Positions 1 through 64,000 of a stretch of 64,000 nt of DNA are shown here, one piece after another. A program made the position numbers and the translations under genes. Under the pieces are notes generated by a model. It searched no databases, had not been told where the DNA came from, and saw only the letters and a program-made list of their open reading frames with translations. The DNA comes from Narcine bancroftii (taxonomy: Eukaryota). How positions within the stretch are numbered: the first letter of the stretch is position 1; every line of letters starts with the position of its first letter. The stretch spans positions 231,694,001 through 231,758,000 of the forward strand of contig NC_091473.1 in the NCBI RefSeq assembly GCF_036971445.1, given 5' to 3'.

Positions 1-439
1 TCAGTTAACTGAGCACCAAATTATCATTCTGACCTGCTTCACCTTTGTTCACCAGTCCAACACAGATATTCAATTTTTTTAACCTTATCTTTAATTTTAA
101 ATCTTTTCTATATCAGGAAAGTTTAGTTGAAGAGAAATCATAAAAGCTTTACTACACTGTATAAATTGTTTATACATGCCCATTCATGTTCAAGGAGTGG
201 ACAGCAACATTTTCCTGAACGGGTCACAATATTGGTCCTTTAATATTTGTTCTCATGACTTTGGAGCTTTGGAATTTTCCTAAATAGCTGGGGCATGTAG
301 ATTTGGCCACCTAATCCAATAGCATTCAACCAAATGTGTTTTTTTTTTAAATACGTCGAATCAGTTTTTATTATTTACAATTAAAAAAATTTACTGTACT
401 GCCCTATTACACCAATTAAATGGTGGACAAAAGCTAGAA

Positions 440-546
440 CACTTTGAAGACACAGGGAGAACATACAAACTCCTTACAGAGAGCGCCGGATTCGAACCCA
501 GGTCACTTGCACTGTAATAACCTTGCACTAACTGCAACACTAACCA
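440..546 (-). mobile_element. tRNA-derived SINE fragment
   Basis: Reverse strand has a tRNA-like head with B-box GGTTCGAATCC, followed by 'tctgtaaggagtttgtatgttctccc'. The same family recurs at about 11.7, 20.4, 38.9, 47.3, 54.2 and 64 kb. Confidence 0.75.
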
Positions 547-845
547 TAAGGGCATTTCTTTTCAAAGCAATGTGCTACTTAAGGCAAAGTGCTATTAAAC
601 AACATATTGTCTTGTTTAAATAGCAGATTGCAGAATGCTGATGGTTAAGCCACCAAAATAGAAATACAGAGAGCTGCACTAATAATCTAAGATCCAAGTT
701 CAAATCCCACCATGTTTGTCAAAGAATTAAATATAGTTAGAATATTTTTTAAAAAAGAACAACTTTTAAAATGGTGCTCTTTCATTGAAAATTCATCTGA
801 TTCAATATCATGGCCACCTTAGGTGAAAATCTACCATTTTTACCT

Positions 846-1258
846 TGGGAAGATTTTTACCTTCCCAAGATCGTGTTATATGGCGAGCTCTCCACTGGCC
901 ACCGAGACAGAGGTGCACCAAAGAAAAGGTACAAGGACTGCCTAAAGAAATCTCTTGGTGCCTGCCACATTGACCACCGCCAGTGGGTTGATATCGCCTC
1001 AAACCGTGCATCTTGGTGCCTCACAGTTCGGCGGGCAGCAACCTCCTTTGAAGAAGACCACAGAGCCCACCTCACTGACAAAAGACAAAGGAGGAAAAAC
1101 CCAACACCCAACCCCAACCAACCAATTTTCCCTTGCAACCGCTGCAACCGTGTCTGCCTGTCCCGCATTGGACTTGTCAGCCACAAACGAGCCTGCAGCT
1201 GACGTGGACATTACCCCTCCATTAATCTTCGTCCGCAAAGCCAAGCCAAAGAGAAAGA
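846..1258 (+). mobile_element. RTE-clade LINE, 5'-truncated 3' end
   Basis: Encodes LPKIVLYGELSTG..RGAPKKRYKD..CNRCNRVCLSRIGLVSHKRACS and ends in a GAA/A-rich tail. 13-bp TSD accatttttacct at 833-845 and 1259-1271. Confidence 0.93.
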
Positions 1259-1479
1259 ACCATTTTTACCTAGTCTGTCCCAAGAATGTCAGAAACATGG
1301 TTGACTTTTAACTATGATCAGAAGGGGTCGAGCAAATTGCTTATTTGTACCATAAGCATTACATTAATGAACCACAGAGGTTCAAGAATGTACCTACTAC
1401 ATTCTCAAAGGTAATTTCAGATAGACAAAAGGTAGTAGCTGCTGCACCACAGAATATGAGTACATTGAAACATCGTTAT

Positions 1480-2180
1480 TAAGTCTCCATCATGATATGG
1501 TAGGAAAATAACAACCTTAGACTTAATGTGGACAAAACAAAGGACACGATCGTGCACTTTATGAGGATACGGAACAATCGCCCTCTGCTACCCTTTAATA
1601 ACTCGGTTGCTCAAACTCCACTTAACAAGTGACCTTTCCTAGCACACAACATCTGCTTACTTGTCACGAAGGTGCAATAGTGACTGCATTTCCGGAGAAG
1701 ACTGAAGTGGCAACATCATTTAAACTTTCTACAGGAGCCCTATCAAGAGTGTCCTGGCTGGTTGCACCACTGTGTGGTACAGTTGCTGTAGAGAAGTGGA
1801 TCAGAGGCCAATCTACAGGACTAAAGAGTAACAGAGAGGAACACTGAGGTCTTCTTCATCCCCACTGATGTGATCTAGCAGGTTCGTTGTCTGAAGAGGT
1901 TGCACAATATCATTGAGTGCCCGCTAACAACATCATTCTTCCCAAGAGCAGTATGAATGCTGAAAAACTATATGGACTGCTCATGCTAACCATTCACAGC
2001 TCTACTATTTATTAAACAATATTTATTTATTTTTGTCTCAGTATAATTTTCCTGTGTATGTATAGCTTGTCTGTATGCATGGTAGGTCTGGTTGTGTATT
2101 TGCATGTTTTGCACCAAGAACCAGGCAATGTTGTTTCAGCGAGTTGTACTTGTGCAATCAGATGATAAATCAACTTGAAC
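1480..2180 (+). mobile_element. Degraded Rex1/Babar-like LINE 3' portion
   Basis: 'cttaatgtggacaaaacaaagga' (LNVDKTKE-like RT end) and 'ttctacaggagcc..gagtgtcctggctggttgcacc'. The 3' UTR is shared with copies at 32.1, 33.1 and 58.5 kb. Confidence 0.7.
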
Positions 2181-3159
2181 CTGAAGTCCTTTTTTTCCTT
2201 CACGGGATAAAGAAAGGCAGGAATGGAATAGATAAAAAGAGTAATTTTGAAAGAGGGCTTAAACTAAGAAGATTTCTCAACATACTCAGTAATGTTGAGC
2301 ATTAAATTGTTTATTACTAATTGGTTAGTGTAGATGTGGAACAGAAGCAATTAATAAAGTTAAAAGGGTGTTCGTGTTCATGACCCTGTGGTGATTCAAG
2401 ATCAGCCAGCACCATTGAATTTACTTCTGACATGCACAATATATTCCATCTGGGATTTACTTCAACAGTAATTTCTGAATTTAGCCCCCAGTCAATTCCA
2501 TTGCATGTTTTATTCAGGACGCTCCACATGCTGAACCCTTCATTAGTCGTGCTCCTGCTCTGAATATTAAAACAAATCTTTAATTCTTGATCCTTTCCTC
2601 TCACCTATTTTTCATATAAATATCAATATTCCTGTTGATTTTACCCATAAACATTTCCGAAGCTCTCTTTACCATCAGATACAGAAATGTTTTCAATCAC
2701 TCTTGGGAGTTCCTTTCAAGCACATTTTTTTTTAACCTTGAAGTTATTCTCCTTGCTTTCAAAGGCCCCTAAAAATAGATATAAATTCCACTGAGCATCT
2801 CCTGCTCAGCAGTCCCAACTTTGGCAAAATCCTCATCTTCGCATGCAAATGATAAATGAGCCAGATTTTACCTTGAATTCAAGTTCAGTGAATGCTGCTA
2901 TAGAGGAGAATTGGCCCAGGAGATCCCAAATCGTGGACTGGCTCCACATTAGTCTACGTGCGCACAAGTCAGATTTATACACGAGGTGTGTTTCTTGGTG
3001 ACCTATCAAAATTCAGCCAAGCCCAAAAACTACAAACCTGGAACCATTCAGGCTAGCAAGGCTGAATTTTGTTAATGTTGCAAAGCAGGCCCATCTCCAT
3101 CCAACTCCAATTTTGCTCTGAATGGGAAGATAATGGTTAAGAAGATTCTGTTCAGTTCG

Positions 3160-3660
3160 GCAAGGATGTAGAAGCTATTGAGAGGGTACAGAGTAGATTT
3201 ACTAGGATTTTGCCTGGATTGGAAAATAAGGCTTATGAGGCAAGTTTAGCAAAGCTAGGACTTTTCTCTCAGGAACAAAGAAGAATGAGAGGTAACTTAA
3301 TAGATGTCCACAAGGTTTTGATAGGCATAGAGAAGGTAGATGACCAGTGCCTTTTTCCCAGTGTGGGAACAGCAAATATCAGAAGATATTTGTGCAAAAT
3401 GAAGAGAGGAAATGTTAAGGGAGGCATCAGGGGTAATTTTATTTTTACACAGATAGTTGTGGGTACCTGGAGTTAACTGCCAAGGGTGGTGGTAGAGGCT
3501 GAAACATTAGGGGCATTTAAGAGACTCTTAGATAGGCGTATCGAAGAAAGAAAAATAAAAGGTTACGAGGTAGGAATTTTTTTTTGTAGGAATATATAGG
3601 CTGGCATAACATCGAGGGCTGAAGGGCCTGTACTGTGCTGTAGAGTTCTAGGTTCTATGT
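3160..3660 (+). mobile_element. CR1 LINE 3' fragment
   Basis: ORF 3210-3476 (PGLENKAYEASLAKLGLFSQEQRRMRGNLIDVHK..) is a typical CR1 ORF2 C-terminus. 3' UTR 'gggctgaagggcctgtactgtgctgta' followed by a ttcta tail. Confidence 0.88.
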
Positions 3661-3811
3661 TTCGAAAGCACATGCAGAGTACCCATGCAAAACATTAAAA
3701 AAATATATCATTAATATACCAAAATATGATTGCATTAAAACGAGGGCAAAAGTCCCAAATCCTTCTGGTTGAGCCCATTACTTTTGGTTGCCTTAAGATA
3801 AAATAATGCTG

Positions 3812-4900
3812 CTTCTCACATAATGGATCAACATCTGCATAAAAATGAGATAATTTGAGTATGGGCATATGTATTCTATGTACCACCTTAAATTGTAATA
3901 AACAATGCCTTGCACAAAATGAAGAATCATTAATCAAACAAAGAGCAGAGTATCAATCTTCATCTGGAAATGTTATATTGAGATCACATTCCCATTCATT
4001 CTTAATAGCCAATAAATTATTATTAATACATGATATTAATCCACCATGGAAAACTCTAAATTTAAAAAAAGTGCATTAAAAGTATTTGAATTTGCGATTC
4101 GAGAAAAATCATGTGCAAGATGTTTGAAGCATCATTGATCTTATATGTTTTGGGAGTGTCCCAATTCAGGAAGATTTTGAGAAAATATTTTTCAATCTTT
4201 ATCAACGATTTTTAAGATCAAAATAGAACCATGCCATTTAATTGCCTTGTTTGGTTTTTTATCATGAACCGGATATGCTTGTGTCTGCATCTCAAGAGAA
4301 ATTTTGAGCTTTTAGCACGTTGATAGCCAGATGAACAATTTAAATGAAATGGATACATGATGTAATGTCATATATAAGCTTGGAGAAAATCAAATGCAAC
4401 ATTATAGATAGAAAGTTTCAATTTCAAAAGATGTGGGGCGCCCATTCATAGAATACTCATGATTGGTCATAATTTGGATGCTCTGGTGATTCTTTGCCTA
4501 ATTTCTGAATATACATTCAATACATATCTTTATGTTTTTTTTCTATAATGAGAAAATAATGGGGGGGGGCAGATTAGATTTAGTTTTAGATTTTCGGGTT
4601 TTTTTTATTCCGCTTTTTTTTTTAAGATTAATCGATTATATACAGGTTTAATTATGGTTTACCTGGATCATATTATCACATCAGACAGATATTACTCTGT
4701 GTTATGACCAAGGCTTGATATAATGTACCTCAATTGGTTTCTATCCAGATTCATTTTTAACAATGTTAAATCAACAAATATGGATGGATTTGAATTACAT
4801 TTATATTAATTTGTGACATGTATATGATATAACATGCCTCTTTGCTATATTAGTAGACTTCTTATGTCGGATTAATATGTTAAGCTCAATAAAAATATTT
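3812..4900 (+). mobile_element. L1-clade LINE 3' end with inverted 5' segment (3812-4112 minus; 4113-4900 plus)
   Basis: Minus part encodes INDSSFCARHCLLQFKVVHRIH..DVDPLCEK. Plus part resumes with CKMFEASLI(H)MFWECP..IALFG (one frameshift) and ends at AATAAA about 4888. Confidence 0.8.
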
Positions 4901-6726
4901 TAAATGAAGATCAAGTATACAATTCAGGTGTTTCCCCATATCTCCTATAAGTAGGAATGTTTCCAGATGCTTAGAATGAACATCCACCACCTTTCCCCAG
5001 CCCCATTGAAGCATTCCTGACAGTGGTAAATTATTGCTGCCAGTTTGCAGGGGTGTAATTTCAGGGATTTTCAAACCTGCGACTATAGCCACTCCCCCAA
5101 TGCTTCTCCTTGATCCAGAAAGAAAGCATGAACAGGACACCTGGAATCCAGCAGTTATATAATTGGTCTGGGCAACAAATATATATATATATATATTCCT
5201 TAAGTTCTGAATGTAGTGTTATTTGTGGTCAATGTAAGTTGATCACTCTGGAGATTGTGATCATTTCTAATGAGTGAAAACACGAGGCTCTTTAAACCAA
5301 AAATAAATACAATATGCAAGTCTAGTCTTGCTTTTTTATTCTTGGATCATTTTACAATTAGAAATGATTATAGTTAAAACTTATATATTAAGCCATAAGC
5401 CCAATTGGTTAGCTATGGCAGCTAGATGAAACAAAGCTAATTATTTTGCCACAGTGCCACCTGCAGCCTTAATATAAATGGAAGTCTCATTGCCCGTACA
5501 TTATAAATATTTGTCTTTATTTTGAAAAAGCTAAATTAATCAATATGGTCAAAAACAACAGAACAATTATACTCAACTGACACCTTTTCCATTGGCAAAA
5601 TGAAAGACATCATGAGATTACAGCTTGAGGAGGTGGAGATAGCGGGAGGGACATGGAAGGCTTGACCCTTTTTTTAAAGGAAATGTCATGTTTTCTGTAT
5701 AAGCTGAAGAAGAATGGATAAAATATCTAACTTATCAGCAAAAGCAGATTTCTTAAGAAACAAATTGAAAATGGCATGGAGTGAGATGTTACACAATAAT
5801 GCTCGTTCGGGAACAAAATCATCACACAGCTCTCTTAATAGTCTAATAGTAAATCAGACCAGATTTTTCTCTGCAACAACAATGAAGTAGTATGTGGCAT
5901 TCAGATGAAAAAAGCTCATATGTAAAAATGTTATAGCAATCATTAATTTCCTCTTCAGTAGTTCACATAAAAACAAATATTGCAATTGTCTTATTGCTAA
6001 ACATTCATTGTGAAGTTTTGAATTAAAAACATATTTTTATCTAAATGAAGAAATAATATTTAGGGATAATCTTTCCATTGCCTTGTGCTTAGAACTGTAA
6101 ATTTATTGTATTTTAATAAATGTTCACCTGCTTTCAATCTTATTGCTCGGAAGTCTTTATGTCCATAACTTCATATTTTGCATTTTATGAATGATTAATG
6201 GAGGTTGCCTGCTTTCCCTATACAAACACATCTTATCCACCTCCCCCATCACTTCCAAACACCGTCACAACCTTGTGCATCCCAAAGATCCGATGGGCCT
6301 TCAAAAGCTGAAGCATTACTTTGAGGACGAGCAAAGGAGTAATCCTTAGTGTCTTGCCCAGTGATTATCCTGAATTAATATTCTTTAAAAAAATGGTGAG
6401 AGCCTGCTGTGGCTTTCATAACGTGCTTCCTGAATTATAAAATTGACCAGTTGAAAAGTATTTTGTTAGCTCAGGGATGCTTTGGATTATACTGGGATCA
6501 TGAAGGGAGCTAAATAATTGCAAGTCCCTAGTTAGCCAGTATAGGGGACCAATGATCAAAATTCTAATTTACACTCAAACACTAAGTAAGTTGATTAGTC
6601 AGATGGAAATAAAATCCACAATTTTCTGACTTGCAACAACAAAGACGAAGTGCCATTACTAATGGTCTGAACAGCTATCTGGAACTTCACTTCCCCATGA
6701 CAATGATGCAGGAATATGTTTCTTAC

Positions 6727-6780
6727 CTCAGTCCCCACAAAGCAAAAGAAAACAATTTTCTATGAACTTTGACTGCTCAA
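6727..6780 (-). other. Candidate 54-nt non-coding exon
   Basis: Minus strand has acceptor ctcgttctcctctgcaatttag and donor GAG|gtaaga in unique DNA. All three frames contain a stop. Confidence 0.3.
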
Positions 6781-7728
6781 CTAAATTGCAGAGGAGAACG
6801 AGATTTTCACTTTATAGAGGAAATCTACTTTCAAAGTAAATGAAGTTACTGCAAAAGTATATAAAGTTATAGTACTTGCTGGAACTGTATGTGTATAAAT
6901 ATTACCCTGTAATTCAAAGCTAGCTAATATTTAATAACCATTTGGAAAAATGAAATACATTTTAAAAATTATATTTCATACTTTTATTGAAGGGAATGAA
7001 GAAACAATCATTCAATGAACTCAAACTATATCAGTTCAATGTGCTGTTTATCACTTGAATAATAAAAATGTATTCAGACTGTCATCCTATAATTTTGAAA
7101 GAGCAAAAAATTGCAATCCATTCTTTCACTGAAACTGCTTCTCTTTCCACAGTTGGTGTCAGCTGCTGAATGTTTCCAACATTTCCTCTTCTTAATCTGT
7201 CTTTTCACTCCCTTAGTTGACACACATATGAAAATATCATTGCAGTCGAGCATTCAGTAGTTCCATGAAGTATTAATGATTAACACACTAAAAAAAGATT
7301 CACATCGTGGTCTTGCAATCAATTTGCAATTTGTATTTCCTGAAGTATTGATTGTCATCAGAGTGAAACTTCTACATCGTGGTCTCGACAATCAATTTAC
7401 AATTTGTATTTCCACCAGAGCGATTAATGCACAATGTTTTGATTTGGTAGGGGAAAATCCAGCAAAGGATGTTTAGATCAAAGCAGGAATTAAGGCATTC
7501 AGAGATTATCTTTAGAAAAGTCTTTGAGCATAGCAGGTTTGCTTTGTCTTGATTTGATATTATCTATCAATCCATATGGAGACATGGGAAAATTTGACAT
7601 CAGAAAGTGGGTATATTGCTCAAATATTCCATGTCAGCCCATTTTGTAGGAATCCAGCAAGTCCTTGAAACCCTGCAAATTTATCTCCTCTGTAACTATG
7701 CAATTTCCCTATGTCATTTTAGTTCCCT

Positions 7729-7884
7729 TCAATGATGACCACCCTCGAAGGCAAGAGTTCCAAGTTAATGGTTCTCTTCATCAATGATGACCACCCTCGA
7801 AGGCAAGAGTTCCAAGTTAATGGTTCTCTTCGTCAATGATGACCACCCTCGAAGGCAAGAGTTCCAAGTTAATGGTTCTCTTCA
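7729..7884. repeat. Tandem repeat, 3 x 52 bp
   Basis: Unit tcaatgatgaccaccctcgaaggcaagagttccaagttaatggttctcttc(a/g) starts at 7729, 7781 and 7833. Confidence 0.97.
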
Positions 7885-7998
7885 TGTACAAATGATCTCC
7901 TTTCCGCTCCCACACCTATTTCCCAAGACTTTAAATCTGCTCTAGTCTTTGTGCAATCACTGAAATGGTCCACTTTCTTTTTCTAATTTACCTTAGCC

Positions 7999-8365
7999 CA
8001 GCGGTTCTCGACTTTTTTCTTTCCACTCACAGACCAATTTAAGTATTCACAGGTGCTCTGTGATTAGTAAGGGATTGCTTAAGGAAATATGTGAGTGGAC
8101 AAGAAAAGTTTGAAAACCACTGTTTTAATCATACCTAACTGACTCGTTATGTACACAGTTTCATAACTTCAAAGGAAATGGGCCAATTACAATTTTTCTC
8201 AAGCAAAATATTTCATTAACAATTGGGTCTAGAGCAGTGATTCTCAACCTTCCCTTCCTACTCATTTACCGCATTAATCAATCCCTTACTAATCACAAAG
8301 AACCGATGGCATAGGGATTACTTAAAGAGGTATGTGAGTGGAAAGAAAAAGGTTGAGAACCACTG
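7999..8365. mobile_element. hAT (Charlie-like) compound MITE
   Basis: TIRs cagcggttctc..gagaaccactg. Homologous, in opposite orientation, to 23546-23920. TSD degraded. Confidence 0.85.
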
Positions 8366-9559
8366 TCTTTGGCTGTCACAATCTTGTAAGCTTCTACCAA
8401 ATTTGCTCTTTATCTTCTTTGCTCCATTGGGAATTGTGTCAGCTCCTCTATCCTAGCCCTGCAGATCTCATCCCTGAAACAAAATTTCCTCTACATCACC
8501 TCAAGAACTTTCACTTCCATCCTAAAGTTTGGTTACCAGAACTGAACATAATGCTTTAGTTGCGCTGTAGCATCATGTGTTATTCTGTGTTATTTTGCTG
8601 TTTTTTTTAATATTCAATAATTTTTAGAATTTATGAAAAGGTCACATATGTTACATGAACTTTTATTTGAAGATATTCTATCACCTTCAAAGCCATGCAG
8701 ATAAACCACATTTTCTAATACCATCACGTGCTTTAGAGCAGTGCCATTAAATTAATAATTGTCTTTCTCCATCCCTTTTGACAAAATGCATCATCTTGTG
8801 CTTCTCTCTGTTCAGTTCCATCTGCCTTTTCCACATAGGACCACAAAATCCACCTGGAATGAACAATGAATTGATATAGGGCATTGATGAATAGTTTTGT
8901 CATGAAACATTCACTGACCATTTATTCCCATCGATGCTGTCTGACCTGTTGAGTGCCACCAGCATTTTTTTTATTTCCTCAAGGTTCTAACATCTAGCTT
9001 TGATGCTTCTCTTCTGAATAATGCATTTTCCAACTTCAGGTTACACAAACTCTCTTGTTTATTTCTCTCTCTTGATCCACCCAGATCATCTCGCTCACTC
9101 CTTTCCAACTCCAACTTTTAGCCAGTTTTTTTCCTCTCCCCCAGCTAATTTTATCTGCCCATCATCCACACCCAACACAAAGAGTCTCCTCTCTCCTTAT
9201 GGAATAGTTCCATCTGTCCTTCATTCCTTATCTAGTTACATTATCAGATTTCAGAAACTGCGGCCCTTGGTTGTCTCCACTTGTCCCCTCTCCTTCCCCC
9301 ATCTGACTTCATCTTCCCACTATCATCTCCCTCCACCATTGGTTCCACCATTTGACTGCCAGCTCCTTCCTCACTCCTTCCACTCACCTCTTTTTACTAG
9401 CTATCTTCCCTCCAAACTCTTGGTTCTGGTTCTGCCTAATTCGCTGAGTTCTTCTACCAGTTTGGTTTTAGCTCCAGGTTCCATTATCTGCAATTTTTTG
9501 TATCTCCATTTACTCCAACTCACTGCTTTCTGTTTTTATGCCAGGTTTTAAAAAAAAAT

Positions 9560-10500
9560 CTCAGCTGATCCTGACCTTCCTTCTCCACAACCTTCTCTTT
9601 TGTAAACCAGCCTCATGTGTGGTATTTTATGAAATTCATTATAATAATGAATTCATTACAGTTACTTTTCTGTTACATTCAGGTTCATCAGATGCAATCT
9701 CAATTTGCCAAATTCAGACGGGCTCTCCTCAATTCACTCAAATCCCTGTTATGTTCTTGTCACTTGCTTGTGGAATCTAAAACCGTAAATAAACCAAATA
9801 ACCTGAATTAACTTGGAATCATTTTACACCCATTTTGTGAGCAATGTCTTAATCCTCTGACTCCTTCCCCATGAAGAGGGAAGATTGGAACATTATGGCA
9901 ATTCATTTTCTTTAATACTGGAATGTAACAGAAATCTGCAAGTGGGCCCAGCCATTGTTGCATAGGATGCTAATCAATCCTTAGTCCAACCATTTATTTA
10001 ACATCTACTCATATTTTGCCAGCACCATCTTCTTTCATCAGGCATTAATGCATCCTATTCATTAAATCTTCTAATTTTGCCTTGTGCATCCAAACATGTA
10101 TCACCTTTTTTTGCCCTTCATTGGTTTAAACTCATGACTTTTATTACTCTTACTACCTATTTATTATTTGTGGATGGAGATTTTTAGGTTTCCCTTGCTA
10201 TTAGATATGTAAATTATCATTTCATTCTCATTCTCTCTGTTTAACTGGACAAATGTTCTTTTTTTCATTTTCTCTCACGTTACCATAATTCTCTCGGTTG
10301 TTGTCTGAAGGCCTTATCTGACGCGCATCATACCCCTATGAATTTTGTTTCACCACATTTTCTATCTCCTGCATCACCCAAGAAAAGATGAGGATGGTTT
10401 CCTAACTTTTCCCCTTGTGAAATGCAACTCACCTACACTTGAATCATCTCCTTAACTGATTACCCATTACTCTCTTACAATTTATGCCATCAATCTTGGG
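9560..10500 (-). mobile_element. Highly degraded CR1-like LINE
   Basis: Pyrimidine-rich decayed sequence resembling the reverse complement of CR1 ORF2 (compare 41.3-42.1 kb). No intact ORF. Confidence 0.4.
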
Positions 10501-10579
10501 TTCCATTTTACACCGGCAAACAAATGCTGCACATCAATAATAAAATGAGACATTATGAAATATGGTCATCACTAAGTAA

Positions 10580-10940
10580 GTAAAAACACAATGCTGGAGA
10601 AACTCAGCTGGTGAAACAGTGCAGCAAAGATACATAACTGACATTTCGGGCTTGAGTCCTTCATCAAGGTAAGGATAAAATGGGGCTGGTACCCAAATAA
10701 AATGGTGGGGGGAAGGGCAGGGGAGGGAGGTGCACAGTCCTAAAGGCAGGAGGAAATAGATGGACAAGGGAGAGAGGGCACACCGCAAGCAGGGAGAGGT
10801 GGGGGGGAATGGCTCTGTGAATGGAGAGAGAAGAGGGTGGAGAGCTGGAGGAAAGAAGGGAAAGGGAAGGGAGGAAGAATGGAGACTTGGCTAGCAGAAA
10901 CCAGAGAAGTCGATGTGAATCCCATCTGGTTGAGAGCACC
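10580..10940 (-). mobile_element. Penelope-like element 3' fragment
   Basis: Minus frame ends QPDGIHIDFSGFC (GIY-YIG C-terminus), followed by the family tail 'cagctgagtttctccagcattgtgtttt'. Confidence 0.75.
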
Positions 10941-11692
10941 TAAATAATTGTGACAATTGCCTCCTTGTTTCAAACAAGGTTCTGAAATAAGGCAAAATAA
11001 GCAATGAACTGTGTGATTTAAGGTGCAACTTCACCCAAGACACAACACTTGGGCTGGGACTTAATTTTAATATATTGGTTTGGATATGAAAGATTGAATT
11101 GTCTTTAAAATACATTTTTTTTTTAATACCAATCTCTAACTTCAAAATTACCTTCACAAAATTGAGTCCACCACATGTCAGATCTTGCAATCTATAGTAA
11201 TCACAATGGGGTCTTCGGTATCCACGAAGTTAAATCTCCACCCTTTTGTTAATTCAAGCATTTACAGTAGCATGTAACATGAATTAGATACCCAATAAAT
11301 GCATTTTTCCATCCAGTAATGCATCAAATTCAATATGAATTTACTCCCTCTTGCTTCAGTGTTACTCCAAGAGATTGAGTTAAAGGTTTAACAAACTCAT
11401 TCAGCTTCAAGCATTACAATCATGTGAGACCAATCTTTCACCTAAGTGGCCTGAGCTAGATTATCGTGTGAAGGATAGTCTGAAATTCCAATGTGCTAAT
11501 CTATTTTGACTTCAATTTCTACCTTGATATTTCAAACACCCTTATCTAAATAATTCTTACTATGTGTTTGGAAGACATTTATTTTCCATAAACTGGAATA
11601 ATCTACCAATGCTCTGTTGCGGAATAGAATACTTATCAGAAAAAAATAGAATACTGAAAAGATTAACAAAATTAACCATAATCATTTCAGAT

Positions 11693-11932
11693 GGGCAGCA
11701 CAGTTGGCGAAGCAGTTAGCCCACAAGTTTGTATCGTCCAATTTACACCCCATTAACCTACACCTCCGGTATGTTTTGAATGGAGGGAGGAAACTAGAGC
11801 CCCTGGACAAAACCCACACAGACACAGGGAGAACATACAAACTCCTTACAGACATCATGGGATTTGAATCGTAGTCTGGTCCTGATCGCTGGCACTGTAA
11901 AGGCATTGCGCTAACTGTTATACCATCTGGCT
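11693..11932 (-). mobile_element. tRNA-derived SINE
   Basis: Near full-length copy of the family at 440-546. Confidence 0.8.
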
Positions 11933-12244
11933 GCTGATGTCAAAACTTTTGTTGATTTGCCTGATGGTCGAAATAAGTAGAATGCTGTTTACAGTTTTCA
12001 TACTAGAAATAGCACAAAATTCAACAACATGCACAATGGTGTGAGGATGTTAAGCAAACAAAGAGATGCCGGAGCGACTCAGTGGTCAGGCAGGATCCAT
12101 GGAGGAAAAGGGACAGTCAGTGTTTTGGGATTGGACCCTCTTCAGTTACAAAGTTGGCGGTGGAGATAGGAAGCATGAAAAGGAGAGAGGAAGTGCTAAG
12201 GAGGAGTCCAGAGGTAATCACATGCAGGACAAATGAAGATGGCT

Positions 12245-12900
12245 ACGTGCCAGATATTTGTCATCGCAATTTAAACTAGTAACCGAGCTTACTTTTCCAA
12301 AGTTCAACTGGCTAAATTTTATTCTAATTTCTCATCAAAATGCGACAGATGTAAGACTGAAGAAGGTACATTATTTCATATGTTTTGGTAATGTTCCTTG
12401 GTTTCCAATTATTGGGAAAATATCTTCCATGCCTTGTCTTTGGTTCTTAATATTAATTTGGCTTCTAATCCTTTTTTCCCCTAATTAAAATAAGTAAGTC
12501 AGCTGATTTAAATTTGTCTGGGCTACCCTCTTATTCCCAGAAGAGCTATACTTATGAGATGGAAGGATGCTGTCCCTCCTCCACATTCTCAATGGTTATC
12601 CGATATGATGGCATGCTTGACTCTGGAAAAAATTAGATGCTCTACTAATGTAATGAACCTTAATTTTCTAAATTTATGGGGTCCTTTCCTTAATTATTTT
12701 CAGAATTTATAAGATTATTGGATTCCATTTTACGGCTTAATTGTGCTTTCTTTTATGTATTAATGGAACATATATGTTTGATCATAACTTCATAAGGGAA
12801 GGGTTAGATTATTAGAATATTTTTGTTTTATATACATTGGTTTTTTTCTCTTTCCTAAGTTGTCTAGAGCTATTTGTAAATATATGTTTACTTTGCTTGA
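12245..12900 (+). mobile_element. L1-clade LINE 3' fragment, not inverted
   Basis: Translates to SQFKLV..KVQLAKFYSNFSSKCDRCKTEEGTLFHMFW*C..YWENIF, which contains the CCHC zinc knuckle. Confidence 0.75.
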
Positions 12901-12954
12901 TATATATTCTTGTTAGTCCCTATGTATGAGCATATACATATACATACATACATA

Positions 12955-13245
12955 TATAACGTGTCTCACCTATGCAGTGGGCGAACTGGCCCCAGCAGTG
13001 GCAGACAGGGAAGCGACCGACGGCATCTTGCAGGATGTTAGATGTGGGGCAAGCCTTGCACTGGAAGCTCATGTCACTTCCGCCCCACCAGGCATGGGGG
13101 GAAAAGGAAAGGGTGCGGGTGTTGGAATTACAGGTTTTTTGGTTTTGAGTAAAGGAATTCACACTGAGATATTGCTGGACTCGGCTTGCTTCTTTCACAC
13201 TTCTCGCTCAACACGGCCAACCTCCATTGCTCGTTGTGGCATACA
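12955..13245 (+). mobile_element. Possible solo LTR within (TA/CA)n microsatellite
   Basis: GC-rich 290-bp island with an AGTAAA signal near its 3' part, flanked on both sides by simple repeats. Termini degenerate. Confidence 0.35.
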
Positions 13246-13329
13246 CACAGACAGATATACACATATACATATGCAGACATATACAGACATACACGCACAC
13301 ATAGATAGATAGATATAAAGTGAGGAGAT

Positions 13330-13900
13330 AGGTAGGGTAGGTGAGGAGAACACTGGGGGTAGTGATTGAAAGCCAAGTACCAGAATGGGGCAGAAATATG
13401 GGAACAGATGGAAGCAGTGGAACCAGTTCAATGTGGAAGATTATGTGAAACTGGAAAATTCAATGCTTGTGGTATTAGGTTTTAAGCTACCCATACAGAA
13501 TATGGTATTGCTGTTTATCAAGACTGTGTTTGGCCTCACTCTGACAGTGGATAGTTAGAAGCCAGACAGATCTGTGTGGAAATGAGGAGGGGAGTTAAGA
13601 TGGGAGGCAACCCGACAGTTTTAGCTGGTAAGAGGAAAAAGCACAAGTGTTCAACAAAGTAGTTGCCTAGTTTGCTTTTTCTCCGATGTGGAGAGTAGAG
13701 AATGCAGAAGATTAGGTTCAAATGAAATTCTGCTTCACTTGTTTATGGATGAGAGGGGCAAGATGCAACAATTGTAACAGGAAGTGCTCAGGGGGAGTAG
13801 ATGAATGGGTGGGAAGGGAAGAGTGAGCCAGGGAGTCATAGAGTGAAAAGCATAAAGGGATGGGAGGGGAAGATGTGGTTAGTAGTGGGATCATACAGAC
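13330..13900 (-). mobile_element. Degraded Penelope-like element
   Basis: Resembles the GIY-YIG region at 55.3-55.47 kb (gccagaca..gtg..agggg..agatggg; reverse of LGNYFVEHL). Confidence 0.55.
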
Positions 13901-13904
13901 GGTG

Positions 13905-14148
13905 TGTAATGCGCGTCAAAAGAACCAAAGACTTGTTGATCCAAACCAAGGCTTTTATTAACTAAAAGACTGGAGCATATCACAAGTAGGTCGACCAGTC
14001 CAGAATGACCTGGTCTGGCTAGGAGCAATCCTTTAAGACCTGCCAGTAGGTGTGGCTACACTCTCAGCCAATCACAGTCATCCTACACTACCATCTGTAC
14101 ATTTCATATGTACATATACACATTGGTGATAGAATCTGTACTATCACA
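13905..14148 (-). mobile_element. Solo LTR (about 244 bp)
   Basis: TG...CA termini with a 5-bp TSD cggtg/gggtg. Reverse-complement homolog of 21332-21571. Confidence 0.85.
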
Positions 14149-16253
14149 GGGTGTTTCTTGTACCATGAATAAATCAATATGAAGCAATGAAGTCCAACAG
14201 AAACTTTTTAAAAATAAAATCCTTTAAAATTGTCTTCATAAATCCCAGCATCCTGTGACTGCATATGACAATGTAGCAACGTTATACGTAACTGTACATT
14301 CCTTTGATATTTCTTCCATCTGTTAGAAGCCAGATGTTCTTTTGTCCTGATGATAAGGTTACATGTAAAATGTGGCTTATGCAAAACTGCTGAAGGTGAC
14401 ACTTTTGTGAATGTGAAATGAATTCACAAGAAATAGAGACTTTTGCACCATTAATTTCCATCAACTCTACACAAAATTAATTAGCATTTATAGCAACAAA
14501 ATGCAAATGTATTGAGTCATAATGAATAGATGCACCCTTTAGGTATCAATTATGTAAAATAAAAGCCAGATTCAACATTTACCATCACTTTATGCATTTA
14601 GGTACCCACCCAATCAAAGATGTAATTGTAGACCAATTCAGAATTTAAATGGAACTGAGGAAGGTGATTACCTGGAGGAAGTTGTAGGAAAAGGTTTTCT
14701 TTATTATTTTATGATTGCCACATAACTCCTCTCTTAATAAATCATTATTAAAGTGACAAAACGTTATGCTCTCTTGAGCAACACTGCAGAATGCAATCCT
14801 TGTTACTTCAGTGGAGATAGAGATCCTTTTGCCTGGTGATCTCTGGTTGTTGAACTCCCATTTCACTTGTGCAGCGAAGGCAGCTTGTCAGGTACTGGCT
14901 AATGGATGAACAATGTTTCTCGCGGACTTCCAACTTCCATGTCTCCTTACACCCTCATTCCTCTCATAAACCTGCTGTGATGTAGCTTGACACACTGCAA
15001 AAATGGTTAAAGTGTTTGACATCCTACTTAAGCACCTGACATGATGGCATCTGAAGTCTGCACAGCTGTTGCTTGGACTTGCATTGTCTCATTTGTTTAA
15101 GCATGATTGATGTTCCATGGAATTAACCACTTCAACTGTAGCAAAAAGACATCCACTTAATGTTCAGCAACACCAGTCCAGAGCTCACTCCTCTATTCTG
15201 TTTTCGGTCATGGACAAGACATATGGAAAACTAATCAAAGTCATAGTTTTCATTGCTGCCACACAGTAGTTTTTTTTTCCCATCAGTGCACCCCAGGATA
15301 TATAATTTGTGTCTCACTGATCAGAGCTTGGAGATGACTGTGGCCTCCGATACAGATAGTTCATTCTATCCAGATTTCCTCATTTAGAGCATCAAGTAGC
15401 ACACAGATATGTAACTGTCTCTGTAAGTGGACTCACAAAGTATTGTACCCAGACTGGTGTGTGGCAGCAGAAATTCTTTCCTGTGACAATACGACATTTA
15501 AGTACTGGTTATCTAGGAATGGGATAAATTGCTGCTTGCCGTGTCATTAGGAAGATAAACATACTTTATACTGCAACTCAAAAGAAGTCAATATGACCTT
15601 GTATTGAACCAATCATTAAATAATTAATCATTCTAATTCCCTCATCTCTGATAACTGGAGATACTGAGATATTGATCTCCACTACCTCCTCCTCCACAAT
15701 TATGAATTGGGGGAGGAGCAGCACGATTTTGTATTTTCTTGTGCTATAGTGTGAGTGACCTTGGCGGATGGAATGATGGGAATAACAGGAAGGGAATACA
15801 GAAGAATCTGCTCAAGAATACTGTCAATGAAATAGGTTAAAGCCATGAGCAATATATTGACAGTTTAGGGAACCACACCTCTCATTGACTTTGTGGAAAT
15901 TTATAACACTTTTAAATCCAATTTTAAAAGTTGATCAAAATAATCAAGTTGTTGCATTTTATATTAAACTTAAGGTGTTACAGAAGGAGGCTGTTGGTGT
16001 TGGCTCATTGGGAAGCAAATCCATCCCAGGACATTCTTATTCATCGTTCTTCCCTGTCCCCTGAAACTCACATCAAGTCCTCTTTGATACGTATTGCCAT
16101 TGATCTACATGAGGGAGAATTTCCCATATCCATTTCTCTTGGGCCACAGAACTTCTGGTTGCGGAAGAAATTTGCAGTGAGAACCAAAAGTTTAGGCATC
16201 GAATCTGGGTCCCTGGAACTGTGAACCACAGCAACCCTAATTCTGTGACACCC

Positions 16254-16350
16254 TATAACCATATAACCATTTACGGAGCGGAAACAGGCCATGTTGGCCT
16301 TTCGAGTCCGCACCGGTTCACTGATTTTGTGCGCCCTCTTCAGGCATTGG
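16254..16350 (-). mobile_element. CR1 extreme 3' end
   Basis: (aaccatat)n tail followed by 'ggaaacaggccatgttggcc', a CR1 3' stem-loop. Confidence 0.6.
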
Positions 16351-16649
16351 TGATTTTAAGTGGAGTGTATCTTTGAGAATTTTAACATCTATCCATAGGT
16401 ACTTTGGATGTGAAATCTCATATTAAAATATTCAAAAACATTGGCTGTGTGGGAGAAGCCAGTGAGTGGCCGTGGACAATAGCTTCTCAGACTGGAGGCC
16501 TGTGACTCGTGGTGTGCTGCAGGGATCGGTGCTGGGACCAGCGTAGCTTGTCATCTAGATGACCCACCCAAATTGAGATCATGCTGCTCAAGTTGTCACC
16601 ATGAACACAGCTGCATTTTTCACAGCCAACACCAAAGAAATAATATAAT

Positions 16650-16940
16650 GTACACAATGGTGTAGATGATGGAGCTGCTACCTCACAGGTTCCAGTGACT
16701 CAGATTTGAGGCTGACATTGGGGTATTTCTGCATGAATTTCTACTACATGCTCTGGTTTTGTTCAACATCCCATAGCTGTGCGTGTTGAGATCAGGAGGT
16801 TAAAAGACCATTGTAACTTGCCCCTAGTACATAGTAAGTAATAGGATCTCTAGGCAATGAAGTGAAATTAATGTAAGATTACTGTTAATGGGTGCTTGAT
16901 GGTCAGAATGGCATCAAGGGTGTTTCCATGTATTCCATGA
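16650..16940 (+). mobile_element. Old tRNA-derived SINE (V-SINE-like)
   Basis: Degenerate head 'ggtgtagatgatggagctgctacctcaca', then 'caacatccca..ttgtaacttgcccctagt'. Confidence 0.5.
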
Positions 16941-17465
16941 CTTTTCTTTTTACAAACTGACCATGTGAAATGACTTCTGAGTTTATCACCTGACATGACT
17001 AGTGGAACTGCTTGTCAGGAATAAAGGACAGTGGAAATTTAAGGGACAAGAAAGTCTGCAGAAGTAATCAATTCTCCAGAGCAAAAACAAATAATCTGTC
17101 AAGATAGCTATGTACTGGGTTTAGATGTGGTCTATGAAGGTTTGAGAGAAGACATTGGAGGTAGCAAGCAGATGTTCAGTAGAATTGAACTTAATGCAGA
17201 CCTTGGAACTCCAACTATGACTTAGAGCACTGGCCCTCATTCTCAGGAATGTGTTGCAAAAAGCTTCAAGATACTGTTTCAAATATGAACAGCGGAGCTC
17301 CAACCAGCATCCTGACCAATATTTCTCAATCAACATGAACAAAAACGGATATACTGGGCATTATTCACCATTGCCATTGTTGGGATGTTGCTGAGAGCGC
17401 AATGTCAGGTCCAAAATGCTGTGGGTTATCCCCAAAGTTCCATAAATGTGCATGTTTCAATAAGG

Positions 17466-17859
17466 GCATTAATATATTAATTTAAGAGTCTCTTACTGAC
17501 TTTTACAGTTAATCATCTATATTATGCATCTGGGTTTTTGATGATTTGCAGAATTTTTTAGATCTGATTTTGTTTTCACTGAATGGGATTTGCAAACTGT
17601 TTGTGATCAGAGGTACTTCTTTGACTTACATTTGAAAGATCGATCTCTTAAAGCCTATAACATTTAACCTTGCAGGACATTACAAGTACAGAAAACTACT
17701 TTCAATCTGATGGTCTATGGTTGTAGGTGGAGAGTTCAAATAAACTATTATTAATGGTTAATCTAGCTATTGATCTGAGAAACTGCCACTAATGCAACTG
17801 TACCTTAGAAAGACATCACCATCCAACCCTATGACGCTGAAGACAAATTTTAGAGCTAA
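17466..17859 (+). repeat. Left arm of 390-bp inverted repeat
   Basis: Near-exact reverse complement of 18782-19173. Confidence 0.97.
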
Positions 17860-18781
17860 AATTTGGCTTGAGTTCTACAATCCATAGCCCTTGGTAGGTT
17901 ATGATAACATCGATAACACAAATATACAAGATGAGCATATTCACTCTACTAATCCTAATAGGTTATTATCACAATAAAAGATGATCCATTCTGCAGAGGA
18001 ATGAGCCCTTTGACACACCCAATTAAGGGAAGAAAAAAAATGCAGATCGTCTATCAGAATATTCACACATTCTGCTGGAGGGAGCAGTGAAAAGCATTAC
18101 AGTCTGGGCTGCAACAGGAAATAATGATGCACACATCTGTACTAACACACATTCATAAAAATCAGTCATATATTAATCTCACTGCTCAACTCAATGAGCA
18201 TTCTATTTATTTCCCAATTATACTTTAATTTAAAAATGCAAGTCAAGTTATTCTTGTTTTATAGAAAAGTGCAGTCAATTTTTCATCGACGTGCATATTA
18301 CACTATTAAAAATGAAACTTCAGTATTTAATTGGTTTTTCTCATAGCTCAGGTAGAGTATTACTTTCCAGCAGCATTTTCATCACGCATTTTACAATCTG
18401 TTTCAAAATATACAGGGGAAAAAAGATTACTATAAGGTAGAATGCCCAAGAATGAGTTCTGTGCTGTATTTTGGCCACTGAGTGGAACCTATATTGGATT
18501 GGAACACAGGTTACAGCCATAAATTAAGAGGCATGGTTCCATTCTCATGTAGATTTTGCATGAAGGCACAATCTGAAATAAAGGGAGGGCACCATGAAGG
18601 GGTATCCAATGTCGGCCTTTGGTTATCCAGAAGTATACGTCAAGGCCAAAAGCTAATGTATGTCAGTGGTCTGAGTTAATAACCAATTATGGCAATGGTA
18701 AAGATGGCATCTATACTTTTTGATCTTTCAATTCCATATTAGAAGTTCAATCAATTGAAATGGAACCCGTCATGGTGAAAA

Positions 18782-19173
18782 TTAGCTCTAAAATTTGTCT
18801 TCAGCATCATAGGGTTGGATGGTGATGTCTTTCTAAGGTACAGTTGCATTAGTGGCAGTTTCTCAGATCAATAGCTAGATTAACTATTAATAATAGTTTA
18901 TTTGAACTCTCCACCTACATGCATAGACCATCAGATTGAAAGTAGTTTTCTGTACTTGTTTTCTGTATTTGTTAAATGTTATAGGCTTTAAGAGATCGAT
19001 CTTTCAAATGTAAGTCAAAGAAGTACCTCTGATCACAAACAATTTGCAAATCCCATTCAGTGAAAACAAAATCAGATCTAAAAAATTCTGCAAATCATCA
19101 AAAACCCAGATGCATAGTATAGATGATTAACTGTAAAAGTCAGTAAGAAACTCTTAAATTAATATATTATTGC
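18782..19173 (-). repeat. Right arm of 390-bp inverted repeat
   Basis: Near-exact reverse complement of 17466-17859, with a few substitutions and one ~15-nt replaced patch. Confidence 0.97.
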
Positions 19174-19359
19174 ATCCTCATTCCTTTGCTTGACCACATT
19201 TTTGAATATATTAATTGGGTAAAAACTAATATGGATTATAGAGAAAGAAGATGTTCCAAAGATAAACATTATCATAGATTTAAAGAACTACATAATTATC
19301 ATTAAAGATATATATTGTTAAAGCATTAAAAATTCTGTGAAAATGAGAAAATGTTCAAA

Positions 19360-21000
19360 ATGAGAATATCAATGGCCTAATATCTGTCAGCAAAAACATA
19401 TTGGAGTCCATTGTTAAAGGTGTAGAAACAAAAATCTGGGAAAAAAAACAAAACATTTATATGGTTATGTAGAGTTAACACAGTTTTATGAAAGGAAAAG
19501 AAATCACAAAGTTATTAGAGATTTTTTTAGGATGTAACAAGCGGCAAGGATAAAGTGGAATCAGTAAATGTAATTATGTTTGGATTTTCTAAGGTATTTA
19601 ATAATATGCCACATTTTCCACATACTGATTTTATCTGCAGTTTTACCCATCTGCTGGGATCTTTCCCGAGTTTATAGAATTTTGAAAGTCGAGATTGATG
19701 CATTCAGGATCTCTATTCCAAAATTATTATCAAACCCTAAAACGCTGGCAATAGGTCCATACAATTTGAATTTATTTTACAAGTTTAGGGCTCATCAAAT
19801 AAGGATAATATGTTAGCATGGATAGAGGGATGGCTAACTGACAAACAGAAAAGAGTAATAAAGGGTTGTATTTTTAATTGTTACTACATGAAAGGTTCCA
19901 CAGGGACCAAAGCTGAGCAGTCAGCTATTTGCATAATATGTTTATAATAGATAGAAGTATTGTGGATTGGATCAAATTACTGCCAAAAGAATCCCCTGTA
20001 CAAAAATAGAGAGCAAGTTTGGAGGAGGAAGCAAATGATCGAGAAGAAAACAGACATCTTAAATCATTGTGCAAAAGGTTAATGGGTGGAATATGATTTT
20101 GAGAAATATGAGATTATCTACTTCAGCAAGAAGGAAAGAAAATCTATTATTTAAATGAGAGGATAATGAATCTTATTGATTTCAATTAGATAAATGCGCT
20201 CCAGTACAATAAACAAAATTTGCATAGAGGTGAAGCAAACAAATTGGAAGGTAGATGAAATGTTAGCCTTTATTACAAGAGATGGGAGTCCAAAAATCAG
20301 CAGGGGTCTCCTGGTTAAATCTCTCCAAGAATATGACATACACTTTTGGTTTCCTTAAGGTTGACATAATAGTTAGCCCAATGCCTTTACAGTCCCAGCG
20401 ATCGGGACCAGACTGCGGTTTGAGGACTGTAAGGCCATTCTCCCCATGACCGCGTGGGTTTTCCCTGGGGGCTCGGGTTTCCTCCCATTGTAGGCGTAGG
20501 TTAATGAAGTGTGAATTAGGCAGTCCGGACTCATGGGCGGAAAATTGAAGAAAATATTTGGCATGGGAGAAAATCTCTATTTGCATATAAAATTCATGAG
20601 ATTGATTCCTGGGATGAAAGTCTGCCGTGAGGAAAGATTGAGTAGATCGGAGTTTCGCTTGCTCTCTGGTGTTTCTTAGAGACATGAGAAATTATCTTGC
20701 TGAAAAAAAAGTTTTGAAAAGGATTGACTGAATGGATGTTTCTCCTGTTTGGGGGAATCAAAATCTCAGAATGAGGCTGAGATGAGGAGTTTTATTTCTT
20801 TCTTTCAATTAGTAGTGAATTTTCAGAGTGTTTGATCCCAGAGACCTGTGGATGCTGAATCATTTGGTATAATTAAGAGTGATATGAGCAGATTTCTATC
20901 TTGCATGGAAATCTTGAGTTATAGACAAAAAAGTGGAAGTGAAGCCACTTACTGAGTAAGGGGGAAGGCGTTATGACCAATTCCTGCTTTATTTCTCATG
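19360..21000 (+). mobile_element. Degraded CR1 LINE (RT to 3' end), interrupted by a SINE at about 20372-20545
   Basis: Decayed motifs 'ttggattttctaaggtatttaataa' (LDFxKAFD), 'gttccacagggacc' (VPQG) and 'atgttagcctttattacaaga'. Confidence 0.65.
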
Positions 21001-21331
21001 CAGGTTTAAATATTATGTCTATATCATTCTCAGTATGCCCTACACTGAATTATTAAAGATTAACCTTCCAAAATAATGGAAAATATCTAAACAAATGTGA
21101 TGCCATGAAAGTTTTGGACTAAAGGGTTTTTGTTAGCACTAACACAGGAACAGCAATGGAAAATTCAGCAGATGCTGGAGAACTGGAACAATACACAAAA
21201 GCACTGGAGGAACTCAGCAGGTCACATCACATTCATGGAAAGTAATAGGTCTGGGTCCTGTCTTCCTAATGAAGGGTCCAGACCTGAAACATCAACTGCC
21301 TATTGCTTCCCACGGATGCTTCATGACCTAC

Positions 21332-21571
21332 TGTGATAGTACAGATCTATCACCAATGTACATAGTGTATATAGTTACTGTATCTAGACTGTGCTTACAG
21401 CGATTGGCTGAGAGCTAAGCCACGCCCACTGTCTGGGCCTTAAAGGGTTGTGTCCCTAGCCAGGTCGGATCATTCCGGACTGGTCGGCCACCTGTGAAGA
21501 GCTCCGGTCTTTTGCTAATAAAAGCCTTGGTTTGGATCAACAAGTCTTTGGTTCTTTCGACGAGCTCTACA
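21332..21571 (+). mobile_element. Solo LTR (240 bp)
   Basis: TGT...ACA termini, perfect 5-bp TSD cctac, TATA-like ccttaaa and AATAAA about 21517. Inserted into a Penelope-type short repeat (21165-21605). Confidence 0.92.
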
Positions 21572-23545
21572 CCTACTGAGTTCTTCCAGCACTTTATTGT
21601 GCACGGCAGTATGTGTTCTTTTCAGTAATCTGTCTAAGCTTCACTCCTAACAATTTTAAAAAATGAAAAAAGCCCATGATTGGAATAAGAAACTTTGATG
21701 CAAGCTGTTTATTGAACATGAAAAAAATATATTGGTGATCTTTATTTCAGCCAGAATGATCAAGATCTAAGAAAAGCCTCTTCTGAGCAACAATTCACTG
21801 TTGAATGTTCTGCCCATGACAAGAAAATAAAATTTATGATGTTTATGGGTTGAGAGCAAGAGTTGCAGAATTGATTTCAGTCAGGGAGCACTTGTTTATA
21901 GAGTACTGAGTTGACTCCAACTGTGGTTCACTGCAACTCCTGATGATGTCCCTATAAAGAATGTTTCATGCATTCATTCAAGCTTTGAAACAACAGGTAG
22001 GAAAGTTCTTTCTAAAAGTTTCACAAGAACTTCAGATCGATTTAAAAATGTCTCCACCAAATTCAAGAGAGAATCCCCCAGTTGTTACAAATAGGCTTCT
22101 TATCACATTGCTGTGTCAAATACTTGCTGTGGCGCACACAAACAAAGTGAGAATCTTTTCTCTTGGGGTCCTAAACAATACTTTACTCTGGAGTTATGTC
22201 AGGTTTATAAATGTTGTGAAAAACATTAGTTTTACCATTGGTAATCCTGATCAATTTAGCACTACTCCGAAACAGAGAGTGCTTAATAGGGACACCCAGG
22301 TTAAAATTATTGGTACATCCTTAATCGTTATCAGTAATAATGTTAATTTAATTTACAAGAAAGAAAAACAATGAAGAACAAAGCCTCAAGACAGAAAAAA
22401 GTTGAGACACAAGAGATTGCACCTGCTGGATTCTGGTGCAAACTATTGTAAGGAACTCAGCTTGTTGAGCAACTTATATAGGGAGAGGGAATGAACTGAT
22501 GACATTTCAGGTTGGGACCTGCATCAGACAAAAATGATTATTTGCTACAAGTTATCTTGCAGTGCTGTACATCTTCAGTAAGCTTGGAACTTTGAGTTGA
22601 TATACATTCTATTTTCTGACACTCTCAAAAATATGTGCAAAGTTCAGAATTCTAATATAATTGGGAGCTGAATTAATTTAATGTGATTGCTGTTTTCAGA
22701 TATTTTTTTTTCTACCAACAGTTGTAGGCTTAACATTGGATTTTCAGTGCAGGCCAATGTAAAGATGCTGCACCAAAGGAATAGTAAATTAAACTTAAAG
22801 GCATTAAAATTAAAGGAATAAAGATAAACAAATGATAAATATGAAGAGAGGTCATTCTAATTAATTGTGGGGTCATGGTGGAGCCAGGGAGAAAAAAAAA
22901 ATTAAAAATATGATTTATTCAATCTCATAATATCAGTTATCCTGCCAAGGCCAACTACAATTCTAAAACAAGCAAACAAAAGATAAATCATTCATTAATC
23001 TGTGCACTCATTAAGATTCAATTTGGACCACAACAATGAGCAACTGTGTTTGGTTTAGATAATCTATTATTTAATGTAGAAATTACATTTTCTGAATTAT
23101 ACTATTGTAAAAAAAATAATATACGGGGGAGATATAGTGCGCACGATATAAATAAACAAAGGGAAGGGAATGAATCAGACATAATGACTCAAGCCTGTAA
23201 TAAATTGAGGCAAATATTCCAAGAGTGCATCTGTTTATTGGAGTTCATTGAAGACAAGTATGGCCAATAACTAGCTTTCAGTTCCTTATTGGTGACTCTT
23301 TTGAGGGCATTAGAAATGTACAGCTGTGGCCCATTGCACTTCAGTGTCATTTGGTTCTTAACTTATGACACCAGGATATTTACTTATGAAATGTGCAAAT
23401 AATGAGTTTAATTAGTTAAAAGTTGTGTTCCAATAATCAGCAATTAATAAATGACCAAATTTACACATTTAAAAGAGAACATTCTTCCAGGTGTAATAAA
23501 GATGAAAGTTAAAAGTTCCTTTAATATTTTAACATGGATTTAAGG

Positions 23546-23920
23546 CAGTAGTTCTCAACCTTTTTCTTTCCACTCACGTACCACTTTAAGTAATCCCTAT
23601 TCCATTGGTGCTCTGTGATTAGTAAGGGATTGCTTAAGGTGGTATGCGAGTGGGAAGGGAAGGTTGAGAACCACTGCTCTAGACTCAATTGTTACTCAAA
23701 TATTTTACTTGAGAAAAATTGTCATTGGCCCATTTCCTTTGGAGTTATGAAACCGTGCACATAACGAGTCAATTAGGTCCAATTAAAACAGTGGTTTTCA
23801 AAGCTTTTTCTTTCCACCCACATATCACCTTAAGAAATTCCTTACTAATCACAGAGCACCTGTGGCATAGGGAATACTTACAGTGGTATGTGAGTGAAAG
23901 AAAAAGGCTGAGGACCACTG
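23546..23920. mobile_element. hAT (Charlie-like) compound MITE
   Basis: TIRs cagtagttctcaacct / aggctgaggaccactg with a perfect 8-bp TSD atttaagg. Confidence 0.93.
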
Positions 23921-25647
23921 ATTTAAGGGAATGTCATTGTTCAACAAATGTGCTATAATATTGAAAATTTATTTCATATTGGATGTATAAAAGCAGGTTT
24001 AAGTGTGAGTGACCATGTCCGTAAGTAAATTAAAAATCAAATGCAAGTTATTTTAGAAGTGAATTGTAAGGTGAATCGTAAATTTCAAGTGAATTCAGAG
24101 ATGTGGCCAGTAAACATACTGAAGGTCTTCAATGAAAGTCATGGACAGGATTAAAAACAGTGGAAAATACCCCAAGCCCAACCAATTTAAAAAGAATCTA
24201 AGAAACATATTTAATTACTATTAAAGAAGTGCTCCAATGTGTTGGACTAATTTATGTAAGACAAAAAAAAAATCAAAACAATACCTTAAATAATCTGCTG
24301 GACTGCTTTGTTTTGACTCGCCCATAACTGGTAAAGTTTAACATTGTAAGATTGGCCATATTAGATTGCAAATAAAAGTTTTTATCTAATTATTGATAAA
24401 AACTCATTGAAATCTTGAATGAAATATCAGTGAGTCCTCTTATATTTTGTTCAGCTGTATAATTGATGACTACGTGCAGCACCCTGCAGTTGACTATAAC
24501 TCCAGTGGGATTATATGAAGTAGACATGAACATATTGACAGCAAACAAAACTGCCAGTAGATTTCCAGGCTCCATCCAGTGAACTGACCTCTCATTTGAG
24601 GTCTACTGTGCAGAAAGCTTGATAATTGTCGTATTAAAATCAGCTTCACAGTGTCATCCATCATTCTCTTAAAATAGTCCTTTCATCTGTGCTGTTGTAA
24701 TCAGTAGTGATGGCAGCATTAGTCCCCTAGATGGCATTGTCTTTATTATCAGAGAGTGGGTAAAGGATGACATACTTGAAACAGCCATGTTCATTTTGAG
24801 TTGTATTGTGATGTAAATGTTCCTTTCTTGAGAATTGTAATCGACTGCTCCATACAATTTTAATTACAAATTCATACTTTGCTGCTTCTTTAGAACATAT
24901 TGTCACATAAATCATTATTAAAATGCATTATTTACATAATCGTATTTTTGAATGTCCTTAAAAAATTATACCAACATCATAGCAAACTTTTAGATTAGTT
25001 AAATAGCATAAGTGACAATTCACATTGACCATCACTTCCAATACATAAAAACATTTTCTTTTCACCACGATTAAAGTCTTATAGTCAACTCAACTTGACG
25101 AGTTATAATCCAGCTCTCACTAGTCTATGGTTGGGTGGAGTTCTTCCGTTTCATTAATGTATGATGTGACATGTCCTGGGACAGTTTTCAGAATCAGACA
25201 TTATTAAAAAAAGAACAAACGAAGAGTAGAAAAAAATAACAGCAAGCCTTTGAAATTTTATATTTATCATTATTCTTAAATTCATAGATAACAACAAATA
25301 CCGATAAATATCATGCATCTCGTTAAACTATGGACTGTAAAATTCCATTGAGTGAACCCATCCCCACACCTTACATTTTGATCAGCTGGGGACAAACTAC
25401 TCTAAATCAGAGCTGTTGATATAACCAGGGAACTCATGATAATATGATTGGTATAAGATACTTTGATGCAAGCTGTTTATTGAATATCAATTCCAGTAAC
25501 ATGCATTTCTATAGCTATTTTGGAAAGGCTCACAGAATGGTAAATATATAGACAACAGTAAAGTTAGGAAGAGTCTACAGAGTAAGTCTCAGGAAGTCAG
25601 GGGAAGGATGATGAGTTAACATGGAACATAGAACAGAACTGCACATA

Positions 25648-25848
25648 ATGGAGAGAGAATTTTCATTCTAATTTCTTTTAAAAGTGTTCACTTGCCAAAT
25701 TCTACAAAAACATTTTAAACCCCAATTCGATTATATTTTAGTAAAAGGAGTAGCTTGTCAGATATAATATTAAGATGGTATGCTTCATCTAGTTTATGTT
25801 CTATTAACTTTTTTTCTCAATAGAGTAATTATCTTAATTAAAGAAATG
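25648..25848 (+). repeat. 200-bp direct copy of 27957-28158
   Basis: Near-identical sequence, flanked by the duplicated actgcacat(a/g)atg. Confidence 0.95.
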
Positions 25849-28171
25849 TACTGCACATGATGTCCAAATCAAACTAAAAAATCTGCTGCTTAGCACCTAT
25901 CCCAATTATATTCATTTGTCCATCTAGAAGCCTCTTAAACATTACTATTGTGTAAAAATGAAGTTTTTGTAAACAAATGGTGGCAATTTTGCATTGTTAA
26001 TAGAGGGAGGATGTGAATGACAGGATGTTTGAAATAAAGACATTGATGGTGGTGAATAAGGCGAAATAGGTGTAGGTGGAAGTTGGAGATAAATTTGTTT
26101 TTTTTTTAACTTGAGGCCCATATCGCAGATGTGTTGCAAATGAACAGTGAGAGGTTTCAAGGAAAAAAAACAAAAATGCAAAAATTCCATTTCCATTTTT
26201 TTTTAAATTGAAAGATTGCTGAAGAACAAAGGAGAGGTACAAAATTCCAGAACTGGTTGTATGCAGAGATCATAAAACTAAAAGGAACTAAAAGGAATTG
26301 CAGAAATTGGAAGGGCTGAAGCAACAGATGGATTGGGAACACAGGGTCAGGAATTTTAAAAAAATCAAGACTTTTGTCAGAATGAAAACCATCAGGGAGT
26401 AGCAGACGTTATAGGTATAGTGAAGAGAGCAGCATGTATGACCAAAGTATCAATTATTTAGTACAAATTAACATAAGATGACGTTATCTGGCAGTATCAT
26501 AATATTGGTACCAAAAAGATAAGGTGACACCAAACAATGTGTATGGTTGCATGTGGCACAGAGATCCATGTCTGAGTGAAAAGATGCCAATACCGTTTTC
26601 CTTATGCAAGTCTACCAGCAGGCATAATTTCAATGATGTTCAAAAGTTGATTGCCAGGAGCTCATTAACTTATTGCCAGTGGCATCAATGAGATTTGTTA
26701 CTTTTACAAGGATTTGGTCTGATGATATAAATGGATAGATTACATATTCTATATCAGTCTGCAGAAACAGATACTGTGCTGGTAAATTAGTCCACTGTAA
26801 ACTCCAGCCCTGAATTATGCTATCCAAAAAGATTACATGAACAAATAAAGTATCTCTGGCTTTCCACAGTAGAACTTCAAGTGGGTGACTTTGAACCAAC
26901 AGTTCTTTTTCCAGTAATGCCATATTTCATTTAAAAAAAACCACAAAAAAACTATTTTTAAATTATAACTTAACCATCATTTTAAATGTAGGAAACTTGT
27001 TTTTCTTTAATTCACTAACACTGCTATAGAAGCTTTTTGCTTTGGTCTTTCCCTACAACATCAAAGGAGATCATTCAGCCCATTAAGGGTAATATCATCA
27101 GTCCATTTCCACTTAATTTTGTAACCTGCTCTCCCTCTCTCACATGTCCATTAACATCCTCCTAGTTCTCTTACTTTTCATTTACCTCAGGGGATACCTG
27201 CAGCAGCCCAATTATTATTGAAGCTCCCTGGAAGGACTGCAACTCTTATTTTAACTCCAAAAAAAACTGGTTTGGATTGGCATCTTACTAATAATTCAAG
27301 TATGCTGCCTAATCATTTGTACATGGATTCACCAAACCCATTGTGCTAATACTGTGGATGGGTACCTCCTATCAATTCCTAAATCACCTAGCCCATCAGC
27401 TTTACACTGCTGCTAATATTTATACAATTATATTTCAAATTGGAACATCAGCTAAGACTGATGTCCAATCACAGTAAAAGCTTGTGTCAGATTTGAAAGA
27501 CTCAAGGTGGGGCTCATCAATGGAAATATACCAAGGATAAATGAGTGGAGTGTTGTGTTCATCATGCTTGAAGAAAATATGCCTGCCCTTGTCCAATATG
27601 GAGCTACTGCAATGTAAACATTTTGTTTTACTCTAGTTAGCCTCTCCTTGGCATTAATAACAACAATGCAAACATTTTGGGATGAAGCAACTTATTTCTT
27701 CTCCGGAGTCATGAGGGAAACAAACGCATGATGCAATAATTCATGGTTCACTGTATGCATCCAAAAAGGGAGCAAAAATCTGTTTACAAGGAGATGCTTC
27801 TGTTCAAAATATAGAATGTGCAAAGTTAAGTTCCACTCAGATTTATTATTGTTCGTCTGGAAATGCAGTTTTTAAAAATCTTACTAATGAAGAGGAAATA
27901 TTAAAGAGACAATATATAACAATAATTATTATTAATGCAAAGGCTGACTGGACATCATGGAGAGAGAATTTTCATTCTAATTTCTTTTAAAAGTGTTCAC
28001 TTGCCAAATTCTACAAAAACATTTTAAACCCTAATTCGATTATATCTTAGTAAAAGGAATAGCTTGTCAGATATAATATTAAGGTGGTATGCTTCATCTA
28101 GTTTATGTTCTATTAACTTTTTCTTCTCAATAGAGTAATTATCTTAATTAAAGAAATGAAGAAACAATTAC

Positions 28172-28230
28172 CTTAACCAACTTTACTCATTGAGCTCTGA
28201 CGATATGGTTCTGAACTTAAATAATGATTC
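28172..28230 (-). other. Candidate 59-nt exon
   Basis: Acceptor ctttatatattgtatag and donor AAG|gtaatt on the minus strand. All frames contain a stop. Confidence 0.45.
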
Positions 28231-28554
28231 CTATACAATATATAAAGCGTGTTATGCATGAAATGAACTTCATGGTAAATTATGAATTAATTTAACAGTA
28301 AGCAATTAAACATAATTGAGTCCAAAGCTTAAGAAATTCCTAAAACACAGGAAATAGCAGGAAACGACAGCTGATTGGTTATGGATTCATGAAGTTCAAC
28401 TCATAGTATTATTAACGACAAAGAAATCAAAAAGTTTACAGCCATGATTTTTTATATATAAAAAAGGAAAATATTCTTCAGACACTGGATGCCTGAGTCC
28501 TCATACCCATATCATATCACATCATGTTTTAAGATTAGATTTGTGATACAGTTT

Positions 28555-28659
28555 TCAACTTTGAGGTGTCACCTCGAACAAATTGTACTTGACGAGGTCC
28601 ACACACTTTCCACTTCGGCTCTTGTTTGTTTTCTTTTTGTCTCTTGCACTCCCAGCCAT
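28555..28659 (-). CDS. Short ORF MAGSARDKKKTNKSRSGKCVDLVKYNLFEVTPQS (uORF, microprotein or first coding exon of an unidentified gene)
   Basis: ATG in strong Kozak context (A at -3, G at +4), 90 nt into a candidate exon that begins at 28749 after acceptor ttttttttttcaacaaaatag. Possible phase-0 donor GAG|gtgaca at 28573. Confidence 0.35.
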   Translation of the reverse strand: MAGSARDKKKTNKSRSGKCVDLVKYNLFEVTPQS

Positions 28660-28749
28660 AATTCAGTAGCTAGCCTCTTTGCTGATCGTGACCTGCCTCC
28701 ACATGTCCAAAGCAAATGTAATGATTTTTTCACCCTTTAAGGATTTTCC

Positions 28750-28874
28750 CTATTTTGTTGAAAAAAAAAATTTCTAAAGATTTTTTTTTCAAAAGTCTAT
28801 CGAAGTTGAGGTGAGGTCACCTTCAGGTTTGTCCATGACATCTAAGAATTTTTCTGCAGATTATTCATACTTAC
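28750..28874 (-). other. Candidate 125-nt intron
   Basis: Consensus donor AGG|gtaagt at 28875/28874 and a T-rich acceptor ending tag at 28750. Confidence 0.5.
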
Positions 28875-29547
28875 CCTTAGCATGGTTCATATCCCACAGA
28901 TATATCACAAGGGTAAAGGAAACAGTGTCGATCAAGCAGGTAACTTTTCATTCATTTAATAAATTGACAATATAACAAGCTTTGAAATTAAGATTATTTA
29001 TTTATTAAACACAATCAAATTGTAGTTTTACACAGCATAGATCTGAGTCTAGCTTCAATTTTAAGCAAATAATGTAGTGAAGAATATTCAAATTTCATTG
29101 AATCTCATTTGTGACATTGAGACTGCTATATTTTATTCAGCGGCAAGCAACTGTTTGCTTCTTAAAACTGATAAAAAAAGTAATCTTAAATACTGTCTGT
29201 ACTTATTCATCAAACCTGATGCACTATACCTATGAATAAGAAGACAGAAATTATCTAGTGTTATTATTAGGAATCTACATGTTAAGATAAATACTGCAGT
29301 ACAATTTCATTTCCTCTTTCAAACATTGTAGCTAGGTTTCTCATGAATGTCATTAATTTCACTTCATTGCAAAGGCTTAACATTCTTACCAAATTATATT
29401 CACCACAGAAGGAGGACTGCAGCCTTGTATAATACTGGGAAACCTCTGGCTGCAGTGCAGCGCGAGCTGAGGAAACAGCAGCCTGACAATGATGCATGCA
29501 ATTGTAAGAAGTACTTTCAATCATCTATTGCAGTGAAGCAGCCTTAC

Positions 29548-29800
29548 CTCAGCTTGTGTGAAGAAGTTCTCTTCAAAACGATTTACAGGACATTCTCACA
29601 GGCAGAGTAGGGAAAAGAAAATCTGCTTCTGAAGTCAAGACAGCTTCACCTTTTAAAATAAAATCAGACTCAATATAAGAAGAAACTGGAGAGAGAGAGA
29701 GAGAGAGAGAGGCGGGCGAGAGAGAAAGAGAGAGAGCGAGAGAGAGAAGTGCTGAAATGTTTAGGTCAGCATCGTAGTAAAAGCACTGCAGTTTCCCAGA
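29548..29800 (-). other. Candidate first (5' UTR) exon with CT-rich microsatellite
   Basis: Consensus donor GAG|gtaagg at 29548/29547 and (CT)n tract at 29689-29747. The transcription start is not defined. Confidence 0.45.
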
Positions 29801-29900
29801 AATCCCTCTAGTGACACATTGCTGTATTTCACAGCACTCAACAGCTCATTGGCTGCTGTGTCGTTCGGTAATGTCGAATCTCAGCATTAATTGGGGATGG
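29800..29900 (-). promoter_or_regulatory. Candidate promoter with CCAAT box
   Basis: Minus strand reads gcagCCAATgagc (NF-Y consensus) at about 29843-29856, upstream of the candidate exon in repeat-free DNA. Confidence 0.4.
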
Positions 29901-30789
29901 TCCCTTTTGTGGTGCACTCTCCACCCTTGCATCAAGTACTGCTGGATCAGCACAATGAGGGAAAATCAAATACAACTGAACTGGCAGCAGACTCCAGCAC
30001 CAGCATACAGTATGAGGAGTCTACGTTTTAGTGGTAATGTTGCTTGACTTGAATGATTCAGCAAGGTAGACTAACAAAATTGATCAATAGATAATGCAAT
30101 TTATAGACAGAAGCAGCATCCTAATTTAAAAACAGACAACAAGTCAAAGATTCCGGCTCCTGTCGACCTTGCACAGTACATTAATTGTAAAAAGAATCAT
30201 AGGTTAAGCTGTTCACTTTTAGGTTTACATTCACTGGCATGAACAATCCCGTGCAAATACTAATTAAACAAGATAAAGAAGGTAAACAGACATTATCAGA
30301 GAAGATGAATGGATAAATAAATGTCATCCTTTTTTGGAAGAATTTAGCATGCATATATATTTTTGTTATTCAACTGGCAAACCAGATTTTACTTGCAGTC
30401 GAAAAACAAATGGTCAACGCTGGCACAATTAAAAAAAAATATATATAGGTCACATTTTGTTTTGCAAAGTTTTAAGGTACTGAGAAAGTGGAAAGTAAGT
30501 GATGAACACAAATTCCTCGTGATCTTAGCTGAAGCAGTCCAGATTGGTTTTGTTTCTTTGACAGAAATCACAGCGATGGACATCAAAAAATAAGTTGTGC
30601 CATTAACTTTGGCAAATCATGATGTTCAATGCACAGCATGAAAAAGGCAAAGCCATTGTGGACCCATCTTGCACCATCAAACCAAAAGGACCAGATGACT
30701 ATATTCCTAGAGGAATATGGTCCATGAAATTGCTATCTAGTTAATAGTCAATTCATTAGATTTGCTAAATATTGAAAATTTAATGGACC

Positions 30790-31100
30790 TACAGTATAAG
30801 AACTAGGAGCAGGGGTACATCATCTGGCCCACTGAGCCTGCTCCACCATTCCATAAGATCATGGCTGATCTGATCATTGATTCAACTCCACCAACATGCC
30901 CTTTCTGCATATCTCTTAATTCCTTTTTAATGTAAAAATCTATGTAACTGAACCTTAAATATGTTTAATGAAGTAGCTTCAACTGCTTTCCTGGGTAGAG
31001 AATTCCATAGATTCACTACTATCTGGGAAAAACAGTTTTTTTTCTCATCTCCCTCAGAAATCTACTCCCCTGAACCTTGAGGCTGTGTCTCCTAGTTCTG
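30790..31100 (-). mobile_element. CR1 LINE 3' end
   Basis: 'taagaactaggagcagg..gagcctgctccaccattc..gatcatggctgatc..gaattccatagattcac' is a reversed CR1 3' end. Confidence 0.8.
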
Positions 31101-31760
31101 GTAGGGGCACATTAAAGTTGAGACCACTCAGTCAGAAAAAAAGGAGAAATAAATAATTTGCTTCCAAATATGCATTCTATATGTGTATTATTCTATAAAA
31201 TTGTATATTTCCAAGTCAGCCATTCTGAGAAATTTGAAGGTATTAAATTATGAAATTAAACCTAATCAAGTCATTTCTGGTACCAATTACTTTTCTGTGC
31301 ACAAGTCCATGAGCAGAATAACCTTCAGGAAAGACAAAAGCAAAACCTACAGGTGCTGAAAATCAGCTGAGCCTTTCAATGGGAAATGACCGTTTGAGGC
31401 TTGAGAGAGAGAGAGATGGGTTAAAAGAATAATTCAGACCAATAAAAGGTCATTGCTTGAAGTATTAATTATTTTTGAACATTTTTGCTATCTGGTCACT
31501 TGATTACAGTAGTATTTGAGGGGTTGGATTTCTAAAGTTCACTGAACAGTCTTCACTTTCATGGGAACTGTGAAGGAAAATCTGCACCTGCTGGGAATCT
31601 GAAATGAAAACCAGATATGTTGGATAAATTCAACAGGTCAGGCAACATTTGTGGAAAGGTGGGAGGAGCATTTCATTAACCTGAATTTTTGTTTCTCTCA
31701 CGTGTTGCCCGAAAGACCACAGTCTCTCTGAGTTGGTGACAGAACGTTGGGCATTGTGGT

Positions 31761-32044
31761 TGTGGTGGTACACCACCAGCCTACTGCAGGGAGCAACCTC
31801 TGTACCTGCAGGAGTGTAAGAGGACAGGACAACACCTGGCTGGCTGTCAATCAGTCGGCCTGAATGGATCAAGCCCCTCCCGGTCGGGTGTCAATCACCC
31901 TCCAGGATATAAGCCTGCGCCGGCCTCCCGAGGCCTCACTCAGAGTTGCTGCAGCCACAGCCAGCCTGGCTCTGTGAAAGTCTTTGTGGATTAAAGCCTG
32001 TCTTTACCTTGTGTGTGTCTGGTTCTGTCTAATAGCGCACTCCA
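31761..32044 (+). mobile_element. Solo LTR (284 bp)
   Basis: TGTGGTG...CACTCCA termini, TSD gtggt/gtgat, TATA gatataag about 31906 and ATTAAA about 31990. Confidence 0.8.
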
Positions 32045-32059
32045 GTGATGCTCAGCACT

Positions 32060-32207
32060 GGCGCTCCTCAGGGCTGGTGACCTATTGTGGACACTCAACA
32101 TATCCTCACTTGTCAGGAAGGCACAATTGCGACTGTACTTTCCTAAGAAGACTGGAACAGGCAAGACTACCAGCCACAATTACGTCAATCTTCTACAGGA
32201 GCACTCT

Positions 32208-32253
<46 letters not shown>

Positions 32254-32775
32254 CTGGCTGGCTGCATCACAGTGTGGTACGCTTGCTGCAGAAAAATGGA
32301 TTGGATGTCAATCCACAGGACCACAAGAGTGGCAGAGAGGATCACTGGGGAATCTCCCTCTTTCCCACACCCCCCCCACCCCCCCAACAACTGACATGAT
32401 CTACCAGGGTCATTGTCTGAAGAGGGCATGCAAAATAAACATTGAGGTCCCCTTTCACCTTGCACACAGCATTTTTCAGCTGCTCCCATCGGGGAAGAGA
32501 TACAGGAGGATCAGAGCCAGCACCACCAGGATGAAGAACAGCTTCTTGCCACAGGCAATGAGAATGCCGAACGACCAAAGGAACTGTTCACACTGACCAT
32601 CCGAGACTTTTGTATTCATGAAACAACATCTATTTATTATTTATTTTATAGATGAAAGACTTGTCTTCCATTCGTATTATTTGTCTGTATGTTATATCTG
32701 ATAATGTGTTTTGCACTGAGAACTAAAGAATGCTGTTGACTTTGTTCAATCAAATGACAATAAATTTGATTTGAT
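32060..32775 (+). mobile_element. Rex1/Babar-like LINE 3' fragment with internal (GA)n
   Basis: Encodes LVRKAQLRLYF, FYRST..VLAGCITVWY and HSIFQLLPSGKRYRRIRASTTRMKNSF. (GA)n at 32211-32251. Confidence 0.88.
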
Positions 32776-33089
32776 TTGCTGTGCATTTCCAGCATTTTCT
32801 ATATTTGCAGGTTTGTGATAATAGGATTAATTTACAAATTTCAAACAGCAGAATTAATTATGTTTGTCATGCATTAAAACACCTTCTTTGGACATTAGCA
32901 GAAAAGAGGTATCCAGATTGCAAAACTATTTGCCATTCTTTCACCTTTGGTTAATTCAAGGAGAAATGGGCTCCCTCTCAAGACGCACTGAAGATCTGAA
33001 CACAATTTCTTTTCCCTAGTTTCTTAAATAAAATATTTAAACACACATATACATCATCAAAGGAGACATATTATCAAATATCTTAAAAG

Positions 33090-33660
33090 CACGCTCCACT
33101 ACGTATCAATACCTCTGTAGTGAAGAGAGTAAAGAGCACCAAGTTCCTTAGAGTCCAATAACTAGTGAACACGCATTTCTCACTTGTCAGGAAGGTGGAA
33201 CTTCCTGAGAAGACTGAATCATGCAAGGTTAATGGTCACCATTACATCAACCTTCTACAGGAGCCCTAACAAAAGCATACTGACTGGTTGCACCACAGTC
33301 CGGTCCTGTTGCTGCCGAGAAATAGATCGGAGGTTAATCCACAGGACCTTAATGATGCAGAGAGGATCATCAATGTGATCTACCGGAATTGTCTGAAGAG
33401 GGTTCACAAAATCGTTAAGGTTCTCTACCACCCCACACATAGCATCTTCCAGCTACTCCGGTCGGGAAATAGTATCAGTGCCAGAACCACCATAGATTGC
33501 TCATACAAATCCCTCCAAGACTCTACTTTTATTTCACAATATTTATTTATTTATGTACTGCATATACTGTAAAGCTCTTGTAAATATGATTGCATGTTTA
33601 TACCAAGGACCAAAAAATGTTGCTTCGTCCAGTTGTATTTTACAAACACGAAATAATAAC
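33090..33660 (+). mobile_element. Rex1/Babar-like LINE 3' fragment
   Basis: Encodes FLRRLNHARL..TFYRS..SILTGCTTV and HSIFQLLRSG. Confidence 0.8.
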
Positions 33661-34439
33661 TACTAGAAACCTTTTAAATAAAATTGAGTTAATACTTTGA
33701 CGAGGATAGACTCCCCCCCCCCAACCAAAAAGTATATCAATTGCATTTGGCGACTGTATTTTGAAATGTTTTTACCTTTTTCTCAGGTAAAATGTCGGAG
33801 GAGAAAGATGAAACTAAATAAGTTAACATTAGTTGCAGCAAATAAACTGTGAGCAGACATGGTAAAGAGAATACTCTTGCTCTTTAACTTGCGACAGCGA
33901 AATGCCATGTATTTTTATGCTGATTTTAAAAGTTAGAACTGCCAGTTGAATAAGGAAACAAATCAATTAATTTCTCTTCTTCAGTTTTGATTTGCACAAA
34001 ATGAAATGTCAATTAATTAGAACCAATTCTTGGAGAAATGTAGTGCACTTGAACATCTTTTAATTTCAAAGATTTTGATTGCCTGTTCAATTGCTATGAT
34101 GTTTTGCAATGGAAGTTGCTATTAGTGCAAGATGGAAGTGGCATCTGGAGGTCATCTAGGAATGGTGAAGACTGGGCTGAATCATCCTGACCAAGAGCCC
34201 AGTGGTGGTTAGGAGAATCACTGCTCATTAGCCACATGACTCAGGAAGTTTCAAACATTTATGCATGCATGGTCAACTGGGAGTGTGCAAAACCTCTTGG
34301 AGGTCAGGTGGCAGTGCATCTGACTATCCTTTCAGTTCTGACTGAACCAGTCATGGAACTCTGATGGACTATAGAGAGAGCTTAAGTGGACCTAGAATTC
34401 TGCCCTTGGCTGTTCATGAGAGGATCACACAGGAACAAC

Positions 34440-35135
34440 AATCACATCGTAGATGGTACAAAGGTAGGTGGAGGTCCAGGTGGTGTAGAGGAAACACAGA
34501 GGCCACAGGACTTGCACAGATTAGGAGAATGGCATGAGAAGTGACAAATTAAATAAGGTTGGAAAGTGTATGGTCATGCACTTTGATTGAGGCTGAGGCT
34601 CTGGTGAATCCATACTTGGAGTATTGTGAGCAGATTGGGGCTCCTAATTTAAGAGAAGATGTGCTGAAGTTGGAAAGTGATCAAAGGAGTTCACTAGGAG
34701 GATTCCAGGAATGAAAGGGTTATCTATAAGGAACATTTGACACCACTTAGCCTGTACTCGTTGGAATTTAGGAAATTGAAGGGGGATCTCATTGAAACAT
34801 TTTGAACGTTGAAACTGAGTAGATATAGAAAGGTATTTTCCCATGGCGGGAGAGTCCAGGACAAGAAGGCACTAATTCTGGATTGAAGGATGTCCTTTTG
34901 GAACAGAGATGTGGAGGAATTTCTTTAGCCAGAGGGAGTAAATCTGCAGAATGTTTGCCACAAGTCATTGGCATATTTAAGACACAGATTGGTAGGTTTT
35001 TTTTTATTAGCCATGGCATCAGTTATGGGGAGCAGGCTGGGAAGTGGGGCTGAGTAGGGAAATGGATCACAATTAAATGGCAGGGCAGACTCGATGGGCT
35101 GAATATCCTATTTTTGCTCCGATATCTTATGATCC
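34440..35135 (+). mobile_element. CR1 LINE 3' part with internal deletion
   Basis: 'tggagtattgtgagcag' (LEYC), 'gggggatctcattgaaaca' (GDLIET) and the CR1 3' UTR. Confidence 0.85.
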
Positions 35136-36517
35136 TTTGATCATATTCTGTTAAATAATGCTGCTGACTATGTGACTGGAGTCGCTACTTAAATTGATCT
35201 CAAAGATTTATTGAGTATCTTTTCCATCCAGTACTCAGTATATTTGATTTACTACCATCAAAAGCTAGGCGCAGGAACACCAAAATCAGGACTGCCAGTC
35301 TATGAAATAGCTTCTTAGGTTTTGAGAATGATGAAGAATATCCTATTAATGAGTAAATAATTCCAAAATATTTATTTTAAATGATATCTGTGTGTATATG
35401 TGTGATTATTGCATGCTGTGTATTTTGTGTATGGATGTGCACCATGGTCCAGAGAAACGCTGATTCATCTGGTTCAGTCAGATGATAATAAACTTGTACT
35501 TGATATCATTCCTTCATTTATTTTATTCGATTCTAACAGTTTTGTTAGTTTAATGTTTAATGTGTTTAATTAAAAATTGTCTAATTAGTAAACCCTTTTA
35601 ATTTTCTAAAATTGGCTTGATAGTTTTCTTTTATTGACGCTATCAGAGACATTTCCACGTGCAGAGGAAATCTTTACACAGCCTTTGAAGCTCTCCGAGA
35701 GGGAAAGGGTTTTACTTTAAGGGGTTGGGCCTCACCTCACCTTGCCTGAAGAAGCCTTCCCTAATCTGACATGCACCCCTGAACATTTTGGAGTCGGGTG
35801 AGTTGAGGTGGGGGGGGGGGTGGTGGTGCAGTGGGGAGTCTAAACTTGTTTGGCCCTCTGCATCTGGATAAAATACATGGAGGATAAGTGGAGGCTATTG
35901 GCAGTGTCTGGGTCTGAGACAATGCAACCTTTTGCCCCTTGGATGATTGCTTTAAATATAATTATGATAATGAGTTTATTGTCATACGCGTGGTACAATA
36001 TACACACACACACACCAAAATTCTTGCTTCTTGCAGCTAAAATGTTGGTTTATAAAGGACTATAAGTGAAAAAACAATTGCAACAGTACATTTAAATGAA
36101 TTTTAAAAAGGCAATGAAAGCAAAGGAAGGCCAACAGTAAGTAATCACATTCATACTAAAGCAAAAAAAAAAGACTTTGCAATAGTGCAAGCAATCATTT
36201 TGTGATGTTGGAGCCGTCCCTGATTACCACAACACAGGGAGGTTTAAGACCCTAACAGCTGTTACAAGGAAACTTCTGGAACATGGAGTTGCTGGTCTTC
36301 TGACAACTACCTGAAGGTAGCAGTGAGAAGAGGTTTCAACCAGGCTGGTGGGGAGTCCGTTACAATGTTGGCTGTCTTCCTGAGGCAAGAAAACTTGCAG
36401 ATGCTGGGATTGAGTACAGTGCACAAAAGTGCTGGAGAAATTCAGCAGATCCTGCAGCATCCATAGGAAGTGCAAGGTAACAAACATTTCAGGCCTAGAC
36501 TCTTCATCAAGTAGATG

Positions 36518-36627
36518 GGAGGGAAGGGAGGGGGAAAAAGGGGAGAAAATGACACTGTATATTCAAGAGGGAAATGTTTGTGTGTATTTTGGTTAGTATG
36601 GTTCATAGTGTGAAAAAAAATTTTTTA
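36518..36627 (+). mobile_element. L1 3' UTR-only insertion
   Basis: Matches 48280-48383. 9-bp TSD aagtagatg. Sits inside a Penelope-type repeat. Confidence 0.8.
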
Positions 36628-39065
36628 AAGTAGATGACGGAATACAAATATGGGGGGAGGTGGCAGAAGGAGAGGAGAGAAAGAAGGAAGGAGACAGGGA
36701 AGAGATCATCAGTAGATACTGATTGGTGGGTAGAAGAGAAAGAGGCTGAGAAGTGGTACTTGTCCTATTGGTGAGCTACCGTTCTGAGCCCTCTGCCCTC
36801 TCCCATGATCACTTCTCAGTTTCTTTTCCTTCTACGCTCCCACTACTAAATAATGGTGAGGCAGAAGAGTGAGGTGTTCAATTGGAAAGAAAATGCCTGA
36901 ATAAGCAGTTAAAGAAAACTATTCAAGGGATATTTGTGCAAGGGGTGGGGCACTGAGTTCCTCCAATAGATTTGACTCAGGAGGTCTCAGTAGGGATATG
37001 ATCATAGAATCTAAATACTTTCACTTTGGAGGAAGTCTATAATGCAGGCGCACTGAAGGAGGAGTGAATAAAGACTTTTCATCTTGAGTATGAAGTTTGG
37101 TCATCTCCCCTAATGCAGCAGTGAAAATTAAACCATGGCAAGTGGCAGATGTCAGAAGCCAAGAATGAACCTCAGACTTGGAAGCTGAGAGTGACCATGA
37201 CAGCAGCTACAGATAAGTTAATCAATGATCTCAATGAAGTCAAAGAACATTGTTTGAGTATTGGCTCTTTAAATGGCACAGACCCAGGGTAAATAGGTCC
37301 TAGAACATCTGATTATTCCATGAATAAGTCCAAAATGCATTTTGGACCAATTAAGTTGCCAACCTTTACATGTTGCATAACTGTTAACTTCATTTGGAGG
37401 TTGCCTTACTTAGGGTTAGGAGTGATAAAGTAAATGAAAATCCACTTAAAATAATCAGCTTTTTAATGGACATTAAGAACTCGAAAATGGGCAGCAGTAG
37501 ACGTATATAAGTCATTCAACGTCATTTCATTATAATGTTGATGATAAAAAAAACCACAGTATCTTACTGCAATATAAAATTGGTTTTGTTTATCATAATT
37601 TCCCTTAAAGTTGCACTTTCCAGGAACATATCAACAACGTTAAGTGAAGACCTGTTACATTTTTATTTTAAGGGAAGAGGCATGGCGATCAGTAAAACTT
37701 ACATGAATTTCAAATAATGTTGGCTCTCGCTCAGGAGCTCAAAGTTAACCAAACTCTGGCTAATGTGCTAGAACTGCAAATAGTACCAGTGCAGATACTG
37801 GCACACAAAAGGTAGAATGAACCTTAGAGGGGGATGTTGACTCAGAGTAGCACTGAGCATTAGGGAGCTATAGCCAGGTAAGATGAAGTCTCATGAGGAT
37901 GGTCAGTAAAACACCAGGCACATTGTCCTGTCTGTTGGATCGTGGGGTAATGAGGAGCACAGAGAACATCACACAGATAGTGGGGCAGAACTCTAGAAGT
38001 GCCAAACACTTCAGCAATGTGGCAGCTAGTGGAGTAGGTTCTCATTTCCATGGAAGCGTGGGCCATGACCAGTCAACAGAAGGACAATCTTATGGAAGTG
38101 GAGATTTCTTTTCTGAAGGAACGTGATGACACCACACTGCCGCCGACAAGGAACAGTCAACGATGGGATTGATCAAAAGTCTAGAGGCTTATGAACTTGC
38201 TCCTGGAATTAACTGATCCCCTGTCAGACTGAAGGTAAGCAAGTTCAGATAGACTGGTGAAGTATATCCCTATAATGCATCAATTCCAACAGAAATTTGC
38301 TGCAGACACAAGAGAGACTGTAGATGCAGAAATCTGGAGCAACAAACAATCTGCTGGAGAACCTCAGCAGGTTGAGCAGCATCAGTGGGAGAAAAGGAAT
38401 TATTGGCATTTCTGGTCAGAACCTTCTATCAGGACTTCCTAAAAAAAAAGTTACAATATAACTTACTGGCTATCACCTGACTGTTGGAATCAATCTTCGC
38501 TACACTTCTATTGAACCAGTATGTTAAAGTATCATGGTTGATTAAAACAGATGATGAAGACTTCAGGGAAAAAGCTGTTTGACATAAAAGGATTGATCAT
38601 ACCTTAAAACTTGTTTCAATTAAAATAGGTTCAATGTATGTTGAGCCCAAAGTGAAACCTGCCTCATGAATTAGGGTGAGAAATTGAAAAAGAACCATGA
38701 AGGAAAGATAACTAGGAGGCAATGAAACTTGTTGGCCCAATTAGTTGACTGCCTATTGCTTTCCATAGATGCTGAATGGCCTACCGAGTTTCTCCAACAC
38801 TCAAATATTTTGAAAAATTGCACATTTAAAAAAAAAGGTTTAGACATACAAAACAGTAACAAGTGATTTCAGCCCACAAGTCCATGCCGTGCAATTTACA
38901 CAAAATTAACCTACACCCTCAGAACATTTTGAATGGAGAGAGGAAACTGGAAGCCCCAGGGGAGACAAACCCCTGCAGACACAGGGAGAGCATACAAACT
39001 CCTTGCAGATAGTACAGGATTCAAACCCAGTCGCTAGTCCTGTAAAGGTCTTGCACTAACACTAA

Positions 39066-39662
39066 TGTAATGGAAGATTTAAACTGTGTTTTTTACTTCT
39101 TGCAGCTGCAAGGCTGAGAACCTGCTTGTTTTTTAGAATCAGCAGACATAATCTAGACCATGAGGCCCAGAGATGCAGTTTTCTTTTGTTGGTCGCAGAC
39201 TGTCAGGAGACCTTGAAGATAAAAGATAATTTAATTCATTTGTTCAAAGAGATAAGATCTGAAGTAAACAACTTTTGGGTAATATAAGCCATGGTCCCAC
39301 TGCTGAAGTTTGAGACTCTCGAAGAGGTGGCAAAATCTCTCAGCAAGAAGAAGAACTTCAAGAGTCCAGCTAACGTCCCGGTCGAGGGAGGTAGAGAAGC
39401 TGCTACCGGCGCCCCGACAACCTACTACAAGTGTGCAGTTGTTGCCTTGCTTCGGCAGTTGGGACCAGTCCAGGCGTTGATAAGCATAGTTGGGAAGGGC
39501 TTGCATATTGTAGTGTGAATTCAGCTTTAGATTTAGTAATAAAGCCTTGTATAAACTGAACTGCTCTCGGTGTGTGTGTGTGTGTCTATTTTCTTTCGGT
39601 AGTTCAAACACTGTGACCAATCTAAAACGAACAAAATGAGAGGTATAAGTTTACCCAAGACA
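39066..39662 (+). mobile_element. Solo LTR (about 600 bp, ERV/Gypsy-like)
   Basis: TGT...ACA termini, TATA aatataag about 39281 and AATAAA about 39538. Splits a SINE head (gcactaac..|..taaccactacgcc). TSD imperfect (actaa/gttaa). Confidence 0.7.
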
Positions 39663-39690
39663 GTTAACCACTACGCCATCCTTTTATATT

Positions 39691-40410
39691 CAGTAAAGCC
39701 CTTGGTATCCAGCATCTATGGGGATTGGTAGATGCTGGATAAGCACATTTTCCAGTTACTTGAGATTCACTTTTACAATGCCTAACTAATACATCAGCAT
39801 CAAGAATAAACAGTTTAAAAGACCACAGGCAGTGCAAAATATAAAGTAATTTGAAAAAGAAATCAGTATTGTGTTCCTTAATTATGTAAAATTCACTATA
39901 ATCAGGTAATTTCACATAACTTATAAATTTAAATTCCAACCCTGGTCCCTGGTGCTGTAACTGCAATGCTAACTGTGCCACCATCATAATTAATATCTAC
40001 AGCACCCCCCCCCCCCCACTGTCTCCAACATTTACAGGTTAAGTCTTATTGATGTACTTAAAAAAATACTAAGCTGGGATGGGGATTCTTTAAGAGAACA
40101 TCCAAATGGAAAGCGGCATCAACCAGTTCTTCATCCTGGGCAATGCCATTTTATTCAAACACAACTTTATTCAAACAGCTGCTACGACAAAGGCACTCCG
40201 GGGATGAATATTGCCCTCATCTTCACCAAAGGTCCACAAGTTATTTCAGACAACAATTACTTCTGCAATTTCAAACTTTTATTTAACATTTTCTTAATTC
40301 TTATTTATTTTAATTTTTAAAAATATATTAATTTTCCTCAACGTGTTTGCTAGGCTGCTTGGCATTGCTGGTTGCTTGAATTCCGGATAATGATACATTT
40401 TCATATTCCA
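39691..40410. mobile_element. Tigger/pogo-like MITE, interrupted
   Basis: Both ends match, in reverse, the element at 63116-63324. Confidence 0.5.
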
Positions 40411-41279
40411 ACATGATACCAGTGGAAATTCTTGACACTTGAATTTAGATCTCCCCTCCTGCTTAACTGGTTGGATTGCCAGCACCATTTCTAAGGGGAT
40501 ATTCATGCCCCCTCTCTCTACTAATACTTTTTCTTTCCCTTCCAACATAAAATGCCTAAAACACCTGCAATCACTATATCCTTTACCACTGTATAATATT
40601 TATTTTAGTCAAATTTATTCTTTGAATAAACTTTCATCATTTGCTACCTTGTACAAGTTCGAATATCTTCTTCCACAGCATATTTATTTAATGTTAACAA
40701 TTTCAATTAATAGCATATTAAGGAGTACTCAATTTATTTATAAAAAGTGATAATCTTAAATATTTTTCTCAGTTCCATCAGGCAATTGATCAAATTAATA
40801 TCTTCCATTAACATTTCATCATGATCTCCATATTTAACTCAGTTGCATTACAAATCATGATTTTAATATTTTATTGAGTGTGATTGAGCAAATAGTTTTT
40901 GTTTCATTTATTATGTATTCCATGTGTTATCTTTCATTATTATAGAAGCTCCTTGATAAATGGTACATTAACAATGGAGAAGGAAAGGCAAAAGACCAAT
41001 TTATCAAGCAAGTCGCAACATGAGACATTTGAACGGTGGGGGGGGGGGGGGGGTCAAAAGTCCAAAAATCACCACCATGTCTAAAATCTGGGGAAGGAAT
41101 TCTTCCAAGTTTGAATGGCCTGCAAACTCACCTCAGAAAATTAATCAAAGACATTTTAAAACTGGAATACAGGAAATGATTATTTCTTTAACATTACATT
41201 GTAAGGAAATTCTGAGATTATAATGTTTTATTTTGAATTTTAGGCAAGAATAGAATAATACAATGTGTATGTCATGTCA

Positions 41280-42150
41280 GAGTTTATCTAAGAAAATTAA
41301 TGGGACCGCCAAGCCTGCTTGAAAGTACACAGGCAAAGCAATCATGTGAAGCTTATGACATATGTTGGGAACTCAACATGAGAGAAAGCCTCAGGAAATA
41401 TACAAAGTGCAGGGGTGAAATTAAAAATTAAATTAGGAAGGCAAAGATGACACATAAAAATATATTGGCAAATTAACAAGTAAAGAACTTGCAAGATGTT
41501 ATGGGGAAAGGGGATAACAATGGAATCTTTTAGAAACAAAATAATATTTTTGGTGTGGAGAGAGTGAGGACATGGGTATAGTCTTAAAAATGTGCTTTGC
41601 ATGAGGACCATACAGACATTGAACTGATGAAATATTGGATATGGGAGAGTAAATATTAAGGGATATAGCATCTTTAAAAGTGGCAATTTTATCTCCGCCA
41701 AAGGTCTGCCAGAAAATTAAGAGAAGAAACAAAGAAACAGAGGATCTGGCTAACATTTCCAGTCCTCTATGTGAATAGTTCAGGAGCTGGAGGGATAGAT
41801 ATCCACAAATTGGGTACAGTTGTTTTTGGAGAAAGAGAGAGAGAAAATAGCAGAGAAATTACAAGCCAGCCTAAATAACACTGGCAGGGAGAACTACCAG
41901 AGGGTGCCTGGGGAACAGAGTATATTATCATTTAAAATGCCAGAGTTTACTCAAGGATAATCGACATGGAAATATTAAATGAGAAGTTATCTCATGCTTA
42001 CAAACATTTGGCCACGGCTGGTGTGTGATGCATACTTCTGGTCACCACCTTACAGAAATGAAGTGAATGCACCAGAGAGAGCACAGAAAAAAATGCATAG
42101 ATCTTGCAAATGATTAAAATATTATGTCAGAGGATTAAAGAGTTGGGTTA
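41280..42150 (+). mobile_element. Degraded CR1 LINE ORF2
   Basis: Decayed CR1 motifs, including 'ttctggtcaccaccttacagaaa' and 'gagagagcacagaaaa'. Confidence 0.55.
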
Positions 42151-42209
42151 TGAAAATTTTCTTTGGATCCAAAGAGATTCAAAGGATATTTTATTGTGGC
42201 ATGTTGTAG

Positions 42210-42615
42210 AAAATGTTGGCAAGTCAGATCACCTGGCCATACCCCTCCTGCTTTCATACAGACAGAGCCTAAAAAGAGAGGTTCTGGAGATCAGGACAGC
42301 TAGAAGGTGGTCGCACGAGGCTGAAGAATGGTTACAGGATTTCCTTGAGTCAGCAGATTGGGCAGTGTTCAAGAACTCAGCTAAGGATTTGCATGATTAC
42401 AGCAGGTCTGTCACAGACTTCATCAAAACAGCTGTGGCCGAATATGTCTCCACCAAATCATTCAGGGTTTTCCCCAAATAGAAGCTCTGGATGAAAAATG
42501 AAATTCAGAAGATGCTGAGACCCAGATCAGAGGCATTGAAGTCCAGAGATCCAGATCACAACAGAAGGAGCAGGTATGACCGAGAGAAAGCCATCTCCCA
42601 GGCAAAGTGGAGGAT
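42210..42615 (+). mobile_element. Rex1/Babar-like LINE, post-endonuclease region
   Basis: Encodes GKSDHLAIPLLLSYRQSLKRE..LQDFLESADWAVFK..VTDFIK..FRVFP. Confidence 0.8.
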
Positions 42616-43232
42616 CCACTTTTTTTCTCACTGAGACAGCCAAGAAGAGATAATGAAATGTTACTAATTAAATTAGTATCATCAATTTCTTAAAAACCTA
42701 TACGTTTTAATAGATCTTACTTAAGTAGTATGCATATCTACAAGTCTTGTTGAGAGTATAACATCTTTCCTTGTAAAAATACTAAATGAAAGTAGAAATC
42801 AGACAGTTTATTCGGCTCAGTTAGATCAGTTTCAGGAAGAGCAGGCGATAGTTATGTAAATTATATAAAAGATCAAATGTAACAGTCTGACAAGATTATT
42901 GATCTTCCATACTTAACAACTGTGGCACATTTATCACTGTCCAGATTAATTTAGCGGAGATATGTAGAAAAAGAGACTAGTGATCATCAGGCAGAGCAGT
43001 TTCAGGATAACTTTTGCCTATACATTGCACAGCATTGAGAGCCAAAGAGCCTGTTCTGTACTGTTCTATGATCTATGTAGCAAGGTCATTGTCAGAAAAC
43101 AGGGCAAAAAACTAATCAGATTATGTCATGCAGTTTGAAGCCAAAGATCAGAGGTCAGCCATTATTCTGTTGTTCTCTGGCAATGAAAATTGTGATTCTG
43201 AACCTTGATCATATATCTGCATTGTTGGATGC

Positions 43233-43800
43233 ATGATAAATAGAAGTGATAACTTCCAAACATTTGCAAACTACCTTAGATTCACACATCACAAGGTCAC
43301 ATTTCACAAGACTCAAACACATGGCGGAATAGAGAGATTCATGCAAATACTGATGAAAATTATCTACACTCCTCGTGCCAAGGAAAGATCACAGAAGCGA
43401 AAATTTGAGTTTTTAGGGAACAAGAAAGCAATGCCAGAGGCAATGACAGGAAAATTACAAATTGCCCTTGCTTTTTTAAATGACTTATTTTTAAAGCCTG
43501 TGAGACAGATAATCAATAGTTTTGCACGTTTGACAAAGCCAAGAAAAACCATCAGGAAAGTTAAAGCAGACGAATACAGGAAATGTATATCTAGGTCATT
43601 ACACCCAGAGGATACAGTCCTTCTGAAGACATATGGGCAAGCAAGCAAGCAAGCAACTCCATGTGACACACGGCCATTTGAAGTTACTGCCTTAAGTTTT
43701 TCCTTGATTGCAGCAATGGACGGCTCACGAATTATCCTAGAGAATGCAACATTCTTCAAGGCACTTAAACTATCATTCTCCAGTGTTAATCAAAATAGAT
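43233..43800 (+). mobile_element. Gypsy LTR-retrotransposon integrase remnant
   Basis: SDN..FANYLRFTHHKVT..GGIERFMQ..TGK..PEDTVLLK..PFEVT..NATFFK follows the pattern of a degraded integrase core and C-terminus. Confidence 0.75.
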
Positions 43801-43955
43801 AATCTCATGATTAAAGAAGGAATTAAGCAACGTCATGGGTTCAGCAATAAACCCTTCTACCTCAAAATCATCCTGATTGAGCTATCATGCGATCTGGAAT
43901 CTCTTCTGTGCATAAGAAACTATCAACATGATATAAAGATTGAGAGATTTAGAAA

Positions 43956-44280
43956 TGTAGTAACCTATAAGTCAACATCCATGCAATGACTATGCAATTA
44001 TGCTAAGACATTGACCTCATTGTTTTATGTTAATGATCTGTTTCATAATTAGTACCCAAGGAATGTCCATTAAAAAAATATATGGTAAAATGTAAGCTCG
44101 GTATAGCTATGACTGAACTGTCTTGGAATGTGACTTGTGAATAAACCACTTGCGTTTCAAATCTCACTCTATCAAGTCATGTGTGCCTTGTCTCTGTTCT
44201 TTTGACTGTGTATGTTAACTATTGGCCCTTCAAACTATACTCATAGCTTCCCCAGTACACAAAAATAGTGTTCTTTAACA
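43956..44280 (+). mobile_element. Probable 3' LTR of the Gypsy remnant
   Basis: TGTAG...TAACA termini after a purine-rich tract, with AATAAA about 44140. Confidence 0.4.
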
Positions 44281-44732
44281 TGGGGAGGAACACATTGATA
44301 TTATTATGATAAAAACACACAGGAGGAACTTTTGCCAATCGAGCAGCGTCCATAGGAGGTAAAGATATATTACCAATGTTTGGACCCTGAGCCCTTCTTC
44401 AATGTGCAAGCACAAAACAGACAGGCATCTGAATAATGACTGGGGAGGGAAAGGGAAAAGAATGGTAGGGTCCTATGGATGCTGTGAGACCGGCTGAGCT
44501 GCTCCAGCATTTCTGTGTGCTTTTACTACAATTACAGGGTCTGCAGACTTCTGTGTTTCACTCCATATTACTATATTATGCTCGTGCATTTCCTTTCTCA
44601 GAATACTGTGTGTGCATGACCGCTTTCATATATGCATTCTTCACACCACTTTCAGAGAACTAAACATTTGTACAACTTAGCCCTCCCGGGTGTGGTACTA
44701 AGAGCCCTACTTCATGCAGCAATAAGTTACCT

Positions 44733-44853
44733 CTTCTTCTTTGGCTTGGCTTCGCAGACGAAGATTTATGGAGGGGGTAAAAAGTCCACGTCAGCTGCAG
44801 GCTCGTTTGTGGCTGACAAGTCCGATGCGGGACAGGCAGACACGGTTGCAGCG
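44733..44853 (-). mobile_element. RTE LINE 3' end (about 120 bp)
   Basis: Same 3' end as 846-1258. TSD gttacct. Confidence 0.9.
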
Positions 44854-45986
44854 GTTACCTATTTACCTATTTAATCATGAAAAGCAGTTGCAGTTTATAT
44901 CGATTTATATACAATCAATAACATCATATAACACACTAAATTCTAACATACAATCTAATAATTTAATTATCAGAGTCTGTCAAGCCAACCAAAAATCAGG
45001 AAAACAGTTTTTATGGAATCAGTATTCAGCCTATTTAGTGTAATAAACTGCATTTCAGATGGCAATAGCTATGTGACCCAAGGCCATTATATCTGCAGTC
45101 TTCAATCTGAGTCATTCCTGTCTCTCTGGGAAATGTGGCTTTGTAGCTTTGAAGATTTCAAATCACAGATGGTGTAAGGTTTTATTGGTCACAGTTTACA
45201 CATGCCAATTTATATTCAACAATTTATTTGTCATTTGTCAGAAGATAAATCTCAATAACATCACTGAACATTCCTTTACCTTTTTAAAATAATAAATAGT
45301 TTTATACCAGCAATAAATGTGCAGTGAATTATAGTTTCCATGATATTTTAATGGCAATTTACTGCACTTAAAATCTGGATCATACAGCAAAAAAAAACAC
45401 AGGACCTCTTATAGAATACTTTAAAATTACCTACAGAAACATTTCAATTGACAGAGCAAAAATTTCTTCTTTCTCTGCAACGACAATTCAAATGGGAATA
45501 AACTTCATGAGTAGCAATTATGTAAACGCTTGGATATATTTGCTCTGGACAAAGAAATCGATCCCTTATGTACAGAACAATAGTAAATAGAATTACAGAA
45601 ACCAGGCTCAATAATTAATAAATTAGCATTTTTATTTACCTGTTTACCCATGAATAGGGAATTAAATTTATACAGTCAGAATCAGAATTGTCATGAACAT
45701 GTCATGAAATAAATATTTCTTTGAAGAAAGAATATTTTATTCAGCACTTTAAAAAACTTATTATTGGTTTATTCATTCTTTGTGGAAATTGATTCCACAA
45801 TGAGCATTGCCAATGCATGCATTGAAATGTAATCTTGATGCCAATACATTAAAATCCACATATTCTTGTAACAGCAACGCGAGCAATTTGAGTTTTAGAG
45901 ACATAAAGTGGCTCTTCTGCCCAACTCATCCATAATGATTGGGAGCAAACTGGAGTTAGTACTACTTGCTTGCATTTGGCCCAAAC

Positions 45987-46632
45987 CAGTGGTTCTTTCC
46001 ACTCACATCTTCTTCTTTTTCTTTCTTCTTTGGCTTGGCTTCGCGGACGAAGATTTATGGAGGGGGTAAAAAGTCCACGTCAGCTGCAGACTCGTTTGTG
46101 GCTGACAAGTCCGATGCGGGACAGGCAGACACGGTTGCAGCGGTTGCAGGGGAAAATTGGTGGGTTGGGGTTGGGTGTTGGGTTTTTCCTCCTTTGCCTT
46201 TTGTCAGTGAGGTGGGCTCTGCGGTCTTCTTCAAAGGAGGCTGCTGCCCGCCAAACTGTGAGGCGCCAAGATGCACGGTTGGAGGCGAGATCAGCCCACT
46301 GGCGGTGGTCAATTTTTAGTAATCCCTATGCCATCGGTGCTCTGTGATTAGTAAGGGGTTGCTTAAGTTGAGACGTGGGTGGGAAGGGGAGGTTGAGAAT
46401 CATCACTCTAGACCCAACTGTTACTGAAATATTTGGCTTGAGTAAAATTGTTATTGGCCCATTTCCTCTGGAGTTATGAAACCATGCACATAACGAGTCA
46501 ATGAGGTATTCAAGCTTTGTCTTTCCACCCACATACCACCTTAAGCAATCCCTTACTAATCACAGAGTACCTATGGCATAGGGAATACTTAAAGTGGTAT
46601 GTGAGTGAGAAGAAAAAGATTGAGAACCACTG
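45987..46632. mobile_element. hAT compound MITE interrupted by an RTE
   Basis: TIRs cagtggttct / gagaaccactg and the same internal spacer as 23546-23920. Confidence 0.85.
46008..46312 (-). mobile_element. RTE LINE 3' end nested in MITE
   Basis: (GAA)n tail and the CNRCNRVCLSRIGLVSH region. No TSD seen. Confidence 0.92.
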
Positions 46633-46639
46633 CTCTAAA

Positions 46640-47250
46640 CCTTTCCTTTCCATGTGCCTCTTTAACCGTCGTCTCAACATTGTAATTGTACCTATCTCTA
46701 CCACTTCGTCTGGCAGCTCATTTCATATATCCACCATCTTCTATGTGAAACACTTGCACCTCAGGTGACTTTTAAATTTTTTGCTTATTACCTTAAACCT
46801 ATACTCTCTAGTTTTAGATCTCTCCAGCCTGGGAACAAGACTGATGACCCAATCTCTCTCTGCCCTCATTATTTTATGATCTTTATAAGGTCACCATTTA
46901 GCCTCATTCACTCGAAGCAAAATAATCCCAGCCTTTTCAGTCCCTCCATATAACTCAGAGCTCCAGTTCCTCTGAATCTTTTCTGCATCTTCTCTAACTT
47001 AATCACATCGTTCATCGAGTATATCAAGCAAAGCTGCACGTCATACTTCGAGTGCACCTTCACCGATCTTCTGTATGGCTGTCATGTGACATCCCTGATC
47101 TTGTACTAAATGCCACAACCACAACAAATGCCTTCATTATCACCCTGTCAACATGTGTCACCACTTCCTGGGAACTCTATTCTTGTACATCAATATCTCT
47201 CTGCTCTAGAGCACTCTCCAGCATCCAAACATTTATTGTGCAAGCCCTAT
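46640..47250 (-). mobile_element. Degraded CR1 LINE
   Basis: Minus strand encodes VEIGTITMLRRRLKRHM, a CR1 C-terminus. Confidence 0.7.
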
Positions 47251-47604
47251 CATATTTCCCATTGCATCTATTTAGGTGATGAAGCTTTTGAGACACCTTA
47301 ACAAGTGTCATGGTGTGACGGGTGTCAAAGAGTGCAGTGTTTGACGGAAAGCTATTACAGCACCAGTGACCCGTGTTCAAATCCAGTGGCATCTGGAAGG
47401 AGTTGCACCTCCTCCCCATGATTGCATGGATTTTCTCTGGGTGCTCTGCTTTCCTTCCATATTCTATGAACATATAGGGTAGTAAATTAATTTGTCACTT
47501 CAGTGTATTTGGGCAGCATGGGCGAGAACCCCTCATTTCTGTGTACCACTTTGAAAATTAAGCTTTCCTTGTATGGTGAATCTATGTCAAATTCTCCTTT
47601 GAGT

Positions 47605-48383
47605 TGCTCCCGTTTCCTTCTTTCAGCGAAAACATCTGTCCGATACTGTTGGGTCCCATTTATTTAACTTTTGGGGCGTGACTTATAGCCTGTGTAACCA
47701 ATTATATTGTATCATGTGTAACCTCGTGTTTGTTGTATATGGGCATGTGAGAAAGTGGAAAAGTTTTGGGAAGATCTAAATCAGGTATTAAATAAAATCA
47801 CAAAAATCAACATACCAAAAAATCCAGAGGTCTTTCTTCTAAGTAATATAAGAATTAGGCCTCAAACTGGATGAAGCACAAAAAAGATTTATTATGATAG
47901 CCTTAGCTGTAGCAAGAAAAAGTATAATGTCAACCTGGAAATCAGAAGAGAGCCTGAGAGTACAGCAGTGGCACATAGAAATGAATAAATGTATTCCATT
48001 GGAAAAAAAAATAACATATAATTTAAAAAATAATGTGACATTATTTGAACAAATTTGGGAACTGTACATGGAACACAACAGAGAGGGCCTACCACGGACC
48101 TCCACCCCCTAAAATGACAGAATGAGAAGACGAAATGAACTGACCCAGTGTGTAAAAGTAGACGACACAATTAACCATATAACCATATAACCATTTATTG
48201 TTTATTTTCATTGTGTGATGACATTGTTTAATGGGTTTATTGTATATGTTGAACGTTTAATGGGTAGGGAGGGGGTTGGGAAGGAGGGAGAGAAGGGAGG
48301 GGGGAAAAGGGGAGAAAATGACACTGTGTTTGTGGGCATTTTGGTTAATATGGTTCATAGTGTTAAAAATAAAAAAAATTAAA
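47605..48383 (+). mobile_element. L1-clade LINE 3' end with inverted 5' segment (47605 to about 47736 minus; about 47737-48383 plus)
   Basis: Minus part NTRLHMIQYNWLHRL*VTPQKLNKWDPTVSDRCFR*KKETG. Plus part IWACEKVEKFWEDL..MIALAVARKSIMSTWK..PLEK, then an A-rich tail. 16-bp TSD aaattctc(c/a)tttgagt. Confidence 0.92.
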
Positions 48384-48633
48384 AAATTCTCATTTGAGTG
48401 CTGTTCATAAGAGATTTTGCTATTTTAAGACACTATATAAACGCAAGTTGTTGTTGGAATGCCAACCTTGGGTGCAATATTAAATGGAGTCCTCATCTGA
48501 ATTCTCAGGTGAATAGAAATGGCCATATGGTGTCAACTTCCAATAATCTTTCATTCTCAGTACTTTGGTGATACTTTTGAGCTTGAGGATCATAATACTC
48601 TTATTCCACTTTTTTTTGTGCATTACATAGCAA

Positions 48634-49960
48634 TGAGCAGTCTGATTTCTCGCCTTTGTTTTTGTACAGGGTGATGATGATGGCATCACGAAGGTCCGGA
48701 GGCAGCTTTCCTTGGTCCCAGCAGAGCTTGAAAAACTCATGCAGTTTGGCATGCAGAGTTTTGCCGCCAGCCTTCCAGACCTCTGGGGGGATTCCATCCA
48801 TACCTGCTGCTTTGCCACTTTTCAGTTGTTCAATCACCTTATATGTCTCTTCCCGGGTGAGGACCTCATCCAGCTCTAGACTCAAGGGCTATTGAGGGAG
48901 CTGGAGCAGGGTGGATTCTTGGACTGAGCGGTTGGCACTGAAAAGAGATTGGAAGTGTTCTGACCATCGATTGAGGATGGAGATCTTGTCGCCGAGGAGG
49001 ACTTTGCCGTCTGAGCTGCGCAGCGGGCTTTGGACTTGGGGTGAGGGCCGTACACAGCCTTTAGTGTCTCATAAAAACCCCTGAAGTCGCCAATGTCGGC
49101 GCTAAGCTGGGTTCGTTTGGCGAGGCTAGTCCACCACTCATTTTGGATCTCCCGGAGTTTGCGCTGAAGATGGCTGCATGCGAGATGGAAGGCTCGTTTT
49201 TTCTCTGGCCAGGAAGGCTTTGCAAGGTGAGCCTGGTGGGCAGATCGCTTCTTTGCCAGCAGCTCCTGGATTTCCTGGTTGTTTTCGTCAAACCAGTCCT
49301 TGTTTTTCCTGGAGGAGAAGCCCAATACCTCTTCAGTGGATTGCAGTATGGCCATTTTCAGCTGATCCCAGAGGGTTTCAGGAGACGTGTCCGTGAGGCA
49401 GTTTGCATCCTCAAGCTTTGCTTGGAAGTTTCCTCTCACTTCATCTGACTGCAAGTTTCCAACATTGAACCTCTTTCTAGGGGCTCCACTGCTGTTGAAC
49501 TTTGGCTTGAAGTGAAGGTTGTGCTTGCAGCGAACAAGCCGGTGGTCAGTGTGGCATTCCGCGCTGGGCATGACCCTGGTGTGGAGCACATCTCGTTTGT
49601 CTCTTCCTCGCACCAGAACGTAGTCCAGGAGGCGCCAGTGTTTGGATCAGGGATGCATCCAGGTAGTCTTCAGGCTGTCCCTCTGCTGAAAAAGGGTGTT
49701 TGCAATGACAAGCCGCTGTTCTGCGCAGTGCTCCAACAGGAAGCGCCCGTTGTCATTGCACTTGCCGACACCATGCTTGCCAAGGATTCCTGGACAGGTT
49801 TCTGAGTCTTTGCCGACGCAAGCATTGAAGTCACCAAGGATGACAACCTTGATGGCTGTAGGGGTGTGTTGGATGAGGTTGCGCAGATCAGTGTAGAACT
49901 TGTTCTTTTCTGCTGGTTCCGCCTGAAGGGTTGGAGCATAGACACTGAAGAGATTGATGC
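48634..49960 (-). mobile_element. RTE LINE inverted segment (APE endonuclease to pre-RT)
   Basis: Encodes SVYAPT, ILGDFNA, TDHRLV and GMDGIPPEVWK..KGEKSDCS. Frameshifted. Confidence 0.95.
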
Positions 49961-49961
49961 A

Positions 49962-51469
49962 ACTAATACCTAGTGTCACCGGAAATGTCCTCCCAGACAG
50001 TGTGGCTTTCGCACAAACAGAGGAACTACTGACATGGTCTTTGCCCTCAGACAGCTCCAACAAAAGTACAGAGAACAAAACAAAGGACTCTACATCACCT
50101 TTGTTGACCTCACCAAAGCCTTCGCTGCTGTGAGCAGGAAAGGGCTTTGGTAAATACTAGAGCGCCTTGGATGCCCCCCCAAGTTCCTCAACATGGTTAT
50201 CCAACTGCACGAAAACCAACAAGGTCAGGTCAGATACAGCAATGAGCTTTCAGAACCCTTCTCCATTGACAACAGGGTGAAGCAAGGCTGTGTCCTCGCA
50301 CCAACCCTCTTTACTATCTTCTTCAGCGTGATGCTGAAACAAGCCATGAAAGACCTCAACAATGAAGACGCTGTTTACATCTGGTACCGCACGGATGGCA
50401 GTCTCTTCAAGCTCACACCAAGACACAAGAGCAACTTGTCCGTGAACTACTCTTTGCAGACGATGTCGCTTTAGTTGCCCATTCAGAGCCAGCTCTTCAG
50501 TGCATGACGTCCTGTTTTGCGGAAACTGCCAAAATGTTTGGCCTGGACGTCAGCCTGAAGAAAACTGAGGTCCTCCATCAGCCAGCTCCCCACCATGACC
50601 ACCAGCCACCCCCCCCCCCCCCCCACCACATTTCAATCGGGCACACTGAACTCAAAACGGTCAACCTTTTTACCTACCTTGGCTGCACCATTTCATCTGA
50701 TGCAAAGATCGACAACAAGATAGACAACAGACTCGCCAAGGCAAATAGCGCCTTTGGAAGACTACACAAAAGAGTCTGGAAAAATAACCACCTGAAGAAA
50801 CACACAAAGATCAGTGTGTACAGAGCCGTTGTCATAACCATGCTCCTGTTCAGCTCCGAATCATGGGTCCTCTACCAGCGTCACCTACGGCTCCTAGAAT
50901 GCTTCCTTCAGCTCTGTCTCTGCTCCATCCTCAACATTAATTGGAATGACTTCATCACCAACATTGAAGTACTCGAGCTGGCAGAGTCCGCAAGCATCAA
51001 ATCCACGCTGCTGAAGACCCAACTGCACTGGGTGGGTCACGTCTCCAGAATGGAGGACCATCGCCTTCCCAAGATCGTGTTCTATGGCGTGCTTTTCACT
51101 GGCCACTGAGACAGAGGTGCACCAAAGAAGAGGTACAAGGACTGCTTAAAGAAATATCCTGGTGCCTGCCACATTGACCACTGCCAGTTGGCTGATATCG
51201 CCTGCAACCGTGCATCTTGGCGCCTCACAGTTCGGCGGGCAGCAACCTCCTTTGAAGAAGACCACAGAGCCCGCCTCACTGACAAAAGACAAAGGAGGAA
51301 AAACCCAACACCCAACCTCAACCCACCAATTTTCCCCTGCAGCCGCTGCAACCGTGTCTGCCTGTCCCGCATCGGACTTGTCAGCCACAAACGAGCCTGC
51401 AGCTGACGTGGACTTTTACCCCCTCCATAAATCTTCGTCTGCGAAGCCAAGCCAAAGAAAGAAAAAAAA
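49962..51469 (+). mobile_element. RTE LINE direct segment (RT and C-terminus)
   Basis: Encodes QCGFR..FVDLTKAF, VKQGCVLAPTLF, LFADD, FTYLG and RIGLVSHKRACS, then a GAAA tail. Disrupted by stops and frameshifts. Confidence 0.95.
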
Positions 51470-51763
51470 GCATCAGGACTGATGAATCTCTCCAGACAAC
51501 CCATTAGAATTGTTATGAACAAGAATGAGTTTAGTTAATCGACATTTTTCTTGACATTTTAATTTATTTAATTTTTCATTATATTTAAGTATATTTAGAC
51601 CAGTTTTAATATTGATTTTTTTTCTGATAATATTTTCATCTTATAGCAATTTTATAATAGTTTTAAACTTAGCTTGTGGTTTGGCCAGCTCTTTCACAAA
51701 ATAGCAGTTGCACGCACTGGACCCTGTCATCACACGAGGCCTTTACAAGACATACCAGCTTTA

Positions 51764-52074
51764 CAGGTACGTCCTCAATTTACGACCTATGTGACTTACA
51801 ACCATCTGTACATACGTCCGAAATTTTTAAAAAAAATAACAGCTGCGTGTGTGCGTGCATGCGTGTGTAATGCAAGCACGGTCAGCTCCCCAAAGAAGAT
51901 GACGCGCAGGAGGAAACTCTCATCCCCTGCTGATAGATCCCCAGCTATCACTCAATTTGGAATTGAAAATGAAGGTAACCAACCAATTATCATGCCATGC
52001 TAACGTACTTGCGCCCATCTTCTGAGATGCAACCTCGTCAAAATGGAACATGGTTGTAAGTTGAGGACAACCTG
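51764..52074. mobile_element. Tigger-like Tc1/mariner MITE
   Basis: TIRs caggtacgtcctcaatttacgacc / ggttgtaagttgaggacaacctg with a TA TSD. Confidence 0.85.
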
Positions 52075-53700
52075 TACTCGTGTAAAAGTCAATCTCATGT
52101 AAAAGGCGACGACTATTTTTGGCCAAAATTCTAGATTTTCAATAAATCTCATGAAAAAAAGTCAACCCTAGTTCTTCACAAATAACAGGTCAACAGTTGC
52201 AAGTACATGTTATGAAGAGGAAGTTATTTTTTCCTGTGTTTGGATGTACAATTCATACAAGTGTTAAATTACAGATTCCTTAAGTTCATTATCAACCAAG
52301 CACTATAATTACTGTGGTGTAATTTGCGTAATTATCACAGAGTTTATTACATCACTATTTCTTGCATAAGCTAGACATTATGAATTTACTTCACTATTAT
52401 TACTGAATCCCTGAATGGGTACTTAATACCATAACTACCATAAAATTACGAAAGCTTTAACACAACAATTCATCTGCTTGCCATTCACAGATGTAAACGG
52501 TTATGGGTAGGAACACAGCAAAATTCATTAGCATTGTATTACCCTTTAACTGAGTCAGTACCAGGTATACTGAATGTTTTGTGTTGCAAGCAGGTATGTT
52601 ACGATTGTGGCCCTGTGCACAATATTACGATAGGTACCAGTGATGGTAATATACTATAATTAGGAGCTTTAAACCGATTTTACTTAGCTAGTCTGTTGGG
52701 TTGATGGATGCAAATAAATGAGCAAGTGTAGGAAAATATTTCTAAGAACTACAACACCTTATTTATGGTTTTTGTTATTTGGTAGGATGAGTGTTTTGAT
52801 GCACAGACTTTGTATTGTAACTGTAATTCATTGTGCTTTTGTTCTTTATTTGTTTAGAGATAGTTTGGACTTCTGCTACTGATAGGACTTTTTGGATTCT
52901 AGTGTGATTTTCAACATCTCAAAAATAATCTCAATGCAATAATTGATCTCATAAATTTAACATTAAAAAATATAGAAATTTTGATTTTTACATGACTTTT
53001 ATATACAGTAGTTGGGGGGAGAACGTTACAGGAAATTGACCTCAATGAATCAGCTGAAGGTGATTTCTTCACACCAGCTCCATATAGCAAAGACAAACCT
53101 GCTAAGCAATGTATTCTGGGTTTGCATCTCTCTATAACAAAATAACTTGAAGGTGTTATTTTGTAGGAATGATGGGAATGAGTCCAGGTTGTTAGTTTGT
53201 GTTGATGCATCAAACCATTGTCAGTGACAAGTTTAAACTGGGCAAATTTCTCTTGGATCAGGCAAAGAAGATGGAAAATGCATTTGTGTCTCATTTTAAG
53301 GTCCCGAAAGCAGGATTAAGTTTGTAGGATTAAAAAAATACAGATGAGAATGCCCAATCTTGTAGCTCCTTCTCAACCCTATCAGAGATTTGGCAATGCT
53401 CAGTTATCAATGATGCAAAGCAATCTTGTATTTGTTCTTTTTTTTAATTATTTGTGAGAAGTGGACATAGCTGACAAGACCAATAATTAATTCTCTTCCA
53501 CATTCACCTTTGTGAATGCAGTGGTGAATGAAATTCTTGAGCTACAGGAGACTTTGTGGCAAAAGATAATCCTGCTGGATAGAAGGTTATGGAATTGTTG
53601 ATCGAACGTTGAAGTGTGTTGGCGATGGGACATGGGGGTAATGGGGAGGGAGTGAAGGATGGCTTTAATATTCAGTAAGCATGTACACGTCTAAGAATCA

Positions 53701-54010
53701 TACCATATTTGTTGGCATACACGACCCACTTTTGATTTCCAAAAATTGGCTCAAAAAATATCCCCTGGGTCTTGTATGTGAAGTTGAAATAAGGCACCAG
53801 GCAGCAGTGCCGACCGTGCTTTCCGGAGCTATCACTGCTGCTCACTTCCCCCACTGACCAAAGCGGAACTCACCATCAATACAAGAGATGCAGGAGGAAC
53901 CCATTCGCCAACTTACCCGTAAATACACTAAAAATATTTTTTCTTAATATTAACTGCAGAAATGGGGGGTCTTATATGCCCGTGGGTCTTCTATGATGTC
54001 AGATGTGATA
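53701..54010. mobile_element. Tc1/mariner (Tc2/pogo-like) non-autonomous element
   Basis: Starts taccatatttgttggcata and carries 'gggtcttatatgcc' subterminal motifs. Confidence 0.45.
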
Positions 54011-54319
54011 TTTCTAATGATACGTTGTTCTATTCATTACTGAAGCTAGGGTGTAATGTTAAATGTTCCATCCTTGTCACTTGCCTTAATACATTGCAAA
54101 ATAGATAAGTGTGTAGCTACTGACATTCCTAGGGTCCATGGGCCCTTTGGCCCATGAGCCTGTTGCACCCAATTTTTTTTGGAAGGTGGGAGGAATCCCA
54201 TGCAGACACAGGAAGAACATACAAACTCCTTACAGACAGCATGGGATCTGAACCCTAGTTGCTAGTGCTGTAACAGCATTGTACTAACGGCAATGCTAAC
54301 TGTGCTGCCCCAGGACCTT

Positions 54320-54572
54320 GCCCAGTTAGAAAAGAGATGCAGAACAATTTCTTCAGCTAGATGGTGGTAAAGCTATGGAATTTATTGCCACAGGTAGTTG
54401 TAGAGGCCAGGTCATTAAAGCAGAGATTGACGGGTTCTTGATTAACCAGAGCATCAAAGATTCTGGGGAGAAGGCTGGGCAGTGGGCCTCAGTGGGAAAA
54501 TGCATCAGCTATTGATTAAATGGCAGGGTAGACTCAATGGGCTCGTTCTGCTGCTATGTCTTATGGTCTTAT
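54320..54572 (+). mobile_element. CR1 3' end
   Basis: Matches 34880-35135. Confidence 0.75.
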
Positions 54573-54964
54573 TCTCAGTTGCAGATTTCATGAGTTTGGG
54601 AGGTGCCGTTGGAAACCCTTCGTAAGTTTCTGCCATGAAAAATTCATCTGTGGTGTATGTTCAGAATATATAGTCAATCAGGTGGTTTGCTTTGCTTAGA
54701 TTGACTCAAACATTGTTATTGTACTTGAAGCAGCATTCACCCAGTCAAACAGAAAAATAATATATGATTGCAATCAATGAGATATCCCCAGAAATAGGAA
54801 AACTGGATTTTTGTTCAGATGTCTATGAGAAATATTGATGGGCTGCAAAAAGTAAAACCACAAGTATCCACAATGCATCAACATGTAAAAGAAACTCAAA
54901 AGACATCAGTGGTAGTCGATGGGCAAATGCTGAGAATCTGGAGAGACTCAGCAGGTCAGGAATT

Positions 54965-55470
54965 TAAAAAAAAAAACACAGAAATGCTGAAGGAACTCAG
55001 ATGGTCTCGCAGCATCCATAGGAGATAAAGATATATTACCAATGTTTTGAGCCTAGTCTATTTTTCAATGTATAAGCAAAAGGCAGGCAAGCATCATAAT
55101 AGACTACAGATTAAGGGGGAAGAATGGGTCGGGGGAGGGGGGGAGGTGTCCAGACCTAACCGCCGAAAGGTGTTCTTTGGATATGATGAAGGTGAGAATT
55201 GATTTTAGCTCTGTGAAAGGAGAGAGAAGGAAAAATAAAGGGATGGAGACTCGGAGACATGGAAAGATGAAAGGTGGGGGGTTTTAGCAGAAACCAGAAA
55301 AGTCAGTGTTAATCCCATCCATTTGAAGGGTGCCCAGATGGAAGATGAGGTGATGTTTCTCCAATTTGCAGATGTCAGTCTGGCAGTGCATGAGACCGTG
55401 GCCAGACATGTCAGCAAGGGAGTGGGACAGGGAACTGAAATGGGTGGCCACTGGGCGATCCACACTAATC
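54965..55470 (-). mobile_element. Penelope-like element 3' fragment
   Basis: Minus ORF PVATHFSSLSHSLADMS..KLEKHHLIFHLGTLQMDGINTDFSGFC is a GIY-YIG endonuclease end. Confidence 0.85.
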
Positions 55471-56369
55471 ATCCAAGGAGAGAAATGATCAGTCGACGTT
55501 TCAAATCAGGGCCTTTAATTGAGACGGCCAAGATGTGGTATGTTTTTACTGCTTTTGTTTGTATTACATATCCAGGTCTTGCGTATTGCCAGCTCACATA
55601 AGGGCTCCTGCAAATGAGCTCTATTCCTCCAGGGGAAGTGTTTGCTAGCAAAACAACAAATCAATCTCAGTTGGTTCTTTATTAGCTTAATTTGGATTTT
55701 GTGGCCTTTCTGGAAACCCGATTTGACAAAAGAAAATCTTTGCTCAGGATTTAAGATAAATAAAGCAGCATCAAATAAAGTTTGATATTCTATAATGGGC
55801 AGCAGCTAATTAAAGTAGCAAATAGACACAGTTACTACATCGAGTGAGCCCCGTAACATGATCGAAGTGCCTGTCAAATCTTCAGTATCGAGAGACATAT
55901 TGTATGCTGTCATATCTCTCAGCTTGTGATCCTTGTCTTGAGCCATTTTGGACTCAGAGAAAGGAAGAGGAATTCCAGGAGAGCATGTGGAAGAATTTAA
56001 GTAGCTGCTTAGATTGCAATGATTAATATTCAGAGACAGAGAGAAAAAGAAGGTAATTCTTTCTCTGCTCATGAGATCTAACTTTGACAGCAGTAATTTT
56101 TCCATATTTATTGTTGTGATAGTTAAGTATCTTTTTCTGCAGACATCTTGAGAAACAAAACTGCAATCTTTTGAATACATCTTCAACTACATCCAAGCTA
56201 TCAGTTGTTTTATTGTCATTTCAAATGTCTCTTAATATATTTGTAGTTATTTATTTATCAAACTGTTCTTTAACTTCTGGTCGAATGCTAATTATATTTT
56301 ATTGGCTTTGTATTTTAGCAACAATGACAGCAAAGTTGAATCTAATCCATCTAATATTGCATTGACTTT

Positions 56370-56718
56370 AATTTGGTTTTCAAACTGCCCACCCAAATTC
56401 ACATACCACCTTGAGCAATCTCTATGCCGTCAGAGCTCTGATTAGTAAGGGATTGCTTAAGATGGGATGTGAGTGGAAAGGGAAGGTTGAGAATCACTGC
56501 TCTAGACCCAATTGTTACTGAAATATTCTGCTTGAGAAAAATTGTCATTGGACAATTTCCTTTGGAGTTATGAAACCGTGCACATAACGAGTCAATGAGG
56601 TACGATAAACAGCGGTTTTCAAACATTTTCTTTCCACCCATATACTAATCACAGCACTTATGGCATAGGGACTGCTTAATGAGGAATGCAGGTTTAGGGG
56701 GCAGTTTCAAAACCACTG
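56370..56718. mobile_element. hAT compound MITE variant
   Basis: Same spacer and inner TIRs as 23546-23920. Outer ends ggttttcaaactgccc / gggcagtttcaaaaccactg. Confidence 0.8.
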
Positions 56719-57997
56719 CCTTAAAGGAAGGATTCTGAATCTGGAGAAATATTTCCTCTCTTTCACTTGCAGAAATGTTACAAATCAATGCAAAAGGTCA
56801 AGTACAAGGAAAATACAACTATATTTTGCCTCATGTTAAATCTAAAGGTGACCAATTATTTAAAATCATCAGTGATGATTTTCATAAATATCTCTTAAGT
56901 AGAAAATGTCAAATAATTCTGAATATATCAGTTACAAATTTAAATACTTCTTTAAAAGTTTTACTTTTATTATTCAGGGCACATCATGACTTAACATTAT
57001 AACCCCCGTGCATTTCCAAGCAGTAAAGAATTCTTGCTGCCAGAAGTATTGCTGCATTATGAGAACCTACAGGCTAGGACTATTTCTCTTTTAATAAATC
57101 CCAGCAGTGCAACTCACTCAGTTTGCTTTATGGTATTGCAATTTGTAGCTCACTGGTTCCATAATAGAAAGATGAAATGAAAAAAATGCTATGAGTAAGT
57201 TAACCCAGTAAATTGGAAAGAAAATTATCAGACTGAAGAGAGAATTGCACAAGGAATATCTCTGCAGAGATAGCAGTTGCATTTAATCCGATCCACCTCT
57301 AATTACGCAGCTCTCTTCACCATGCTTTACCCAACAAGGTTGGGTATTGTCTATGAAATCTATTTCTCGTTAAAGTAGTTAAATGATCTAACAGTGAACT
57401 TCTTAAAAGAGGCTCATCTATGTGCAAGCAGGTTTGAGAGAATATTTTGGCGCCAAGACTAGTAATTGTACTTGTTCCTTCTCCCTTCACGATGAAGAAA
57501 TTAAATGCATTGCGTCTCCCTCTCCCCAGGCAAAACAGCAGGCAAATTGCTTCATTATTTCAGACAATTGTTTTTTTTAATTAATTTGAATGGGTTAATA
57601 CTAGATTTGCTGATTGAGTCATTTCTATCATGCTCCTGGCAAGCTTATTACTGATCAACGATGATATCAAAGCTGGCGTGTGTACAAGGAAACAATCCTA
57701 ATCTTGTATTCAGAAAATTTAAGTCACAGATAATTGTAACTTAACTCATAATTACAATGAAAATCTTCCAGTAATATAGCATAGCAGAAGCTGGCCTGGC
57801 TGATAAGAATATGTAGGTCATGGCTGACTGTCTCTCGAGTTGTGTCAGCAGTGAATCCAACTCAAGAAAGTGAGACCAATAAAAGTCCTTCGAGCAAGTT
57901 AAAAAGGTTATGGAGCTGTCTGAGTTTCGCCACCCAGTCAATTCTACCTGGACACAACTACAGTGCCCTTACATCATTCACAATCACTGATCAAAAT

Positions 57998-58305
57998 CTT
58001 TCTTTTTTCTTCTTTCTTTGGCTTGGCTTCGCGGACGAAGATTTATGGAGGGGGTAAAAAGTCCACGTCAGCTGCAGGCTCGTTTGTGGCTGACCAGTCC
58101 GATGCGGGACAGGCAGACACGATTGCAGCGGTTGCAAGGGAAAATTGGTTGGTTGGGGTTGGGTGTTGGGTTTTTCCTCCTTTGCCTTTTGTCAGTGAGG
58201 TGGGCTCTGCGGTCTTCTTCAAAGGAGGCTGCTGCCCGCCAAACTGTGAGGCGCCAAGATGCACGGTTTGAGGCGTTATCAGCCCACTGGCGGTGGTCAA
58301 TGTGG
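57998..58305 (-). mobile_element. RTE LINE 3' end
   Basis: ORF 58068-58328 gives the RTE C-terminus. 11-bp TSD ctgatcaaaat. Confidence 0.94.
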
Positions 58306-58549
58306 CTGATCAAAATACATGTTAGCAAAATCTACCAGCTGAAAGAAAATTGGAAAACAGTTTTGAGTGTGCAGAATTGTGGGTTAATTTATTTTATCTT
58401 CTGCTTCGTAGGTCATTGATAGAATTAAAAATACTTTTAAAAAAAGCTGTTTGAAATAATTGCAAGACCGTTAGCAAAGAATGGATGTCCTTCTTTCTAT
58501 TCATTAGATGTAAATTTAGATATCGAAAATGAGCCTGGCAGCTCAGATG

Positions 58550-59005
58550 GTATCAAGACAAATCAAGTTTATTGTCCTCTGATTATACAACCCATCAAAA
58601 TGGCGTTCTCCAGACCTCGGTGCAAAACATGCAGGCACACAACCAGTCAAAACACACATACAAATAAACAATACATACACGGGACAAGTATACAAACATA
58701 TAAATAAATAGTGTTTTGTATATACGAGAATCTCGGATGGAGAGTGTGAGCAGTTCTTTTGGTTAATCAGCATTCTCGCTGACCGTGGGAAGAAGCTGTT
58801 CCTCAGCCTGGTGGTGCTGGCTTTGATCCTCCTGTATTTCTTCCCTGATGGGAGCAACTGAAAGATGATGTGTGCAGGGATCCTCAATGATCTTGTGTGC
58901 CCTCATCAAACGATGATCCTGAAGATCACATCAATGCGGGAAGAGAGAGACTCCAGTGATCCTCTCTGCCACTCTTATGCCCCTGTGTATTTACTTCCAT
59001 TCCAT
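58550..59005 (-). mobile_element. Rex1/Babar-like LINE 3' end
   Basis: Encodes HIIFQLLPSGKKYRRIKASTTRLRNSFFPR. Confidence 0.88.
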
Positions 59006-59200
59006 TTATAATCAGTTATAGAGATCAGAGGTTCAAGAAGGTATTATGAACACAAAATAAATATATCTTTACACTTGGAACTACAGGTACTTTGGAAGAA
59101 GGGCATTGTTTGGTGGTTTTAGTTGGCACAATTAGTAATAATTTGCATATGTAAAGCCATAAAGCAAAAGAACAGTCCTTTTGCATGATCATACCCAGGC

Positions 59201-59419
59201 AAGAAGACCGCAGAGCCCACCTCATTGACAAAAGACAAAGGAGGAAAAACCCAACACCCAACCAACCAATTTTCCCTTGCAACCGCTGCAACCGTGCCTG
59301 CCTGTCCCGCATCGGACTTGTCAGTCACCAACGAGCCTGCAGCAGACGTGGACATACCCCTCCATAAATCTTCATCCACAAAGCCAAGCCAAAGAAGAAA
59401 AGAAAGAAAGAAGAAGAAA
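59201..59419 (+). mobile_element. RTE LINE 3' end
   Basis: RTE C-terminus with a (GAA/GAAA)n tail. 8-bp TSD acccaggc. Confidence 0.93.
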
Positions 59420-59615
59420 ACCCAGGCCGATTAAAGTATACCAATCACATTAATCAGCCCCATCGATATCAAGTCTTTAACATGGCGGTGGGAATGGTGG
59501 TGGGGGGGGTGGAGGAACGACTGACACGTGGCACTACACCAGAGTATTATCATTTAAAATCAAAAACACTGCTTCATTGTGTGATTAGGAAAGATGGCTA
59601 AAAACATGATCATTG

Positions 59616-59913
59616 CAGGGCCGGTGCCGAAGGGGGTATTCGTGGGCCACATCCTCCCCAAATGAGGTATTGTGACATCCCTCCCCCAGCATAACTAGCA
59701 TCAACTAGTCTTCACGTGATAGAAGCAGCACATTTTCTATGTCCAGGGGGGCAGGGAGTGTGACAGCAGTGACACATGGAGGAGATTCAGGGGAGGTAGG
59801 TTGGCACCACCAACCCCCTCTCTCCCGCTGAGCGAGTTTTCGAACATCAGATTGTGCCCTAATGCTGCCCCTCCCCCCCCCCCCCCCCCCAACTTGTTCA
59901 GATGCTGACCCTG
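59616..59913. mobile_element. Possible hAT-like MITE
   Basis: Ends cagggccgg..ctgaccctg, GC-rich interior, only partial flank duplication (gatc). Confidence 0.4.
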
Positions 59914-61084
59914 GATCGCAATTTAAAAACCTGGAAAGGTGGAGGGGTTCAGGAAGGAAATTCAGGGAGGGGTGGTCATACTACATTGGCCTCTGCACAC
60001 CAGAACACTGAACCACGAAATTTGCAGTAAAGAAGTAGTGTCGAAAATTAGGGTGACTAACAAATTGAAAGAACAGACACCTTTGAGGGCTATATAATAA
60101 TTGGATAGAACTGCAGAGCTATGGAGACATAATGTTACAGAAAAATATGAGAGTAAAAAATTGAATTGTAAATGTAATGTTTCCAGACTAATGGAGGGGC
60201 AAGGTTGCACAGAGATAGATAATCCCAGGTGAATGAGAAATATGGTATAACAGTCTGGGAGATTAATAAATATCCCAATTAACTGGCTGATGTCTTCAGT
60301 ATTATTGTTAATTAATCAGTTGCCCATAATAGTATTTTGTTATATTACTGTCATATTGGCTTTCAATGTGCAAATCTTTTTAGGAAATGTAGTTTATTTA
60401 AATATTGAAAATGTTACTTGTTCAAACTGAAAATTTAGACATAGAGATTAATTGCACATATAACCAACAGATTATTCAAAGTGGAACAATGCTGGTGTTC
60501 TGCTTACTGTTAACAACGAGTAGCAGAGCAGCAAGACCAAGGAAACATGGAATCTCAGGAAGATTTTGAATGACTGCAACAAACTTTAATTTAAAAGGAT
60601 GCTTTGCTGATATCAGGACGCCTTGCTGACCACCTTCAGAAGTGAAAGAACAGTGCTTTATTTAGCATTTAATCGCTGAGATAATCACACAGCTGTGACA
60701 CGTTTTTTTCCAGGAGAGAGCAACAATGTGGTGGTGGCAGGGAACCTGAGATGGGTTGGGGACCTTGAGGCAGGAGGCAAAAAACATGCCCATTATTGCA
60801 ACTATCTTCCTTTATAATTGCTCTGACAGCATGGAGACACTGTTGTTTTGACTCGTTAAATGAAAAGTCCATTCTAAAGAGGCATTGAGTTTTTCACTGT
60901 TTATTAGAACAGTATGCATTAAGAACTTTGATAAAACAATTAAACTATACTATACAGACTGTACACCTGAACCAGATCTCCAATATCCCTCTAAAACTAA
61001 GGTTCGCTATGCCTTCTAACTTTGCATTTAATCCTGACAGGAACAAAAATTCTGTATTCTCAAAATATCACATTTGAAAATCTT

Positions 61085-62750
61085 CCACTTACCTCTCACA
61101 TCCTTGCCTGAAAACAATGTCCCAATCCATGCATTTTAAATCCTTCCTCATTTTCTCAAAACTGGCCTTTCTCCAATCGAGAATCTCAACCCGAGGACTA
61201 GGCCTATCCTTCTCCATAAAAAAACTTAAAAATAATGGTGTTATGATCACTGGACCCAAAATTTCCTCCTTCACGAAGTTCTGTCACTTGTCCTGTTTCA
61301 TTCCCTAAGAGGAGATCCAGTATTGCACTCTCTCTAGTTAATACCTCTATATATACATCAAATGCTTCTGTCACCTCTCAAGTGATACCTGTACATATTG
61401 ATTTAGAAAACTTTCCTCAATATATTTGACAAACTCCAAGCCATCCAGCCCATTTACAGTGTAGGAGTCCTAGTCAATACAATATGTGGAAAGTTAAATT
61501 CTCATACTATCACAACCTCATCTTTCCTGCAGCTGTCTGCTATCTCTCTACAGATTTGCTCCACCAATTCTCATTGACTATTGGGTAGTCTATAATAGCA
61601 CCATATGACTGTGGTCATACCCTTCCTGTTCCTCAGCTCCACCAATATTAACTCTGATCTGTCCTGCCTGTGCACAGCTGTGATATTTTCCCTGAAACAA
61701 AGGAAATCCAGAACATTGAGCTGCCAGTCCTTCCCCTCCTGCCATCATTTCACTTATGGCCACAATATCATAATTTTATGTGCTAACCCATCCTCTAAAC
61801 TCGTCTGCCTTTCATACAATACTTCATCCATTGAGATAGATTCATCTGAGAACATTTCCAGCACATACAACCCATTGACTTCCAATGTTACGTGCAACTT
61901 TCACAACATCTTTTCCCTCTTCCACTCCCCTATCTCTCTGACAATGTGGTTCCCATCCCCCTGCAAATCTAGTTTCCCACCAGAGCAGCATTGGCAAATC
62001 TTCCCACTAATACATTAGTCTCCCTCCAGTTCAGATGCAAACCATCCCATCAAAACATGTCCCACCTTCCCTGGAAGAGAGCTCAATGATCCAGAAGCTT
62101 GAACTCGTCCCTCCTGCACCATGACTTTAGCCACATATTAAGTTGCATTAATCTACCATTTCAAACATCACTAGGTTGTGGGAAAGTGTAGCAATCCTGA
62201 GATCACAACCCTGGAGGTTCTGACTTTCAACTTTGAGCTTAAATCCTAAAACTCTCGTTGCAGGACCTCATCACCCTTCTTATCCACTTCATTGGTCCCT
62301 TTATAGACCATGACATCTGGCTGCTCACCCTCCCTCCTGAGAATGCTGTGAATTCATTCTGAGATATCTCAGACTCTGGCACCATTGAGGCAACATACCA
62401 TCAGGGAATCTCAGTGCCTTCCACAGAACCTCTTACCTGTCCCCCTACCTATGGAATCACCTATTACTAAAGCTTGCCTCTCTTCTCCCTTCCATTTATA
62501 GCCACCAGACCAGACTCAGTAACAGAGACCTCATCGCTGTGGCTTGTCCACAGTTGGTTGTTCCCACCTCAACAGTATCCAAAATGGTATACCTGTTATT
62601 GAGGGGAACAGTCACAGAGGTGCCCTACACTGACCACCTGTCCCCATTCCCTCTCCTGACTGTCACCCAGCTATCCTTCACCTCCCTTGTAGGTGTGATG
62701 GTATCTCTGCAACTCCTATCTTTTACCCCTTCAGCCTCCCAAATGAGAAA
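61085..62750 (-). mobile_element. Degraded CR1 LINE (ORF1 and endonuclease region)
   Basis: Minus-strand RVEILDWRKASFEKMRKDL..MDW and a reverse-strand DFNFP-like motif about 61490. Confidence 0.65.
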
Positions 62751-63115
62751 ACTTATGAATTCATCGATTCAATCAGCAGAATGCAGACACAACAAAACCC
62801 ACACAAGCACCAAGATACAAATTACATTGATTTATTGGGGGGGGAGGGGAAGGGGGTAGAGGGAAGAGAATGTGATTCTCTTCCGTGTACTATACTTGAG
62901 GCATCATGCAGGACACATCAAGTAGACATGGAGACTTGACTGCAATCTGTTTCAGGCTACATCACCTTGAAATTGAAGATAGCAATGAGTAGCAGAGCAG
63001 CAAGACCAAGGAAACATGGAATCTCAGGAAGATTTTGAATGACTGCAACAAACTTTAATATTATAAACCATGGTTTAATTACTATGATATCCTTTCCATC
63101 TCAGGACAAAATATA

Positions 63116-63324
63116 CAGTGAAATCCCCACTAACCGGAATTCAAGCAACCAGCAACCAGAAAAAAAATTGCAGAAAATAAAAAGGTTAAAAAAAAGCAAG
63201 TTAAAATTGGAGATTAGTTTTCCAATCAGGCAGCACACAATGTCAAGCAACCGGCAAATTCACTTATCCGGCATCTACCAATCGCCATAGGTGCCGGATA
63301 CGGGGTGGGGGGGGAGGTTTATTG
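63116..63324. mobile_element. Tigger/pogo-like MITE
   Basis: TA-cagtgaaatcccc ... ggtttattg-TA, with repeated aagcaacc/ccgg motifs. Confidence 0.6.
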
Positions 63325-64000
63325 TATGAATAATTCACTAATAATTTTCAATGTAATTTTAGTAAAGATTTCCTTTCATTATTTACAACAGTTCAACTTC
63401 CAAAGCAACCCCTAATGTACATATTCAGTGTTGTAATTTGATGAAAGGAATATAAAAGTCAGAACCTACTTTGTAGTCTGTCAGAATCCTTCAGCCTGAT
63501 TGCTCAGCCATCCCATAAATGCTGTATACAAAAACTGTTGAGAAAGCATTCAACAATAATTCATGTTATAAAAAGGATAATTATGCCACTGTTCAAATTA
63601 ATCTTTACAGCCAACATCAAGGTCTTTTCCAAAAACCACACCATATATCACTATGCCCTTGGAATGCCTTGATCTTGTGCATTTTGGATGGCAATTTTTC
63701 CTGAACTCTGCTGTCTATCTAACCTAAACTGTCAAAGGGATCGAATATGTTATCCTTGTACTGACCCCCAACTATAAAATTGCTTATTTAAAACAATAGT
63801 CATTCATTATTTAAGCTGAAATTTACAACTATTAAGTGCACTGATTGGCCCAGTCACCAAAGATTGGTGCATTTAGTATTGGTGCTCATCACCCATGATT
63901 GTAAGGACATAGCTTTTAACTAAATCTATTAGTTGTTGGAAGGAACTTCTACATCAGTAGGCCGGCATGGTTGGCGTAGCAGTTGGCACAATGCTATTCC

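Follow-up and report, generated by a model that had tools for sequence, protein, structure and literature searches.

5′-Inverted copies make up about 9–11% of the sampled L1-B and RTE-type LINE copies of this genome and are probably products of twin priming, as are the three inverted insertions of the window, i.e., the whole 64,000-nucleotide stretch analyzed here. The preliminary description had stated that these three share one inversion geometry, and this was confirmed by comparison, family by family, with genomic copies that are not inverted: in every case the inverted and the forward piece are contiguous on the reference, with 0, 10, and 65 nt between them, and carry a single tail.

Inverted insertions in the window

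The features discussed below are located as follows.

3812..4114, minus strand: L1-A inverted 5′ piece, ORF2 end as far as the CCHC knuckle's first Cys-x-x
4113..4904, plus strand: L1-A forward part, second Cys codon to the ORF2 end and 3′ UTR, 792 nt
12165..12929, plus strand: fragment of a third, older L1 family with intact knuckle codons, an internal counter-example
47589..47604, plus strand: L1-B TSD, 5′ copy, 16 nt, following TC, as is the case for most L1-B targets
47603..47738, minus strand: L1-B inverted 5′ piece, positions 5123–5258 of the reference L127
47737..48386, plus strand: L1-B forward part, reference 5269–5912 (646 nt), ORF2 end, 3′ UTR, and A-rich tail
48384..48399, plus strand: L1-B TSD, 3′ copy, one mismatch to the 5′ copy
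48634..49960, minus strand: inverted 5′ piece of the RTE-type LINE, comprising the endonuclease end, the linker, and the RT start, positions 770–2107 of the reference L133
49962..51469, plus strand: forward part of the RTE-type LINE, comprising RT through the A-rich tail and starting at position 2173 of L133

The pieces of the L1-A insertion map to opposite strands of an uninverted genomic reference copy, and their join is flush, lying immediately 5′ of the second Cys codon. L1-A is an old family whose copies are 70–85% identical to one another; its assignment to L1 is based on a C-terminal match, no full-length L1-A copy having been seen. No convincing TSD was found around this insertion, and an empty-site search for it and for the RTE insertion among the retrieved loci yielded nothing useful.

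The second L1 family, L1-B, shares about 54% DNA identity with L1-A, so that no sequence common to the two is evident. Its full-length copy L127 (5914 nt, 17-nt TSD) displays the layout of the L1 clade, namely ORF1, an ORF2 that encodes endonuclease, RT, and a CCHC knuckle, an A-rich tail, and a TSD of about 15 nt. A zf-RVT match falls below the Pfam cut-off; Exo_endo_phos and RVT_1 exceed it on a related L1 copy, L275. At the inversion point of the window L1-B copy 10 nt are lost, the His codon of the knuckle among them, and a 2-nt overlap is present at each of both junctions.

For the third insertion, the loss at the inversion point amounts to 65 nt, and no TSD was found around it. The layout is that of RTE elements: in a length of about 3.7 kb, a single long reading frame contains endonuclease and RT, and the tail is a short repeat; four genomic copies (L133–L136) align along 3.6–3.7 kb. 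Both the Exo_endo_phos_2 and the RVT_1 matches of the window pieces are below the Pfam cut-off, and look-alikes of RVT_1 were also found. The zinc-finger motif of this element sits near its 3′ end. The labels RTE, CR1, and Rex are assigned from motifs, and the clade names are based on layout and Pfam rather than on a tree with named references.

Three inversions among the 9–10 L1 and RTE 3′ ends of the window correspond to p = 0.04–0.06 at the sampled rate, and three inverted copies out of the four longer than 500 nt to p of about 0.01, both values being post hoc and referring to a window picked by a scan.

Inversion frequency among LINE clades

In random blocks totaling 1.2 Mb, inversions were detected in 5 of 58 RTE copies (Wilson interval 4–19%) and in 2 of 18 L1-B copies (3–33%). 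Among loci found by search, the corresponding counts are 2/29 for RTE, 8/87 for L1-B, and, despite the age of the family, 3/29 for L1-A. These figures bear out the earlier proposal of frequent twin-priming-type inversion in a non-mammalian vertebrate and in two unrelated clades; a negligible rate, named beforehand as the outcome that would speak against it, is not what was seen. The inverted copies remain few (11 L1-B, 7 RTE, and 3 L1-A). Several loci were dropped before counting, either as nested insertions (L021, L168, and L012) or as complex or belonging to another family (L008, L156, L106, and L043). L053 is a true L1-A inversion; L111 is not an inverted copy.

CR1 gave a single inversion candidate among 96 copies and the Rex-like elements none or one among 46. 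Taken together, this is 1–2 of 142 copies versus 7 of 76 for RTE and L1-B (Fisher p 0.002–0.03, depending on the length cut-off). Simulated flips of 100 nt were recovered in 21 of 36 to 32 of 34 cases according to the family, and those of 200 nt in 25 of 27 or better. The CR1 and Rex-like copies are older (61–69% identity to their references vs 80–90%), which partly accounts for their fewer TSDs and fewer short inversions.

Clear TSDs were found for 7 of the 11 other L1-B inversions (10–18 nt) and for 4 of the 5 random RTE inversions (11–12 nt), and a single TSD encloses the whole of most inverted copies. At the threshold used, no TSD was found for the window L1-A and RTE copies, L025, L194, one random L1-B copy, L068, and L071. 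TSDs of at least 10 nt occur in 17 of 56 RTE copies (5 of the 17 being 30-nt matches, some in tandem repeats), 2/18 L1-B, 0/74 CR1, and 1/45 Rex-like copies. The offsets at the inversion point range from −25 to +56 nt in the sampled RTE copies (+65 with the window copy; 970 in one long-copy case) and, of the 10 other L1-B copies in which they could be resolved, 7 have −2 to +22 nt and the remaining 3 have 104–523 nt. Microhomology at the second-primer junction is limited to 0–2 nt in 8/8 L1-B cases, as read against one reference copy and without a chance control. Collectively, the short junction deletions and duplications and the TSDs of most inverted copies fit twin priming.

Inversion points and the zinc knuckle

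According to the preliminary description, both L1 copies break within about 30 nt of each other inside the knuckle codons. This holds: the breaks are 23–34 nt apart, at about +9 (L1-A) and +32/+43 (L1-B) from the first Cys codon. The internal-priming hotspot suggested from it is not supported in L1-B. Only 1 of the 11 other L1-B inversions lies in the knuckle, vs 2 of 31 truncations (a set without four internally deleted copies and without any copy that extends past the locus end), and the inversion points follow the distribution of the truncation points (KS p = 0.69), which is the outcome that the description had named as contrary to a hotspot. In L1-B the hotspot is accordingly rejected. The second-primer points fall in the knuckle in 1 of 10 cases, the inverted pieces of L194 and L034 being split. 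In L1-A, 1 of 3 further unbiased inversions is at the knuckle (p 0.11–0.19), so a weak local preference may exist there.

In both the L1 and the RTE clades, inversion points are dense 500–850 nt from the 3′ end, and the knuckle falls there. The knuckle lies in the densest zone of truncation and inversion, at 630–790 nt from the 3′ end; this is the most likely reason why both L1 breaks fall in it, and their occurrence in the knuckle codons is most likely a coincidence. For RTE, 6 of 7 sampled inversion points are 611–807 nt from the 3′ end; the absence of any of the 7 below 600 nt (p = 0.038) is a departure in detail from the truncation-like spread.

That the knuckle codons of L1 RNA form a real hotspot of internal priming, at least in L1-A, through an RNA structure or a bound protein that would stall the first RT or expose the site to the second primer, is improbable on these counts. 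It would find support in the clustering within about 30 nt of the window L1-A break (+9/+9), L053 (−3/+13), L337 (+5/+29), and the 3′ break of L338 (+8), and in L194 (5266/5289), an L1-B copy whose inversion also falls in the knuckle, beside the window copy (5258/5269). However, L337 was selected by a query containing the junction, and L338 has no forward part within the 2 kb seen. Junction queries gave 0/39, 1/39, and 0/39 further copies of the same geometry, a weak test because the ranking favors intact copies. The same queries led us to reject a spread inverted master as the source of the window copies, as they gave no L1-B copy and only one of L1-A (L337), with different flanks and breakpoints. 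An RTE insertion in L046 also lies near the L1-A knuckle.

Probable twin priming, its alternatives, and nested mimics

The twin-priming model for 5′ inversion of human L1 is named in PMC5668948, PMC2912911, and 10.1101/2021.12.20.472354. Applied here, the first nick would prime on the RNA tail (target-primed reverse transcription), a second nick would release a 10–19-nt overhang able to prime internally on the same RNA, and host end-joining would unite the two cDNAs head to head. Inversion would then be open to elements whose two nicks are widely staggered (L1, RTE) and rare in those with little stagger. It is conceivable, as a tentative reading, that twin priming is general for long-stagger LINEs rather than peculiar to L1 or to mammals, with RTE and L1 at about 10% and CR1 and Rex-like elements spared, and that the second primer engages only after about 500–600 nt have been copied in both clades. 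That a true knuckle hotspot exists in addition to this rule appears quite improbable.

The clade contrast agrees with the long-overhang proposal of PMC4245944, a cell-culture study of human L1, zebrafish ZfL2-1, and Nimb-2, whose passages tie inversion to a 10–20 nt overhang or TSD and to both element and host. The inversions reported there are nearly confined to L1 in human cells, with one Nimb-2 case in DT40, whereas the present ones are genomic copies and include a non-L1 clade. Control of the rate by the host repair pathway alone, with every LINE inverting alike and CR1 and Rex-like elements spared only through age, is unlikely. The similar rates in two unrelated clades favor it, and human L1 inverts in human cells and not in chicken DT40 (PMC4245944), which indicates that host factors matter; but the rarity of inversion in CR1 and Rex-like copies, with simulated flips well recovered, argues against a purely host-driven cause, and the old L1-A family still inverts. 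The host repair or integration pathway suggested earlier is therefore weakened as a sole cause, although the CR1 and Rex-like copies in this same host are older.

It is highly improbable that the structures arose by nested insertion in antisense orientation or by inversion of the genomic DNA at a later time. Such mimics exist, L012, L021, and L168 having first been scored as inverted or head-to-head, and the window RTE and L1-A copies are without a TSD. The nested cases, however, have host sequence at the far end and a second tail, while the window pieces are contiguous with one tail, and most inverted copies lie within one TSD, as expected from twin priming.

As in human L1, an inverted 5′ piece is followed by a sense 3′ piece with tail, in most inverted copies under one TSD, short stretches are deleted or duplicated where the pieces meet, and the inversion points track the truncation points and crowd toward the 3′ end (10.1101/2021.12.20.472354; PMC5668948, in the passages available). 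Unlike the human system, the host is a non-mammalian vertebrate and an RTE-type element inverts too. Among human polymorphic L1 copies, 18.2% (298/1634) and 26% (330/1271) are inverted; the rate of about 9–11% here is lower, the comparison not being like for like, since these copies are fixed and older and some were covered over 1.5 kb only. The possible floor of 500–600 nt at the 3′ end is not met in the available passages on human L1, where the gap in inversion points is at the 5′ end and not in the last 590 nt (PMC5668948). The mechanism is a known one, and the literature searched held no report for this clade and host.

The manner and the timing of second-strand cleavage in LINE integration are described as still unknown in passages of 10.1101/2021.12.20.472354. 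If the engagement distance is real, it would provide a clade-independent clock for this cut that could be read in any genome. [quoted passage not shown] For repeat annotation of such genomes, about a tenth of the L1 and RTE copies would be split into two fragments.

A separate observation concerns L1-B, which inserts antisense at one site in its own ORF2 (reference 4710; 43 exact matches vs 0 at one control site). The junction common to L021 and L168 was rejected as an inversion hotspot or a single chimeric master, since the far ends consist of host sequence and a second tail; furthermore, the hosts are scattered on the tree (11 changes) and form a single clade in 0% of 200 bootstrap trees. 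With its fixed junction, the self-insertion site could pass for an inversion hotspot. Insertion of transposable elements at set positions and orientations within others, Alu into Alu included, is described in PMC2836564; the L1-B site is of the same kind as these nested hotspots, and differs in that it involves an autonomous L1, its own ORF2, an antisense orientation, and the mimicry of an inversion.

Inverted LINE copies in the window and in random blocks

The window of this 3.33-Gb assembly contains L1-, RTE-, CR1- and Rex-like LINE fragments, whose clade names were assigned by motif and are partly backed by Pfam. This combination would suit a non-mammalian vertebrate host, probably a cartilaginous fish. 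Alignments used single natural copies of each family as reference: for L1-B the full-length L127 (5914 nt, carrying a target-site duplication, TSD), for RTE L133 (3661 nt), and for L1-A, CR1 and Rex incomplete copies. Three insertions had been described as sharing a 5' inversion geometry, and this is borne out for L1-A, L1-B and RTE.

Inverted LINE insertions in the window
3812-4114, reversed: L1-A inverted piece, from alignment to reference
4113-4904, forward: L1-A forward part (sense 3' piece with tail); join flush, at the codon preceding the second Cys
47603-47738, reversed: L1-B inverted piece; 10 nt lost at the join
47737-48386, forward: L1-B forward part; 16-nt TSD
48634-49960, reversed: RTE inverted piece; 65 nt lost at the join
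49962-51469, forward: RTE forward part, from alignment to reference

A TSD was looked for around the window RTE (48634-51469) and none was found.

5' inversions are real and recurrent in this genome. The random sample comprised 24 of 32 drawn 50-kb blocks (1.2 Mb), two of them largely tandem-repeat arrays (L221-L225 and L292-L294). Among copies with a 3' end in these blocks, 5/58 RTE and 2/18 L1-B copies are inverted, in agreement with the frequent inversion, RTE included, initially proposed. Queries with 3' parts gave 8/87 for L1-B, 2/29 for RTE and 3/29 for L1-A, rates that are lower bounds because these loci show 1.5 kb upstream only. In most inverted copies a single TSD is present, and the join carries a small deletion or duplication. 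In contrast, one inversion candidate was obtained among 96 CR1 copies and 0-1 among 46 Rex-like copies (Fisher p 0.002-0.03 against RTE/L1-B), and TSDs of at least 10 nt, present in RTE and L1-B, are hardly found in CR1 or Rex, although both contrasts are confounded by the greater age of the CR1/Rex copies. Finer alignment was applied to two overlapping sets of 69 and 54 CR1 calls and to 35 Rex calls; simulated flips were recovered at 58-100% for 100 nt and 93-100% for 200 nt.

Breakpoints relative to the zinc knuckle

The two window L1 breaks indeed lie close together inside the zinc-knuckle codons, separated in knuckle coordinates by 23-34 nt. The inversion hotspot suspected there is, however, unsupported: apart from the window copy, 1/11 L1-B inversions (L194) falls in these codons vs 2/31 truncation points, and along L1-B the inversion points show no departure from truncation points (KS p=0.69). 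Human L1 behaves likewise, with no significant difference between the two among 330 events, according to 10.1101/2021.12.20.472354. The distance from the tail to the knuckle, ~630-690 nt in L1-B and ~790 nt in L1-A, falls within the zone of inversion points. L1-B forward parts measure 498-1337 nt, with 6/11 at 498-626 nt; six of seven sampled RTE inversions have forward parts of 611-807 nt and none is below 600 nt, vs 35/80 uninverted copies (p=0.038, with the threshold picked after the data were seen).

At most, L1-A may have a weak local break preference. An independent L1-A inversion (L053) breaks within ~12 nt of the window L1-A break, another (L337, from a biased query) lies near the knuckle, and a further L1-A copy (L338) ends at ~+8 from the first Cys codon; however, only 1/3 unbiased L1-A inversions falls at the knuckle (p 0.11-0.19). 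An older L1 in the window (12165-12929) crosses the knuckle intact. Separately, the knuckle codons of one L1-A copy are interrupted by an RTE insertion (L046:511-1446).

Origin of the inversions

The anatomy and the human L1 model (PMC5668948, PMC2912911 and 10.1101/2021.12.20.472354) suggest that the inversions arose by twin priming. They are explained by an already known mechanism and are new mainly as to clade and host. A long overhang is argued to be required for inversion (PMC4245944); the TSD lengths of RTE (10-13 nt) and L1-B (mostly 14-19 nt) fit this requirement, and CR1 and Rex fit it through near absence. Joint control by element and host would account for the data better than control by the host on its own. 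Of the host repair pathway put forward in the preliminary description, end-joining is retained as the probable last step; the host as sole cause is less likely, since the near absence of inversion in CR1/Rex favours element plus host.

Genomic 5' inversions in RTE or fish L1 were not found described in the literature searched, including by word searches of PMC13295347, PMC6007223, PMC11371274 and PMC5389967; subscription papers were thinly covered, so such inversions may already be on record. The consulted parts of PMC12350158 and 10.1101/2024.08.27.596794 concern human L1 only, and a 2008 survey of L1, L2, CR1 and RTE junctions, known only as a cited reference, may hold a prior report.

Antisense self-insertions and other repeats

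Two loci, L021 and L168, share a junction of an antisense L1-B 5' end with L127 position 4694. They were rejected as inversions, because the hosts of such junctions are not one clade and host sequence ending at 4710 plus a second tail is present at L168 and in 3/10 further far-end windows (of the others, one contains a third L1 at this site; the remaining six are uninformative). With a query built on the junction, 18/40 places span it. These junctions are independent antisense insertions at a TC|AA site of L1-B ORF2 (4694-4710; L012, L021, L168, L323-L335), one of them doubly nested (L332/L345); TC|AA is the target that L1-B itself uses, with TC preceding 16/24 of its TSDs. The exact pattern occurs at 43 places genome-wide vs 0 at one control TC|AA site and a roughly estimated ~13 at a generic one, indicating a few-fold preference over the motif, a single control being thin. 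Nested insertion hotspots are already known in human elements (PMC2836564). The contig carrying the window holds 13/43 nested junctions, mostly at 174-237 Mb, and 7.7% of the assembly (binomial p ~1e-5).

Seven L1-B copies (L015, L009, L013, L026, L145, L186, L189) have same-strand internal deletions; in L015 a single TSD encloses the first 176 nt joined to position 5291, suggesting that the template was jumped during insertion. The window also contains a 395-nt inverted repeat (17466-17859/18782-19173, 96% identity, ~920 nt apart), interpretable as a rare foldback element or as an inverted duplication that arose locally, and a 212-nt direct repeat (25638-25848/27947-28158, 97% identity, 2.3 kb apart), neither matched among the fetched loci. 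A MITE-like, internally palindromic element of ~390 nt recurs at 7988-8369, 23542-23931, 46314-46640 and 56399-56644. Retrovirus-like or LTR-type reading frames occur in the random blocks (L216, L257-L260, L271, L276-L279).
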